NCBI GenBank assembly: GCA_964057225.1
Contig: OZ059896.1
Location: 18,786,001-18,850,000 of the forward strand
Length of the DNA: 64,000 nucleotides
Direction: 5' to 3'
Source of the DNA: Auanema rhodensis
Lineage: Eukaryota > Animalia > Nematoda
In this document: one piece after another, positions 1-64,000 of the stretch
Numbering within the stretch: the stretch's first letter is position 1
Layout of the letters: each line of letters opens with the position of its first letter
Notes under the pieces: generated by a model
Seen by the model: only the letters and a program-made list of their open reading frames with translations
What the model was told of the DNA's origin: nothing
Database searches by the model: none
Position numbers and translations under genes: made by a program

Positions 1-169
1 GAGAAAATATCGAAAATTTCCCGAAGCTTTTCTCATAAGGTACTAAAATAAAAGTATTATTTCATATTATTATTTTTTCAGACCTAGAATCGATAAAAAA
101 AATTAACTACATTTTAGTGAGTTACTGGGTTGGGTTATACAAATTGTCTAATTAGAATGCGATTTACAT

Positions 170-242
170 GGCCTTGTGGCCTAATGGATAAGGCGTCGGA
201 CTTCGGATCCGAAGATTTTAGGTTCGAGTCCTGTCAGGGTCG
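170..242 (+). tRNA. tRNA-Arg(TCG), first copy; T-stem variant (TTAGG/CCTGT), possibly impaired
   Basis: 73-nt cloverleaf with anticodon loop CT-TCG-GA; first T-stem pair mismatched. Confidence 0.85.
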
Positions 243-547
243 TTATTTTTTGTTTTAAAAAAATCATTACCTGATAGTTTACATTTTTTATTCTGTATTA
301 TCTCATACAATTGAAAAAAATACTAGCAGTAAAACAAATGCAGTGATAATATTCTCGAAAATGTTCCTATTCAGAGTGAGAAAGTATCAAAAATTGCCCG
401 AAGGTTTTCTCATAAGGTACTAAAAGAAAAGTATTATTTCATATTATTATTTTTTCAGACCTAGAATCGATAAAAAAAAATCAACTACATTTTAGTGAGT
501 TACTAGGTTGGGTTATACAAATTGTCTAATTTGAATGCGATTTAAAT

Positions 548-620
548 GGCCTTGTGGCCTAATGGATAAGGCGTCGGACTTCGGATCCGAAGATTGTAGG
601 TTCGAGTCCTGCCAGGGTCG
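548..620 (+). tRNA. tRNA-Arg(TCG), representative consensus copy
   Basis: Acceptor stem GGCCTTG/CAGGGTC, D arm GCCT-AATGGATA-AGGC, anticodon arm TCGGA-CTTCGGA-TCCGA, T arm GTAGG-TTCGAGT-CCTGC; no encoded CCA; A and B boxes present. Confidence 0.97.
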
Positions 621-623
621 TTA

Positions 624-629
624 TTTTTT
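624..629 (+). terminator. Pol III oligo-T terminator (in nearly every unit)
   Basis: TTTTTT begins 4 nt after the tRNA 3' end. Confidence 0.85.
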
Positions 630-3600
630 GTTTCAAAACAATCATTACCTGATAGTTTACATGTTTTATTCTATATTATCTCATACAATTGAAAAAAATA
701 CTAGCAGTAAAACAAATGCAGTGTTAATATTCTCGAGAATGTTCCTATTCAGAGTGAGAAAATATCGAAAATTTCCCGAAGGTTTTCTCATAAGGTACTA
801 AAATAAAAGTATTATTTCATATTATTATTTTTTCAGACCTAGAATCGATAAAAAAAATCAACTACATTTTAGTGAGTTACTAGGTTGGGTTATACAAATT
901 GTCTAATTTGAATGCGATTTAAATGGCCTTGTGGCCTAATGGATAAGGCGTCGGACTTCGGATCCGAAGATTGTAGGTTCGAGTCCTGCCAGGGTCGTTA
1001 TTTTTTGTTTCAAAACAATCATTACCTGATAGTTTACATGTTTTATTCTATATTATCTCATACAATTGAAAAAAATACTAGCAGTAAAACAAATGCAGTG
1101 TTAATATTCTCGAGAATGTTCCTATTCAGAGTGAGAAAATATCGAAAATTTCCCGAAGCTTTTCTCATAAGGTACTAAAATAAAAGTATTATTTCATATT
1201 ATTATTTTTTCAGACCTAGAATCGATAAAAAAAATTAACTACATTTTAGTGAGTTACTGGGTTGGGTTATACAAATTGTCTAATTAGAATGCGATTTACA
1301 TGGCCTTGTGGCCTAATGGATAAGGCGTCGGACTTCGGATCCGAAGATTTTAGGTTCGAGTCCTGTCAGGGTCGTTATTTTTTGTTTTAAAAAAATCATT
1401 ACCTGATAGTTTACATTTTTTATTCTGTATTATCTCATACAATTGAAAAAAATACTAGCAGTAAAACAAATGCAGTGATAATATTCTCGAAAATGTTCCT
1501 ATTCAGAGTGAGAAAGTATCAAAAATTGCCCGAAGGTTTTCTCATAAGGTACTAAAAGAAAAGTATTATTTCATATTATTATTTTTTCAGACCTAGAATC
1601 GATAAAAAAAAATCAACTACATTTTAGTGAGTTACTAGGTTGGGTTATACAAATTGCCTAATTTGAATGCGATTTAAATGGCCTTGTGGCCTAATGGATA
1701 AGGCGTCGGACTTCGGATCCGAAGATTGTAGGTTCGAGTCCTGCCAGGGTCGTTATTTTTTGTTTCAAAACAATCATTACCTGATAGTTTACATGTTTTA
1801 TTCTATATTATCTCATACAATTGAAAAAAATACTAGCAGTAAAACAAATGCAGTGTTAATATTCTCGAGAATGTTCCTATTCAGAGTGAGAAAATATCGA
1901 AAATTTCCCGAAGGTTTTCTCATAAGGTACTAAAATAAAAGTATTATTTCATATTATTATTTTTTCAGACCTAGAATCGATAAAAAAAATTAACTACATT
2001 TTAGTGAGTTACTGGGTTGGGTTATACAAATTGTCTAATTAGAATGCGATTTACATGGCCTTGTGGTCTAATGGATAAGGCGTCGGATTTCGGATCCGAA
2101 TGTTGTAGGTTCGAGTCCTGCCAGGGTTGTTATTTTTTGTTTCAAAAAAATCATTACCTGATAGTTTACATGTTTTATGCTGTATTATCTCATACAATTG
2201 AAAAAAATACTAGCAGTAAAACAAATGCAGTGATGATATTCTCGAGAATGTTCCTATTCAGAGTGAGAAAATATCAAAAATTTCAAGACGGTTTTCTCAT
2301 AAGGTACTAAAATAAAAGTATTATTTCATATTATTATTTTTTCAGACCTAGAATCGATAAAAAAAATCAACTACATTTTAGTGAGTTACTAGGTTGGGTT
2401 ATACAAATTGTCTAATTTGAATGCGATTTAAATGGCCTTGTGGCCTAATGGATAAGGCGTCGGACTTCGGATCCGAAGATTGTAGGTTCGAGTCCTGCCA
2501 GGGTCGTTATTTTTTGTTTCAAAACAATCATTACCTGATAGTTTACATGTTTTATTCTATATTATCTCATACAATTGAAAAAAATACTAGCAGTAAAACA
2601 AATGCAGTGTTAATATTCTCGAGAATGTTCCTATTCAGAGTGAGAAAATATCGAAAATTTCCCGAAGCTTTTCTCATAAGGTACTAAAATAAAAGTATTA
2701 TTTCATATTATTATTTTTTCAGACCTAGAATCGATAAAAAAAATTAACTACATTTTAGTGAGTTACTGGGTTGGGTTATACAAATTGTCTAATTAGAATG
2801 CGATTTACATGGCCTTGTGGTCTAATGGATAAGGCGTCGGGCTTCGGATCCGAATGTTGTAGGTTCGAGTCCTGCCAGGGTCGTTATTTTTTGTTTCAAA
2901 AAAATCATTACCTGATAGTTTACATGTTTTATTCTGTATTATCTCATACAATTAAAAAAATACTAGCAGTAAAACAAATGCAGTGATAATATTCTCGAAA
3001 ATGTTCCTATTCAGAGTGAGAAAGTATCAAAAATTTCCCGAAGGTTTTCTCATAAGCTACTAAAAGAAAAGTATTATTTCATATTATTATTTTTTCAGAC
3101 CTAGAATCGATAAAAAAAAATCAACTACATTTTAGTGAGTTACTGGGTTGGGGTATACAAATTGTCTAATTTGAATGCGATTTAAATGGCCTTGTGGCCT
3201 AATGGATAAGGCGTCGGACTTCGGATCCGAAGATTGTAGGTTCGAGTCCTGCCAGGGTCGTTATTTTTTGTTTTAAAAAAATCATTACCTGATAGTTTAC
3301 ATTTTTTATTCTATATTATCTCATACAATTGAAAAAAATACTAGCAGTAAAACAAATGCAGTGATAATATTCTCGAAAATGTTCCTATTCAGAGTGAGAA
3401 AGTATCAAAAATTTCCCGAAGGTTTTCTCATAAGCTACTAAAAGAAAAGTATTATTTCATATTATTATTTTTTCAGACCTAGAATCGATAAAAAAAAATC
3501 AACTACATTTTAGTGAGTTACTGGGTTGGGGTATACAAATTGTCTAATTTGAATGCGATTTAAATGGCCTTGTGGCCTAATGGATAAGGCGTCGGACTTC

Positions 3601-6600
3601 GGATCCGAAGATTGTAGGTTCGAGTCCTGCCAGGGTCGTTATTTTTTGTTTTAAAAAAATCATTACCTGATAGTTTACATTTTTTATTCTATATTATCTC
3701 ATACAATTGAAAAAAATACTAGCAGTAAAACAAATGCAGTGTTAATATTCTCGAGAATGTTCCTATTCAGAGTGAGAAAATATCAAAAATTTCAAGACGG
3801 TTTTCTCATAAGGTACTAAAATAAAAGTATTATTTCATATTATTATTTTTTCAGACCTAGAATCGATAAAAAAAAATCAACTACATTTTAGTGAGTTACT
3901 AGGTTGGGTTATACAAATTGTCTAATTAGAATGCGATTTACATGGCCTTGTGGCCTAATGGATAAGGCGTCGGATTTCGGATCCGAATGTTGTAGGTTCG
4001 AGTCCTGCCAGGGTTGTTATTTTTTGTTTCAAAAAAATCATTACCTGATAGTTTACATGTTTTATGCTGTATTATCTCATACAATTGAAAAAAATACTAG
4101 CAGTAAAACAAATGCAGTGATGATATTCTCGAGAATGTTCCTATTCAGAGTGAGAAAATATCAAAAATTTCAAGACGGTTTTCTCATAAGGTACTAAAAT
4201 AAAAGTATTATTTCATATTATTATTTTTTCAGACCTAGAATCGATAAAAAAAATCAACTACATTTTAGTGAGTTACTGGGTTGGGTTATACAAATTGTCT
4301 AATTAGAATGCGATTTACATGGCCTTGTGGCCTAATGGATAAGGCGTCGGACTTCGGATCCGAAGATTTTAGGTTCGAGTCCTGTCAGGGTCGTTATTTT
4401 TTGTTTTAAAAAAATCATTACCTGATAGTTTACATTTTTTATTCTGTATTATCTCATACAATTGAAAAAAATACTAGCAGTAAAACAAATGCAGTGATAA
4501 TATTCTCGAAAATGTTCCTATTCAGAGTGAGAAAGTATCAAAAATTGCCCGAAGGTTTTCTCATAAGGTACTAAAAGAAAAGTATTATTTCATATTATTA
4601 TTTTTTCAGACCTAGAATCGATAAAAAAAAATCAACTACATTTTAGTGAGTTACTAGGTTGGGTTATACAAATTGTCTAATTTGAATGCGATTTAAATGG
4701 CCTTGTGGCCTAATGGATAAGGCGTCGGACTTCGGATCCGAAGATTGTAGGTTCGAGTCCTGCCAGGGTCGTTATTTTTTGTTTCAAAACAATCATTACC
4801 TGATAGTTTACATGTTTTATTCTATATTATCTCATACAATTGAAAAAAATACTAGCAGTAAAACAAATGCAGTGTTAATATTCTCGAGAATGTTCCTATT
4901 CAGAGTGAGAAAATATCGAAAATTTCCCGAAGGTTTTCTCATAAGGTACTAAAATAAAAGTATTATTTCATATTATTATTTTTTCAGACCTAGAATCGAT
5001 AAAAAAAATTAACTACATTTTAGTGAGTTACTGGGTTGGGTTATACAAATTGTCTAATTAGAATGCGATTTACATGGCCTTGTGGTCTAATGGATAAGGC
5101 GTCGGACTTCGGATCCGAATGTTGTAGGTTCGAGTCCTGCCAGGGTTGTTTTTTTTTGTTTCAAAAAAATCATTACCTGATAGTTTACATGTTTTATGCT
5201 GTATTATCTCATACAATTGAAAAAAATACTAGCAGTAAAACAAATGCAGTGATGATATTCTCGAGAATGTTCCTATTCAGAGTGAGAAAATATCAAAAAT
5301 TTCAAGACGGTTTTCTCATAAGGTACTAAAATAAAAGTATTATTTCATATTATTATTTTTTCAGACCTAGAATCGATAAAAAAAATCAACTACATTTTAG
5401 TGAGTTACTAGGTTGGGTTATACAAATTGTCTAATTTGAATGCGATTTAAATGGCCTTGTGGCCTAATGGATAAGGCGTCGGACTTCGGATCCGAAGATT
5501 GTAGGTTCGAGTCCTGCCAGGGTCGTTATTTTTTGTTTCAAAAAAATCATTACCTGATAGTTTACATGTTTTATTCTGTATTATCTCATACAATTAAAAA
5601 AATACTAGCAGTAAAACAAATGCAGTGATAATATTCTCGAAAATGTTCCTATTCAGAGTGAGAAAGTATCAAAAATTTCCCGAAGGTTTTCTCATAAGCT
5701 ACTAAAAGAAAAGTATTATTTCATATTATTATTTTTTCAGACCTAGAATCGATAAAAAAAAATCAACTACATTTTAGTGAGTTACTGGGTTGGGGTATAC
5801 AAATTGTCTAATTTGAATGCGATTTAAATGGCCTTGTGGCCTAATGGATAAGGCGTCGGACTTCGGATCCGAAGATTGTAGGTTCGAGTCCTGCCAGGGT
5901 CGTTATTTTTTGTTTTAAAAAAATCATTACCTGATAGTTTACATTTTTTATTCTGTATTATCTCATACAATTGAAAAAAATACTAGCAGTAAAACAAATG
6001 CAGTGATAATATTCTCGAGAATGTTCCTATTCAGAGTGAGAAAATATCAAAAATTTCAAGACGGTTTTCTCATAAGGTACTAAAATAAAAGTATTATTTC
6101 ATATTATTATTTTTTCAGACCTAGAATCGATAAAAAAAATCAACTACATTTTAGTGAGTTACTAGGTTGGGTTATACAAATTGTCTAATTTGAATGCGAT
6201 TTAAATGGCCTTGTGGCCTAATGGATAAGGCGTCGGATTTCGGATCCGAAGATTGTAGGTTCGAGTCCTGCCAGGGTCGTTATTTTTTGTTTCAAAACAA
6301 TCATTACCTGATAGTTTACATGTTTTATTCTATATTATCTCATACAATTGAAAAAAATACTAGCAGTAAAACAAATGCAGTGTTAATATTCTCGAGAATG
6401 TTCCTATTCAGAGTGAGAAAATATCGAAAATTTCCCGAAGGTTTTCTCATAAGGTACTAAAATAAAAGTATTATTTCATATTATTATTTTTTCAGACCTA
6501 GAATCGATAAAAAAAATTAACTACATTTTAGTGAGTTACTGGGTTGGGTTATACAAATTGTCTAATTAGAATGCGATTTACATGGCCTTGTGGCCTAATG

Positions 6601-9600
6601 AATAAGGCGTCGGACTTCGGATCCGAAGATTGTAGGTTCGAGTCCTGCCAGGGTCGTTATTTTTTGTTTCAAAACAATCATTACCTGATAGTTTACATGT
6701 TTTATTCTATATTATCTCATACAATTGAAAAGAATACTAGCAGTAAAACAAATGCAGTGTTAATATTCTCGAAAATGTTCCTATTCAAAGTGAGAAAGTA
6801 TCAAAAATTTCCCGAAGGTTTTCTCATAAGGTACTAAAAGAAAAGTATTATTTCATATTATTATTTTTTCAGACCTAGAATCGATAAAAAAAAATCAACT
6901 ACATTTTAGTGAGTTACTAGGTTGGGTTATACAAATTGTCTAATTAGAATGCGATTTAGATGGCCTTGTGGTCTAATGGATAAGGCGTCGGACTTCGGAT
7001 CCGAAGATTTTAGGTTCGAGTCCTGCCAGGGTCGTTATTTTTTGTTTTAAAAAAATCATTACCTGATAGTTTACATTTTTTATTCTGTATTATCTCATAC
7101 AATTGAAAAAAATACTAGCAGTAAAACAAATGCAGTAATAATATTCTCGAAAATGTTCCTATTCAGAGTGAGAAAGTATCAAAAATTTCCCGAAGGTTTT
7201 CTCATAAGGTACTAAAAGAAAAGTATTATTTCATATTATTTTTTTTTCAGACCTAGAATCGATAAAAAAAATCAACTACATTTTAGTGAGTTACTAGGTT
7301 GGGTTATACAAATTGTCTAATTAGAAAGCGATTTAGATGGCCTTGTGGTCTAATGGATAAGGCTTCGGACTTCGGATCCGAAGATTTTAGGTTCGAGTCC
7401 TGCCAGGGTCGTTATTTTTTGTTTTAAAAAAATCATTACCTGATAGTTTACATTTTTTATTCTGTATTATCTCATACAATTGAAAAAAATACTAGCAGTA
7501 AAACAAATGTAGTGATAATATTCTCGAAAATGTTCCTATTCAGAGTGAGAAAGTATCAAAAATTGCCCGAAGGTTTTCTCATAAGGTACTAAAAGAATAG
7601 TATTATTTCATATCATTATTTTTTCAGACCTAGAATCGATAAAAAAAAATCAACTACATTTTAGTGAGTTACTAGGTTGGGTTATACAAATTGTCTAATT
7701 TGAATGCGATTTAAATGGCCTTGTGGCCTAATGGATAAGGCGTCGGACTTCGGATCCGAAGATTGTAGGTTCGAGTCCTGCCAGGGTCGTTATTTTTTGT
7801 TTCAAAACAATCGTTACCTGATAGTTTACATGTTTTATTCTATATTATCTCATACAATTGAAAAAAATACTAACAGTAAAACAAATGCAGTGTTAATATT
7901 CTCGAGAATGTTCCTATTCAGAGTGAGAAAATATCGAAAATTTCCCGAAGGTTTTCTCATAAGGTACTAAAATAAAAGTATTATTTCATATTATTATTTT
8001 TTCAGACCTAGAATCGATAAAAAAAATTAACTACATTTTAGTGAGTTACTGGGTTGGGTTATACAAATTGTCTAATTAGAATGCGATTTACATGGCCTTG
8101 TGGTCTAATGGATAAGGCGTCGGACTTCGGATCCGAATGTTGTAGGTTCGAGTCCTGCCAGGGTTGTTATTTTTTGTTTCAAAAAAATCATTACCTGATA
8201 GTTTACATGTTTTATGCTGTATTATCTCATACAATTGAAAAAAATACTAGCAGTAAAACAAATGCAGTGATGATATTCTCGAGAATGTTCCTATTCAGAG
8301 TGAGAAAATATCAAAAATTTCCCGACGGTTTTCTCATAAGGTACTAAAATAAAAGTATTATTTCATATTATTATTTTTTCAGACCTAGAATCGATAAAAA
8401 AAATAAACTACATTTTAGTGAGTTACTGGGTTGGGTTATACAAATTGTCTAATTAGAATGCGATTTACATGGCCTTGTGGCCTAATGGATAAGGCGTCGA
8501 ACTTCGGATCCGAAGATTGTAGGTTCGAGTCCTGCCAGGGTCGTTATTTTTTGTTTCAAAACAATCATTACCTGATAGTTTACATGTTTTATTCTATATT
8601 ATCTCATACAATTGAAAAGAATACTAGCAGTAAAACAAATGCAGTGTTAATATTCTCGAAAATGTTCCTATTCAGAGTGAGAAAGTATCAAAAATTTCCC
8701 GAAGGTTTTCTCATAAGGTACTAAAAGAAAAGTATTATTTCATATTATTATTCTTTCAGACCTAGAATCGATAAAAAAAAATCAACTACATTTTAGTGAG
8801 TTACTAGGTTGGGTTATACAAATTGTCTAATTTGAATGCGATTTAAATGGCCTTGTGGCCTAATGGATAAGGCGTCGGACTTCGGATCCGAAGATTGTAG
8901 GTTCGAGTCCTGCCAGGGTCGTTATTTTTTGTTTTAAAAAAATCATTACCTGATAGTTTACATGTTTTATTCTATATTATCTCATACAATTGAAAAAAAT
9001 ACTAGCAGTAAAACAAATGCAGTGATAATATTCTCGAGAATGTTCCTATTCAGAGTGAGAAAATATCAAAAATTCTCCGAAGGTTTTCTCATAAGGTACT
9101 AAAATAAAAGTATTATTTCATATTATTATTTTTTCAGACCTAGAATCGATGAAAAAATCAACTACATTTTAGTGAGTTACTGGGTTGGGTTATACAAATT
9201 GTCTAATTTGAATGCGATTTACATGGCCTTGTGGCCTAATGGATAAGGCGTCGGACTTCGGATCCGAAGATTGTAGGTTCGAGTCCTGCCAGGGTCGTTA
9301 TTTTTTGTTTTAAAAAAATCATTACCTGATAGTTTACATGTTTTATTCTATATTATCTTAAACAATTGAAAAAAATACTAGCAGTAAAACAAATGCAGTG
9401 ATAATATTCTCGAGAATGTTCCTATTCAGAGTGAGAAAATATCAAAAATTCTCCGAAGCTTTTCTCATAAGGTACTAAAATAAAAGTATTATTTCATATT
9501 ATTATTTTTTCAGACCTAGAATCGATAAAAAAAATTAACTACATTTTAGTGAGTTACTGGGTTGGGTTATACAAATTGTCTAATTTGAATGCGATTTACA

Positions 9601-12600
9601 TGGCCTTGTGGCCTAATGGATAAGGCGTCGGACTTCGGATCCGAAGATTGTAGGTTCGAGTCCTGCCAGGGTCGTTATTTTTTGTTTTAAAAAAATCATT
9701 ACCTGATAAATTACATGTTTTATTCTGTATTACCTCATACAATTGAAAAAAATACTAGCAGTAAAACAAATGCAGTGATAATATTCTCGAGAATGTTCCT
9801 ATTCAGAGTGAGAAAATATCAAAAATTCTCCGAAGGTTTTCTCATAAGGTACTAAAATAAAAGTATTATTTCATATTATTATTTTTTCAGACCTAGAATC
9901 GATGAAAAAATCAACTACATTTTAGTGAGTTACTGGGTTGGGTTATACAAATTGTCTAATTTGAATGCGATTTACATGGCCTTGTGGCCTAATGGATAAG
10001 GCGTCGGACTTCGGATCCGAAGATTGTAGGTTCGAGTCCTGCCAGGGTCGTTATTTTTTGTTTTAAAAAAATCATTACCTGATAAATTACATGTTTTATT
10101 CTGTATTATCTCAAACAATTGAAAAAAATACTAGCAGTAAAACAAATGCAGTGATAATATTCTCGAGAATGTTCCTATTCAGAGTGAGAAAATATCAAAA
10201 ATTATCCGAAAGTTTTCTCATAAGGTACTAAAATAAAAGTATTATTTCATATTATTATTTTTTCAGACCTAGAATCGATGAAAAAATCAACTACATTTTA
10301 GTGAGTTACTGGGTTGGGTTATACAAATTGTCTAATTTGAATGCGATTTGCATGGCCTTGTGGCCTAATGGATAAGGCGTCGGACTTCGGATCCGAAGAT
10401 TGTAGGTTCGAGTCCTGCCAGGGTCGTTATTTTTTGTTTTAAAAAAATCATTACCTGATAGTTTACATGTTTTATTCTATATTATCTTAAACAATTGAAA
10501 AAAATACTAGCAGTAAAACAAATGCAGTGATAATATTCTCGAGAATGTTCCTATTCAGAGTGAGAAAATATCAAAAATTCTCCGAAGCTTTTCTCATAAG
10601 GTACTAAAATAAAAGTATTATTTCATATTATTATTTTTTCAGACCTAGAATCGATAAAAAAAATTAACTACATTTTAGTGAGTTACTGGGTTGGGTTATA
10701 CAAATTGTCTAATTTGAATGCGATTTACATGGTCTTGTGGCCTAATGGATAAGGCGTCGGACTTCGGATCCGAAGATTGTAGGTTCGAGTCCTGCCAGGG
10801 TCGTTATTTTTTGTTTTAAAAAAATCATTACCTGATAAATTACATGTTTTATTCTGTATTACCTCATACAATTGAAAAAAATACTAGCAGTAAAACAAAT
10901 GCAGTGATAATATTCTCGAGAATGTTCCTATTCAGAGTGAGAAAATATCAAAAATTCTCCGAAGGTTTTCTCATAAGGTACTAAAATAAAAGTATTATTT
11001 CATATTATTATTTTTTCAGACCTAGAATCGATGAAAAAATCAACTACATTTTAGTGAGTTACTGGGTTGGGTTATACAAATTGTCTAATTTGAATGCGAT
11101 TTACATGGCCTTGTGGCCTAATGGATAAGGCGTCGGACTTCGGATCCGAAGATTTTAGGTTCGAGTCCTGCCAGGGTCGTTATTTTTTGTTTTAAAAAAA
11201 TCATTACCTGATAGTTTACATTTTTTATTCTGTATTATCTCATACAATTGAAAAAAATACTAGCAGTAAAACAAATGCAGTAATAATATTCTCGAAAATG
11301 TTCCTATTCAGAGTGAGAAAGTATCAAAAATTTCCCGAAGGTTTTCTCATAAGGTACTAAAAGAAAAGTATTATTTCATATTATTTTTTTTTCAGACCTA
11401 GAATCGATAAAAAAAATCAACTACATTTTAGTGAGTTACTAGGTTGGGTTATACAAATTGTCTAATTAGAAAGCGATTTAGATGGCCTTGTGGTCTAATG
11501 GATAAGGCGTCGGACTTCGGATCCGAAGATTTTAGGTTCGAGTCCTGCCAGGGTCGTTATTTTTTGTTTTAAAAAAATCATTACCTGATAGTTTACATTT
11601 TTTATTCTGTATTATCTCATACAATTGAAAAAAATACTAGCAGTAAAACAAATGTAGTGATAATATTCTCGAAAATGTTCCTATTCAGAGTGAGAAAGTA
11701 TCAAAAATTGCCCGAAGGTTTTCTCATAAGGTACTAAAAGAATAGTATTATTTCATATCATTATTTTTTCAGACCTAGAATCGATAAAAAAAAATCAACT
11801 ACATTTTAGTGAGTTACTAGGTTGGGTTATACAAATTGTCTAATTTGAATGCGATTTAAATGGCCTTGTGGCCTAATGGATAAGGCGTCGGACTTCGGAT
11901 CCGAAGATTGTAGGTTCGAGTCCTGCCAGGGTCGTTATTTTTTGTTTCAAAACAATCGTTACCTGATAGTTTACATGTTTTATTCTATATTATCTCATAC
12001 AATTGAAAAAAATACTAACAGTAAAACAAATGCAGTGTTAATATTCTCGAGAATGTTCCTATTCAGAGTGAGAAAATATCGAAAATTTCCCGAAGGTTTT
12101 CTCATAAGGTACTAAAATAAAAGTATTATTTCATATTATTATTTTTTCAGACCTAGAATCGATGAAAAAATCAACTACATTTTAGTGAGTTACTGGGTTG
12201 GGTTATACAAATTGTCTAATTTGAATGCGATTTACATGGCCTTGTGGCCTAATGGATAAGGCGTCGGACTTCGGATCCGAAGATTGTAGGTTCGAGTCCT
12301 GCCAGGGTCGTTATTTTTTGTTTTAAAAAAATCATTACCTGATAGTTTACATGTTTTATTCTATATTATCTTAAACAATTGAAAAAAATACTAGCAGTAA
12401 AACAAATGCAGTGATAATATTCTCGAGAATGTTCCTATTCAGAGTGAGAAAATATCAAAAATTCTCCGAAGGTTTTCTCATAAGGTACTAAAATAAAAGT
12501 ATTATTTCATATTATTATTTTTTCAGACCTAGAATCGATGAAAAAATCAACTACATTTTAGTGAGTTACTGGGTTGGGTTATACAAATTGTCTAATTTGA

Positions 12601-15600
12601 ATGCGATTTACATGGCCTTGTGGCCTAATGGATAAGGCGTCGGACTTCGGATCCGAAGATTGTAGGTTCGAGTCCTGCCAGGGTCGTTATTTTTTGTTTT
12701 AAAAAAATCATTACCTGATAGTTTACATGTTTTATTCTATATTATCTTAAACAATTGAAAAAAATACTAGCAGTAAAACAAATGCAGTGATAATATTCTC
12801 GAGAATGTTCCTATTCAGAGTGAGAAAATATCAAAAATTCTCCGAAGCTTTTCTCATAAGGTACTAAAATAAAAGTATTATTTCATATTATTATTTTTTC
12901 AGACCTAGAATCGATAAAAAAAATAAACTACATTTTAGTGAGTTACTGGGTTGGGTTATACAAATTGTCTAATTAGAATGCGATTTACATGGCCTTGTGG
13001 CCTAATGGATAAGGCGTCGAACTTCGGATCCGAAGATTGTAGGTTCGAGTCCTGCCAGGGTCGTTATTTTTTGTTTCAAAACAATCATTACCTGATAGTT
13101 TACATGTTTTATTCTATATTATCTCATACAATTGAAAAGAATACTAGCAGTAAAACAAATGCAGTGTTAATATTCTCGAAAATGTTCCTATTCAGAGTGA
13201 GAAAGTATCAAAAATTTCCCGAAGGTTTTCTCATAAGGTACTAAAAGAAAAGTATTATTTCATATTATTATTCTTTCAGACCTAGAATCGATAAAAAAAA
13301 ATCAACTACATTTTAGTGAGTTACTAGGTTGGGTTATACAAATTGTCTAATTTGAATGCGATTTAAATGGCCTTGTGGCCTAATGGATAAGGCGTCGGAC
13401 TTCGGATCCGAAGATTGTAGGTTCGAGTCCTGCCAGGGTCGTTATTTTTTGTTTTAAAAAAATCATTACCTGATAGTTTACATGTTTTATTCTATATTAT
13501 CTCATACAATTGAAAAAAATACTAGCAGTAAAACAAATGCAGTGATAATATTCTCGAGAATGTTCCTATTCAGAGTGAGAAAATATCAAAAATTCTCCGA
13601 AGGTTTTCTCATAAGGTACTAAAATAAAAGTATTATTTCATATTATTATTTTTTCAGACCTAGAATCGATGAAAAAATCAACTACATTTTAGTGAGTTAC
13701 TGGGTTGGGTTATACAAATTGTCTAATTTGAATGCGATTTACATGGCCTTGTGGCCTAATGGATAAGGCGTCGGACTTCGGATCCGAAGATTGTAGGTTC
13801 GAGTCCTGCCAGGGTCGTTATTTTTTGTTTTAAAAAAATCATTACCTGATAAATTACATGTTTTATTCTGTATTACCTCATACAATTGAAAAAAATACTA
13901 GCAGTAAAACAAATGCAGTGATAATATTCTCGAGAATGTTCCTATTCAGAGTGAGAAAATATCAAAAATTCTCCGAAGGTTTTCTCATAAGGTACTAAAA
14001 TAAAAGTATTATTTCATATTATTATTTTTTCAGACCTAGAATCGATGAAAAAATCAACTACATTTTAGTGAGTTACTGGGTTGGGTTATACAAATTGTCT
14101 AATTTGAATGCGATTTACATGGCCTTGTGGCCTAATGGATAAGGCGTCGGACTTCGGATCCGAAGATTGTAGGTTCGAGTCCTGCCAGGGTCGTTATTTT
14201 TTGTTTTAAAAAAATCATTACCTGATAAATTACATGTTTTATTCTGTATTATCTCAAACAATTGAAAAAAATACTAGCAGTAAAACAAATGCAGTGATAA
14301 TATTCTCGAGAATGTTCCTATTCAGAGTGAGAAAATATCAAAAATTATCCGAAAGTTTTCTCATAAGGTACTAAAATAAAAGTATTATTTCATATTATTA
14401 TTTTTTCAGACCTAGAATCGATGAAAAAATCAACTACATTTTAGTGAGTTACTGGGTTGGGTTATACAAATTGTCTAATTTGAATGCGATTTGCATGGCC
14501 TTGTGGCCTAATGGATAAGGCGTCGGACTTCGGATCCGAAGATTGTAGGTTCGAGTCCTGCCAGGGTCGTTATTTTTTGTTTTAAAAAAATCATTACCTG
14601 ATAGTTTACATGTTTTATTCTATATTATCTTAAACAATTGAAAAAAATACTAGCAGTAAAACAAATGCAGTGATAATATTCTCGAGAATGTTCCTATTCA
14701 GAGTGAGAAAATATCAAAAATTCTCCGAAGCTTTTCTCATAAGGTACTAAAATAAAAGTATTATTTCATATTATTATTTTTTCAGACCTAGAATCGATAA
14801 AAAAAATTAACTACATTTTAGTGAGTTACTGGGTTGGGTTATACAAATTGTCTAATTTGAATGCGATTTACATGGCCTTGTGGCCTAATGGATAAGGCGT
14901 CGGACTTCGGATCCGAAGATTGTAGGTTCGAGTCCTGCCAGGGTCGTTATTTTTTGTTTTAAAAAAATCATTACCTGATAAATTACATGTTTTATTCTGT
15001 ATTACCTCATACAATTGAAAAAAATACTAGCAGTAAAACAAATGCAGTGATAATATTCTCGAGAATGTTCCTATTCAGAGTGAGAAAATATCAAAAATTC
15101 TCCGAAGGTTTTCTCATAAGGTACTAAAATAAAAGTATTATTTCATATTAATATTTTTTCAGACCTAGAATCGATGAAAAAATCAACTACATTTTAGTGA
15201 GTTACTGGGTTGGGTTATACAAATTGTCTAATTTGAATGCGATTTACATGGCCTTGTGGCCTAATGGATAAGGCGTCGGACTTCGGATCCGAAGATTGTA
15301 GGTTCGAGTCCTGCCAGGGTCGTTATTTTTTGTTTTAAAAAAATCATTACCTGATAAATTACATGTTTTATTCTGTATTATCTCAAACAATTGAAAAAAA
15401 TACTAGCAGTAAAACAAATGCAGTGATAATATTCTCGAGAATGTTCCTATTCAGAGTGAGAAAATATCAAAAATTATCCGAAAGTTTTCTCATAAGGTAC
15501 TAAAATAAAAGTATTATTTCATATTATTATTTTTTCAGACCTAGAATCGATGAAAAAATCAACTACATTTTAGTGAGTTACTGGGTTGGGTTATACAAAT

Positions 15601-18197
15601 TGTCTAATTTGAATGCGATTTGCATGGCCTTGTGGCCTAATGGATAAGGCGTCGGACTTCGGATCCGAAGATTGTAGGTTCGAGTCCTGCCAGGGTCGTT
15701 ATTTTTTGTTTTAAAAAAAATCATTACCTGATAAATTACATGTTTTATTCTGTATTATCTCAAACAATTGAAAAAAATACTAACAGTAAAACAAATGCAG
15801 TGTTAATATTCTCGAGAATGTTCCTATTCAGAGTGAGAAAATATCGAAAATTTCCCGAAGGTTTTCTCATAAGGTACTAAAATAAAAGTATTATTTCATA
15901 TTATTATTTTTTCAGACCTAGAATCGATAAAAAAAATTAACTACATTTTAGTGAGTTACTGGGTTGGGTTATACAAATTGTCTAATTAGAATGCGATTTA
16001 CATGGCCTTGTGGTCTAATGGATAAGGCGTCGGACTTCGGATCCGAATGTTGTAGGTTCGAGTCCTGCCAGGGTTGTTATTTTTTGTTTCAAAAAAATCA
16101 TTACCTGATAGTTTACATGTTTTATGCTGTATTATCTCATACAATTGAAAAAAATACTAGCAGTAAAACAAATGCAGTGATGATATTCTCGAGAATGTTC
16201 CTATTCAGAGTGAGAAAATATCAAAAATTTCCCGACGGTTTTCTCATAAGGTACTAAAATAAAAGTATTATTTCATATTATTATTTTTTCAGACCTAGAA
16301 TCGATAAAAAAAATAAACTACATTTTAGTGAGTTACTGGGTTGGGTTATACAAATTGTCTAATTAGAATGCGATTTACATGGCCTTGTGGCCTAATGGAT
16401 AAGGCGTCGAACTTCGGATCCGAAGATTGTAGGTTCGAGTCCTGCCAGGGTCGTTATTTTTTGTTTCAAAACAATCATTACCTGATAGTTTACATGTTTT
16501 ATTCTATATTATCTCATACAATTGAAAAGAATACTAGCAGTAAAACAAATGCAGTGTTAATATTCTCGAAAATGTTCCTATTCAGAGTGAGAAAGTATCA
16601 AAAATTTCCCGAAGGTTTTCTCATAAGGTACTAAAAGAAAAGTATTATTTCATATTATTATTCTTTCAGACCTAGAATCGATAAAAAAAAATCAACTACA
16701 TTTTAGTGAGTTACTAGGTTGGGTTATACAAATTGTCTAATTTGAATGCGATTTAAATGGCCTTGTGGCCTAATGGATAAGGCGTCGGACTTCGGATCCG
16801 AAGATTGTAGGTTCGAGTCCTGCCAGGGTCGTTATTTTTTGTTTTAAAAAAATCATTACCTGATAGTTTACATGTTTTATTCTATATTATCTCATACAAT
16901 TGAAAAAAATACTAGCAGTAAAACAAATGCAGTGATAATATTCTCGAGAATGTTCCTATTCAGAGTGAGAAAATATCAAAAATTCTCCGAAGGTTTTCTC
17001 ATAAGGTACTAAAATAAAAGTATTATTTCATATTATTATTTTTTCAGACCTAGAATCGATGAAAAAATCAACTACATTTTAGTGAGTTACTGGGTTGGGT
17101 TATACAAATTGTCTAATTTGAATGCGATTTACATGGCCTTGTGGCCTAATGGATAAGGCGTCGGACTTCGGATCCGAAGATTGTAGGTTCGAGTCCTGCC
17201 AGGGTCGTTATTTTTTGTTTTAAAAAAATCATTACCTGATAGTTTACATGTTTTATTCTATATTATCTTAAACAATTGAAAAAAATACTAGCAGTAAAAC
17301 AAATGCAGTGATAATATTCTCGAGAATGTTCCTATTCAGAGTGAGAAAATATCAAAAATTCTCCGAAGCTTTTCTCATAAGGTACTAAAATAAAAGTATT
17401 ATTTCATATTATTATTTTTTCAGACCTAGAATCGATAAAAAAAATTAACTACATTTTAGTGAGTTACTGGGTTGGGTTATACAAATTGTCTAATTTGAAT
17501 GCGATTTACATGGCCTTGTGGCCTAATGGATAAGGCGTCGGACTTCGGATCCGAAGATTGTAGGTTCGAGTCCTGCCAGGGTCGTTATTTTTTGTTTTAA
17601 AAAAATCATTACCTGATAAATTACATGTTTTATTCTGTATTACCTCATACAATTGAAAAAAATACTAGCAGTAAAACAAATGCAGTGATAATATTCTCGA
17701 GAATGTTCCTATTCAGAGTGAGAAAATATCAAAAATTCTCCGAAGGTTTTCTCATAAGGTACTAAAATAAAAGTATTATTTCATATTATTATTTTTTCAG
17801 ACCTAGAATCGATGAAAAAATCAACTACATTTTAGTGAGTTACTGGGTTGGGTTATACAAATTGTCTAATTTGAATGCGATTTACATGGCCTTGTGGCCT
17901 AATGGATAAGGCGTCGGACTTCGGATCCGAAGATTGTAGGTTCGAGTCCTGCCAGGGTCGTTATTTTTTGTTTTAAAAAAATCATTACCTGATAAATTAC
18001 ATGTTTTATTCTGTATTATCTCAAACAATTGAAAAAAATACTAGCAGTAAAACAAATGCAGTGATAATATTCTCGAGAATGTTCCTATTCAGAGTGAGAA
18101 AATATCAAAAATTATCCGAAAGTTTTCTCATAAGGTACTAAAATAAAAGTATTATTTCATATTATTATTTTTTCAGACCTAGAATCGATGAAAAAAT

Positions 18198-18580
18198 TGT
18201 CACATCTGCAAGCACATGGTAAACATGTGCGCGCTATTCAAATAGCGGGAGCCTGAACAAGCCCCGCCTACAACATGGGACACACATGTCACTCTTGCTT
18301 CTGGCCTAACCCAGATAGGTTGTCTTATAGCCATGTGAGTCTCATCTCTATATCATCTATATATATATACTCTATTTAATACTTTGTTATATCTCTTTAT
18401 ATTCTTTCTTAATGTAATTCTTATATTGTATTTTCTTGTTATCTGATAATGAATCCTTTTCGCTTTAAGTATTTGTCTTAATAAGGAAATCGGGTCGTTC
18501 GGGTCTGCCTACCTAAGGAACAAGGTAGAAGTACATATATCTTCCGACCATGAAAAGACGGGAAGAAACAATATGTAACG
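18198..18580 (+). repeat. Element A 5' LTR (TG...CG)
   Basis: Direct repeat of 27963-28345; no differences seen by eye. Confidence 0.96.
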
Positions 18581-18593
18581 TGGAGGTTCCACC
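18581..18593 (+). promoter_or_regulatory. Primer-binding site, tRNA-Gln
   Basis: TGGAGGTTCCACC directly after the LTR; complement of the tRNA-Gln 3' end GGTGGAACCT-CCA. Confidence 0.9.
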
Positions 18594-19733
18594 TTGCTTA
18601 CTTTACTGTTAATTTATTGACAGCAAGTTTACGAGACTTTTGGACTTAATTACCCAACAGTGAGGAGTAACCGAGCCGTGCACCATGATTTCCCCAAAAA
18701 TTATTTTGGCTACCACTTCTCCTCCGCTCAACGAAAACTGGGAGGTGTCTGAGACGTTTGGGGAAACTATCAGACAATAGTTTTGACGAGCGTTACCTTT
18801 TTGTTATGCACGCGCGTGCTATTTTGATTCATTACTTTATGATGTGAATGTCCAGTGTGGCAACAGAGCTCACTTTTTAGCTGAGTTGTTTGGAAGCTGG
18901 AGGCTGTTGGGATAATTTTATTTACGATTTTTTGATTTTGATTCACATCCAAGGGTTCATCAGGGTTCCACTCCTGTTAACTCTTTTCTTATTAGTTCAG
19001 AGATAATAAGAATATTTAAATTCCTACCCACCCAAGTCCACTCTACGTCTGCCAACGTTTCCTTTTTCCTATATTATTGACAGATTACTGAATTTAAACT
19101 CCTATATCAATCTTAAATTACCTTCTAAATCTTTGGAAATTAAATTAAAAATTATCTTAATTAAGATTTATTTTGAAATTCTTTCTACAAATCTTAATAA
19201 ACTTTATAAAATTGAACTTAATATACGAGATGAGACATTTTTGTTTACTTTAAGCTTACTCACATTCAAATAGTTGGCCCACGCGTACCAGCTGTTCGAC
19301 ATGTGTAGTCAATAACAGCTGTTAAAATTCAAAAGTTTTCAAACAGGCTTAAGGCACCATCTGTGATTCCTTATTTGTCTCTAAGCTGACATTAGTGATT
19401 ATAATATTCAAATATCACGACAGACGGTCAATGGTTGTTTACCATAAGCGCTAACATCTGGTGTCGTGACACATGGCTGGAGGCGGAGCTTGAAGCTTCA
19501 ACGATCCTCCTTCATCAGACGCCATTGTCACAAACGTTTTTACTGGAGTCTAGTTGCTTCCAGTACGCGCTCTTATATTCATCTAACTGTATTCACCAGC
19601 CACCCTGTCGGACTCGGACATCAGCGAGGAAAACAAAGATCAGGAACAAGGATCACCAGAGGTACGCCAAGTTTTTGAATTTAATTCTAAAAACTTAAAT
19701 ACTCCATCCACCTACCTCTCTTCTTTTGAATTT

Positions 19734-22700
19734 TTGAGAGAAGAAGGTGATTCCTCTTCTTCTTCTCACTCTTCTTCTCTAACAATTAGAACGAGAAGTA
19801 AAAGCAGAAAGGCCATCACTGAGGAAACACCTCGGGCACCTACTACAGTACGAAATAGATCACCAAGTCGGTGGGCCGCTGCTATAACTAAAGCTTTTGA
19901 AAGAAAAATGACTCCTACCTCTCCATCTCCTAATTCTAATGTTGCTCCACCCTCTAGAAATATGGCAACTATTTTGAATTGCCATCTCTGTCCCAGGTAT
20001 GACGGCTCTCGTAGCTTTCGTTCTTTTGTTGAATCTTTAAATAGATTTTTTAATGTTATGAATCTAAGTTTACCTGAGAGACTATTAATTTTACCTCTTC
20101 TTTTGGAATCAAATGAAACAGCTCTCTCCTTGTATAATAGTATTCCTAGTGGCATAAGAACTAATGGCCCATGGATTGTTTTGATGGATCAGCTCACTGA
20201 GCTTTTAGCGCCTAAAACAGATAAAAATTTCACCATAGCGCTTATTCATCGAATACAACAAGGAGATAAATCTGTTCTCGATTTTAGTATGGAATTAGAG
20301 AGAATGGCAAGCACCATAATGTCACCAATGGATCCCGAGCGGGAACCAATGTTGAAAACGGCATTTTTAAATGGTTTAAAAGAGGAACTGGGTATTGCGG
20401 TTTTAACTAAAAACCCCGCCACTTATGAACAAGCTAAGAAATTAGCTAGGTTTGAAGAAGGCGTTCGGAATAGCTTCATGAAAAGAAATGAAGACACCAG
20501 CACCTTGAAGGAGCTCATAAATGCTTTACAACATAAATTAAGCTTTAGTGAAGAAAGAGAAAGAAGTAGGAATAATAATAATAATAAAAATTATAAAAAT
20601 AATAAAAATAATAAAAAAAATAATAACTGGACTCAGCACAATAATGGCTCTAATGATTATGAGCGAGAGAGAGAGCGACCTTCTGCCGTACGTTATAATA
20701 ATAATAATTCGCAGAACGGGAATATGAATAGGCGTCCTAACCCGGGAAACCGCCCATTTGCCAATGGCAGAAATGCCAATAGCTCGTCTTGGAACCCTAG
20801 GCCTAGTTCCCCAAGAAGACAAAGACCATCAGCCAATGGGAATGGTAACTCAAGGGTATACAGCGTAGCGACCCCATTCATGCCACCGGTCACGTTGTGC
20901 CTGACTTTATTGGCACTCTCATGCCTTCCCTTTGGGTCGGCAAAATATCAGATTTGCGCTCAATCTGAAGGGGGTATATTAGTAACACCTCCTGTGGTCA
21001 CAGGCTGCCATAAGGCAGAAATTGAAAAGGCTCACAGTGTTGAGGTAGAAATATATCTACCAAAGGCTGAGATAGAGTCATGGGAAGCATGGAAATGCTA
21101 TGTGAAAAAGTATAAAAGCTGTGTGAGAGATTTCATGTTTTTGAGAGATCGTAACACCACATTCTCTCATATTGAAACAGTAGATAAGAAAGATTGTGTT
21201 CGAGCACATAGAAATCGTATGTGGAATGATAAAATCATGAATGCCCAACAGCATTCAGTTTTTGAAACACCATTAAACGAGCATAATCCAACTCGCTCTT
21301 GGTCCACTGAAGAATGTGTAGAAATTGAACAATTTGTATTGAAGCGAGGGATAATAACTAGATTGAAAGAAGATCACATTGTATCAGACTTATTTATAAA
21401 TACTGATAATTGTAAAGGAAATGAAGGGTTTTGTGCAACTGGTGAAGGTGCAGTTATCTGGCAACCACCTATCCCATCAGTTGTCTGTCACTATCAAAAA
21501 CTTGGCCCCTTCTCCGCCATGTTGGGTGATCATATTCTTCTAGTTCACTCTATTGAAAGCGCTTTTGTTCTCCAAAATCATTCCACATCCGCTCACGTTC
21601 AATCTTGTTTCGAATTCGCTGTTTTTGAATCATCTTCTGAGGCAATTATCCGATTCACAGCATATCCCCGTGTTTATAATTTGCTTGATCTTTCCAATAC
21701 TTTGCTTAATGCTGATAGACGCAGAAATAAACGTAATGCATTACCTCAAAAACATCGCTCTTTCAGTGATGATTATCTTTTTGTTAATGCGAAATCCCAA
21801 TCATATGCGTTTCCATTTCTAAGACCTACTTTCATTTTTGGATCTGCATCTATCACTAAGTTTTACGCAAAATATATGAGATATGCAGCTACATCATCTT
21901 ATGAGAGTTTGCTCCAATTCGCGATAGATAATCCACTGTTCATTGACACAATTGTTAGTTTAGGATTGACAAAAGATCACATAACTAACTGGGCCAAGTC
22001 TAATAATTTCAAAGATCCCAATCTTTTGATTTTACAATGTATGGGTATAGAGGAAATTAAACTGGCTACTAGACAGGTGATTAATAGCATGAAATTGGAT
22101 GATCTTATCACTCAAGTAGCTCGTCGTATAGAAGTTCCTCGGTTAAAAAGATCTTTGATGAAATCTACAACATCCATAGAAGATTTCTTTCGAGGAATGG
22201 CTCACGCAGTAGTATATCAAGCCACAATTCTTGATGGTACACAAACAGTTCCATCAATCGAACAGTTGGCAAGAGCCTTATATCCATCTATATTACCACG
22301 CAGTGGAAATATGAATCAATCTGAAATTATTGCAACTGCTCAAGGCATGTTATTCATGATCCAACAACAATCGGGAAAAGAACAAATATCTCGTGACATG
22401 CAAGTCAGTCGACAACAAAAAGCTGATGCTACTGTTAGAAATAACCAAGAGCAAGATTTAGCAATTATATCCAAGCTGCCTGACTATCACAACCTTTATA
22501 CAAAGAATAGTACAGCATATTATGGATTTCCTCCACAGTCCATCGAATACCCACAGGAAAATCCTAAATTCAATAAAACAGAAGTTTTAGAATTCATAAG
22601 TTGGGTTAAAACTCAAATCACAACTGATAAAAATATGGTGGTACAGCATACTACTGTAACCCCAATAACTTCCACCAAAACTACAATTCGTAGTTTAACA

Positions 22701-25700
22701 ACTCCTACCCCTAATGCGTACGAGAGAGGTCGAGAGTTGTATGTAGCAGAAGTATATGACAATGTTCTCCACAAATCAGAGCATAAAACTAAAACGATAA
22801 TAGATAATAAGTTGAATTATGGGTTTGAGAAAGCGCGTCTCTCCATAATTGACGAATTTCATCAACAGTTTCATACCATCTGTAAATCTCAAATGGAAAC
22901 TGTAAAAAGCTGGCAAGCTATATTACGTATACATCCTACAATAGGAGTACGAGCTATGCTTCAGCGGGATGATATCGTTGCCCGATTTGTTGGAAGAAAT
23001 GTTTTAAAAATAACAACTTGTCAGGAAATAGAACCACATTTCATTTATCGTAATCATTCTTACAATGATAAATGTTATGCAGAGACCCCTGTTTTAACAC
23101 ACGATAAACAATTATTCTTTGCTCCTATCGATAGCTACGATTTGAGCACTGAAGGACATGAGATCAATTGTGAACACAAAGAGACAGAAATTTGGTATGA
23201 AAATGGAACATGGAAAGATTATAAAGGTGACACACATAAAGTAGATAGTATTCATTCAGAAAAACATGATCATTATGCTGAATTGAGTAAACTTCGATTC
23301 ACAGGGCGGAATTTGTTTGAAAATTCGACTGAAAAATCCTTAGCCCTATCTATTGGATTAACTTATGGTTATAGTTTATCTACTTCACCTCACCATGATC
23401 TTCTCCGCGTAATTTCTCGTTCACGTGATTGGCCTCAAATTTCCTCTTTCATCTTCAAAGGAAGTAAACTTATAAGAGATGCCAGGAAAATTGTTTTCTC
23501 CAATTGGGATCTGTTCATTGACTTTTGTATAGGTTCAATTGAACGAACACTCATTACCATCGGTTGTATAACTCTGATATTATGTCTAATGATAGCATTA
23601 TATTTCACTATAAAATGTTATCTCTCCCCTACTTCTATGTTAAAAATAAACCATATCATGTTGAGCCCAACAGCTCCACCTTTTGAGGGAGATGAGATTC
23701 ATGAAACAGTTAGTGATGAATTGATGCGGAGCTATTTTCCCACCATAATAACTTACATTCCTTTAGCCATACCTTTTGTATGTCACACAACAACAAAGAA
23801 AAATGGACACATGTTACCGTTTGTTCATATTGACATTGAAGGTAGAGGACTGTTAGCATTATGGGATTCTGGAGCTACGGTCTCATATATTCCGTTCTCC
23901 ACATTGGCATATATTGGAAGACAATATTTTACAAAATATTCTAAATCTGCATCCACTGCAAATGGATCAGAGTTTCGCTTTGTGGGAAAATGCAAGTTAG
24001 ATGTGGGTATAGCAGGTTACCAAGTGGAACACGAATTTTTAATATCTGAAGACAATGACTGTCCAGGACAAATGTTACTTGGTACTGATTTTATGCGTAC
24101 GTTGGAAGAAAGAGAGATATTTACTACATTAAAACTATGTAAAGGAAAGTTGATTGTTGGTAATATGGAAACACCCTTAGTAAAACCTGGTTGTTTTGCA
24201 TATAAAACCACAACTAAAACAGTAAATATCATAAGTTTGTCCACAGTAACAGTTCCACCACATAGTACCTCCCACATATCTTTGCAAACAGGACCAGAAT
24301 TAGATTTTGATCAATATGCTCTTTTAAAATCTAGCACAGGTCCTATATCAATTCCAGATGCCGCCATAGGACCTTTTCCTATTACTATGGTAGTATCAAA
24401 CAATTCTTCAAAGCCAATTAAAATTAATAAAAATGACCACATTGGTTCAGGACTTATAGCATCTAAAGAAATTATGAACGATTATGTTCCACCTGAAGCT
24501 GATTGGGAAGATAAGTTACCAACTTTTCCTCAGCATCTTTTGGATGATTTGAACTTCAATTCTTGCACTCTGTCTCATAAAATGAAGAAAAATCTGATCA
24601 CAATCATTAAGGAAAACCAAACGGCATTTTTCAACCATGATCATAATATTGGTCTCTTTTGCGGACCAGTTGAACATGCCATTCCTATGAGATCTGATAT
24701 GGATTTTCCAAAAAGTAGATCTTACAGAGTACCATTGGGTAAGCAAGAAGAAGTAGAACGGCAAGTGAAAGAAATGTTGTCGCAAGGTATAATCGAAAAT
24801 TCGACGGCTACTTTCACTAGTCCGGTTGTTCTTGTGAAAAAGAAAGATAATTCTTTCCGGTTCGTTACTGACTTTAGAGCATTGAATAGTGTTACTAAGA
24901 AACAAACATACAGCATCCCACACATTCCTGATATCATAGACTTAGCGGCTGGAGCTCAGTTCTTTTCGAATTTTGATCTCATTTCTGGTTTCTTCCAAAT
25001 ACCGTTGAAACGCTCAGATAGATACTTAACTGCTTTTACCACTCCATCAGGTACCTATCAGTATTGCCGAATGCCTATGGGATTGTGTGGAGCGCCACAC
25101 ACTTTTCAATCCGCAGTACGATACTTGCAATCTCTTGTTAGATGCAAACTGTTTGTATATCTAGATGATTTGCTAATAATTTCGAACTCAGCTGAAGAAC
25201 ATTTAAGAGATATACAAGAAGTGCTGAAAAAGGTCACTGAACTAGGGTTAAAAATTAAGTTATCTAAATGTTGCTTTGCAGCCACTGAAGTAAAGTTTTT
25301 GGGTTTTATAATAGGTAGAAATGGTGTTAAACCAGATCCTGCTAAAATACAGGCTGTTTCCGAATTTCCAAATCCAAGCACAGTTACGGCTGTCAGATCC
25401 TTTCTAGGTATGACTAACTATTTTCGACGGTTTATTCAAAATTATGCCGGAATAGCTGAGCCATTGTATAAGTTAACACATAAGGATACTCCTTTTGAGT
25501 GGAAATCGGAACATGCAGACGCATTTGAAACTTTAAAAACATTACTGTGTACTGCCCCTGTACTGAAACCTCCTAAAGCAGACCAACCTTTTGTTATAGA
25601 AAGTGATGGCAGTATGATCGCTGTGGGAGCAGTTTTATTGCAATCAGCAGAGAAAAATTCTCCATTACACCCGATTGCGTTCGCTAGTAGAAAGTTGACT

Positions 25701-27344
25701 CCAGCGGAACGGAAATATCCTCCTATTGAAGTTGAAGCACTCGGTTTAGTCTTTGCTCTTCAACAATTCCGTACCTATGTATTAGGAGTACCTACCACAG
25801 TTATCACAGATCACCGACCATTAACCAGTTTAATGTCGCGTAAAGATCTCATAGGTAGATTAGCCAAGTATCAACTAATGATACAAGATTTCAACATAAA
25901 GATTGAATATCGTCCTGGCAAATTAAACAGTGTCTGTGATGCTCTCTCCAGGTATATAGGAAACGAAGCAAATGACAGTCGTCCTACTAAACCAAAGGAC
26001 AAAGTAAAACCTGTTGATGCTTTTATTGCTCATATCACAACTATTTCTTCTATTGACCAACTAAATTGTGAAGAAATACGGAAAGTTCAAGCTGGAGTTC
26101 CCTGGATTCGCGAAGCACTTTCTCAAATTAATAATGATAACTGTCCGGCTAATATATCAGACCGGTATGAAGAACGAGAAGGCATATTACATGCAAAACA
26201 AGCGAAAAATTATTTGAAACCATCTATTATTTTGCCTCGTAACGACAAAATAACTGATGTTGTTATCAAGTTTTTTCATGAAGATTCCAAAATTGGTGCA
26301 CACCTAGGTATAAATAAAACTACTGATGCGATTCGACGACGATTCTTTTGGACTAATATGGTTCCACAAATAACTGAATTTATTAATCGTTGTACAAAAT
26401 GTGCAAGTAGGAAATCTAACCCACACCAATCGTATATTCAACCTATGGGAAGATTTGTTATACCCGAAAAGCCATTTGATCGTATTCATGTAGATATACT
26501 AGGTCCTTTACCTCGCACTAATGATGGACATCGATACATCTTGAGTATTCAAGACGCTTTTAGTAAATGGGGAACAACTTGCCCATTAATAACACAAACG
26601 GCTACTGAAATCACAAAAGCGTTTGTAATTAGATTTGTTTTCATATATGGACCACCAATGAGTATGATAACTGATAATGGTAGTAGCTTTTTGTCATCTG
26701 AATTTCAAGCTATGTGTAAACAATTTGGAATTAAACACACTACTACGCTACCATATCATAAAAATGCTAATGGACAAGTTGAGAGACTTCATAGAACTTT
26801 GGAAGAAGCTCTCTCTTCATTCGTGAATGAACAACAAACTAACTGGGATATACACCTACCTAAAGTTATGTTTGCGATCAATACGTTACCAAACTCATCA
26901 ACATCTATTAGTCCATATGTTGTATTATTTGGTCGGGATGCAAGACTTCCTATTGACCATCAATTGCCTGGAAATAATCTTCAAACTGAAGAACCAGCCA
27001 ATCCTACAGAAGATTTTGTCAATAGATCGCTAATACAAAATGAAAGCACATCTAATATAGTAAAAGATAGAATTGAAACATGCACAAAGAAGAATGAACA
27101 ACGGTACAATACACGAAATAGAACACAAAATAAAGAAATTCAGGTTAATGACTTAGTTATGATAAAAGTGAATTCTACTCGAAACAAACTAACACCTTCA
27201 TTCGAAGGGCCTTATTTAGTTACAGCAGTTCAAAGATCTTTCGTCGTGGTTCAAACAGATAAAGGAAAAAGCAGAAGAGTACACAAGGACTTCGTCAAAC
27301 CTTACCAACGGACAACATCTATTCCGGTTATCACAATTTCTTGA
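19734..27344 (+). CDS. Gag-Env-Pol polyprotein (first in-frame ATG at 19908)
   Basis: Capsid-like region (LKTAFLNGLKEEL), signal peptide ~20880-20942, Cys-rich ectodomain, TM ~23547-23612, protease LWDSGAT, RT YLDD, RNase H (ESDGS, TDHRPL), integrase HHCC/DDE and GPY. Confidence 0.95.
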   Translation: MREEGDSSSSSHSSSLTIRTRSKSRKAITEETPRAPTTVRNRSPSRWAAAITKAFERKMTPTSPSPNSNVAPPSRNMATILNCHLCPRYDGSRSFRSFVESLNRFFNVMNLSLPERLLILPLLLESNETALSLYNSIPSGIRTNGPWIVLMDQLTELLAPKTDKNFTIALIHRIQQGDKSVLDFSMELERMASTIMSPMDPEREPMLKTAFLNGLKEELGIAVLTKNPATYEQAKKLARFEEGVRNSFMKRNEDTSTLKELINALQHKLSFSEERERSRNNNNNKNYKNNKNNKKNNNWTQHNNGSNDYERERERPSAVRYNNNNSQNGNMNRRPNPGNRPFANGRNANSSSWNPRPSSPRRQRPSANGNGNSRVYSVATPFMPPVTLCLTLLALSCLPFGSAKYQICAQSEGGILVTPPVVTGCHKAEIEKAHSVEVEIYLPKAEIESWEAWKCYVKKYKSCVRDFMFLRDRNTTFSHIETVDKKDCVRAHRNRMWNDKIMNAQQHSVFETPLNEHNPTRSWSTEECVEIEQFVLKRGIITRLKEDHIVSDLFINTDNCKGNEGFCATGEGAVIWQPPIPSVVCHYQKLGPFSAMLGDHILLVHSIESAFVLQNHSTSAHVQSCFEFAVFESSSEAIIRFTAYPRVYNLLDLSNTLLNADRRRNKRNALPQKHRSFSDDYLFVNAKSQSYAFPFLRPTFIFGSASITKFYAKYMRYAATSSYESLLQFAIDNPLFIDTIVSLGLTKDHITNWAKSNNFKDPNLLILQCMGIEEIKLATRQVINSMKLDDLITQVARRIEVPRLKRSLMKSTTSIEDFFRGMAHAVVYQATILDGTQTVPSIEQLARALYPSILPRSGNMNQSEIIATAQGMLFMIQQQSGKEQISRDMQVSRQQKADATVRNNQEQDLAIISKLPDYHNLYTKNSTAYYGFPPQSIEYPQENPKFNKTEVLEFISWVKTQITTDKNMVVQHTTVTPITSTKTTIRSLTTPTPNAYERGRELYVAEVYDNVLHKSEHKTKTIIDNKLNYGFEKARLSIIDEFHQQFHTICKSQMETVKSWQAILRIHPTIGVRAMLQRDDIVARFVGRNVLKITTCQEIEPHFIYRNHSYNDKCYAETPVLTHDKQLFFAPIDSYDLSTEGHEINCEHKETEIWYENGTWKDYKGDTHKVDSIHSEKHDHYAELSKLRFTGRNLFENSTEKSLALSIGLTYGYSLSTSPHHDLLRVISRSRDWPQISSFIFKGSKLIRDARKIVFSNWDLFIDFCIGSIERTLITIGCITLILCLMIALYFTIKCYLSPTSMLKINHIMLSPTAPPFEGDEIHETVSDELMRSYFPTIITYIPLAIPFVCHTTTKKNGHMLPFVHIDIEGRGLLALWDSGATVSYIPFSTLAYIGRQYFTKYSKSASTANGSEFRFVGKCKLDVGIAGYQVEHEFLISEDNDCPGQMLLGTDFMRTLEEREIFTTLKLCKGKLIVGNMETPLVKPGCFAYKTTTKTVNIISLSTVTVPPHSTSHISLQTGPELDFDQYALLKSSTGPISIPDAAIGPFPITMVVSNNSSKPIKINKNDHIGSGLIASKEIMNDYVPPEADWEDKLPTFPQHLLDDLNFNSCTLSHKMKKNLITIIKENQTAFFNHDHNIGLFCGPVEHAIPMRSDMDFPKSRSYRVPLGKQEEVERQVKEMLSQGIIENSTATFTSPVVLVKKKDNSFRFVTDFRALNSVTKKQTYSIPHIPDIIDLAAGAQFFSNFDLISGFFQIPLKRSDRYLTAFTTPSGTYQYCRMPMGLCGAPHTFQSAVRYLQSLVRCKLFVYLDDLLIISNSAEEHLRDIQEVLKKVTELGLKIKLSKCCFAATEVKFLGFIIGRNGVKPDPAKIQAVSEFPNPSTVTAVRSFLGMTNYFRRFIQNYAGIAEPLYKLTHKDTPFEWKSEHADAFETLKTLLCTAPVLKPPKADQPFVIESDGSMIAVGAVLLQSAEKNSPLHPIAFASRKLTPAERKYPPIEVEALGLVFALQQFRTYVLGVPTTVITDHRPLTSLMSRKDLIGRLAKYQLMIQDFNIKIEYRPGKLNSVCDALSRYIGNEANDSRPTKPKDKVKPVDAFIAHITTISSIDQLNCEEIRKVQAGVPWIREALSQINNDNCPANISDRYEEREGILHAKQAKNYLKPSIILPRNDKITDVVIKFFHEDSKIGAHLGINKTTDAIRRRFFWTNMVPQITEFINRCTKCASRKSNPHQSYIQPMGRFVIPEKPFDRIHVDILGPLPRTNDGHRYILSIQDAFSKWGTTCPLITQTATEITKAFVIRFVFIYGPPMSMITDNGSSFLSSEFQAMCKQFGIKHTTTLPYHKNANGQVERLHRTLEEALSSFVNEQQTNWDIHLPKVMFAINTLPNSSTSISPYVVLFGRDARLPIDHQLPGNNLQTEEPANPTEDFVNRSLIQNESTSNIVKDRIETCTKKNEQRYNTRNRTQNKEIQVNDLVMIKVNSTRNKLTPSFEGPYLVTAVQRSFVVVQTDKGKSRRVHKDFVKPYQRTTSIPVITIS
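20880..23700 (+). other. Envelope glycoprotein domain, class III fusogen-like (herpes gB / chuvirus G type)
   Basis: Hydrophobic signal TLCLTLLALSCLPFGSA, N-glycosylation sequons, furin-type site RRRNKR (21717-21734), gB-like block ICKSQ..W....IHPT....R..VARFVG.VL.ITTC...CY..TPV, C-terminal TM. Recognised by motif only. Confidence 0.75.
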
Positions 27345-27950
27345 AGGTAGTTTTTTTTTTAACAAAATCAAATTGTTGAAATTTTTTTATTTTATTTTGT
27401 GCCATTTCTGATTGTACCACTTCTTTGTTGTTGATTGATTTTCTCTGAGAAGTCTGCTATTGTTTTACAAAAGTTTGTTTTATTACTCCAACTCTCATTG
27501 AGTAGATTTTTTTTTTTTCAACATTCTCTTGTGAATTTTGCTATTTTTTATGCTTAATCATTACTTGTATTCACCTTATGGACATTAGTCATACGGGTTA
27601 AACGAGTTTTCATTTTTTTGTACAGAACGGGCTCGACCTATTCTCAGGGTAACACCGTACCTGTACAACTCGAGAAAATGAACGACTATATCACAGTCGA
27701 ATGGTTTAGAAGCAAAGCTCTCGTTTGCAAGCATTTCACTACTCAAGTGAATGGAATAGAATCTATTCGATACTACATTTTGAATTCAACAAACTTGAAG
27801 AGACAATAGCTAAACTTTCAAATCGTATTGTATACATTATTTTTTATCGACTACACCATGATTTTTTTTTTGTTATCTTTTTCCAACATCCAACTATCTT
27901 AAAAAGTGAATTAATTTATTTTGTTTTTGAACGAGGACGTTCAACTTTTT

Positions 27951-27962
27951 AAGGTGGGGGGA
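27951..27962 (+). promoter_or_regulatory. Polypurine tract of element A
   Basis: AAGGTGGGGGGA immediately before the 3' LTR. Confidence 0.9.
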
Positions 27963-28345
27963 TGTCACATCTGCAAGCACATGGTAAACATGTGCGCGCT
28001 ATTCAAATAGCGGGAGCCTGAACAAGCCCCGCCTACAACATGGGACACACATGTCACTCTTGCTTCTGGCCTAACCCAGATAGGTTGTCTTATAGCCATG
28101 TGAGTCTCATCTCTATATCATCTATATATATATACTCTATTTAATACTTTGTTATATCTCTTTATATTCTTTCTTAATGTAATTCTTATATTGTATTTTC
28201 TTGTTATCTGATAATGAATCCTTTTCGCTTTAAGTATTTGTCTTAATAAGGAAATCGGGTCGTTCGGGTCTGCCTACCTAAGGAACAAGGTAGAAGTACA
28301 TATATCTTCCGACCATGAAAAGACGGGAAGAAACAATATGTAACG
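27963..28345 (+). repeat. Element A 3' LTR
   Basis: Copy of 18198-18580, followed by TSD AAAT and resumption of the array unit. Confidence 0.96.
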
Positions 28346-31300
28346 AAATCAACTACATTTTAGTGAGTTACTGGGTTGGGTTATACAAATTGTCTAATTT
28401 GAATGCGATTTGCATGGCCTTGTGGCCTAATGGATAAGGCGTCGGACTTCGGATCCGAAGATTGTAGGTTCGAGTCCTGCCAGGGTCGTTATTTTTTGTT
28501 TTAAAAAAATCATTACCTGATAGTTTACATGTTTTATTCTATATTATCTTAAACAATTGAAAAAAATACTAGCAGTAAAACAAATGCAGTGATAATATTC
28601 TCGAGAATGTTCCTATTCAGAGTGAGAAAATATCAAAAATTCTCCGAAGCTTTTCTCATAAGGTACTAAAATAAAAGTATTATTTCATATTATTATTTTT
28701 TCAGACCTAGAATCGATAAAAAAAATTAACTACATTTTAGTGAGTTACTGGGTTGGGTTATACAAATTGTCTAATTTGAATGCGATTTACATGGCCTTGT
28801 GGCCTAATGGATAAGGCGTCGGACTTCGGATCCGAAGATTGTAGGTTCGAGTCCTGCCAGGGTCGTTATTTTTTGTTTTAAAAAAATCATTACCTGATAA
28901 ATTACATGTTTTATTCTGTATTACCTCATACAATTGAAAAAAATACTAGCAGTAAAACAAATGCAGTGATAATATTCTCGAGAATGTTCCTATTCAGAGT
29001 GAGAAAATATCAAAAATTCTCCGAAGGTTTTCTCATAAGGTACTAAAATAAAAGTATTATTTCATATTATTATTTTTTCAGACCTAGAATCGATGAAAAA
29101 ATCAACTACATTTTAGTGAGTTACTGGGTTGGGTTATACAAATTGTCTAATTTGAATGCGATTTACATGGCCTTGTGGCCTAATGGATAAGGCGTCGGAC
29201 TTCGGATCCGAAGATTGTAGGTTCGAGTCCTGCCAGGGTCGTTATTTTTTGTTTTAAAAAAATCATTACCTGATAAATTACATGTTTTATTCTGTATTAT
29301 CTCAAACAATTGAAAAAAATACTAGCAGTAAAACAAATGCAGTGATAATATTCTCGAGAATGTTCCTATTCAGAGTGAGAAAATATCAAAAATTATCCGA
29401 AAGTTTTCTCATAAGGTACTAAAATAAAAGTATTATTTCATATTATTATTTTTTCAGACCTAGAATCGATGAAAAAATCAACTACATTTTAGTGAGTTAC
29501 TGGGTTGGGTTATACAAATTGTCTAATTTGAATGCGATTTGCATGGCCTTGTGGCCTAATGGATAAGGCGTCGGACTTCGGATCCGAAGATTGTAGGTTC
29601 GAGTCCTGCCAGGGTCGTTATTTTTTGTTTTAAAAAAATCATTACCTGATAAATTACATGTTTTATTCTGTATTATCTCAAACAATTGAAAAAAATACTA
29701 GCAGTAAAACAAATGCAGTGATAATATTCTCGAGAATGTTCCTATTCAGAGTGAGAAAATATCAAAAATTATCCGAAAGTTTTCTCATAAGGTACTAAAA
29801 TAAAAGTATTATTTCATATTATTATTTTTTCAGACCTAGAATCGATGAAAAAATCAACTACATTTTAGTGAGTTACTGGGTTGGGTTATACAAATTGTCT
29901 AATTAGAATGCGATTTACATGGCCTTGTGGTCTAATGGATAAGGCGTCGGACTTCGGATCCGAATGTTGTAGGTTCGAGTCCTGCCAGGGTTGTTATTTT
30001 TTGTTTCAAAAAAATCATTACCTGATAGTTTACATGTTTTATGCTGTATTATCTCATACAATTGAAAAAAATACTAGCAGTAAAACAAATGCAGTGATGA
30101 TATTCTCGAGAATGTTCCTATTCAGAGTGAGAAAATATCAAAAATTTCCCGACGGTTTTCTCATAAGGTACTAAAATAAAAGTATTATTTCATATTATTA
30201 TTTTTTCAGACCTAGAATCGATAAAAAAAATAAACTACATTTTAGTGAGTTACTGGGTTGGGTTATACAAATTGTCTAATTAGAATGCGATTTACATGGC
30301 CTTGTGGCCTAATGGATAAGGCGTCGAACTTCGGATCCGAAGATTGTAGGTTCGAGTCCTGCCAGGGTCGTTATTTTTTGTTTCAAAACAATCATTACCT
30401 GATAGTTTACATGTTTTATTCTATATTATCTCATACAATTGAAAAGAATACTAGCAGTAAAACAAATGCAGTGTTAATATTCTCGAAAATGTTCCTATTC
30501 AGAGTGAGAAAGTATCAAAAATTTCCCGAAGGTTTTCTCATAAGGTACTAAAAGAAAAGTATTATTTCATATTATTATTCTTTCAGACCTAGAATCGATA
30601 AAAAAAAATCAACTACATTTTAGTGAGTTACTAGGTTGGGTTATACAAATTGTCTAATTTGAATGCGATTTAAATGGCCTTGTGGCCTAATGGATAAGGC
30701 GTCGGACTTCGGATCCGAAGATTGTAGGTTCGAGTCCTGCCAGGGTCGTTATTTTTTGTTTTAAAAAAATCATTACCTGATAGTTTACATGTTTTATTCT
30801 ATATTATCTCATACAATTGAAAAAAATACTAGCAGTAAAACAAATGCAGTGATAATATTCTCGAGAATGTTCCTATTCAGAGTGAGAAAATATCAAAAAT
30901 TCTCCGAAGGTTTTCTCATAAGGTACTAAAATAAAAGTATTATTTCATATTATTATTTTTTCAGACCTAGAATCGATGAAAAAATCAACTACATTTTAGT
31001 GAGTTACTGGGTTGGGTTATACAAATTGTCTAATTTGAATGCGATTTACATGGCCTTGTGGCCTAATGGATAAGGCGTCGGACTTCGGATCCGAAGATTG
31101 TAGGTTCGAGTCCTGCCAGGGTCGTTATTTTTTGTTTTAAAAAAATCATTACCTGATAGTTTACATGTTTTATTCTATATTATCTTAAACAATTGAAAAA
31201 AATACTAGCAGTAAAACAAATGCAGTGATAATATTCTCGAGAATGTTCCTATTCAGAGTGAGAAAATATCAAAAATTCTCCGAAGCTTTTCTCATAAGGT

Positions 31301-34300
31301 ACTAAAATAAAAGTATTATTTCATATTATTATTTTTTCAGACCTAGAATCGATAAAAAAAATTAACTACATTTTAGTGAGTTACTGGGTTGGGTTATACA
31401 AATTGTCTAATTTGAATGCGATTTACATGGCCTTGTGGCCTAATGGATAAGGCGTCGGACTTCGGATCCGAAGATTGTAGGTTCGAGTCCTGCCAGGGTC
31501 GTTATTTTTTGTTTTAAAAAAATCATTACCTGATAAATTACATGTTTTATTCTGTATTACCTCATACAATTGAAAAAAATACTAGCAGTAAAACAAATGC
31601 AGTGATAATATTCTCGAGAATGTTCCTATTCAGAGTGAGAAAATATCAAAAATTCTCCGAAGGTTTTCTCATAAGGTACTAAAATAAAAGTATTATTTCA
31701 TATTATTATTTTTTCAGACCTAGAATCGATGAAAAAATCAACTACATTTTAGTGAGTTACTGGGTTGGGTTATACAAATTGTCTAATTTGAATGCGATTT
31801 ACATGGCCTTGTGGCCTAATGGATAAGGCGTCGGACTTCGGATCCGAAGATTGTAGGTTCGAGTCCTGCCAGGGTCGTTATTTTTTGTTTTAAAAAAATC
31901 ATTACCTGATAAATTACATGTTTTATTCTGTATTATCTCAAACAATTGAAAAAAATACTAGCAGTAAAACAAATGCAGTGATAATATTCTCGAGAATGTT
32001 CCTATTCAGAGTGAGAAAATATCAAAAATTATCCGAAAGTTTTCTCATAAGGTACTAAAATAAAAGTATTATTTCATATTATTATTTTTTCAGACCTAGA
32101 ATCGATGAAAAAATCAACTACATTTTAGTGAGTTACTGGGTTGGGTTATACAAATTGTCTAATTTGAATGCGATTTGCATGGCCTTGTGGCCTAATGGAT
32201 AAGGCGTCGGACTTCGGATCCGAAGATTGTAGGTTCGAGTCCTGCCAGGGTCGTTATTTTTTGTTTTAAAAAAATCATTACCTGATAGTTTACATGTTTT
32301 ATTCTATATTATCTTAAACAATTGAAAAAAATACTAGCAGTAAAACAAATGCAGTGATAATATTCTCGAGAATGTTCCTATTCAGAGTGAGAAAATATCA
32401 AAAATTCTCCGAAGCTTTTCTCATAAGGTACTAAAATAAAAGTATTATTTCATATTATTATTTTTTCAGACCTAGAATCGATAAAAAAAATTAACTACAT
32501 TTTAGTGAGTTACTGGGTTGGGTTATACAAATTGTCTAATTTGAATGCGATTTACATGGCCTTGTGGCCTAATGGATAAGGCGTCGGACTTCGGATCCGA
32601 AGATTGTAGGTTCGAGTCCTGCCAGGGTCGTTATTTTTTGTTTTAAAAAAATCATTACCTGATAAATTACATGTTTTATTCTGTATTACCTCATACAATT
32701 GAAAAAAATACTAGCAGTAAAACAAATGCAGTGATAATATTCTCGAGAATGTTCCTATTCAGAGTGAGAAAATATCAAAAATTCTCCGAAGGTTTTCTCA
32801 TAAGGTACTAAAATAAAAGTATTATTTCATATTATTATTTTTTCAGACCTAGAATCGATGAAAAAATCAACTACATTTTAGTGAGTTACTGGGTTGGGTT
32901 ATACAAATTGTCTAATTTGAATGCGATTTACATGGCCTTGTGGCCTAATGGATAAGGCGTCGGACTTCGGATCCGAAGATTGTAGGTTCGAGTCCTGCCA
33001 GGGTCGTTATTTTTTGTTTTAAAAAAATCATTACCTGATAAATTACATGTTTTATTCTGTATTATCTCAAACAATTGAAAAAAATACTAGCAGTAAAACA
33101 AATGCAGTGATAATATTCTCGAGAATGTTCCTATTCAGAGTGAGAAAATATCAAAAATTATCCGAAAGTTTTCTCATAAGGTACTAAAATAAAAGTATTA
33201 TTTCATATTATTATTTTTTCAGACCTAGAATCGATGAAAAAATCAACTACATTTTAGTGAGTTACTGGGTTGGGTTATACAAATTGTCTAATTTGAATGC
33301 GATTTGCATGGCCTTGTGGCCTAATGGATAAGGCGTCGGACTTCGGATCCGAAGATTGTAGGTTCGAGTCCTGCCAGGGTCGTTATTTTTTGTTTTAAAA
33401 AAATCATTACCTGATAAATTACATGTTTTATTCTGTATTATCTCAAACAATTGAAAAAAATACTAGCAGTAAAACAAATGCAGTGATAATATTCTCGAGA
33501 ATGTTCCTATTCAGAGTGAGAAAATATCAAAAATTATCCGAAAGTTTTCTCATAAGGTACTAAAATAAAAGTATTATTTCATATTATTATTTTTTCAGAC
33601 CTAGAATCGATGAAAAAATCAACTACATTTTAGTGAGTTACTGGGTTGGGTTATACAAATTGTCTAATTTGAATGCGATTTGCATGGCCTTGTGGCCTAA
33701 TGGATAAGGCGTCGGACTTCGGATCCGAAGATTGTAGGTTCGAGTCCTGCCAGGGTCGTTATTCTTTGTTTTAAAAAAATCATTACCTGATAAATTACAT
33801 GTTTTATTCTGTATTATCTCATACAATTGAAAAAAATACTAGCAGTAAAACAAATGCAGTGATAATATTCTCGAGAATGTTCCTATTCAGAGTGAGAAAA
33901 TTTCAAAAATTCTCCGAAGGTTTTCTCATAAGGTACTAAAATAAAAGTATTATTGCATTTTATTATTTTTTCAGACCTAGAATCGATGAAAAAATCAACT
34001 ACATTTTAGTGAGTTACTGGGTTGGGTTATACAAATTGTCTAATTTGAATGCGATTTACATCGCCTTGTGGCCTAATGGATAAGGCGTCGGACTTCGGAT
34101 CCGAAGATTTTAGGTTCGAGTCCTGCCAGGGTCGTTATTTTTTGTTTTAAAAAAATCATTACCTGATAGTTTACATTTTTTATTCTGTATTATTTCATAC
34201 AATTGAAAAAAATACTAGCAGTAAAACAAATGCAGTGATAATATTCTCGAAAATGTTCCTATTCAGAGTGAGAAAATATCAAAAATTCTCCGAAGGTTTT

Positions 34301-37047
34301 CTCATAAGGTACTAAAATAAAAGTATTATTTCATATTATTATTTTTTCAGACCTAGAATCGATAAAAAAAATTAACTACATTTTAGTGAGTTACTGGGTT
34401 GGGTTATACAAATTGTCTAATTTGAATGCGATTTACATGGCCTTGTGGCCTAATGGATAAGGCGTCGGACTTCGGATCCGAAGATTGTAGGTTCGAGTCC
34501 TGCCAGGGTCGTTATTTTTTGTTTTAAAAAAATCATTACCTGATAGTTTACATTTTTTATTCTGTATTACCTCATACAATTGAAAAAAATACTAGCAGTA
34601 AAACAAATGCAGTGATAATATTCTCGAGAATGTTCCTATTCAGAGTGAGAAAATATCAAAAATTCTCCGAAGGTTTTCTCATAAGGTACTAAAATAAAAG
34701 TATTATTTCATATTATTATTTTTTCAGACCTAGAATCGATGAAAAAATCAACTACATTTTAGTGAGTTACTGGGTTGGGTTATACAAATTGTCTAATTTG
34801 AATGCGATTTACATGGCCTTGTGGCCTAATGGATAAGGCGTCGGACTTCGGATCCGAAGATTGTAGGTTCGAGTCCTGCCAGGGTCGTTATTTTTTGTTT
34901 TAAAAAAATCATTACCTGATAAATTACATGTTTTATTCTGTATTATCTCAAACAATTGAAAAAAATACTAGCAGTAAAACAAATGCAGTGATAATATTCT
35001 CGAGAATGTTCCTATTCAGAGTGAGAAAATATCAAAAATTATCCGAAAGTTTTCTCATAAGGTACTAAAATAAAAGTATTATTTCATATTATTATTTTTT
35101 CAGACCTAGAATCGATGAAAAAATCAACTACATTTTAGTGAGTTACTGGGTTGGGTTATACAAATTGTCTAATTTGAATGCGATTTGCATGGCCTTGTGG
35201 CCTAATGGATAAGGCGTCGGACTTCGGATCCGAAGATTGTAGGTTCGAGTCCTGCCAGGGTCGTTATTTTTTGTTTTAAAAAAATCATTACCTGATAAAT
35301 TACATGTTTTATTCTGTATTATCTCAAACAATTGAAAAAAATACTAGCAGTAAAACAAATGCAGTGATAATATTCTCGAGAATGTTCCTATTCAGAGTGA
35401 GAAAATATCAAAAATTATCCGAAAGTTTTCTCATAAGGTACTAAAATAAAAGTATTATTTCATATTATTATTTTTTCAGACCTAGAATCGATGAAAAAAT
35501 CAACTACATTTTAGTGAGTTACTGGGTTGGGTTATACAAATTGTCTAATTTGAATGCGATTTGCATGGCCTTGTGGCCTAATGGATAAGGCGTCGGACTT
35601 CGGATCCGAAGATTGTAGGTTCGAGTCCTGCCAGGGTCGTTATTCTTTGTTTTAAAAAAATCATTACCTGATAAATTACATGTTTTATTCTGTATTATCT
35701 CATACAATTGAAAAAAATACTAGCAGTAAAACAAATGCAGTGATAATATTCTCGAGAATGTTCCTATTCAGAGTGAGAAAATTTCAAAAATTCTCCGAAG
35801 GTTTTCTCATAAGGTACTAAAATAAAAGTATTATTGCATTTTATTATTTTTTCAGACCTAGAATCGATGAAAAAATCAACTACATTTTAGTGAGTTACTG
35901 GGTTGGGTTATACAAATTGTCTAATTTGAATGCGATTTACATCGCCTTGTGGCCTAATGGATAAGGCGTCGGACTTCGGATCCGAAGATTTTAGGTTCGA
36001 GTCCTGCCAGGGTCGTTATTTTTTGTTTTAAAAAAATCATTACCTGATAGTTTACATTTTTTATTCTGTATTATTTCATACAATTGAAAAAAATACTAGC
36101 AGTAAAACAAATGCAGTGATAATATTCTCGAAAATGTTCCTATTCAGAGTGAGAAAATATCAAAAATTCTCCGAAGGTTTTCTCATAAGGTACTAAAATA
36201 AAAGTATTATTTCATATTATTATTTTTTCAGACCTAGAATCGATAAAAAAAATTAACTACATTTTAGTGAGTTACTGGGTTGGGTTATACAAATTGTCTA
36301 ATTTGAATGCGATTTACATGGCCTTGTGGCCTAATGGATAAGGCGTCGGACTTCGGATCCGAAGATTGTAGGTTCGAGTCCTGCCAGGGTCGTTATTTTT
36401 TGTTTTAAAAAAATCATTACCTGATAAATTACATGTTTTATTCTGTATTATCTCAAACAATTGAAAAAAATACTAGCAGTAAAACAAATGCAGTGATAAT
36501 ATTCTCGAGAATGTTCCTATTCAGAGTGAGAAAATATCAAAAATTCTCCGAAGGTTTTCTCATAAGGTACTAAAATAAAAGTATTATTTCATATTATTAT
36601 TTTTTCAGACCTAGAATCGATAAAAAAAATTAACTACATTTTAGTGAGTTACTGGGTTGGGTTATACAAATTGTCTAATTTGAATACGATTTACATGGCC
36701 TTGTGGCCTAATGGATAAGGCGTCGGACTTCGGATCCGAAGATTGTAGGTTCGAGTCCTGCCAGGGTCGTTATTTTTTGTTTTAAAAAAATCATTACCTG
36801 ATAGTTTACATGTGTTATTCTGTATTATCTCAAACAATTGAAAAAAATACTAGCAGTAAAACAAATGTAGTGTTAATATTCTCGAGAATGTTCCTATTCA
36901 GAGTGAGAAAATATCTAAAATTTCAAGAAGGTTTTCTCATAAGGTACTAAAATAAAAGTATTATTTCATATTATTATTTTTTCAGACCTAGAATCGATAA
37001 AAAAAATTAACTACATTTTAGTGAGTTACTGGGTTGGGTTATACAAA
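28346..37047 (+). repeat. tRNA-Arg(TCG) array segment 2 (~23 genes, first at 28416, last at 36697)
   Basis: Same ~376-bp unit. Confidence 0.97.
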
Positions 37048-39737
37048 TGTCACATCTGCAAGCACATGGTAAACATGTGCGCGCTATTCAAATAGCGGGA
37101 GCCTGAACAAGCCCCGCCTACAACATGGGACACACATGGCACTCTTGCTTCTGGCCTAACCCAGATAGGTTGTCTTATAGTCATGTGAGTCTCATCTCTA
37201 TATCATCTATATATATACTCTATTTAATACTTTATTAGATCTCTTTATATTCTTTCTTAATGTAACTCTTATATTGTATTTTCTTGTTATCTGATAATGA
37301 ATCCTTTTCTCTTTAAGTATTTGTCTTAATAAGGAAATCGGGGCGTTCGGATCTGCCTACCTAAGGAACAAGGTAGAAGTACATATATCTTCCGACCATG
37401 AAAAGACGGGAAGAAACAATATGTAACGTGGAGGTTCCACCTTGCTTACTTTACTGTTAATTTATTGACAGCAAGTTTACGAGACTTTTGGACTTAGTTA
37501 CCCAACAGTGAGGAGTAACCGAGCCGTGCACCATGATTTCCCCAAAAATTATTTCGGCTACCACTTCTCCTCCGCTCAACAAAAACTGGGAGGTGTCTGA
37601 GACGTTTGGGGAAACTATCAGACAATAGTTTTGACGAGCGTTACCTTTTTGTTATGCACGCGCGTGCTATTTTGATTCATTACTTTATGATGTGAATGTC
37701 CAGTGTGGCAACAGAGCTCACTTTTTAGCTGAGTTGTTTGGAAGCTGGAGGCTGTTGGGATAATTTTATTTACGATTTTTGATTTTGATTCACATCCAAG
37801 GGTTCATCAGGGTTCTACTCCTGTTAACTCTTTTCTTATTAGTTCAGAGATAATAAGAATATTTAAATTCCTACCCACCCAAGTCCACTCTACGTCTGCC
37901 AACGTTTCCTTTTTCCTATATTATTGACAGATTACTGAATTTGAATTCCTATATCAATCTTAAATTACCTTCTAAATCTTTTGAAATTAAATTAAAAATT
38001 ATCTTAATTAAGATTTATTTTGAAATTCTTTCTACAAATCTTAATAAACTTTATAAAATTGAACTTAATATACGAGATGAGACATTTTTGTTTACTTTAA
38101 GCTTACTCACATTCAAATAGTTGGCCCACGCGTACCAGCTGTTCGGCATGTGTAGTCAATAACAGCTGTTAAAATTCAAAAGTTTTCAAACAGGCTTAAG
38201 GCACCATCTGTGATTCCTAATTTGTCTCTAAGCTGACATTAGTGATTATAATATTCAAATATCACGACAGACGGTCAATGGTTGTTTACCATAAGCGCTA
38301 ACATCTGGTGTCGTGACACATGGCTGGAGGCGGAGCTTGAAGCTTCAACGATCCTCCTTCATCAGACCCCATTGTCACAAACGTTTTTACTGGAGTCTAG
38401 TTGCTTCCAGTACGCGCTCTTATATTCATCTAACTGTATTCACCAGCCACCATGTCGGACTCGGACATCAGCGAGGACAACAAAGATTAGGAACAAGGAT
38501 CACCAGAGCCATACCTTTTGTATGTCACACAACAACAAAGAAGAATGAACAACGGTTAATGACTTAGTTATGATAAAAGTGAATTCTACTCGAAACAAAC
38601 TAACACCTTCATTCGAAGGGCCTTATTTAGTTACAGCAGTTCAAAGATCTTTCGTCGTGGTTCAAACAGATAAAGGAAAAAGCAGAAGAGTACACAAGGA
38701 CTTTGTCAAACCTTACCAACGGACAACATCTATTCCGGTTATCACAATTTCTTGAAGGTAGTTTTTTTTTAACAAAATCAAATTGTTGAAATTTTTTTAT
38801 TTTATTTTGTGCCATTTCTGATTGTACCACTTCTTTGTTGTTGATTGATTTTCTCTGAGAAGTCTGCTATTGTTTTACAAAAGTTTGTTTTATTACTCCA
38901 ACTCTCATTCAGTAGATTTTTTTTTCAACATTCTCTTGTGAATTTTGCTATTTTTTATGCTTAATCATTACTTGTATTCACCTTATGGACATTAGTCATA
39001 CGGGTTAAACGAGTTTTCATTTTTTTGTACAGAACGGGCTCGACCTATTCTCAGGGTAACACCGTACCTGTACAACTCGAGAAAATGAACGACTATATCA
39101 CAGTCGAATGGTTTAGAAGCAAAGCTCTCGTTTGCAAGCATTTCACTACTCAAGTGAATGGAATAGAATCTACTCGATACTACATTTCGAATTCAACAAA
39201 CTTGAAGAGACGATAGCTAAACTTTCAAATCGTATTGTATACACTTTTTTTTTATCCACTACACCATGATTTTTTTTCCAACACCCAACTATCTTAAAAA
39301 ATGAATTAATTTATTTGTTTTTGAACGAGGACGTTCAACTTTTTAAGGTGGGGGGATGTCACATCTGCAAGCACATGGTAAACATGTGCGCGCTATTCAA
39401 ATAGCGGGAGCCTGAACAAGCCCCGCCTACAACATGGGACACACATGGCACTCTTGCTTCTGGCCTAACCCAGATAGGTTGTCTTATAGTCATGTGAGTC
39501 TCATCTCTATATCATCTATATATATACTCTATTTAATACTTTATTAGATCTCTTTATATTCTTTCTTAATGTAACTCTTATATTGTATTTTCTTGTTATC
39601 TGATAATGAATCCTTTTCTCTTTAAGTATTTGTCTTAATAAGGAAATCGGGGCGTTCGGATCTGCCTACCTAAGGAACAAGGTAGAAGTACATATATCTT
39701 CCGACCATGAAAAGACGGGAAGAAACAATATGTAACG
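37048..39737 (+). mobile_element. Element B: non-autonomous, internally deleted member of family A (2690 bp)
   Basis: 381-bp LTRs (37048-37428, 39357-39737), TSD CAAA, PBS TGGAGGTTCCACC at 37429, PPT; leader and 3' region retained, ~7.4 kb of coding sequence missing. Confidence 0.97.
38509..38755 (+). pseudogene. Remnants of family A polyprotein (pre-protease linker and integrase C-terminus)
   Basis: AIPFVCHTTTKK and MIKVNSTRNKLTPSFEGPY...ITIS are identical to parts of the element A ORF. Confidence 0.92.
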
Positions 39738-40786
39738 CAAATTGTCTAATTTGAATGCGATTTACATGGCCTTGTGGCCTAATGGATAAGGCGTCCGACT
39801 TCGGATCCGAAGATTGTAGGTTCGAGTCCTGCCAGGGTCGTTATTTTTTGTTTTAAAAAAATCATTACCTGATAAATTACATGTTTTATTCTGTATTATC
39901 TCATACAATTGAAAAAAATACTAGCAGTAAAACAAATGCAGTGATAATATTCTCGAGAATGTTCCTATTCAGAGTGAGAAAATATCAAAAATTCTCCGAA
40001 AGTTTTCTCATAAGGTACTAAAATAAAAGTATTATTTCATATTATTATTTTTTCAGACCTAGAATCGATGAAAAAATCAACTACATTTTAGTGAGTTACT
40101 GGGTTGGGTTATACAAATTGTCTAATTTGAATGCGATTTACATGGCCTTGTGGCCTAATATATAAGGCGTCGGACTTCGGATCCGAAGATTGTAGGTTCG
40201 AGTCCTGCCAGGGTCGTTATTTTTTGTTTTAAAAAAATCATTACCTGATAAATTACATGTTTTATTCTGTATTATCTCATACAATTGAAAAAAATACTAG
40301 CAGTAAAACAAATGCAGTGATAATATTCTCGAGAATGTTCCTATTCAGAGTGAGAAAATATCAAAAATTCTGCGAAGGTTTTCTCATAAGGTACTAAAAT
40401 AAAAGTATTATTTCATATTATTATTTTTTCAGACCTAGAATCGATAAAAAAAATCAACTACATTTTAGTGAGTTACTGGGTTGGGTTATACAAATTGTCT
40501 AATTTGAATGCGATTTACATGGCCTTGTGGCCTAATGGATAAGGCGTCGGACTTCGGATCCGAAGATTGTAGGTTCGAGTCCTGCCAGGGTCGTTATTTT
40601 TTGTTTCAAAAAAATCATTACCTGATAGTTTACATGTTTTATTCTGTATTATCTCATACAATTGAAAAAAATACTAGCAGTAAAACAAATGCAGTGATAA
40701 TATTCTCGAGAATGTTCCTATACAGAGTGAGAAAATATCAAAAATTTCCCGAAGGTTTTCTCATAAGGTACTAAAATAAAAGTATT
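39738..40786 (+). repeat. tRNA-Arg array segment 3 (genes at 39768, 40144, 40521)
   Basis: Same unit; 39768 has an anticodon-stem change (TCCGA) and 40144 has lost the D-loop GG. Confidence 0.95.
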
Positions 40787-40800
40787 GTCTAACTGTCTAA

Positions 40801-43009
40801 ATCCTAACTCTTTGGGATTCAGGATCATCGATTAGTTATATCAGACTCTCGACATTACATTACTTAACTTTGAATGATTTTATAAAAAAGGATAAATCAG
40901 TTGCAACGACAGCAAACGGATCAGCATTTCGATTTCTGGGAACAATTGATTTAACCGTAGAAATCGCTGGATATGAAATAGATCATACATTCTTCATTTC
41001 AAGAGATGAAGACTGTCCATCACCAGCATTAATTGGATTAGATTTTATGAAAACACTCGATCGTCAAAATATCGGTATGAAACTTCGACCATTCAAACAA
41101 ACGTTAGAAATCGGAAACCGCGTAGTACCGTTAGCCAATGGAAATAACGGGAATATTAAAAAAACATCATTTGTCATTAACTTGATAAATTTAAATCCAC
41201 AATGTATCTTTCCTCATCAGACCTGTAGAATACCAGTAAGGTTAGCTGAACCCATATCACACAACGAAGTCGCCGTGCTACAACCCGATGAAGAAAAGAC
41301 GATATCTACCACCTACGAAACAGCATCTCGAGACGTCAATTCAATTACCATGACATTCAAAAACAACACTGATCATCCTATAGATCTATCACCCGGAAAC
41401 ATTATTGACAAAGCAAAAATAGGCGTACTGCCACAATACGAGATCTTTACGACCGAACACAATCCAGACTATATACCACCCGAAGCGGATTGGGAAAATA
41501 AATTACCTCATTTTCCTCAGGACTTTATGAACGATCTTGATTTAAAAGACGCCGACCTAACTAAAGAACAAAAAGATCTTCTTCAGCTTTGTATTCTACG
41601 TAATAGAGATGCATTTTTAAATGAGGATAAACAAATAGGACTATTTAAAGGACCTGTAGAGCATTCAATACCTCTAAGAACAGATATGGACATGCCTAGA
41701 CCGCGTATAACGCGTATCCCTATAGGCAAACAAGAAGAAGTCGAAAGACAGGTACAGGAGATGCTGAACCAAAATATAATTGAACCATCCACATCTCTTT
41801 TCAATAGTCCTGTAGTTTTAGTCAAAAAGAAAGATGAAACATTCCGTTTCGTAACCGATTTCCGTGCTCTAAATAACGTCACTCGCAAGCAAACGTACAT
41901 CATACCTAACATTTCTGACATTGTCGATATGGCAGCCGGATCACAATATTTTTCTAACTTTGATTTAGTATCCGGATTCTTCCAAATAGCATTAAAGAAA
42001 TCAGATCGACCATTAACAGCATTTACAACAAACACCGGTACTTATCAATATAGAAGGATGCCTATAGGGTTATGTGGAGCGCCACATACCTTTCAAACAG
42101 CAGTACGATACCTTCAAAGCCGATGTAAATGCCGACTCTTTGTTTATTTGGATGATTTACTTGTTATATCAGACACTACAGAACAACATCTTGACGATAT
42201 AGCTGAGATTCTCAGAGAAGTAAAGAAATTAGGCATGAAAATTAAACTCAAGAAATGCGCTTTTGCAAGACCTGAAGTAAAATTTCTTGGTTTAATTGTC
42301 GGAAAAGATGGGGTCAAACCAGATCCACAGAAAGTCTCCGCCATTCAAGACTATCCTGCTCCAAAGTCATCTACTGGAGTAAGAGCATTTTTGGGAATGG
42401 TAGGATTCTTTCGGAAATTTATTAAAGATTTTGCACACATCGCAAGCCCTTTATACGACCATACAAAACTTGATGTGGAATTTCAATGGAATGACAAAAG
42501 TCAACAAGCTGTTGATACACTAAAAAGAAAATTGATCCAAGCACCGGTCTTAAAACCACCAAGATCAGACCGTATGTTCATTATAGAAAGTGACGGTAGT
42601 AATATCGCAGTGGGAGCAGTGTTATTACAACCTGAAGATCCCAATGAACCACTCAAAAACTTACATCCAATTGCATTTGCAAGCCGTAAACTTGTAAAAG
42701 CGGAACGTAACTATGCTCCTATTGAAATAGAAGCGTTAGGACTCGTATACGCTTTAGCTCAGTTTCGAACATATATACTTGGATCACATACAATCTGTAT
42801 CACAGACCATCGACCATTAACAAGCTTATTGACTCGTAGAGACCTTTTTGGAAGACTAGCAAAATTTCAATTAGTCATACAGGAATACGATATCGAGATA
42901 AGATACCGAGAAGGCAGACTAAACAAAGTCTGTGATGCTCTCTCATTGGAGATGAAGCAAACGATCCTAAACCGGAAAAGAAAAAGAAAACAAAAGAAAT
43001 TCCGAACCT
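40801..43009 (+). pseudogene. Element C: LTR-less gypsy pol fragment (PR-RT-RNase H) of a sister family of A
   Basis: Frame from 40801 reads ILTLWDSGSSISYI, then YLDD, ESDGS, TDHRPL; DYIPPEADWENKLP versus DYVPPEADWEDKLP in A; small frameshifting deletion after CDALS; no LTR, gag or integrase. Confidence 0.93.
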
Positions 43010-44109
43010 TACCTTATGAGAAAACCTTCGGAGAATTTTTGAAAAAAAAAAACCTTCGGAGAATTTTTGATATTTTCTCACTCTGAATAGGAACATTCTC
43101 GAGAATATTATCACTGCATTTGTTTTACTGCTAGTATTTTTTTCAATTGTATGAGATAATACAGAATAAAACATGTAATTTATCAGGTAATGATTTTTTT
43201 TAAACAAAAAATAACGACCCTGGCAGGACTCGAACCTACAATCTTCGGATCCGAAGTCCGACGCCTTATCCATTAGGCCACAAGGCCATGTAAATCGCAT
43301 TCAAATTAGACAATTTGTATAACCCAACCCAGTAACTCACTAAAATGTAGTTGATTTTTTCATCGATTCTAGGTCTGAAAAAATAATAATATGAAATAAT
43401 ACTTTTATTTTAGTACCTTATGAGAAAACCTTCGGGAAATTTTTGATATTTTCTCACTCTGAATAGGAACATTCTCGAGAATATTATCACTGCATTTGTT
43501 TTACTGCTAGTATTTTTTTCAATTGTATGAGATAATACAGAATAAAACATGTAATTTATCAGGTAATGATTTTTTTTAAACAAAAAATAACGACCCTGGC
43601 AGGACTCGAACCTACAATCTTCGGATCCGAAGTCCGACGCCTTATCCATTAGGCCACAAGGCCATGTAAATCGCATTCAAATTAGACAATTTGTATAACC
43701 CAACCCAGTAACTCACTAAAATGTAGTTGATTTTTTCATCGATTCTAGGTCTGAAAAAATAATAATATGAAATAATACTTTTATTTTAGTACCTTATGAG
43801 AAAACCTTCGGGAAATTTTTGATATTTTCTCACTCTGAATAGGAACATTCTCGAGAATATTATCACTGCATTTGTTTTACTGCTAGTATTTTTTTCAATT
43901 GTTTGAGATAATACAGAATAAAACATGTAATTTATCAGGTAATGATTTTTTTAAAACAAAAAATAACGACCCTGGCAGGACTCGAACCTACAATCTTCGG
44001 ATCCGAAGTCCGACGCCTTATCCATTAGGCCACAAGGCCATGTAAATCGCATTCAAATTAGACAATTTGTATAACCCAACCCAGTAACTCACTAAAATGT
44101 AGTTGATAT
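43010..44109 (-). repeat. Inverted tRNA-Arg array segment (genes 43215-43287, 43591-43663, 43967-44039)
   Basis: Reverse complement of the array unit. Confidence 0.96.
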
Positions 44110-44136
44110 TGTCGCGATAAGCGAGTAGGTTTTGTT

Positions 44137-44161
44137 TTTGTTATCTCTATCTCTCTCTATA

Positions 44162-44196
<35 letters not shown>

Positions 44197-44200
44197 TTAT
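44137..44200 (+). repeat. (CT)n/(CTAT) microsatellite within the element D LTR
   Basis: TCTCTCTC run; 8 bp longer in the 3' LTR copy. Confidence 0.9.
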
Positions 44201-44443
44201 CTCCTTCCTTTGTAACTAGATCAAAACACATATGCATGACATATGTGTTAACATGTGGCATAAGTAACAGTTTATTTCAGACGACCGCCCAACAACGGAG
44301 GACAGTCTTACATTTTCAACGTTCGCAGTCAGTGATTTTATTCCGTGCTTGTCTTGTTAATTCATCAATAAACCCTTTTCTACATATTTGCTTTGTGTTT
44401 TACTTCCAACCATACTATACACTTGTGGTATAACGCCACAAAT

Positions 44444-44455
44444 TGGTGCATCGGC
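44444..44455 (+). promoter_or_regulatory. Primer-binding site, tRNA-Gly
   Basis: TGGTGCATCGGC 3 nt after the LTR; complement of the tRNA-Gly(GCC) 3' end GCCGATGCA-CCA. Confidence 0.85.
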
Positions 44456-44728
44456 TAGTTTAGATCTTAGCCGCTTTAAGTCCCACGTGGCAGGTGAGAT
44501 ACAACTCGAACCAAGCGTGTTTGAGCAAAAAACATACTTAATAAAAATCGTGGCGATCATAAGTCCACGTCAAGTCACACCAAACAGACTTGAACAATAA
44601 GCAAACTCTGAAATTAGAAACAGAGGTTTCAATTTCCTTACGTTCACATATACTGTGATCACCAAACAAACAAAGAAAAAAGAAAACAAAAAAGGAATAT
44701 AAGCATTATTCCTACATCTACAACAAAA

Positions 44729-47700
44729 ATGTCACTCCTTTTTGTCAATCATATCAAACAATCTAACCAGTTTCTTGGAGAACTGCTTACACGATACGAG
44801 ATGGAAGTGAAGGACCTTCCTGTTATTCTGGTAGATTGCGACTTCCACACTGAGGAAGAAGAGGAAACCCTCTCTTGCCTTATCATTCGCTGGACAAAAG
44901 TCCAACACCAATTCAAAGAATCGTTGAAAAATCATCAAGATAACGAGAAAAAATTCCAAAAATTTTACGAAGCATCAGACAAAACGCTTCGTAAAGCATT
45001 AGACGAACAGTACATCGCCTTCACATCCGGTGAAGACTTTGAACCCAACATTAAAAAGGTTCAAAACGCCATTATTGAGCTTGACGAACACATCATGAAA
45101 GCCGAACGCATACTTAGAAAGCTGAGAAAAACGCTTCATAAGAATGAATCTGAGCACAACAGCAATTGCTCAACAGAAAACAATGAAACAGAAAACAAAT
45201 CGAATGATCAATTTCTGGAAATTATCAAGTCATTCCTACACATCCAACAAACTAGCATCCAAAAACCAGCGATGTCGCTACCTACATTTGATGGCAAACC
45301 AGAGAACTTCAAATCATTCTGGGGCCGTTTTGATAGACTTGTTCATGATAATGAACAGTTTACAACCTTAGAAAAGGTAAACCTACTCTGTGAAAGCCTC
45401 AAAGGCAATTCACAAATAGCAATCAGAGGAATAGAACCCTCTGCTCAAAATTATGAGCTCATGCGTGAAGCATTAGTTTCTGAATTTGGAGACTATTCGT
45501 CGGATATCAACTCTCTTTTAACACAACTACGTAATTTGAGATTTGCAAGCAATAATGCAAAAGCATGCAAAGAAACATTTGGAGAAACCAAGGCACTTAT
45601 CAGGCAAATTGAAGCAGCCGGAGCTACAGTATCCCGCGAAATGTGTACCGCGATGATTCTCAACAAATTCCCATACCACATCATGGAAGACATTCTAATT
45701 CATCCAAACAACTACCATTCTACTAAAGAAATGCTGGCAGCTGTAGACCATAAAATCTATTCGTTTATTCTAAAAGAACAAACAAGAAATAGTCATGAAC
45801 AAAAGTTTCGAAATCACAAAGACAATGTCACATCTGTTTCACATAAAGACAGCACTGCAGAACAACGGAAAACCCAAACTTGGCCATGTGTCTTTTGCGA
45901 CTCATCCGAGCATCGTTTTTATCAATGCACCACATTTGAAACACCAGAGAAAAGAAGGTACCGCATTCGCGGAAAGGCCATCTGTTGGATTTGCTTTTCC
46001 GATAAACACAAAAGTTCGGAATGCAGAAAACAAAAATGTCGCAATTGCCAAGGAGATCATAATTCTGCCTTGTGCTCACAAGGAAGAAAAAGTGTACAAA
46101 ATATCCAAAAAGATAAAGAAACTCCCACAATTAAAAAAGATCAGGCTTTACTGATCACCACAGAAGAATTATTGAATAAAAAAACAACAGAATATAAACA
46201 AGAATCTGACACTAATAATCGAATCCCTACTGAGGCACTTAATGCACCAGTATCGCTTAATCACATTGCCGACACCCATAATATTGAAGAAAGTCAAGTA
46301 ATATTACGAACAGCAATGGCGAACATATACAACCACAATAGTAAAAAATATGAGCAAGTACGCATGCTCATAGATGAAGGATCCATGAGATCTTTTATAT
46401 CCAAGGACTTATCCACTAAGTTAGGATTGCCCATCCTTGGTTCTCAAAAGAAAACCTTTTACGGTATCGGAGCATTGTCCGAAACGCACGAAGTTCAGGA
46501 CGTAAAGGTAATTATTGGAACCTCAAGTGGATCCCTTATCGTAACAAAACTATTCACCAAACCCATGTTAACCACACCCATACGTTGTCCAAAACTATCT
46601 AAAGAAGACTTGAAATTTATAAAGACAAGAAAAATAAAATTAGCCAATCCACAAACAAACGGAGAATCATTTACTCCGGATATACTGATAGGTATGGATA
46701 GATACAAACTGTTCATGCATTTAAACGAAGAAACCGAACTCCCCTCACGTATGAGTTTGAAAAATTCGGTATTCGGCCACATGATACATGGAGAAGCTCC
46801 TCTTCCCCATGATAATACACAACAAGAAGTAATATTATGCTCTACAGTAGAAGAAATAACAAAAGAAACCTCTCATAAAGAACTCCTCACTAATCTGTTT
46901 GAACTGGATTCTATCGGCATCAATACAGAAAATGCCAACGCAGACCGCACTATTGATTACTATGAAGAATACTCGAAAGATATAAAAATTGAGAACAACC
47001 GTATTATTGCACCGTTCCCGTTAAAAAATAACTTCAAAAATCTTAAAAACAACAAAATGCCCGCGTACCATAGATTCGTATCCCTATGGCGAAAGTTACT
47101 GCACAATCCAGAAATGCTCTCACACTATACTACAACCATTGAAAGTTACCTCAAAGATAACATTGTCGAACAAATTCCCAACAATCACCAGGAGCCTTTA
47201 GAGTTTTATATGCCCCACCATGGGGTTTGGAAGCCCAGCAAGGCTAACCCTCTCAGAATCGTTTTTGACGCCTCCGCTAAACAGAAAGACAGCCCGTCGT
47301 TGAATGAGATAATACACACAGGACGATCATTTATCACATATATACACGACATCATGATCTCCTGCAGAACAAGACCAATATTAATAACATGCGATATCAA
47401 AGCCGCATTTTTACAAATACAACTGACAGAGAATCACAAAAATCTATGCAAATTCTTTTGGATAAAAAACAAAGAATACCCAATATCTCACAACAATATC
47501 ATAACCCTTCGATTCAACAGATTACCGTTCGGTATCACTGCATCCCCCAGCGTATTGAACATGGGCATAAAATGGTTCTTAGAATCAAAAGTAGACAACC
47601 CATTAGCTATGGAAATACTGAACAACTTATACGTTGACAATATCATTCTTACAGCAAATACAACAGCAGAAACTATAAAGAAATGTAAAGAAACCCAAAA

Positions 47701-50700
47701 ACTATTCACAGAAATAAACATGCATGTTCGCGAATTCTTGTCAAACGACGAACAAGTAATACAGAACCTTCCTGAAGAAGACAGATATCCGAACATGACA
47801 ACCAAAATACTTGGCATATCTTTTAATAAAGAACACGACTCCTTCATTATCCCAATAAAAATAACAACGACTCACACAAGTTACACCAAGAGAATTCTAC
47901 TCAGTCAGCTACACTCAATATTTGATCCCATTGGATTAGCAGCACCATTACTGTTACCTCTCAAACTTATCTTGCGAGAAATCATAAACACAAAATTATC
48001 ATGGGACCAACCCATTGAATCAGATAATATCAAACAATGGGAACAACATATTAATCACATTAACAATCAGCAATTGACCATGAAAAGATATTTTAAATTC
48101 TCTGAACATACAACACAGTTATGGGTCTTTGCTGACGCAAACAACCAAGCCATGGCCGCATGTTCATATTTCCAAACAAACGAGCAGATTAGTTCTCTGC
48201 TCAACGGTAAATCCCGCATAGCACCCAAAAATAAGACCACAATTCCTCGATTAGAATTATTAGCCATCCGCTTAGCAGTACGAATGGCATTAGCTATTGT
48301 AACCATATGCCCGAAAGTGGCAAAAGTCAACATTATAAGCGATAGCAACATCGCGCTATCATGGATTATTTCTCTAAAATCCCTCCCACTGTTCATTAAA
48401 AATCAAACAAACATTATAAATAAACAGCTACACCAAATCAAACAAGTATGTTGCAATGTAGAATTACATCATGTACAAACCTCGTACAATACTGCAGACA
48501 TTGGATCCCGAGGTGCAGACATCGAGAAACTACAAGATTCCGACTGGATAAAGGGTCCACATTGGTTAACTAAACTTTCCGCTCATAACCCTCTGACATC
48601 ATTCGGCTCGCCTAAGAACTCTAACAGGAATAACGCAGAATCAGAATCGGAGCATCACAATGTGGTCCACATAATTATAGACAATCTTCCAACCGATGAT
48701 ATTTGGAACATTCGTGAAAACTATGATGATGTGATCAAAACAATGACAACCGTAGGAAAATTATTCAAAAAATGGTTTCTTAAAGTCCATCCTAACAACG
48801 CCAACAAGTTGCAAAAAATAAAACATCTCACATCAACAGACACGCACACTGTTGAAGACATCAACATTATTGAAAAAATTTTGATCAGTAACAGTCAATC
48901 TAATATGAGCCTTGATGACTTACAGCAAAGACATATAAATCTAAAATTCTTCAAAGATACATGGGATATTTATCGCGTAAGAAGCCGTTTACAAAATACT
49001 CTTCTTCCCGAAGAGACGAAAAACCCTATATTCCTTCTTAAAACAAACCCCATAGTTAAAAAACTGATCAACAAAATACACAAAGACAATAATCATCAAG
49101 GCAAACATTTCACGCTTATTCAATTGAGACAAAAATTCTACATACCAAAAATAACCGGAGTCATCAGACAAACATTGAAAAACTGTGTGACATGTAAAAG
49201 ATTCCAATCACACCCTTATGAATTACCAGATATGCCATCGCTACCAAAAGATAGAGCGATTCTTACAAGAGCATTCTTTTCAACAGGGTGTGATCTTATG
49301 GGCCCCTTCACCCTTCGAAATGGGTCTAAAGTCCATATTTGTCTGTTTACATGCATGACAACTAGAGCAATTCACTTAGAGGTAGTCACCAATCAATCCA
49401 CAGTTGCCTTTATGAATGCATTTAATAGATTTATATCACGCAGAGGTACTCCAGAAATTATGCGCAGTGACTGCGCAGGAAACTTTATTCTGAGCTCAAA
49501 AATATTAGAAACCCTTGAAAAAACCTCGGATTACAACGAAAGAAGCTTACTAAACACACTAGCACAGCAAAAAATTAAATGGATATACAACACTCCATTA
49601 TCACCCTGGAAAGGTGGATGTTGGGAACGTTTAGTAGGTGTAACCAAAGCTTCACTCAAAAAATGTTTCATTCCTAGTCGAATGTCCCTGGATGACTTAC
49701 ACACAGCCATTGTAAAAATAGAAGCTATAATTAATACACGCCCACTCACCCATCCACACCCAGATAATTTAGATACTCTACCCATAAGGCCAATTGACTT
49801 TTTAACATCAGCCATAAAGTTTTCATTACCTGAAAACAACGCGGATACTCATATATTTGATATCCAGAGCGATATTCAAACGATTCAATCAACAGAGCAA
49901 GCGCTAGAAGCGCTTCAATTATCAGAAGACTCAGCATCTAAATTTTGGAAACGATTTCAAGAAGAATATCTAACAAGCTTAAAAGATATATTTAAGCATA
50001 AACACCATAGAAAAAATCACACAAACATCTTCCCCCAACCAGATGAAATAGTATTGATACAAAACGACATGTTGCCACGAGGAACATGGAAACTAGGTCG
50101 CATCATTGAAACAATCACTAGTTCAGATGGCAACATACGTTCAGCAAAAGTCGCAACAAGCAATGGAAACATAATTATTCGATCCATTAATCAGCTCTAT
50201 CCACTAGAGATAAGATGCAACACTAACAGTAACAAAATCATAGAAGACAACTCACACATAGTTCAAGAAAATAATAGCTCAACAGATAGAACCCCACATA
50301 CTGATATTGTATTAGACAATATACTTTTCGATCATCCTATAGAACATACAGATCAAACAATACATGAGAATAATAACATAAATGATGTTAGCCATAATTA
50401 CGATATTGCATATGAATCAGATAACTCGCAACATGATAATACATACACTCCAGAAACAGAGAACAATGAGGATGCCACAAATGATCGACCTCAAAATAAG
50501 ACAAAACAATCAGCAGTAAAAACAGCAAAATATACAGAACAAGATGATGTCACTGAGAAGGAAATTATAAAAGCCTTCCCACTAAAAATGTCCTATGCTA
50601 CACACCAAAGAAAAAATAAAATAAACCCAAAAGTAGCAGCTGACATTATGAAAGCGCTTTCCTTACCGATTATGATAACTTCGACATATGCCGAAGAAAT

Positions 50701-52660
50701 CAATAGTTGCAAGGACTCTAACATGTTCACCACAAAACTTATAGCGAATCCTCATTGCTCCCCAGAAATGGCAACATGGACAGTGATAATAACCATTATG
50801 GCCGTTACCCTCATAGTCTCTTGTCTATGCCGCATGGGTTACAGCCAATATAGATATAAGACATGGTCCAGAAACACTCAAATTATGCTCAACACCATGA
50901 AATCAAAACACAAAACAATCTCCGTACAAGAAGATCATGAAACTGATCAAAAAATAACAGAAAATCACAATGATACGTTGCAATTAAAACAAACGAACAC
51001 ACAAGACGTTAATATTGTGGATCATGAAACCTCTCAAAAGCATATTTACCCTATTTTAAACCATACAAGAAGGCCACCAAAATTCTCTCTTTTTACTAGA
51101 GGGTCGCAATCATCTTTACCATCGTTACTGGCAATCATCTTGGCTTTCTGTATTGGAAGCTGCAGCTCTTGCTCCGATGTCCATGTTCAACATTTCGTTA
51201 AGATAAGATGCGATGAAAACCTAGTCTGTTATCACGAATACAGTCAAGATATAATATTCTCTCCCGGAACAAAACAGTTATGTATCAACATAATACACTC
51301 TAATCATGAAATCGGTCAATTCAAAATAACGAAATTATATACTGAACATGTCTGCCGAAAGAATATTAGATACTTCACTAGACAGACAACAGTTAACATA
51401 CTGAGTATATTACGATGCCGTCACCGAGGCTCCTGTAACGGAACATGTGAAACTAACTCGCTTCATAACAAAATCAAAGAACTACAACCATACACCTTTC
51501 CTTCACAATCCGGTTGTTTTACATCGTCGGCGAGATTTTACACATGTCCTATGATTTGGACAGATCCATGTCTTTTCTACAAAATAGAGCATATACCCAT
51601 CACAGAAGAAGTATACGAAGTCTATACTTGTGATAGTTGGTTCACCCAAACTGTATTCAATATAGAAACAACACTACTCCAGCAGAAAAACAATTACAAT
51701 ATCACTCTACAACCTTACACAAAAAATCGTGAACAACTTTTCAATATAACAACGTTATCACAATCACAACCTCCTCCAGAAATGTACACAAAATTATTTT
51801 TTTCCTCGAAAGAAAACACGTACATTACGGATATACATACAAAGGGAATAGTTCAATGTGCAACAGAGGAAGCCGCATTCAAACATTTCAACAATTGTAC
51901 AGTATCCTCATTTTGCCCATGCACATTTAACAGATTTGATGAAATAAAATGTAGGTGTGATACCCCTACTTTTGAAAAAATGTCCAATACATCAGACATG
52001 AGATCTCCTAACCACAACTTCAAAACTAAAGATAACACGTTATCATTCTCTACAAATTTAGACGAAAGTTTTGTTACGGTCGATTCATCTCTATTCTTAA
52101 ACTCAGTCATTTTTTCCAACAATCTGCCTTGTGCACCTGCCCTCACAAAACTATCAGGTTGCTACTCCTGCGGGCAGGGTGCGTTCGCAGAGTTCCAATG
52201 CCTTACGGCAGAAGAAACATGGATTTCTATCGAATGTCAAAGAGAAGTATTCATGATAAAATGTTCTCCAAAAGTAGCAATCACGGAAATAACAATCAAA
52301 AGAGAAAATTCTCAAATTGATGAATTCTGCTATACCACATGCGACAATAAAAAAATTAAGATCATTATTAAGGGAACATTACACCACATAGCAAGCATAG
52401 ATGAAATAAACGAAAGTGACTCAAAAGAGGGTACAAAATCCAAATCCATTGACTTTGCTCCAATCTTCAAACTAATCCTATCAAAGTTGGGAATCATACT
52501 GATAGGCATTGTCATTACCGCTACTATAGGATATGTTGCATGCACGCCAATGATATACTTTGTATTGTTAAATACAGTATTAGCCATACAATGGATGGCC
52601 AAAAGGACGATTGCAATATACAGAAATTTCACAGCCTCACTTCGAGATCAGAGATTTTAA
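44729..52660 (+). CDS. BEL/Pao Gag-Pol-Env polyprotein
   Basis: Gag LPTFDG..F..FW..F, triple Cys/His knuckle, protease LIDEGS, RT LYVDN, FADA and TIPRLEL motifs, integrase WKGGCWERLVG, Gc-like Cys-rich domain from 51170 (GCYSCGQGA) and C-terminal TM. Confidence 0.96.
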   Translation: MSLLFVNHIKQSNQFLGELLTRYEMEVKDLPVILVDCDFHTEEEEETLSCLIIRWTKVQHQFKESLKNHQDNEKKFQKFYEASDKTLRKALDEQYIAFTSGEDFEPNIKKVQNAIIELDEHIMKAERILRKLRKTLHKNESEHNSNCSTENNETENKSNDQFLEIIKSFLHIQQTSIQKPAMSLPTFDGKPENFKSFWGRFDRLVHDNEQFTTLEKVNLLCESLKGNSQIAIRGIEPSAQNYELMREALVSEFGDYSSDINSLLTQLRNLRFASNNAKACKETFGETKALIRQIEAAGATVSREMCTAMILNKFPYHIMEDILIHPNNYHSTKEMLAAVDHKIYSFILKEQTRNSHEQKFRNHKDNVTSVSHKDSTAEQRKTQTWPCVFCDSSEHRFYQCTTFETPEKRRYRIRGKAICWICFSDKHKSSECRKQKCRNCQGDHNSALCSQGRKSVQNIQKDKETPTIKKDQALLITTEELLNKKTTEYKQESDTNNRIPTEALNAPVSLNHIADTHNIEESQVILRTAMANIYNHNSKKYEQVRMLIDEGSMRSFISKDLSTKLGLPILGSQKKTFYGIGALSETHEVQDVKVIIGTSSGSLIVTKLFTKPMLTTPIRCPKLSKEDLKFIKTRKIKLANPQTNGESFTPDILIGMDRYKLFMHLNEETELPSRMSLKNSVFGHMIHGEAPLPHDNTQQEVILCSTVEEITKETSHKELLTNLFELDSIGINTENANADRTIDYYEEYSKDIKIENNRIIAPFPLKNNFKNLKNNKMPAYHRFVSLWRKLLHNPEMLSHYTTTIESYLKDNIVEQIPNNHQEPLEFYMPHHGVWKPSKANPLRIVFDASAKQKDSPSLNEIIHTGRSFITYIHDIMISCRTRPILITCDIKAAFLQIQLTENHKNLCKFFWIKNKEYPISHNNIITLRFNRLPFGITASPSVLNMGIKWFLESKVDNPLAMEILNNLYVDNIILTANTTAETIKKCKETQKLFTEINMHVREFLSNDEQVIQNLPEEDRYPNMTTKILGISFNKEHDSFIIPIKITTTHTSYTKRILLSQLHSIFDPIGLAAPLLLPLKLILREIINTKLSWDQPIESDNIKQWEQHINHINNQQLTMKRYFKFSEHTTQLWVFADANNQAMAACSYFQTNEQISSLLNGKSRIAPKNKTTIPRLELLAIRLAVRMALAIVTICPKVAKVNIISDSNIALSWIISLKSLPLFIKNQTNIINKQLHQIKQVCCNVELHHVQTSYNTADIGSRGADIEKLQDSDWIKGPHWLTKLSAHNPLTSFGSPKNSNRNNAESESEHHNVVHIIIDNLPTDDIWNIRENYDDVIKTMTTVGKLFKKWFLKVHPNNANKLQKIKHLTSTDTHTVEDINIIEKILISNSQSNMSLDDLQQRHINLKFFKDTWDIYRVRSRLQNTLLPEETKNPIFLLKTNPIVKKLINKIHKDNNHQGKHFTLIQLRQKFYIPKITGVIRQTLKNCVTCKRFQSHPYELPDMPSLPKDRAILTRAFFSTGCDLMGPFTLRNGSKVHICLFTCMTTRAIHLEVVTNQSTVAFMNAFNRFISRRGTPEIMRSDCAGNFILSSKILETLEKTSDYNERSLLNTLAQQKIKWIYNTPLSPWKGGCWERLVGVTKASLKKCFIPSRMSLDDLHTAIVKIEAIINTRPLTHPHPDNLDTLPIRPIDFLTSAIKFSLPENNADTHIFDIQSDIQTIQSTEQALEALQLSEDSASKFWKRFQEEYLTSLKDIFKHKHHRKNHTNIFPQPDEIVLIQNDMLPRGTWKLGRIIETITSSDGNIRSAKVATSNGNIIIRSINQLYPLEIRCNTNSNKIIEDNSHIVQENNSSTDRTPHTDIVLDNILFDHPIEHTDQTIHENNNINDVSHNYDIAYESDNSQHDNTYTPETENNEDATNDRPQNKTKQSAVKTAKYTEQDDVTEKEIIKAFPLKMSYATHQRKNKINPKVAADIMKALSLPIMITSTYAEEINSCKDSNMFTTKLIANPHCSPEMATWTVIITIMAVTLIVSCLCRMGYSQYRYKTWSRNTQIMLNTMKSKHKTISVQEDHETDQKITENHNDTLQLKQTNTQDVNIVDHETSQKHIYPILNHTRRPPKFSLFTRGSQSSLPSLLAIILAFCIGSCSSCSDVHVQHFVKIRCDENLVCYHEYSQDIIFSPGTKQLCINIIHSNHEIGQFKITKLYTEHVCRKNIRYFTRQTTVNILSILRCRHRGSCNGTCETNSLHNKIKELQPYTFPSQSGCFTSSARFYTCPMIWTDPCLFYKIEHIPITEEVYEVYTCDSWFTQTVFNIETTLLQQKNNYNITLQPYTKNREQLFNITTLSQSQPPPEMYTKLFFSSKENTYITDIHTKGIVQCATEEAAFKHFNNCTVSSFCPCTFNRFDEIKCRCDTPTFEKMSNTSDMRSPNHNFKTKDNTLSFSTNLDESFVTVDSSLFLNSVIFSNNLPCAPALTKLSGCYSCGQGAFAEFQCLTAEETWISIECQREVFMIKCSPKVAITEITIKRENSQIDEFCYTTCDNKKIKIIIKGTLHHIASIDEINESDSKEGTKSKSIDFAPIFKLILSKLGIILIGIVITATIGYVACTPMIYFVLLNTVLAIQWMAKRTIAIYRNFTASLRDQRF

Positions 52661-52934
52661 TAAAGAAGATATAAAAGGTAGAATAAACAAAAGCAAAGTA
52701 TAAACTAAAATTCACATAAATAAAATAAACCAAGGAGAAAAGAGAAGGGATTAATTTCTGAAATAATAAAGTAACACGAATCTGCTAGTTTTACTTAAGA
52801 TATCTAATCTGTAGTATTGAATTACATAATAACTCGTTAACAGACGTTTAATGGATAATATCAAAAACAGAAGGATACCATATTAATCCCTGAATGACGC
52901 AATATATCCATATCCAAGAACAGACGCCAACCAG

Positions 52935-52971
52935 TATATAAGGTGGCTAAACAAGTTTGCCTCAACTCAGT
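52935..52971 (+). promoter_or_regulatory. Putative internal promoter (TATATAA plus TCAGT initiator-like motif) for the accessory ORF
   Basis: TATATAA at 52935, TCAGT at 52967, ATG at 52975. The CTCAG could instead be a splice acceptor. Confidence 0.45.
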
Positions 52972-52974
52972 ACA

Positions 52975-53436
52975 ATGGAAGATATGACATCCAACTTGAT
53001 TGAGAACACTTCCTTCGAAGAAGATCTCAAAAAGTTTTCACATCTTCCCAATACTACTGCGAACCTGAGACAGCTAATGGTCCTGGAGAAAAGGTTCTAC
53101 GACAACCTCGCCAGTGCTGTGAACCACCTCTCTGAGAGACTGGACAACATTGCTCAATCTCTAAATTTGAAACTAGACAGCCTAGCTGTTCAGACCGCGC
53201 CAAAGGCCTCCTGCATCTTTTGCAGCAAGCCAACCGCAGATGGCCACCGCACTGCAGCTTGTCCCATATATCCATCTTCTCCAGAGCGCACTTTACGTCT
53301 ACATGAATTGGGACTATGTATCAGATGCTTGAACCCGAAACATCCGGACACATGCGAGGTATCTTGTTATAGATGCAAGGCAGAGACCCACCATGGAGTT
53401 GTATGTGGGGAGACCAAACGTAAAAGACCCATGTAG
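52975..53436 (+). CDS. Accessory Cys/His-rich (triple zinc-knuckle-like) protein of element D
   Basis: Helical N-terminus, CIFC..H....C, CIRC....H...C, CYRC....HH...C and C-terminal KRKRP; ends 22 bp before the 3' LTR. Confidence 0.8.
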   Translation: MEDMTSNLIENTSFEEDLKKFSHLPNTTANLRQLMVLEKRFYDNLASAVNHLSERLDNIAQSLNLKLDSLAVQTAPKASCIFCSKPTADGHRTAACPIYPSSPERTLRLHELGLCIRCLNPKHPDTCEVSCYRCKAETHHGVVCGETKRKRPM

Positions 53437-53508
53437 GTCTTTACACTCTTGCCGCGAGTGTCGCGATAAGCGAGTAGGTTTTGTTTTTGTTATCTCTATC
53501 TCTCTCTA

Positions 53509-53553
<45 letters not shown>

Positions 53554-53797
53554 TTATCTCCTTCCTTTGTAACTAGATCAAAACACATATGCATAACATA
53601 TGTGTTAACATGTGGCATAAGTAACAGTTTATTTCAGACGACCGCCCAACAACGGAGGACAGTCTTACATTTTCAACGTTCGCAGTCAGTGATTTTATTC
53701 CGTGCTTGTCTTGTTAATTCATCAATAAACCCTTTTCTACATATTTGCTTTGTGTTTTACTTCCAACCATACTATACACTTGTGGTATAACGCCACA

Positions 53798-54547
53798 GAT
53801 TTTTTCATCGATTCTAGGTCTGAAAAAATAATAATATGAAATAATACTTTTATTTTAGTACCTTATGAGAAAACTTTCGGAGAATTTTTGATATTTTCTC
53901 ACTCTGAATAGGAACATTCTCGAGAATATTATCACTGCATTTGTTTTACTGCTAGTATTTTTTTCAATTGTATGAGATAATACAGAATAAAACATGTAAT
54001 TTATCAGGTAATGATTTTTTAAAACAAAAAATAACGACCCTGGCAGGACTCGAACCTACAATCTTCGGATCCGAAGTCCGACGCCTTATCCATTAGGCCA
54101 CAAGGCCAAGTAAATCGCATTCAAATTAGACAATTTGTATAACCCAACCCAGTAACTCACTAAAATGTAGTTAATTTTTTTTATCGATTCTAGGTCTGAA
54201 AAAATAATAATATGAAATAATACTTTTATTTTAGTACCTTATGAGAAAACCTTCTTGAAATTTTAGATATTTTCTCACTCTGAATAGGAACATTCTCGAG
54301 AATATTAACACTACATTTGTTTTACTGCTAGTATTTTTTTCAATTGTTTGAGATAATACAGAATAACACATGTAAACTATCAGGTAATGATTTTTTTAAA
54401 ACAAAAAATAACGACCCTGGCAGGACTCGAACCTACAATCTTCGGATCCGAAGTCCGACGCCTTATCCATTAGGCCACAAGGCCATGTAAATCGCATTCA
54501 AATTAGACAATTTGTATAACCCAACCCAGTAACTCACTAAAATGTAG
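53798..54547 (-). repeat. Inverted tRNA-Arg array segment (genes 54035-54107, 54412-54484)
   Basis: Reverse complement of the array unit. Confidence 0.96.
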
Positions 54548-54960
54548 TGTTCCATACGTGTCCTATAAGTAGAGCGATTGACAACGTCAATCGCTTATAA
54601 AACGGAACATTATAAAAACAAATAGCTGACGCTACATTTGAGAAACAGGAATTCAATGCAACAATGAACGAACACTTTTTCATATTAAGTTTAATTAAAG
54701 AAAGCCCAATTCAAGCGGAACCAAGTTCCGCGGACCTGATATAACCACTTTTTATGCTCGTAAGGAATACTATATAAGGTTTCCTTACGAGTCCTTTGGG
54801 CTGCGACTAGGAATCATTATGTAACTTTTATTATTGTAATTTGTATACTTTATCATAAATAAACCTTTCTCTCTATACTCTTTATCATTTATATTTGGAA
54901 GAAAAGAAAATAATTCCATGTGGTTACCCAGCCGGAACCCTGGGGAACCACCATGGAACG
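54548..54960 (+). repeat. Element E putative 5' LTR (TG...CG)
   Basis: Terminal inverted repeat TGTTCCAT/ATGGAACG; TATA at 54771; AATAAA at 54858. Confidence 0.8.
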
Positions 54961-54981
54961 TGGAGGTTCCACCGAGATTCG
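54961..54981 (+). promoter_or_regulatory. Primer-binding site, tRNA-Gln
   Basis: TGGAGGTTCCACCGAGATTCG is the complement of the tRNA-Gln 3' end. Confidence 0.9.
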
Positions 54982-55980
54982 TCTATAACCGACGAATCTC
55001 TAAGAACCATATTTCGCTACATAAATTTAATTTTGTTGTCTTTCATACATCTAATTAAAGAATTATATTTCGATTATGCTATATGAATTTATTTTGAAAT
55101 CTTTCTCTTCTTTATTTCATTCATTCAAAGAACTTTATTTTGATTTTGATTCATAAATTAATACTGAAATCTTATATACATTTATTTAAAAAAATATATT
55201 TTGAAACAACTTAATTTTGAAATTTTATATTCATTCATTTAAAAGAAACATTTCGATTTTAATCCATATTCTAAAATCTTTTATTCATTTTTAAAGAAAA
55301 ACTTTGTTCATAACTGTCATAAATTAATTTGAAATTCTTTTATATTTATTCATCTAATGAAGGTATTTCGATATTTTTTCTGTCAATTCTTATTAATTCT
55401 TTTTCTTACTTAAAAATAAAAAAATTCCATTTTTTTTTAATCAAAATCTATTCTATCTCTTATAAATTTTTGTTATAAAGTTTCAAACAATTTTTGAATC
55501 AAAAATGAATTAATTTCTTTCATGAATCATCACAAAATTCATTGTTTTATATATATTAAAATTCATTAATTTCTATTCTATCCTTTAAAATGTATTACTC
55601 CAATCAAAGAACGAAAAATAAAAAGAGAAAGATTTATTAAAGAAAACAAAAAAAAATACAAAAAAATTCAAGAGAAAATTCCAAACTGAAAAAAATATAA
55701 AAAAATTCCTTATCACAATAATTTTAGGACAAAAAACAACTAAATATTGTTTTAATCAGATTACGGTAGTTGATTATCAACAGTTCACTGTTTACCAACA
55801 ATCTCTAAATGGAGCGCGATTACTATGGATTGTTTTATCAATGGGTCATTTTATTCAAATTATTCATTTTATTTAATTTTTTCATGAATAATTGTTATCT
55901 TAATATTTTATATAAATTATATTATATATTTATCTTTATTTATACTATTCATTTTAGTATCTATAGCCATATTCTTGACA

Positions 55981-55993
55981 TCCCCGGCCTCTC
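55981..55993 (-). promoter_or_regulatory. Polypurine tract of element F
   Basis: GAGAGGCCGGGGA on the minus strand directly before the 3' LTR TGTCAAG. Confidence 0.75.
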
Positions 55994-56125
55994 AAATTTC
56001 TCGTCCCGAGAAAAAATTCTTCTTATTACTATTTATTCAATAGTTTAACAGTTTCATTAAAAACAACACTAAAAATAAACATTTACAACATACATGAGAA
56101 AATTCAAATTTCAACAAGAAAATAG

Positions 56126-57310
56126 TTATGGTGCTGTTTTTTTAAACTGTTGTTGAGGCTTATGGGTTTTGTGCAAATTCGCAGAATTCTTCTTATAAGA
56201 GAATTTCTCATATGGCTTTATATTTGTCGCTGGCTTTTGTTTCCGCCTTTCAATTCTATTTAGCATAGATGCGACACCCACAGATAGCAATTTTTTTTGT
56301 AGCATTGCAAAAAAACTTTTTACATGCTCAAACAAAATACGATCAGAAGATTTCTGATATGGTAACGGCCCACCGGCAAACCAGTAATTAGTAACAAGCG
56401 CAAGATCGTCTCCTCGACACCCTATGTACTGGACCCACAATTTATTATTAAGAGTAGCGCTCTCAGCTGCGAACATTTCATGGACCTTCTGCCACGTTCT
56501 CATACTTTCAAAAAATTTATTATCGTCATATCTTGCGATAGGACTTATTAACAAAATCTGGGATTCTAGGGCACATCCTAATCTCCCCAACTGTTTTGTT
56601 ATCTTACTAATCTCATCTTCTTCACAAATCACAGGCACTACAACCAATACATACCTAACATTATTATAATTCAACAACTTAGGGATGACTTCTCCAGTCA
56701 AATTTTCATAGACTATACAGTCACCAAATGGAAAGTATAAGTCGTTTACCGCGTTCATTCTTTTCGGTACAAAAAGCACATCTTTTTTAGAAGGTTTTAC
56801 AACACGGGCTATTTTTTCAGCAGCCAACAAAAAAGCTTTGGAAATGTCATCTGCTGACATATTAAATTCAACGTTACTTGAACAAGATATATGAAAATTC
56901 TCGATTACCGAGAAATTGACTTTTGCATGTAAACAAAATTTTTTTTGAATTAGGATCGCTTCAGCCATGCTTTCCGCATCCGGATGTACGTTCATCCTAT
57001 TGATAAAATTAATCTTTTCGGATATCCAAATTCTTGGATTTTTCATGATGCATAAAAACTGCGCTAGACGAAACGTGTTCTTTACTCTGATTCCTCTCAA
57101 TAATGTTGGACATCTGTTATCCAATATATCGCCATACGTAGCAGTTTTAAAGGAGCACATTTGATGGTTTCCATCAGGCATCACGTATTTTCCATCACAC
57201 TCATATAAAGGGTGACAAGCGTCTTTATGAGTGATGGTGATATTCCTGCAATAGAGCTCATTAATTTTGGTCTGTTTCCTTTTTTTTTTCAGTCTCAACT
57301 GGCATGTCAT
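56126..57310 (-). CDS. Post-integrase domain of unknown function (probably fused to pol across an A10 run)
   Basis: 394-codon open frame overlapping the pol end; removing one A from the run at 57280-57289 joins the frames. Confidence 0.7.
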   Translation of the reverse strand: MTCQLRLKKKRKQTKINELYCRNITITHKDACHPLYECDGKYVMPDGNHQMCSFKTATYGDILDNRCPTLLRGIRVKNTFRLAQFLCIMKNPRIWISEKINFINRMNVHPDAESMAEAILIQKKFCLHAKVNFSVIENFHISCSSNVEFNMSADDISKAFLLAAEKIARVVKPSKKDVLFVPKRMNAVNDLYFPFGDCIVYENLTGEVIPKLLNYNNVRYVLVVVPVICEEDEISKITKQLGRLGCALESQILLISPIARYDDNKFFESMRTWQKVHEMFAAESATLNNKLWVQYIGCRGDDLALVTNYWFAGGPLPYQKSSDRILFEHVKSFFAMLQKKLLSVGVASMLNRIERRKQKPATNIKPYEKFSYKKNSANLHKTHKPQQQFKKTAP

Positions 57311-59660
57311 CTATTGCACTAGGGAGTTTCACTAACAAATCATACTGAATTTTTATGGGTTCATTTTTCCCTGTTAATTCTGTTATAAGAGCAGATGTCT
57401 TATAACACTCAATAATCCGATATGGACCTCGTAAATTATTTACCAATTTTTTATTAACATGCTTATGTTTTTCATTGATAATTTTTAAGTAAACTCTATC
57501 TCCGATGTGGAAAACCATTTGTTGTTTACTTTTCTTAGAGTCATAATACATTTTGAACTTTTCGCGTTCCTGATCATTTTTTTCAATGGCGAGTTTCCTT
57601 GATAACCGAAACCCTTCTAGAAGATCTACTTTGTATTCATCCAGTTCATATTCTACTAGTTTTGGTTTGTCAGGTTCGACAATGTTAGACACTAGATAAG
57701 GTTCAAACCCATGTAAAATGAAAAATGGGGATTCGCCTGTTGCTTCATGAGGCGTTGTGTTGTAAGCATACGTCACAAATGGTAAAAGTTTATCCCATTC
57801 TGAAGGACTATTACCTGCTTTTTTCAACGCTCTTTGAATAGTCTGATTAACTCGTTCAGTTATACCATTTTCCCTCGGGTTATAACCCATAGTAGTAATC
57901 CATTCAATATTTGTGATTCTTTTTATTTCATCTACTACTTTGTTCAAAAATTCAGTTCCTTTATCGGATAAAAATTTCTTAGGCCATTTCGCCCCTTCAC
58001 AAATCCATTTTACAACTATCACATTTGCTATAGTTGCTGCTGATTTGTCTGGTACAGCATATGCACCTAACCATTTACTGAAGTGATCTATTATAGCAAC
58101 AACATAACGATTGTTTGATGTTGTTCGACCCAGATCCATCACATCAATCCCAACCAATTCGAATGGTTTTTCCGTTCTATAAGGCTGTAATAGTGGAACT
58201 GGACTCGTTCGACTATTTGCTAAAAAACACTTTTTGCACTCACTATGCCATTTCCGTACATCTGAATCCAGACCGTCCCAAAAAAATTGTCTCTTTAGAG
58301 AACGTATAATTTTTTTCGGTCCAAAATGAGCTCCAAATAATCCTTCATGAGCTTCTTTATATATGTCATATCTTTTTGACGGAGGAATGACTAATAATTT
58401 CTCACCCTTCTCGTTGATATAATACAAGTTTTCTTTTGAAATTAGAAAATCACCGACAAATAGTTTATGTGCCAGTTTTGGCAGAAAAATTCTCTCTGTG
58501 AGTTTTTCATCACTTCTGAGATTGATAATATTTTTGTAATTTTCATCCATCATCAATTCAGCTATATTATCTCTCATTTGTAACGAACAAATATATTTTA
58601 TATCTGAGTCACTTTCAAGATCAAAATTATCTTGGACTGGAACACCTCGCGATAATGCATCCGCTATAACATTTCCTTTTCCTTTGACGTACTCAATAGT
58701 TATTCTGTATCGCTGTACAATCAGGCTCCATCTCAACATTCTCCCACTTGCTGTCTTCTTGAACAGACATGTCAATGGTTGATGATCAGTTTTCACAACT
58801 GTTTTTTCAGTATTATAAATGTAATATTGAAACTTCTCTAGCGCAAATACAATAGCCAGAGCTTCTAAATCTGTTACATGATAATTTTTTTCCGCTTTTG
58901 ACAAACCTTTAGAAACGAAGGCAATCGGGTGTAGAAAATTATCTTTTGCTTTCTGACATAACACCGCTCCTACACCAGATGCACACGCATCAGTGTATAT
59001 AATATATGGGTTTTTACCGCTATTTGCACCTTCCCAGTCAGGCTGTATTAGTACAGGAGCTTGAGTAAGCTTTTTCTTTAGAACTTCAAAAGCCTCTTTT
59101 CTCTCTCGGGTCCATTCCCATTTACTTTTTTCACTTGTCATTTCGTGCATTGGTTTAGCAATAGCAGCGAAATTTAGCACAAATTTTCTGTAATACGACG
59201 CCATTCCCAAGAATGTTCTTAATTCAGCAATCGTATTTGGTAAGGGATATTTTAAAATTGCCTCAATTTTATTCGGATCGGCGTGAATACCTTCTCCGTT
59301 TACTTTGTGGCCCAAATAATCCACTTCGTTTTGTAAAAGTTTACACTTAACCGCTTTCAACGATAAATTTGCTTGTTTCAGCGCTTCAAAAACATTCTTC
59401 ATAACTTCAAAATGTCTTTCGAAAGTATCTGTTGCAATCATTATATCGTCTATATAAACAAAAACTTCATTACTTTTGAGTAAATCTCCCAGAGCTTTGT
59501 CCATCATTCTTTGGAATGTTGGTGGACTAGTTGCTAAGCCAAAAGGACATACTACAAATTGAAAAGATCCTTCGCTGGTCACGAAAGATGTTTTTTCTTT
59601 ATCTTCTTCGGAAAGTTTTATTTGCCAAAACCCCGACGATAGATCAAATGTGGAAAATAT
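57261..59660 (-). CDS. Element F pol: RT core, RNase H, integrase (in frame with the upstream ORF after one TAA)
   Basis: IFSTFDLSSGFWQI, YIDD, YTDAC, TDHQPL, HHCC, SDKGTEF, GPYRI. Confidence 0.92.
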   Translation of the reverse strand: MFSTFDLSSGFWQIKLSEEDKEKTSFVTSEGSFQFVVCPFGLATSPPTFQRMMDKALGDLLKSNEVFVYIDDIMIATDTFERHFEVMKNVFEALKQANLSLKAVKCKLLQNEVDYLGHKVNGEGIHADPNKIEAILKYPLPNTIAELRTFLGMASYYRKFVLNFAAIAKPMHEMTSEKSKWEWTRERKEAFEVLKKKLTQAPVLIQPDWEGANSGKNPYIIYTDACASGVGAVLCQKAKDNFLHPIAFVSKGLSKAEKNYHVTDLEALAIVFALEKFQYYIYNTEKTVVKTDHQPLTCLFKKTASGRMLRWSLIVQRYRITIEYVKGKGNVIADALSRGVPVQDNFDLESDSDIKYICSLQMRDNIAELMMDENYKNIINLRSDEKLTERIFLPKLAHKLFVGDFLISKENLYYINEKGEKLLVIPPSKRYDIYKEAHEGLFGAHFGPKKIIRSLKRQFFWDGLDSDVRKWHSECKKCFLANSRTSPVPLLQPYRTEKPFELVGIDVMDLGRTTSNNRYVVAIIDHFSKWLGAYAVPDKSAATIANVIVVKWICEGAKWPKKFLSDKGTEFLNKVVDEIKRITNIEWITTMGYNPRENGITERVNQTIQRALKKAGNSPSEWDKLLPFVTYAYNTTPHEATGESPFFILHGFEPYLVSNIVEPDKPKLVEYELDEYKVDLLEGFRLSRKLAIEKNDQEREKFKMYYDSKKSKQQMVFHIGDRVYLKIINEKHKHVNKKLVNNLRGPYRIIECYKTSALITELTGKNEPIKIQYDLLVKLPSAIDDMPVETEKKKETDQN

Positions 59661-62417
59661 TTAATTCCCGTTCATCGATCTAAGAATGATATCTATCGTT
59701 GGTATTGGATAAGCATCTAGTTTCAGGACCTTATTCAATTCTCTATAATCTATACAGAGTCTGATAGATTTGTCTTTTTTCTCTACTAAGACTACAGGGC
59801 TTGCCCATGCGCTTTGGCTAGGTTCTATAACCCCTCTTTGTAATAGGTCTTTTATAATACCTCTAAACTCATTTTTTATACCAAACGGCACTGGTCGTAC
59901 TTTTTGACGAATAGGACTCGCATCTCCCGTATCAATATTCATAGTGACAATATTTGTTTGCTGCAGATCAGCATCAACCAACGCAAATATCGATGAATAT
60001 TCTTCTAAAAGGTCCTTGACCTTTGGATCAAAGGTTACACCACTTTTCTCTTCTAAGACAGCAATGACTTTTTCTGCTCTTCCAACCGGATCTGTTGGTT
60101 TAGCGTATTGATCTAACATACGCATCTCTAACACATCAATTGATTCGGTTTTCAATTCGTCATTCAGTGCAGTCAGCTTTTCAGTCCAATTCTCGGACTC
60201 CCATTTACCGACAATCTCTCCTTTCTTTATCGTGGTTGGCTGGCATGTCATGTTAGCCACAATCACTGTAGTGGAACTATTGGTGTCCACTTTACATATT
60301 CCCGTGGGTATATCACTCCTATGGGATACCAGTAAGCTATCTTTCTGCTCGTCACATGAGATTTGTAACGTTCTACTTTTATTTGCAGGTATATAAACTC
60401 TCTGTAAGGCTATGGCCTCCTTTCTATAAAACTTCAAAGATATGCCCAAATCTTTCAGGGCATTCGTACCAATAAGTATAGAATCATCTCTACTTTTTCT
60501 CACCAAAAAACATACTTGTGCAGTTTTTTTACTTTCTGAGCAATAAACTTCACAGCTTATTGCTCCAACAAAATTCATTCGCGTACCCGAGGCATTCGCT
60601 ATGAACTTATCTCCATTCCAAGGAAGTTGAGTTACACTTCTATCTAAGTCAACCCCTTCATTCATCAAATTAACTAGAGCTTGTGACGACATCACTGATA
60701 TTTGTGATCCCGTGTCAATAAGAACTTTTTTATTTCTCATGCTGCAGATTAACATAGGTAGTAAACTCTGCTCACCAATCAATTTTGCATCATAGCTGTT
60801 GTTGCATGTTTTGATAGTTTTGTTCCATGCAACAGCTTGCTTATTCATAACAGAACCCATATTGTTCTGTTCTTCTTCAATTCTTTTAGAATTGTCTGAT
60901 GGTCGTTTTCTCTCAGCACAATGTGTTGCTATATGACCACTTCTGTTACATATGTAACAAATAACTTCTTTTCTCTGTGGAAAATTACGAACCTTTTCAG
61001 TTACGTAACTGCCACGATTGGTCATGTGTTGACCACTAGCAGTATTATTCTGCTTCAAAAATCTCAGCCTGGGCAGGTTTACTTCAGGTATTCTGTCCTT
61101 TCTATGCTGATTGTAGTGAATGCGCTTATTTCTTTCACAACGTAAAGCGACCTCTTTCACCTTCTCATACACCTCCCCTTCTTCACTAGTCTCTATTGTC
61201 TCAAGTACTTGTAATGCACAAGTACATTCTCTGAGTACCTCATACAAGACTTGAGCTCTTGTGAACGATAACTTTGACATAGACAATCCGGGGTAAGCCT
61301 TCCTAGAAGTTTCTTCTAGTTTCATACAAAAGCTTATTAGATTGCTATTGTTGTCAAACTTCAAAGATTTAAGAGCAGCTATGGCATCTAACCTACTTGC
61401 TCTCTTAGAATACTCATGTTGCTTATTCAGTTCCTCTATTATTTTGTCGAGCGAACTGTTTCTGATTATTTCAGGCAACTCATCATACCTATCTCTCGCC
61501 TCTCCTCTTAATTTTTCTACAAACAGCGTTCTGCGGCCGCTTGCCGACAACGTGCTTTTTGGGTATTTCAGGTGAAACCCTTCTACAAAATGGTTCCATT
61601 TCTCGAACGACCCACTCGAAAAACTTGGAACATCAGGCAGCAATTGCGCTCGCATTATGTCCAAAAACGCTTCATTCTGCGCGCTGAGTCCATTAAAAGG
61701 CAAAGATGACTCACCCTTGGAGTCTAATCCCTCTTTTTTCTCCTGTTCCTGTTGAACATCCGTCAACCATTTCTGAGTTGTTCCTAACTCCTTCTGTCGA
61801 TGCAACTGTAAAATATATTCAATTTCAGAATTTTCCTCTTCTATTTTACCTGCTGCTTTATCATCAATCATCATATCCGCCATAGCTAATTGCGCTTGGC
61901 TCTCGATAGCTGCTGATCTCTGCAAATTAAAACTATTAAATATTTCATGCTTCAAAGATTTTTTATCACATTTGAAAAAATCGCATAAATCTTTCATAGT
62001 ACTATTAATGGCCCTTATCTCGTCCACTATCTCACTTTCATTGAGTTGGAAAATCTCACAAATGAATTTAGTTGTTTCCGCTCGTTTATCAGCTAACTTC
62101 AGAGTATTACCCAACTCTGAAGGCTTTTTGAGCCCACTCTTGTTCATTACTGTAATAATGGACTGGATAAATCTCCAATTTTGCCCTTTTCGCAATTCAC
62201 TAGCTAAATTTTGCTTCATTGAGTTTATCAAATTAGCAACTTTCTGCTCTGCTCTCCTTTTCTCAGCAGAATTTCTGATTTTTTCCGTAAAATCTTTACG
62301 TAAACAATCATTCAACGGCTCAATAGCCGATAATATTTCAGAGATGAATGAATTCAACATTACCTCTTCAAATGCGCTCTCGAAGTCCATATCGAGCAAT
62401 TCATTCACAAATGACAT
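59661..62417 (-). CDS. Element F gag-protease-RT N-terminus, ending in a premature stop
   Basis: CCHC knuckle CYICNRSGHIATHC, protease LIDTGS, WASPVVLV and RLCIDYRELN; first ATG at 62417. Confidence 0.92.
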   Translation of the reverse strand: MSFVNELLDMDFESAFEEVMLNSFISEILSAIEPLNDCLRKDFTEKIRNSAEKRRAEQKVANLINSMKQNLASELRKGQNWRFIQSIITVMNKSGLKKPSELGNTLKLADKRAETTKFICEIFQLNESEIVDEIRAINSTMKDLCDFFKCDKKSLKHEIFNSFNLQRSAAIESQAQLAMADMMIDDKAAGKIEEENSEIEYILQLHRQKELGTTQKWLTDVQQEQEKKEGLDSKGESSLPFNGLSAQNEAFLDIMRAQLLPDVPSFSSGSFEKWNHFVEGFHLKYPKSTLSASGRRTLFVEKLRGEARDRYDELPEIIRNSSLDKIIEELNKQHEYSKRASRLDAIAALKSLKFDNNSNLISFCMKLEETSRKAYPGLSMSKLSFTRAQVLYEVLRECTCALQVLETIETSEEGEVYEKVKEVALRCERNKRIHYNQHRKDRIPEVNLPRLRFLKQNNTASGQHMTNRGSYVTEKVRNFPQRKEVICYICNRSGHIATHCAERKRPSDNSKRIEEEQNNMGSVMNKQAVAWNKTIKTCNNSYDAKLIGEQSLLPMLICSMRNKKVLIDTGSQISVMSSQALVNLMNEGVDLDRSVTQLPWNGDKFIANASGTRMNFVGAISCEVYCSESKKTAQVCFLVRKSRDDSILIGTNALKDLGISLKFYRKEAIALQRVYIPANKSRTLQISCDEQKDSLLVSHRSDIPTGICKVDTNSSTTVIVANMTCQPTTIKKGEIVGKWESENWTEKLTALNDELKTESIDVLEMRMLDQYAKPTDPVGRAEKVIAVLEEKSGVTFDPKVKDLLEEYSSIFALVDADLQQTNIVTMNIDTGDASPIRQKVRPVPFGIKNEFRGIIKDLLQRGVIEPSQSAWASPVVLVEKKDKSIRLCIDYRELNKVLKLDAYPIPTIDIILRSMNGN

Positions 62418-62831
62418 TTCACCTATCAATGAAAAAAAATTACTAGAAATTCCTCTACTAATTTATTGCTATTTGAAAGAACCAAACAAGCACTTATATC
62501 AAGAAAATTGAATTTACTTGATATTAGTTACTACTACCCAAGTTCTGAATGTAGTTCACAGCGGAAGAAATCAGAAAAAGTGTTTAAAAGAAAACACTTT
62601 AACCAAAAACAACCGTACAACAATATACCAAGAGACACTGTTGTTACCAACACTGTCAAATGATAATTGTTCTGTAAACTTCACTTTTATTCGGCAAATA
62701 CCAAACAAAATTGAATGAATACAAACAGAACCCTATTCAGGTAGCAGTGACTTTTTCACCAAACTCTATTCGAGCTTTCAAACAGGGTTATATGAGCAAT
62801 TAGCTCAACCCAAACAATAAAATAGTGAAGA

Positions 62832-62846
62832 CCGGTTCGGCCCCCA
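62832..62846 (-). promoter_or_regulatory. Primer-binding site, tRNA-Pro
   Basis: Plus strand reads CCGGTTCGGCCCCCA, matching the 3' end plus CCA of nematode tRNA-Pro as recalled; it abuts the 5' LTR. Confidence 0.85.
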
Positions 62847-64000
62847 AATCAAAGAACGAAAAATAAAAAGAGAAAGATTTATTAAAGAAAACAAAAAAAA
62901 ATACAAAAAAATTCAAGAGAAAATTCCAAACTGAAAAAAATATAAAAAAATTCCTTATCACAATAATTTTAGGACAAAAAACAACTAAATATTGTTTTAA
63001 TCAGATTACGGTAGTTGATTATCAACAGTTCACTGTTTACCAACAATCTCTAAATGGAGCGCGATTACTATGGATTGTTTTATCAATGGGTCATTTTATT
63101 CAAATTATTCATTTTATTTAATTTTTTCATGAATAATTGTTATCTTAATATTTTATATAAATTATATTATATATTTATCTTTATTTATACTATTCATTTT
63201 AGTATCTATAGCCATATTCTTGACACTCCTTTATATATATATATATATTTATGTACAAAACTATTCTATACTAGTACTATATTCCTACTATATTCCTACT
63301 ATATTCCTATTTTATTTTTCTTTTATCTTCTTTTAAATTTTATCTTTTTCCCTCTCTTATTACTATTATTTTTTCTCTTCTTCCTAATATAACCCAGAAA
63401 ACAGCCAAATAATTTTGAAATTTTTTATCTGAATCCCGAACCTAAGATTTACAATTTTGCATTTTGATCCTAAAAGTAGCCCGTGAGAAGCAATACCAGA
63501 CTGTCTCGAGAACTGAGCGGAGGCAACCACTATTTTTGATATAAGACGTACGCATTCCTGATTTTGAAGATCCCTTTTTGGTCCTATTTTTGCAAATTTG
63601 AAAATTACGACAGAATTAGTCGAGAATGAAAGTGTTAGAGTGGTCTCACCATGAAAAATCAGGGGAGCAGAATTTCGTTAAGGGGGCGATTTCTGTGATT
63701 TTTCATAGGCAAGAGAAGTCTGGGAAAGTGAATGTACGAGGCCTGAGCACCTAATCTTGTCGAAAGACTGAAAGGGAATACTGCTTAGATCACCGTCGTA
63801 TATTTCACGCCTATTCGAGAGATGGGAACTTGATCCTAGAAAGGGCGCACCGGTCACAGGCCCGTGTATGTACCCGATTGAGCAATTCTCCGTTAGAAGA
63901 TTCGCTGCAGGCTGGCCCCCTAGCAAGCGTCACGCATACAACCCCATATTGCCTCTCACGTTGTATATATATTTTTATAAGATTCGCATCGTTGGTATAA

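What the first reader, a model, noticed from the sequence alone, without database searches (positions are those of the whole stretch)
18194..54548. Four independent LTR insertions all land 27-70 bp upstream of a tRNA gene: candidate Pol III-targeted integration in an animal
Seen: relative to the tRNA 5' end, the TSD of A is at -70..-67, B at -30..-27 and D (BEL/Pao) at -70..-66, and the junction of E is at about -63. That is a ~44-bp window in a 377-bp unit, and A and D, from different superfamilies, hit almost the same bases. A rough chance estimate is 4*(44/377)^3, about 0.006, which is post hoc with n=4. Selection against hits elsewhere should be weak with ~79 redundant copies. Known: yeast Ty1/Ty3 and Dictyostelium TRE5/DGLT-A target tRNA 5' flanks through TFIIIB/Pol III. 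Inference: these families may be tethered to, or exploit chromatin next to, the TFIIIB footprint, using the array as a safe harbour. I do not know of this being described for nematode gypsy or BEL elements.
Basis: partly seen in the sequence, partly recalled or inferred. Interest (0 to 1): 0.88.

Follow-up and report, generated by a model that had tools for sequence, protein, structure and literature searches.

The report
LTR insertions cluster upstream of tRNAs
In a nematode tandem array of 79 tRNA-Arg genes, four separate young retrovirus-like (LTR) insertions from three families all sit 27-70 bases upstream of a tRNA gene, which hints at yeast-style tRNA-gene targeting in an animal but rests on four events in one array.

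Summary
The window is a 376-378-bp tandem array of tRNA-Arg(TCG), with 79 copies. It is interrupted by A (gypsy, 10.1 kb, TSD AAAT at -70..-67), B (a 2.7-kb coding-deficient derivative of A, TSD CAAA at -30..-27) and D (BEL/Pao with a phlebovirus-like env, imperfect 5-bp TSD at -70..-66). A fourth junction lies at -63.

One correction: that fourth junction is not the edge of the ORF-bearing LTR pair. It is the 5' LTR plus primer-binding site of another gypsy-like element, F, which runs off the window.

Under a uniform null, the clustering has p about 0.005 (n=4) or 0.03 without F. AT content and the target tetramers do not explain it.

The decisive test, other copies of these families, could not be run because the source genome is not in any reachable collection. 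Four distant relatives have no tRNA within 10 kb.

Verdict: a real, probably non-random integration hot spot in the tRNA 5' flank. Integrase tethering to Pol III factors is untested. I found no animal precedent in the literature I could search.

The parts
1..18197 (+). tRNA-Arg(TCG) tandem array, 48 units of 376-378 bp, no interruptions
   Evidence: Rfam tRNA 66.4 bits
18194..18197 (.). Left copy of A's target-site duplication AAAT (right copy 28346-28349), -70..-67 from the tRNA +1 at 28416
18198..28345 (+). Element A, a full-length Ty3/gypsy element. LTRs 18198-18580 and 27963-28345 are identical, with termini TGTCAC..GTAACG. PBS at 18581-18593. One 2536-aa ORF at 19734-27344 carries PR-RT-RH-IN. 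Same orientation as the tRNA.
28346..37047 (+). tRNA array, 23 units
37048..39737 (+). Element B, a non-autonomous internal-deletion derivative of the A family (97-98% identical to A). LTRs 37048-37428 and 39357-39737 are identical. TSD CAAA at 37044-37047 and 39738-39741, which is -30..-27 and lies inside TATACAAA at -34..-27.
39738..40786 (+). tRNA array, 3 units; ends at unit position 266 (about -111)
40787..43002 (+). Fragment C, an LTR-less piece of a third gypsy family. It spans PR to RNase H, equivalent to A residues 1373-2072 at 56% aa identity. It sits at the point where the array reverses orientation. It is not a clean integration and is not counted.
43003..44109 (-). tRNA array in inverted orientation, 3 units, with a 33-bp local duplication at its start (43010-43042)
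44110..53797 (+). Element D, a full-length BEL/Pao element. LTRs 44110-44440 and 53459-53797 are TG..CA and differ by 1 substitution plus an 8-bp indel. One 2643-aa ORF at 44729-52660 carries DUF1759 gag, Peptidase_A17, IN, DUF5641 and a Phlebovirus G2-like env. TSD GATAT/GATTT at 44105-44109 and 53798-53802, which is -70..-66 from the tRNA +1 at 44039. Orientation is divergent from the tRNA.
53798..54547 (-). tRNA array in inverted orientation, 2 units; the last base is -63 from the tRNA +1 at 54484
54548..54973 (+). Element F, 5' end. The putative 5' LTR is 54548-54960 (TGTTCC..GGAACG) and contains TATA-like and AATAAA motifs. The PBS TGGAGGTTCCACC at 54961-54973 is identical to that of A and B. 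Apart from its 3' terminus, the LTR is unrelated to A's LTR. The leader continues at 54974-55597 and 63230-64000 and runs off the window.
55602..63225 (-). Element E, a full-length gypsy-type element nested in F's leader. LTRs of 379 bp are identical. Perfect TSD CTCC at 55598-55601 and 63226-63229. PBS TGGGGGCCGAACCGG. The pol reading frame is split across ORFs. E did not insert in the array.

Best explanation
The 5' flank of each tRNA gene in this array, roughly -70 to -27 from the mature 5' end, is a preferred integration site for several active LTR retroelement families of this clade V (rhabditid-like) nematode.

Shown: four independent, very recent integrations fall in a 44-bp stretch of a 377-bp unit. 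They come from three families in two superfamilies: the gypsy A family (A plus its coding-deficient derivative B), the gypsy-like F, and the BEL/Pao element D. A and D cut at the same phosphodiester steps.

Inferred: the preference is set from the target side by the Pol III pre-initiation complex and the chromatin it organises. B sits inside a TATA-like TATACAAA at -34..-27, where TBP/TFIIIB would bend the DNA. A, D and F sit at -70..-60, where the upstream edge of TFIIIB and an A6-A9 tract would meet the first upstream nucleosome. Two unrelated integrases with no shared accessory domain hit the same base steps. A shared accessible or distorted target, or convergent tethering as in yeast and Dictyostelium, therefore fits better than a single inherited targeting module.

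The array of redundant genes would then act as a low-cost landing zone.
For: - TSDs and LTR, PBS and PPT anatomy show that these are genuine, separate integrations.
- Phase clustering has p=0.005 (n=4), 0.03 (n=3) and 0.008 with a spacer-only null.
- The spacer is uniformly AT-rich, and the target tetramers are spread over the whole unit.
- Five other A/T tracts of at least 5 bp in the unit are not hit.
- LTR pairs are identical in A, B and E and nearly so in D, so the elements inserted recently. Five LTR elements or fragments (A, B, C, D, F) interrupt the array within about 36 kb (18-54.5 kb), with a sixth (E) nested in F.
- The tRNA is a strong Rfam match with a canonical B box and a T-run terminator, and 54 of 79 copies are identical. 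The copies next to A, D and F have the consensus sequence.
- The positions overlap known Pol III-targeting windows. TFIIIB occupies about -15 to -32 from the TSS in the Ty3 structure.
Against: - There are only four events, in one array, and the pattern was noticed post hoc.
- F has one visible junction, so its terminus is inferred.
- Every position in an array is within 304 bp upstream of some tRNA, so only the phase carries information.
- No copy of these families outside the window could be examined.
- Four distant relatives have no tRNA within 10 kb.
- E, a further young element, inserted into F about 1.1 kb from the nearest tRNA and not at the hot spot.
- No integrase feature points to a Pol III tether.
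- Pol III occupancy of the array is unknown, and 25 of 79 tRNA copies carry substitutions.
Confidence: 0.5

Rival explanations
1. Chance clustering in a TE-accumulating region. The array is neutral, gene-poor repeat DNA where insertions are tolerated, and four of them happen to share a phase.
For: - n is 4 and p is only about 0.005-0.03 before allowing for the many patterns a scan can notice.
- E nested in F, and the rearranged fragment C, are typical of TE islands.
- The first 18 kb of the array carries no insertion.
- Distant relatives are not near tRNAs.
Against: - The A/D coincidence at the same base steps and the overall 40-bp span are each unlikely.
- All elements are very young, which argues against slow accumulation.
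- The cluster falls in the region where known Pol III-targeting elements insert.
Confidence: 0.3
2. Intrinsic DNA sequence or shape preference that does not depend on Pol III. The integrases favour bendable or distorted steps, such as the edge of the A6-A9 tract at -73..-68 and the TATACAAA at -34..-27, and would use the same sites on naked DNA.
For: - A and D, which have unrelated integrases, use the same steps at the 3' edge of an A tract.
- B lies in a TA-rich flexible motif.
- Retroviral-type integrases are known to favour distorted DNA (established knowledge).
Against: - The unit contains five other A/T tracts of at least 5 bp and many copies of the same tetramers, all unused.
- The four target sequences share no motif.
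Confidence: 0.15
3. Post-insertion filtering. Integration is uniform, but insertions at other phases are removed, either by selection (for example against aberrant Pol III read-through transcripts) or by array homogenisation.
For: Arrays do turn over by unequal exchange. Units are 96-100% identical, with blocks of shared variants.
Against: - With about 79 redundant copies, 25 of them already mutated, selection on any one unit should be weak.
- Homogenisation does not depend on phase.
- Identical LTRs leave little time for filtering.
Confidence: 0.05

Closest known systems
[quoted passage not shown]
   Same: An LTR element of the gypsy superfamily with a single gag-pol ORF. [quoted passage not shown] B at -30..-27 falls in that window, and both orientations are seen here.
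   Different: The host is an amoebozoan with a compact genome. Its targeting is documented genome-wide. A, D and F sit further upstream at -60..-70. No homology beyond the common pol was shown.
TRE5-A and NLTR-B (non-LTR elements, dictyostelids)
   Same: Their insertion windows are 40-54 and 39-64 bp upstream of the tRNA coding sequence, attributed to TFIIIB contact. These are close to the -60..-70 sites here. They are also an example of unrelated elements converging on the same flank.
   Different: They are non-LTR elements that use target-primed reverse transcription, not an integrase. TRE5 has a fixed orientation.
Ty3 (Ty3/gypsy, S. cerevisiae)
   Same: A gypsy-superfamily integrase that targets Pol III genes through TFIIIB (TBP/Brf1), with insertion upstream so that the gene survives.
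   Different: Ty3 inserts 1-4 bp from the TSS with base-pair precision, using an integrase CTD plus a vestigial chromodomain. Here the sites span -27..-70, and no chromodomain is detectable in A by Pfam.
Ty1 (Ty1/copia, S. cerevisiae)
   Same: It integrates upstream of Pol III genes into nucleosomal DNA and gives several discrete hot spots rather than one site. A family using both -70 and -30 is reminiscent of that.
   Different: Ty1 belongs to the copia superfamily, uses a window of about 1 kb, and tethers through the Pol III subunit AC40. None of that was tested here.
Nematode Cer-type gypsy and BEL/Pao endogenous retroviruses (Cer1-like; Cer13- or Atlas-like with a phlebovirus-type env)
   Same: The nearest protein relatives of A are from Heterorhabditis, Auanema and Caenorhabditis (41-64% identity). 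Those of D are from strongylids (38-39%). Domain sets are the same, including the G2-type env in D and a weak gB-like segment in A.
   Different: I found no tRNA association reported for these families. The four relatives' loci examined have no tRNA within 10 kb.

Membership tests
Pol III-gene-targeting retrotransposons (functional class: Ty1-4, Tj1, DGLT-A, TRE5/TRE3) | Insertions concentrated in a narrow window at a fixed distance from tRNA coding sequences | tested here: met
   All 4 clean junctions lie at -70..-27, spanning 40 bp of a 377-bp unit, p=0.005. This holds only within one array and n=4.
Pol III-gene-targeting retrotransposons (functional class) | The same association genome-wide, at dispersed tRNA genes of different isoacceptors and at other Pol III genes (5S, U6) | not testable with these tools
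   The source genome is absent from the protein collection (best identity 41-64%). LTR and array k-mers are absent from the viral, metagenome and prokaryote contig sets.
Pol III-gene-targeting retrotransposons (functional class) | Dependence on, or physical contact with, TFIIIB, TFIIIC or Pol III subunits | not testable with these tools
   This needs ChIP, interaction assays or in vitro integration on assembled complexes.
Pol III-gene-targeting retrotransposons (functional class) | The trait is shared by related elements in related hosts | tested here: not met
   L001 (C. auriculariae), L002 (C. nigoni), L003 (C. brenneri) and L004 (O. dentatum) have 0 tRNA genes within +-10 kb. These relatives are only 38-64% identical, so this is a weak test.
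Ty3-type targeting specifically | Integration within a few bp of the Pol III TSS, and an integrase CTD followed by a (vestigial) chromodomain | tested here: not met
   The sites are -27..-70 from the mature 5' end. Pfam finds no chromodomain in A and only a faint SH3_Tf2-1 hit, and the polyprotein ends about 40 aa after it. No structure prediction was run.
Ty3/gypsy LTR retrotransposon (element A) | LTRs with a TSD, PBS and PPT; pol order PR-RT-RNaseH-IN | tested here: met
   LTRs of 383 bp are identical, the TSD is 4 bp, the PBS follows the 5' LTR directly and a purine-rich tract precedes the 3' LTR. Asp protease lies at residue 1365, RVT_1 at 1701, RNase H at 1923 and IN at 2173-2342.
BEL/Pao LTR retrotransposon (element D) | Peptidase_A17 (Pao protease), DUF1759 gag, DUF5641 after the integrase; TG..CA LTRs; 4-6 bp TSD | tested here: met
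   Pfam E-values are 9e-39, 4e-15 and 9e-17. The LTRs are TG..CA, and the 5-bp TSD matches at 4 of 5 positions.
Functional tRNA gene (target) | Cloverleaf with internal A and B boxes and a downstream T-run terminator | tested here: met
   Rfam RF00005 scores 66.4 bits against a gathering score of 29. The B box GGTTCGAGTCC and a T6 run at +77..+82 are present. Expression was not tested, and 25 of 79 copies carry substitutions.

The most novel reading that the evidence does not exclude
At least three LTR retroelement families of a nematode, including a BEL/Pao endogenous retrovirus, have converged on Pol III-complex-directed integration into tRNA 5' flanks. This would be the first case in Metazoa and the first for the BEL/Pao superfamily, and a large tRNA array would serve as their landing pad.
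Probability: 0.35. Interest if true: 0.85.

Novelty: new variant of a known kind. Interest (0 to 1): 0.62.

Why it matters
Targeting of Pol III genes is the textbook example of retrotransposons choosing harmless landing sites. In the reviews I read, every listed case is in fungi or dictyostelid amoebae (PMC5911963 Table 1, PMC5006619). If nematode gypsy and BEL/Pao elements do the same, the strategy is not confined to compact unicellular genomes. It would also have evolved again in animals and in a superfamily for which it is unknown. These elements encode intact-looking polyproteins, have identical LTRs and sit in a defined 377-bp target, which would make integrase-host factor targeting tractable to study in an animal. 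It would also offer one explanation for how a large tRNA array and its parasites coexist.

Tried and rejected
1. Other copies of the A, D and F families. Three protein searches gave only relatives of 38-64% identity. Exact LTR and array k-mers gave zero hits in viral, metagenome and prokaryote contig collections, and a protein-guided scan of viral contigs found nothing.
2. Relatives' loci. Four were fetched and none has a tRNA within 10 kb. Two look-ups found no record. This test is weak because the relatives are distant.
3. AT-richness as the explanation. Rejected: the spacer is 65-90% AT throughout.
4. Simple tetramer preference. Rejected: AAAT and CAAA occur across the whole unit.
5. A shared captured targeting domain in the A and D integrases. 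Rejected: no similarity beyond a marginal integrase-core alignment and no extra Pfam domain.
6. A link between element primer-binding sites and the array's own tRNA. Rejected: the PBS expected for this tRNA (TGGCGACCC...) matches none of the elements.
7. E as the fourth array insertion. Rejected: E has its own TSD and is nested inside F.
8. F as a diverged A copy. Rejected: apart from the last ~12 nt of the LTR and the adjoining 13-nt PBS, the aligned stretch is 49% identical against 43% for shuffled controls.
9. Other Pol III genes near E or inside the elements. None was found.
10. C as a fifth data point. Set aside: it has no LTRs or TSD and lies at a fold-back breakpoint.
11. I did not run structure prediction of the integrase C-termini, because no outcome would decide the question.


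Full report
WHAT IS THERE. The window is dominated by a head-to-tail array of a 376-378-bp unit that carries one tRNA-Arg(TCG) gene. ARAGORN finds 79 copies, and TRF gives a period of 376/377 bp at 96-99% identity. Rfam scores the gene at 66.4 bits against a gathering score of 29, as a 73-nt tRNA whose first base is the ARAGORN start plus 1. I use that G as +1. The gene has a canonical B box and is followed by a T6 run. Of the 79 copies, 54 are identical and 25 carry 1-5 substitutions. The 303-bp spacer is 65-90% AT along its whole length.

A BLAST of the unit against the window splits the array into five blocks. Three are on the + strand (1-18197, 28346-37047, 39738-40786). Two are on the - strand (43003-44109, 53798-54547).

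THE INTERRUPTIONS.
- A (18198-28345, + strand) is a complete Ty3/gypsy element. Its LTRs are 383 bp and identical, with termini TGTCAC..GTAACG. The primer-binding site TGGAGGTTCCACC follows the 5' LTR directly, and a purine tract precedes the 3' LTR. A single 2536-aa ORF carries protease, RT, RNase H and integrase.
- B (37048-39737, + strand) has identical 381-bp LTRs. It is 97-98% identical to A over the leader and the 3' end but lacks almost all coding sequence, so it is a non-autonomous member of the A family.
- C (40787-43002) is an LTR-less piece of a different gypsy family. It covers protease to RNase H and is 56% identical to A residues 1373-2072.
- D (44110-53797, + strand) is a complete BEL/Pao element. 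It has TG..CA LTRs that differ by one substitution and one 8-bp indel. Its 2643-aa ORF includes DUF1759, Peptidase_A17, integrase, DUF5641 and a Phlebovirus-G2-type envelope domain.
- After the last array block comes a 413-bp sequence (54548-54960) that begins TGTTCC and ends GGAACG. It contains TATA-like and AATAAA motifs and is followed at once by the same 13-nt PBS as in A and B. That 13-mer occurs exactly three times in the window. I call this element F.
- F's LTR is otherwise unrelated to A's. The aligned LTR-plus-PBS stretch is 49% identical against 43% for shuffled controls, and the matches sit in the last ~12 nt and the PBS. F is therefore a third family, and it runs off the window.
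- Inside F's leader lies E (55602-63225, - strand), a complete gypsy-type element with identical 379-bp LTRs and a perfect TSD, CTCC.

CHECK OF THE OBSERVATION.
- A has the perfect TSD AAAT at -70..-67.
- B has the perfect TSD CAAA at -30..-27.
- D has GATAT/GATTT at -70..-66 relative to the inverted tRNA at 44039. No intact unit carries the variant base, so one TSD copy has changed or the duplication is imperfect.
- The last array base before F is -63.
- In tRNA-sense orientation, A duplicated AAAT and D duplicated AAATC, so the two unrelated elements cut at the same steps.

Three corrections are needed. First, the junction at 54548 belongs to F, not to the ORF-bearing LTR pair E. F shows only one junction, so its terminus and TSD are inferred. 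Second, A and B are one family, so three families are involved. Third, C is a fifth element in the array with junctions at about -111 and -127. It has no LTRs and sits exactly where the array reverses orientation, so its edges are rearrangement breakpoints, not integration sites.

IS IT MORE THAN CHANCE? The smallest arc of the 377-bp unit that covers the four sites is 40 bp. Under uniform insertion this gives p=0.0048 by simulation and by the analytic formula. It is 0.034 if F is dropped and 0.008 if insertions are confined to the spacer. The chance that all four fall within 100 bp upstream of +1 is 0.005.

Base composition cannot produce this. Nor can the duplicated tetramers. AAAT occurs 15 times and CAAA 7 times per unit when both strands are counted, and 80-86% of those sites are outside -75..-25. 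The A/D site abuts an A tract at -73..-68 whose length varies between units (A6, A8 or A9). Five other A/T tracts of at least 5 bp in the unit are unused. The signal is real but modest: n is 4, in one array, noticed after the fact.

AGE AND DENSITY. The LTR pairs of A, B and E are identical, and D's differ by one substitution plus one indel. Five LTR elements or fragments (A, B, C, D, F) interrupt the array within about 36 kb (18-54.5 kb), with a sixth (E) nested in F. Two very recent members of one family lie 9 kb apart. That is easier to explain by insertion bias than by slow accumulation. Copy numbers elsewhere in the genome are unknown, so the enrichment cannot be quantified.

MECHANISM. 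The shown facts are the positions, the independence of the events and their youth. The rest is inference.

B's duplication lies inside TATACAAA at -34..-27. In yeast, TFIIIB occupies roughly -15 to -32 from the TSS, and TBP bends DNA sharply there (established knowledge). A, D and F lie 30-40 bp further upstream, where the upstream edge of TFIIIB would meet the first nucleosome.

The A and D integrases share nothing beyond a marginal core alignment. A's C-terminus shows only a faint SH3-type hit and no chromodomain. Two unrelated integrases using identical steps is most simply explained by a property of the target, namely a distorted or exposed site created by the Pol III complex and phased chromatin. 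It could also reflect convergent tethering, as documented for Ty1/Ty3 and for TRE5-A/DGLT-A.

Orientation is not fixed. In A and B the 3' LTR faces the tRNA, whereas in D and F the 5' LTR does. DGLT-A likewise inserts in either orientation.

I put 0.5 on a tRNA-phase-specific hot spot linked to the Pol III gene, and about half of that on direct integrase tethering.

RIVALS.
- Chance in a TE-tolerant repeat region (0.3). Nesting and rearrangement are typical of TE islands, the left 18 kb of the array is clean, and distant relatives are not near tRNAs.
- Intrinsic DNA shape preference independent of Pol III (0.15). The A-tract edge and the TA-rich box are bendable, but similar sites elsewhere in the unit are unused.
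- Post-insertion filtering (0.05). It is unlikely given about 79 redundant and partly decayed copies and identical LTRs.

OUTSIDE EVIDENCE.
- The source genome could not be reached. The best protein relatives of A come from Caenorhabditis species (about 41% identity to the full polyprotein), Heterorhabditis (51% across RT-IN), and Auanema and C. brenneri (64% over part of that region).
- D's best relatives are strongylids at 38-39%. This places the host among clade V nematodes but gives no same-family copies.
- Exact 22-24-mers from A's LTR and from the array are absent from the viral, metagenome and prokaryote contig sets, and a protein-guided viral scan found nothing.
- Loci of four relatives contain no tRNA within 10 kb: C. 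auriculariae L001 (LTRs at 7940-8148 and 17717-17925), C. nigoni L002, C. brenneri L003 and O. dentatum L004. If the trait is real, it is not a general property of these clades. At 38-64% identity this test is weak.

COMPARISON WITH WHAT IS KNOWN. The review table of Pol III-targeting retrotransposons lists only fungal and dictyostelid elements. Their windows run from 1-4 bp (Ty3) through 13-33 bp (DGLT-A), 40-54 bp (TRE5) and 39-64 bp (NLTR-B) to about 1 kb (Ty1) (PMC5911963). The comparative survey PMC5006619 mentions no animal. Four further full-text searches found no report of tRNA-associated LTR elements in nematodes or other metazoans.

The sites here behave most like DGLT-A (B) and TRE5/NLTR-B (A, D, F). 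They do not meet Ty3's defining features. Membership of the functional class cannot be claimed, because the genome-wide association and the factor dependence are untested.

VERDICT. A non-random hot spot in the tRNA 5' flank is likely, while Pol III tethering remains a hypothesis. If true, it would be a new variant of a known strategy: its first occurrence in animals and in BEL/Pao elements.

One in vivo step is referred.

Noticed in passing
window 1-54547: The tRNA-Arg(TCG) array is itself unusual for an animal. It has at least 79 copies on a 377-bp unit. Of these, 54 are identical and 25 carry 1-5 substitutions, some in stems and often shared by non-adjacent units, which suggests block duplication or conversion. 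The array runs off the left edge of the window.
   Followed up: partly
window 40787-43081: The array reverses orientation at fragment C. The left arm ends at unit position 266 and the inverted right arm at position 250, so both arms point away from C in a fold-back arrangement. A 33-bp local duplication (43010-43042, repeated from 43049) lies at the right junction. The cause (inversion, fold-back repair or an assembly effect) is not resolved.
   Followed up: partly
window 22806-23081 (A polyprotein residues 1025-1116): There is a weak Herpesvirus glycoprotein B ectodomain hit (E=5e-4, below the Pfam cut-off) inside A's single ORF, upstream of the protease. Caenorhabditis relatives (P0001, P0002) carry precomputed Glycoprotein_B and Monjiviricetes_fusion hits in the same kind of polyprotein. 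A fusion-glycoprotein-like segment between gag and pol is an odd position for an env.
   Followed up: no
window 18581-18593, 37429-37441, 54961-54973: The same 13-nt primer-binding site, TGGAGGTTCCACC, preceded by an LTR ending in AACG, is used by A, B and the otherwise unrelated F. It is not complementary to the array's own tRNA. The priming tRNA was not identified.
   Followed up: partly
window 55598-63229: E is a complete gypsy-type element with identical 379-bp LTRs and a perfect TSD, CTCC, nested in F's leader about 1.1 kb from the nearest tRNA. Its coding region is split into three ORFs, with the break inside RT between 59582 and 59661. The last ORF, of 394 aa (56126-57310, - strand), has no Pfam match.
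   Followed up: partly
window 38507-38556: At its deletion joint, B carries a 45-bp patch that matches A 23765-23809 (96% identical). This suggests template switching during reverse transcription rather than a simple deletion.
   Followed up: no
window, unit positions -73..-68 in every unit: The A tract next to the A/D insertion site varies in length among units (A6 in 30 units, A8 in 32, A9 in 14), together with a linked G/A change just upstream.
   Followed up: partly
window 44729-52660: D encodes gag, protease, RT, integrase and a Phlebovirus-G2-type envelope in one uninterrupted 2643-aa frame. Its nearest relatives are 38-39% identical and come from strongylid parasites (Oesophagostomum, Haemonchus, Nippostrongylus).
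   Followed up: partly

Follow-up and report, generated by a model that had tools for sequence, protein, structure and literature searches.

A recent Ty3/gypsy element of Auanema rhodensis with a predicted gB-type envelope between Gag and Pol, and a sister copy lacking gag and env between splice-like ends

Nematode, bryozoan and flatworm elements of the Ty3/gypsy group carry only gB-type ENV, in the order GAG-ENV-POL, according to the survey of Chary and Hayashi (eLife, PMC13524379), which credits this layout in nematodes to Sacco et al. 2022 (J Gen Virol 103:1739) and leaves expression and entry of the group open. Drosophila-type errantiviruses have an F-type env after pol (PMC13524379), and the Belpaoviridae of nematodes include Tas, with a gB-like env, and Atlas and Cer13, with a phlebovirus-like env (PMC9094657). 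For the expression of such genomes, three published cases are relevant here: in foamy viruses a spliced subgenomic RNA serves as the message for Pol (PMC7828637), the genomic RNA of the nematode element Cer1 uses host splice sites (PMC10309623), and retrotransposed spliced RNAs are a known by-product of human L1 (SpIREs; PMC5860796). The main text of PMC13524379 makes no mention of splicing, a polyprotein, a single ORF or an in-frame arrangement, and the problem of expression from one frame and a spliced sister copy are therefore not treated there.

Our analysis of a 64-kb stretch of A. rhodensis DNA (the window) revealed a real, young and intact element that is a new family within this already published group. 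The sequence-only reading of the window started from the premise that the position of env was out of the ordinary; since the GAG-ENV-POL layout of gB-type Ty3/gypsy elements is in print (PMC13524379), on this point the element amounts to a further family, young and intact. What is new at the locus is a sister copy that lacks exactly gag and env between splice-like ends. We propose, at a probability of roughly 0.85, that the full-length copy is a recent Ty3/gypsy element of the published GAG-ENV-POL group with a single frame for Gag, a gB-type Env and Pol, likely expressed as one polyprotein that crosses the ER membrane twice. The features of both copies, in positions of the window, are as follows.

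18194..18197, + strand: 4-bp target-site duplication AAAT, left copy
18198..18580, + strand: 5' LTR, 383 bp, with termini TG...CG; no difference from the 3' LTR
18581..18593, + strand: primer-binding site, first 12 nt complementary to the 3' end of tRNA-Gln (eLife supplement, PMC13524379)
18594..19907, + strand: leader, 1.3 kb; holds nine short ATG-initiated upstream frames, each ending ahead of 19661
19662..23766, + strand: segment absent from the sister copy, putative intron of 4105 nt spanning gag and env, ends GTACGC / TTCCTTTAG
19908..20861, + strand: Gag, weak Pfam match (PF03732), no CCHC knuckle, Asn/Arg-rich tail, protease-like RVYSV at its end
20862..20945, + strand: internal signal-peptide-like segment (hydropathy only), putative cleavage after G-S-A
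20946..21734, + strand: Env N-terminal half, predicted with confidence as largely beta, ending in furin-like RRRNKR
21735..22706, + strand: lineage-specific Env insert of ~325 aa, furin-like RLKR at 22140-22151, Thr-rich end
22707..23522, + strand: Env C-terminal half, with a predicted long central helix, gB-like beta domain and membrane-proximal part
23523..23633, + strand: transmembrane segment (hydropathy)
23634..23810, + strand: cytosolic linker, protease-like KINHI, putative splice acceptor at 23766, out-of-frame ATGs at 23780 and 23803
23811..27344, + strand: Pol, with protease (DSG), RT (YLDD), RNase H and integrase; in-frame ATG at 23811
27104..27143, + strand: second piece absent from the sister copy, 40 nt, GT..AG ends
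27951..27962, + strand: polypurine tract
27963..28345, + strand: 3' LTR, letter for letter the 5' LTR
28346..28349, + strand: target-site duplication, right copy, 70-67 nt upstream of a tRNA-Arg(TCG) gene
37048..39737, + strand: non-coding sister copy, identical 381-bp LTRs, full leader, GT..AG joint, most of pol lost

The element is a very recent insertion, and its LTRs, which had appeared identical, are so over 383 bp each without a mismatch. In the element and the sister copy alike, the LTR 3' terminus reads CG instead of the usual CA (18198-18580). Contigs from four DNA-type public runs lie over every bin examined, no single contig spanning the whole element, and the gaps listed inside the ORF come to only one, in-frame and of 3 nt, with no frameshift; the element is therefore no assembly artefact. 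Compared with copies in other runs, 29 of 38 listed differences (of at least 38 in all) are synonymous against an expectation of 22%, and 5 of the 8 listed for env alone. Most members of the published group have several near-identical intact copies per genome; within the 64-kb window the element is accompanied by one deleted sister copy.

The ORF extends uninterrupted from 19587, where our amino acid numbering begins, to the stop codon at 27342-27344 (2585 codons); its first ATG lies at 19908 (2478 aa) and the next in-frame ATG at 19962. The order read earlier from the letters, Gag, signal, ectodomain, transmembrane segment, protease, RT, RNase H and integrase in one uninterrupted frame, is confirmed, and the start then given, 19734, proved to be an in-frame TTG. 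Pfam detects aspartyl protease (aa 1414-1504), RT (1750-1909), RNase H (1972-2102) and integrase (2222-2391), and by both Pfam and tree this Pol is of the Ty3/gypsy type (PR-RT-RH-IN), with full RT and integrase in the continuous frame; in PMC13524379 elements are classified by Gypsy Database profiles. Env sits between gag and pol, Gag being recognized upstream by a weak PF03732 match (Retrotrans_gag, aa 179-266, E 0.0024, below the curated cut-off); this segment also finds a match upstream of env in 17 of the 150 relatives listed. Over the whole ORF, 19-residue hydropathy exceeds 1.5 in two regions only, aa 426-453 and aa 1313-1349, which enclose an ectodomain of ~860 aa; within it lie RRRNKR (aa 711-716), ICKSQMETVKSW (from 1098) and CYAETPV (from 1163). 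A hydrophobic segment occupies the signal position in 49 of 53 proteins tested, the window's own included. To call this ectodomain Cys-rich, as had been done, is loose: there are 15 Cys per ~860 aa, 14 of them conserved, each kept in 23-33 of the 29-33 homologues aligned per column.

How would such a polyprotein be taken apart? From the flavivirus-like topology suggested earlier, the two-pass membrane layout holds, as judged by hydropathy, and the release of Gag by signal peptidase does not. Signal peptidase cleaves on the lumenal side, and on its own it would therefore leave Gag anchored to the signal segment. RVYSV, at aa 423-427 directly before the signal segment, is protease-like, as is KINHI after the transmembrane helix; we take such motifs to resemble a retroelement protease site. 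With the motif defined after the sequences had been viewed, 27 of 37 proteins have one behind the transmembrane helix, compared with 31 of 192 control windows; before the signal segment it occurs in no more than 18 of 53 proteins. Since signal peptidase would free only the N-terminus of Env and protease-like sites flank Env, the likely releasing enzyme of both Gag and Pol is the element's own protease, as far as these motifs indicate.

We thus envisage the following course of events. Gag would be made in the cytosol; Env would enter the lumen by way of the internal signal segment, signal peptidase would cleave there to free the Env N-terminus, and furin may cut at the insert. The transmembrane helix would return the chain to the cytosol, such that Pol starts out tethered to the membrane, and the element's protease would then release Gag at RVYSV and Pol at KINHI. 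Particles may bud through Env-bearing membranes and, to judge from the fold, could pass between host cells, for example from soma to germ line. A splice from the leader to a point shortly before the protease gene probably took place at least once in the history of the family. Copying of the spliced RNA into DNA likely gave rise to a non-coding sister family, which would be mobilised in trans. Gag, Env and Pol in equal amounts from a single frame would be unusual for retroelements, and some regulation is therefore probably missing from this model.

The class III, gB-like nature of the envelope, proposed in the sequence-only reading together with a fold prediction as the means of checking it, is supported. 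The ectodomain was modelled from an alignment with 34 of the 150 listed relatives (35 sequences), giving a mean pLDDT of 69; the two gB-like halves score high and the insert scores low, with 227 of 896 model residues below 50. With one structural aligner the best match of this model is prefusion HSV-2 gB (Z 15.4, rmsd 6.3, 368 aligned, model residues 1-773), and the first 17 rows of the match list are prefusion or primed gB. Foldseek likewise ranks herpes gB first among solved structures, at low TM-scores (0.15-0.18 by query length); among predicted viral proteins its upper rows include Beihai rhabdo-like virus 3, Keturi virus and a nyavirus. In a search with the alignment profile, gB chains appear from E 4.8e-13 and G proteins of rhabdovirus type at ~1e-3; a single-sequence phmmer search of Env against solved structures gave nothing meaningful. 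Pfam gives a Glycoprotein_B match over aa 1074-1165 (E 0.0005, below cut-off). Taken as a prediction, the assignment of the ectodomain to the gB-type class III fold stands, and in the model its N-terminal half likely corresponds to the gB fusion and middle domains.

The ~325-aa insert follows the first furin-like site. One relative of it was found, the Auanema protein P0002 (26% identity); an Atlas search with it gave no usable match, and a model of the insert alone was unusable (pLDDT 36.6). Inserts at the same place in homologous Envs can be as long as ~470 aa; they belong to several unrelated groups, and some are very Ser/Thr-rich. An ectodomain interrupted by so large an insert could mean that Env is no longer a working fusogen and that the element copies itself only inside cells, and the eLife authors call the entry mechanism of gB-type elements unknown (PMC13524379). 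We consider this improbable, given the open frame, the 14 conserved cysteines, the confidently predicted gB fold, the synonymous excess (which for env covers only 8 sites) and the occurrence of inserts of at least 130 aa at the same place in 31 of 94 proteins.

A full HMMER search retrieved 246 proteins related to Env at E<=0.001. Those named are all from nematodes (Auanema, Caenorhabditis, Acrobeloides, Panagrolaimus and Mesorhabditis), and identity to the best matches is 27-32%. Among the 150 listed, env is followed by Pol in one record in 48, and in 11 it comes after a BEL-type Pol. One relative was found by a region search, and none among 4314 candidates in a word-index search with Env alone, in a Pol scan of viral contigs for related env-bearing elements, or in 80 metagenome loci searched for Env by tblastn and profile. 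An RT phylogeny, another check proposed at the outset, places the element within Ty3/gypsy: its RT-RNase H groups with three Caenorhabditis elements, among them env-pol elements of C. brenneri and C. japonica (SH-aLRT 99), in a quick, midpoint-rooted tree of 40 rows (22 non-locus and 18 of 48 locus rows) that leaves out BEL RT. The 12-mer primer site is identical in 2 of the 36 published nematode elements, 16 of which have an assigned primer, in 8 cases Gln (PMC13524379 supplement 1).

The element lies in a tandem array of tRNA-Arg genes. This tRNA-Arg(TCG) array occupies 1-54548 with a unit of 376-378 bp, 79 genes called and an inverted block from ~43010. Three insertions in it sit at short distances upstream of a tRNA-Arg gene: the element at 70 nt (28346), the sister copy at 30 nt (39738), with the target duplication CAAA 30-27 nt upstream of the gene, and a BEL element at ~70 nt (44108). 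A tRNA A or B box that is not in the window is present in 2 of 5 LTR-edge flanks from other runs (at least five, those among the loose ends listed), against 0 of 27433 control windows. Insertion at tRNA genes is the targeting strategy of yeast Ty3 and of Dictyostelium elements. Taken together, our data are suggestive of a preference of the family for tRNA genes, and they may also reflect nothing but an abundance of tRNA arrays in the genome.

Other elements share the window. The BEL/Pao element (44110-53801; LTRs 97% alike) is Atlas/Cer13-like, with one 2680-aa ORF (44618-52660) that ends in a phlebovirus G2-like envelope (PF07245, E 2.7e-41). A related Gypsy fragment (40801-43086), from protease to RNase H, lies at the junction of the array inversion; it is the nearest row in the tree and 68% identical over the RT-RNase H alignment. 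An LTR element on the minus strand (55602-63229; LTRs 99.7% alike) has a gag-pol frame stopped inside RT, followed by a 394-codon ORF (56126-57310) without a Pfam match. In Cer1, the CERV exon is located after pol (PMC10309623), and the 394-codon ORF occupies the corresponding place.

The sister copy matches the full element at 97-98% identity. Its leader is retained as far as 19661, after which the sequence continues at 23767; the 4105-nt piece missing between these points starts downstream of the final leader ATG and ahead of the gag ATG, stops 44 nt short of the in-frame ATG at 23811 (the start of the protease), and has a donor AG|GTACG and a pyrimidine-rich acceptor, TTCCTTTAG. Of random deletions, 0.37% have GT..AG ends and 0.02% show the fuller splice context. 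The joint is present in six of eight public runs, namely in all four DNA-type runs and in two of the four guessed to be RNA; the other two of these have no contig cover there. Copies with and without the 40-nt GT..AG piece both exist in public runs. Because of the GT..AG ends, their 0.37% chance and the joint in six of eight runs, the sister copy likely arose from spliced RNA. Deeper contig cover over pol than over env in X1 and X4 was set aside, as it is unmatched in X9 and does not represent copy number. In three of the runs guessed to be RNA, all from one study, pol is covered and gag and env are not, and cover in the fourth is scattered; we do not take this as evidence.

An ordinary deletion, by a jump of reverse transcriptase or DNA repair with splice-like ends by chance, would find a parallel in the same copy, whose pol deletion lies at an imperfect direct repeat near 23792/27084, as is typical of template switching. 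Only 2 nt are shared at the 4105-nt junction, however, and the 0.37% chance would have to be met by each of the two GT..AG losses, which makes such an origin very improbable. If the piece was indeed spliced out, what was the splice for? It is conceivable that a spliced subgenomic mRNA, with donor 19662 and acceptor 23766, is the main source of Pol, as in foamy viruses, with the unspliced RNA serving for Gag and Env, and that the sister is a DNA record of this pol message that lost most of pol later. The canonical ends in good context, the placement of the piece between the leader ATGs and the gag ATG with its end 44 nt short of an in-frame protease ATG, and the recurrence of the joint across runs all favour a pol message, for which foamy viruses (PMC7828637) and, among nematodes, the splice-site use of Cer1 (PMC10309623) offer precedents.

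Several observations nevertheless render a pol message doubtful. Two out-of-frame ATGs, at 23780 and 23803 (AAAA-ATG-G), precede 23811, and each opens a 17-codon frame that overlaps it; there is no conserved Met shortly before the protease: the distance differs widely between homologues, and 2 of 36 lack a Met in the linker altogether. The continuity from transmembrane segment to Pol is kept in 36 homologues, which fits use as a polyprotein. Where joint-bearing contigs can be followed further they carry the pol deletion (X13), contig X12 ends loose at 23809, and a molecule joined at 19661/23767 with an intact pol was not found among the contigs of the eight public runs. The joint, moreover, is known from DNA and is therefore no demonstration of present-day splicing. 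We lean slightly towards a cryptic splice without function for the full element, one accidental spliced RNA having been reverse-transcribed and spread as a parasite. The parasite form keeps the LTRs, primer site and leader; a second GT..AG loss, of 40 nt, cannot serve Pol, as it is not a multiple of three and lies inside the integrase tail, and the existence of copies with and without this piece is in line with such accidents, as are the SpIREs of L1 (PMC5860796). It fits less well with an accident that the large junction falls neatly between leader and protease start, and that SpIREs are described as dead ends (PMC5860796), whereas the sister form has identical LTRs and is found in all four DNA-type runs.

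What is the relevance of the GT..AG junction? It provides a direct handle on expression, since its use would convert genomic RNA into a pol-only RNA. We speculate, with considerable reservation, that Pol made from a spliced RNA skipping gag and env escapes both the 1:1:1 output and the membrane tether, and that this RNA was packaged, copied back and founded a tRNA-homing non-autonomous family. If true, spliced pol would represent a convergence of a Ty3/gypsy lineage with foamy viruses and would explain why env is tolerated in the middle of a polyprotein. In the literature searched, with most subscription papers outside it, a published spliced-pol strategy was found for foamy viruses only, and no Ty3/gypsy case of spliced pol came up. 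Insertion at tRNA genes would, for its part, extend to a nematode the targeting strategy that yeast Ty3 and Dictyostelium elements use.

Among known systems, the GAG-ENV-POL gB-type Ty3/gypsy 'errantiviruses' (PMC13524379) are closest, with the same gene order, Ty3/gypsy Pol and LTRs, and likewise a gB-type ectodomain between a signal segment and a transmembrane helix. Caenorhabditis members have a tRNA-Gln primer (PMC13524379), as here, and in our tree the RT of the element groups with Caenorhabditis elements. Unlike the published members, the element has a divergent Env with a 325-aa insert common only to an Auanema protein. The F-type env after pol of Drosophila-type errantiviruses is absent here by Pfam and structural matches. 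Belpaoviridae (PMC9094657) likewise encode a single long polyprotein with Env, and the LTRs of Atlas are identical, but their Pol is of BEL/Pao type with env last, whereas the present Pol is Ty3/gypsy with env before the protease. The BEL/Pao marks (Peptidase_A17, DUF1759, and env after integrase) are absent from this ORF and present in the neighbouring BEL element by Pfam, and BEL-type elements carry the same gB-type Env family after Pol in the 11 of 150 listed matches mentioned above. With herpesvirus gB and the G proteins of nyami-, chu- and rhabdo-like RNA viruses the predicted Env shares the class III fold, at ~12% identity, with a large insert and without partner glycoproteins on the element. 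The likeness to foamy viruses (Spumaretrovirinae, PMC7828637) is a possible one only, through Pol from a spliced subgenomic RNA, here putative; their Pol is not a Gag-Pol fusion and their Env has its own spliced RNAs, whereas here one frame is shared and Pol is not separated from Gag. Finally, human L1 SpIREs (PMC5860796) are likewise genomic copies of spliced element RNA, but they come from a non-LTR element and are described as dead ends, whereas the sister form described here looks recently mobile.

What the first reader, a model, noticed from the sequence alone, without database searches (positions are those of the whole stretch)
38500..38560. Element B is a retrotransposed spliced RNA, recording a gag/env-skipping pol splice
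Seen: comparing B with A gives three deletions. (1) 19662-23766 (4105 nt) has ends CAGAG|GTACGC...TTCCTTTAG|CC. (2) A 3291-nt loss lies between two ACAAAGAA copies (23793-23800 and 27084-27091). (3) 27104-27143 (40 nt) has ends ACG|GTACAA...ATTCAG|GT. Deletions 1 and 3 are exact GT-AG introns; deletion 2 fits an RT template switch. Splice 1 removes Gag and Env and lands 44 nt before the in-frame ATG (23811) preceding the protease. Inference: family A makes a spliced pol mRNA, reminiscent of foamy viruses, which would let Pol be made independently of the membrane-anchored Env. That RNA was packaged and integrated with its own TSD.
Basis: partly seen in the sequence, partly recalled or inferred. 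Interest (0 to 1): 0.82.

Follow-up and report, generated by a model that had tools for sequence, protein, structure and literature searches.

The report
Spliced, jumping copy of a retrotransposon
A short copy of an envelope-carrying jumping gene, likely from a nematode, lacks two exactly intron-shaped pieces, so it likely arose from spliced RNA copied back into the genome, but the main splice shifts the reading frame and likely yields no polymerase.

Summary
B (37048-39737) has identical LTRs and its own 4-bp target duplication, and differs from A (18198-28345; one Gag-gB-like Env-Pol ORF) by three deletions at the stated places. Two are exact GT-AG (about 0.4-0.5% each by chance). The third lies in a 15/17 repeat.

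Junction 1 is in 4 of 4 DNA runs and 3 of 4 putative RNA runs. Deletion 2 occurs both with and without the 40-nt intron, so B likely belongs to a small non-autonomous lineage that lost introns stepwise.

The foamy-like pol mRNA is not supported. Splice 1 is out of frame with pol, two out-of-frame ATGs precede ATG 23811, that Met is conserved in 0 of 68 homologues, and splice 3 frameshifts integrase. No contig joins junction 1 to pol, although short contigs cannot exclude it.

Closest known: MLV's splice-derived retroelement SDARE. A belongs to the described nematode GAG-ENV-POL elements, a layout the scan noted before in another genome (e1-8581169). Open lead: the same acceptor is in frame with donors at 20845 (Gag/Env border) and 19747, which would skip Env. 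No such joint was seen.

The parts
18198..28345 (+). Element A, full-length Ty3/gypsy element with Gag-Env-Pol order; TSD AAAT
18198..18580 (+). A 5' LTR (383 bp, identical to the 3' LTR at 27963-28345; ends TG...CG)
18581..18592 (+). Primer-binding site complementary to the tRNA-Gln 3' end (same in B at 37429-37440)
   Evidence: same 12-mer listed as Gln for Caenorhabditis elements in PMC13524379 supplement file 2
19587..19907 (+). 107 open codons in the polyprotein frame upstream of the first ATG; near-cognate codon in strong context at 19605, where B has ATG (38452)
   Evidence: chance about 0.001-0.002
19662..23766 (+). Intron 1 (4105 nt, GT-AG): donor phase 0, acceptor frame +1; removes Gag and Env
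   Evidence: joint
19747..19754 (+). Candidate phase-1 donor, in frame with acceptor 23766 (no joint seen)
19908..27344 (+). 2478-codon ORF: Gag, signal/TM (about aa 324), gB-like Env, TM (about aa 1215), protease (D1320), RT, RNase H, integrase
20845..20852 (+). Candidate phase-1 donor at Gag codon 313, just before the Env signal peptide; in frame with acceptor 23766 (no joint seen)
23767..23800 (+). 34-nt piece kept in B (38509-38542); holds out-of-frame ATG 23780. ATG 23803 (frame +1) and ATG 23811 (pol frame) follow
23801..27091 (+). Deletion 2 (3291 nt, not GT-AG) between 15/17-identical 17-mers at 23793 and 27084
   Evidence: joint
27104..27143 (+). Intron 3 (40 nt, GT-AG) inside integrase; removal frameshifts the last 79 codons; kept in some deletion-2 copies, removed in others
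37048..39737 (+). Element B, 2690 bp, non-autonomous; LTRs 37048-37428 and 39357-39737 identical; TSD CAAA; PBS and polypurine tract kept
38452..38490 (+). B's N-terminal exon frame: ATG at 38452, closed by a stop at 38488-38490
38508..38555 (+). The three junctions in B

Best explanation
B is a short copy with its own target duplication and identical LTRs that likely arose when a spliced RNA of the A family was packaged, reverse-transcribed and integrated by helper proteins; its splices are frameshifting and likely non-productive rather than a route to Pol. Steps. (1) Shown: A encodes Gag, gB-like Env and Pol in one frame, so Pol needs no separate mRNA; the protease is inferred to free it after the Env membrane anchor. 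(2) Inferred: some genomic RNA is spliced 19661^23767 and keeps the LTR sequences, PBS, leader and PPT, so it can still be packaged. (3) Inferred: RT jumps between the 15/17 repeats and deletes pol, giving a junction-1 + deletion-2 copy that still carries the 40-nt intron. That form is seen in one phased contig, and its deletion-2 end is seen in DNA. (4) Inferred: freed of coding constraint, a transcript of such a copy lost the 40-nt intron and was integrated again, giving the B type. The result is a parasitic, SDARE-like lineage that rides on full-length copies.
For: Exact GT-AG ends twice; null 0.36-0.50% each. Donor 19662 ranks 6 of 430 GT sites and acceptor 27143 ranks 6 of 536 AG sites with a recalled nematode matrix. 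Own TSD, identical LTRs, PBS and PPT. Junction 1 in 4 of 4 DNA runs from 3 studies, on contigs of depth similar to the gag contigs (781 vs 446, 2036 vs 2458, 8.4 vs 7.4, 156 vs 152). Deletion 2 runs on into the intron's first bases in X1 and X6, and into the spliced form in X5 and X9. X13 record 13 (389 nt) phases junction 1, deletion 2 and the kept intron; X15 record 25 (1008 nt) phases all three junctions, and 12 of its 16 3'-part variants are not in B. Frame arithmetic: both splices shift frame. Precedent: MLV SD' RNA is packaged, reverse-transcribed and integrated (PMC2925334, PMC10496198; passages).
Against: The other two sites are weak: acceptor 23766 ranks 90 of 536 and donor 27104 ranks 108 of 430 (the matrix is recalled and C. 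elegans-like, the host species unknown). A 4.1-kb splice to a weak acceptor just before protease is oddly placed for a purely cryptic event, and in-frame donors for it exist. All 8 runs laid are contigs. Their RNA label is a guess, junction forms also stand in DNA, and contigs can be chimeric between copies, so live splicing and the order of events are not shown. Contig depth is not copy number, so the size of the lineage is unknown and could be as few as two copies. No whole genome is held.
Confidence: 0.62

Rival explanations
1. Acceptor 23766 is a functional Env-skipping site. Its normal partners would be the phase-1 donors at 20845 (Gag fused in frame to Pol, Env removed) or 19747 (short leader fused to Pol). 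Junction 1 is then a mis-paired by-product. The element would switch between an enveloped form and an intracellular form.
For: Only 2 of 71 phase-1 GT sites between 19605 and 23700 score 1.72 or more, and one (20845) sits at Gag codon 313, about 11 codons before the Env signal peptide. Both are in frame with the acceptor. The acceptor lies 33 codons before the protease Asp and upstream of the conserved protease start.
Against: No such joint in 4 putative RNA or 4 DNA runs (cover over gag and env was thin). The 5% chance figure for the 20845 position is post hoc, with the cut-off set at that site's own score. The acceptor lies in a peptide conserved at protein level, and only 3 of 7 close homologues have a residue pair there that could hold a phase-1 AG (read). 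No env-bearing relative with DNA was found to test conservation.
Confidence: 0.15
2. Junction 1 is the first joint of a multi-exon accessory mRNA, like Cer1 cerv or MLV P50. Deletion 2 erased the later joints.
For: Cer1 makes a five-exon mRNA that shares Gag N-terminal peptides and has one small exon in another frame (PMC10309623, PMC3315495; passages). Here a 19-codon exon joins a 29-codon +1 frame that holds a further GT at 23842. Donor 19662 is in frame with acceptor 27143, ahead of the integrase C-terminal part, as in P50.
Against: A has no long ORF after pol (alternative frames of 60 codons or more reach at most 92 codons), and its 3' non-coding part varies by indels. All three frames close within a few codons of junction 3 except the pol frame, which junction 3 does not enter. 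No further joints were seen.
Confidence: 0.1
3. One reading: splice 1 makes a foamy-virus-like pol mRNA translated from ATG 23811.
For: The acceptor lies 44 nt before an in-frame ATG just ahead of protease, and the intron removes Gag and Env. Foamy viruses use a suboptimal acceptor upstream of the Pol start (PMC3705302; passages).
Against: ATG 23780 and strong-context ATG 23803 come first; 23803 opens a 17-codon frame overlapping 23811, whose context is weak. There are nine more ATGs in the leader. Met at D-18 in 0 of 68 homologues, and anywhere in D-24 to D-17 in 7 of 68, against 10 expected. Pol is already in frame with Gag-Env, unlike foamy pol. No contig joins junction 1 to pol.
Confidence: 0.08
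4. All three deletions are DNA-level or RT-level microhomology events, and the GT-AG ends are chance.
For: Each deletion has microhomology (2, 8 and 3 nt), and both GT-AG junctions stand in DNA runs, so RNA junctions prove nothing alone.
Against: Only 0.50% of random deletions with 2-3 nt microhomology read GT-AG, and 0.03% reach the splice score of the weaker pair. The same breakpoint recurs in 7 of 8 runs with no scatter, although this may be shared descent.
Confidence: 0.05

Closest known systems
MLV SDARE (splice-donor-associated retroelement, from SD' RNA; PMC2925334, PMC10496198)
   Same: A spliced subgenomic RNA that keeps its cis signals is packaged, reverse-transcribed and integrated as a defective element; the donor is in the 5' gag frame and the acceptor far downstream.
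   Different: SDARE's splice is in frame and encodes P50/P60. Here the join is frameshifted, B has a stop in its first exon, and the copy stands in the host genome with an added homology-driven deletion and a second intron loss.
Nematode GAG-ENV-POL errantiviruses with HSV/gB-type Env (Chary and Hayashi, eLife 2026, PMC13524379; Sacco et al. 2022, cited there, not read)
   Same: Element A has the same gene order, a gB-type Env and a tRNA-Gln PBS; its closest named proteins come from Caenorhabditis and Auanema.
   Different: The eLife main text has no occurrence of 'splic'. It describes intact elements only; no splice-derived copy appeared in the passages seen.
C. elegans Cer1 and its spliced cerv mRNA (PMC3315495, PMC10309623)
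   Same: Nematode Ty3/gypsy element with one long ORF whose RNA carries usable splice sites that must be skipped for genomic RNA.
   Different: Cer1 has no gB Env and has a large post-pol ORF used by the spliced mRNA. A has none, and no protein product of its splices is evident.
Foamy virus spliced pol mRNA (PMC3705302)
   Same: A splice removes gag and lands upstream of protease at a weak acceptor.
   Different: Foamy Pol has its own ORF and start codon and is never fused to Gag. Here Pol is fused in frame, the Met is not conserved, and upstream ATGs intervene.

Membership tests
GAG-ENV-POL gB-type Ty3/gypsy errantivirus (element A) | Env between Gag and Pol; Pol order PR-RT-RH-IN | tested here: met
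   Pfam order in the 2478-aa ORF; hydrophobic stretches at aa 324 and 1215; capsid-like match shared with homologues
GAG-ENV-POL gB-type Ty3/gypsy errantivirus (element A) | HSV/gB-type Env | tested here: met
   Profile of 31 sequences hits gB in PDB at E 3e-12; 25 of 31 members match Monjiviricetes_fusion and 20 of 31 Glycoprotein_B. The AlphaFold model (pLDDT 68, pTM 0.47) hits herpesvirus gB at E 4e-10, but TM-scores are only about 0.2. A alone is below Pfam's cut-off.
GAG-ENV-POL gB-type Ty3/gypsy errantivirus (element A) | LTRs and tRNA PBS (Gln in Caenorhabditis members) | tested here: met
GAG-ENV-POL gB-type Ty3/gypsy errantivirus (element A) | Placement in the published RT tree | not tested
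   No tree was built
Splice-derived defective retroelement (SDARE-like; element B) | Integrated copy with two LTRs, PBS, PPT and own TSD | tested here: met
Splice-derived defective retroelement (SDARE-like; element B) | Internal loss matches splice donor and acceptor exactly | tested here: met
   Two of three deletions; null 0.36-0.50% each
Splice-derived defective retroelement (SDARE-like; element B) | The splice is shown in RNA made from the full-length element | tested here: inconclusive
   Junctions in putative RNA contigs also stand in DNA; no raw or long reads were offered
Splice-derived defective retroelement (SDARE-like; element B) | Encodes an accessory protein (as P50) | tested here: not met
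   B's exon frame stops at codon 13; only a 60-codon integrase tail from an internal ATG remains
Foamy-type pol mRNA | pol is a separate ORF, not fused to gag | tested here: not met
   One 2478-codon frame
Foamy-type pol mRNA | Own Pol start codon reached after the acceptor and kept across relatives | tested here: not met
   Third ATG after the acceptor, weak context; 0 of 68 homologues
Foamy-type pol mRNA | Spliced RNA that spans pol | tested here: inconclusive
   None seen; unitigs break in the 36 nt shared by both paths, so DNA cannot phase it

The most novel reading that the evidence does not exclude
Gag-Env-Pol elements of nematodes use a splice acceptor between the Env anchor and protease to drop Env on demand. 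An in-frame splice from the Gag/Env border (20844^23767) would give an envelope-free Gag-Pol for transposition inside the cell, while unspliced RNA gives enveloped particles. B is the genomic fossil that exposes this acceptor.
Probability: 0.15. Interest if true: 0.72.

Novelty: new member of a known kind. Interest (0 to 1): 0.38.

Why it matters
How single-ORF Gag-Env-Pol elements control the amounts of Gag, Env and Pol is not addressed in the one paper held that describes them ('splic' and 'frameshift' do not occur in its main text). B is sequence evidence that their RNA is spliced and that spliced RNA can be packaged and fixed in the host genome, losing introns step by step. It marks an acceptor just before protease that long-read RNA can test directly. 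If that acceptor serves an in-frame Env-skipping mRNA, it would be a new switch between virus-like and transposon-like life cycles. If not, B is a tidy natural counterpart of MLV's SDARE.

Tried and rejected
Whole-genome search for other copies: no genome is held.

RNA evidence: no listed holder is on record as RNA. X12-X15 are guessed RNA, from one study, contigs only, and no silent control stretch was laid, so expression is not shown. These four runs cover pol more evenly than gag/env. I do not count this for an Env-skipping RNA, because contigs cannot rank parts and 3' bias gives the same picture.

DNA depth of pol versus the env end, as a hint of junction-1 copies that keep pol: 490 vs 354, 2493 vs 2306, 9.9 vs 9.3-12.4, 191 vs 190-198. 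There is no consistent surplus, and depth is not copy number, so this was not used.

Homologue search among 1362-4337-aa proteins with residues 1180-1480 gave none. DNA of relatives: none in viral contigs. The 16 metagenome and 2 genome loci match only RT/integrase, with 0 of 18 showing gag, env or protease matches, so splice-site conservation could not be tested.

Deletion 2 as an intron: no GT-AG register (one search gives AC..GC); rejected. P0012, a C. nigoni gene model joining gag to protease, was not taken as evidence of Env skipping: it is an unverified model that breaks inside the capsid match.

Look-alike earlier findings by place: none. Sacco et al. 2022 is not in the library, so it may bear on splicing and was not seen.

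Full report
Setting. The window is mostly a 377-bp tandem array with one tRNA-Arg(TCG) gene per unit (34 genes in 17000-56000), interrupted by LTR elements. Element A (18198-28345) has identical 383-bp LTRs, the target duplication AAAT and one 2478-codon ORF (19908-27344). Pfam finds protease, RT, RNase H and integrase in Ty3/gypsy order, and a sub-threshold herpes gB match before them. A profile of the Env region and 30 homologues hits solved gB structures at E 3e-12. The folded model hits gB at E 4e-10, with low TM-scores. Of 10 homologues looked up, 9 carry names, all nematode (Caenorhabditis, Auanema, Pristionchus), so the host is likely a rhabditid nematode. The PBS complements the 12-mer listed as tRNA-Gln for Caenorhabditis GAG-ENV-POL errantiviruses. 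A therefore belongs to a described kind (PMC13524379; passages and supplement rows seen).

Observation. B (37048-39737) has identical 381-bp LTRs, its own duplication CAAA, PBS and polypurine tract. It differs from A by 30 substitutions and 7 small indels, so it is a sister copy and not a local duplicate. The three deletions are as reported. Deletions 1 (4105 nt) and 3 (40 nt) read GT-AG. Of 2,000,000 random deletions, 0.36% can be read so, and 0.50% of the 312,831 with 2-3 nt microhomology; 0.03% of the latter reach the splice score of the weaker pair (the scoring matrix is recalled, C. elegans-like). Each intron pairs one strong site (donor 19662, rank 6 of 430; acceptor 27143, rank 6 of 536) with one weak site (acceptor 23766, rank 90; donor 27104, rank 108). 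Deletion 2 has no GT-AG register. It joins 17-mers that match at 15 places, the best match available from the 34-nt piece, which fits an RT template switch or microhomology repair.

Public runs. Fifteen runs hold A's inner part; none is on record as RNA. I laid 8 of the 15, all contigs. In DNA, junction 1 appears in 4 of 4 runs (3 studies), on contigs of depth similar to the gag contigs. Deletion 2 continues into the first bases of the 40-nt intron in X1 and X6 and into the intron-less form in X5 and X9. In guessed-RNA runs (one study), junction 1 appears in 3 of 4. X13 record 13 carries junction 1, deletion 2 and the intact intron on one 389-nt contig. X15 record 25 carries all three junctions, but 12 of its 16 3'-part variants are absent from B. 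So the short form is a lineage or set of alleles, not one accident, and intron 3 was likely lost after deletion 2. Limits: contigs can be chimeric, drop bubbles and give no copy number. DNA unitigs break in the 36 nt shared by the full-length and junction-1 paths, so a junction-1 copy that keeps pol can be neither shown nor excluded. Because the junctions stand in DNA, junction reads in RNA do not prove splicing.

Does splice 1 make Pol? The polyprotein frame is open for 107 codons upstream of ATG 19908 (chance about 0.001-0.002). At 19605, in strong start context, A has a near-cognate codon and B has ATG. The three junction-1 contigs share B's letter. Donor 19662 follows codon 19 of this frame in phase 0, and the acceptor enters frame +1, which closes after 29 codons. 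Downstream of the acceptor, ATG 23780 and strong-context ATG 23803 precede weak-context ATG 23811. Among 68 homologues with at least 40 residues before the protease Asp, none has Met at that offset. Splice 3 frameshifts the last 79 integrase codons. Foamy Pol has its own ORF and start (PMC3705302; passages), whereas here Pol is already fused and, by topology, would lie on the cytosolic side of the Env anchor (inference). The foamy analogy therefore fails on two tested features.

Best reading. A spliced RNA kept all cis signals, was packaged, and suffered a homology-driven deletion in the same or a later round of copying. The copy became a non-autonomous element, and a later transcript lost a small nematode-sized intron that coding constraint no longer protected. 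This works like MLV's SDARE (PMC2925334, PMC10496198; passages), but without a protein product. Cer1 shows that nematode Ty3/gypsy RNAs carry usable splice sites that must be skipped (PMC3315495, PMC10309623; passages). Confidence 0.62; that the two GT-AG losses are splices at all, about 0.9.

Open lead. The acceptor is in frame with phase-1 donors. Of 71 such GT sites between 19605 and 23700, the two best are 19747 and 20845, the latter at Gag codon 313 just before the Env signal peptide. That splice would remove Env cleanly from Gag-Pol. No such joint appears in the 8 runs, the positional chance (5%) is post hoc, and only 3 of 7 close homologues have residues compatible with an AG at the same place (read). 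No env-bearing relative with DNA was found. I give it 0.15.

Print record. Ten paper searches listed no paper on splicing or splice-derived copies in GAG-ENV-POL elements. The eLife main text has no 'splic'. Sacco et al. 2022 is not held, and most subscription papers are missing, so absence from print is not established. PMC9094657 (passages) describes the Atlas-type elements to which the neighbouring Bel/Pao element is similar. The scan's earlier notes hold the Gag-Env-Pol layout in another genome (e1-8581169) but no spliced copy.

Verdict. Real feature. The splice-derived origin is well supported; the pol-mRNA function is not. New member of a known kind, interest 0.38.

Noticed in passing
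window 1-54548: 377-bp tandem array with one tRNA-Arg(TCG) per unit, with inverted pieces at 43049-44110 and 53800-54548. A and B end 70 and 30 nt before the next tRNA gene, in the same orientation; targeting cannot be told in so short a unit.
   Followed up: partly
window 19587-19907: 107 open codons and a near-cognate start in strong context upstream of the Gag ATG, reminiscent of MLV glyco-Gag's CUG start; the ATG allele travels with the junction-1 contigs.
   Followed up: partly
window 18575-18580, 28340-28345, 37423-37428, 39732-39737: LTRs of A and B end TG...CG rather than the usual TG...CA (usual form recalled).
   Followed up: no
window 19662 and 27143: The two strongest sites used are in frame with each other; that join would put a 19-residue acidic peptide on the integrase C-terminal part, like MLV P50. 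No such joint was seen.
   Followed up: partly
window 40787-43086: Truncated relative of A's protease-RT-RNase H (65% nucleotide identity over 1366 nt), at the point where the array changes orientation.
   Followed up: partly
window 44110-53810: Bel/Pao element with a 2643-codon ORF ending in a phlebovirus G2-like glycoprotein (Atlas-like), plus a 153-codon ORF at 52975-53436 with no Pfam match; LTRs 96% alike.
   Followed up: no
window 55602-63225 (minus strand): Ty3/gypsy element with identical 379-bp LTRs, pol split over two ORFs, and a 394-codon ORF without Pfam match after integrase (57310-56126), the position of Cer1's CERV half.
   Followed up: no
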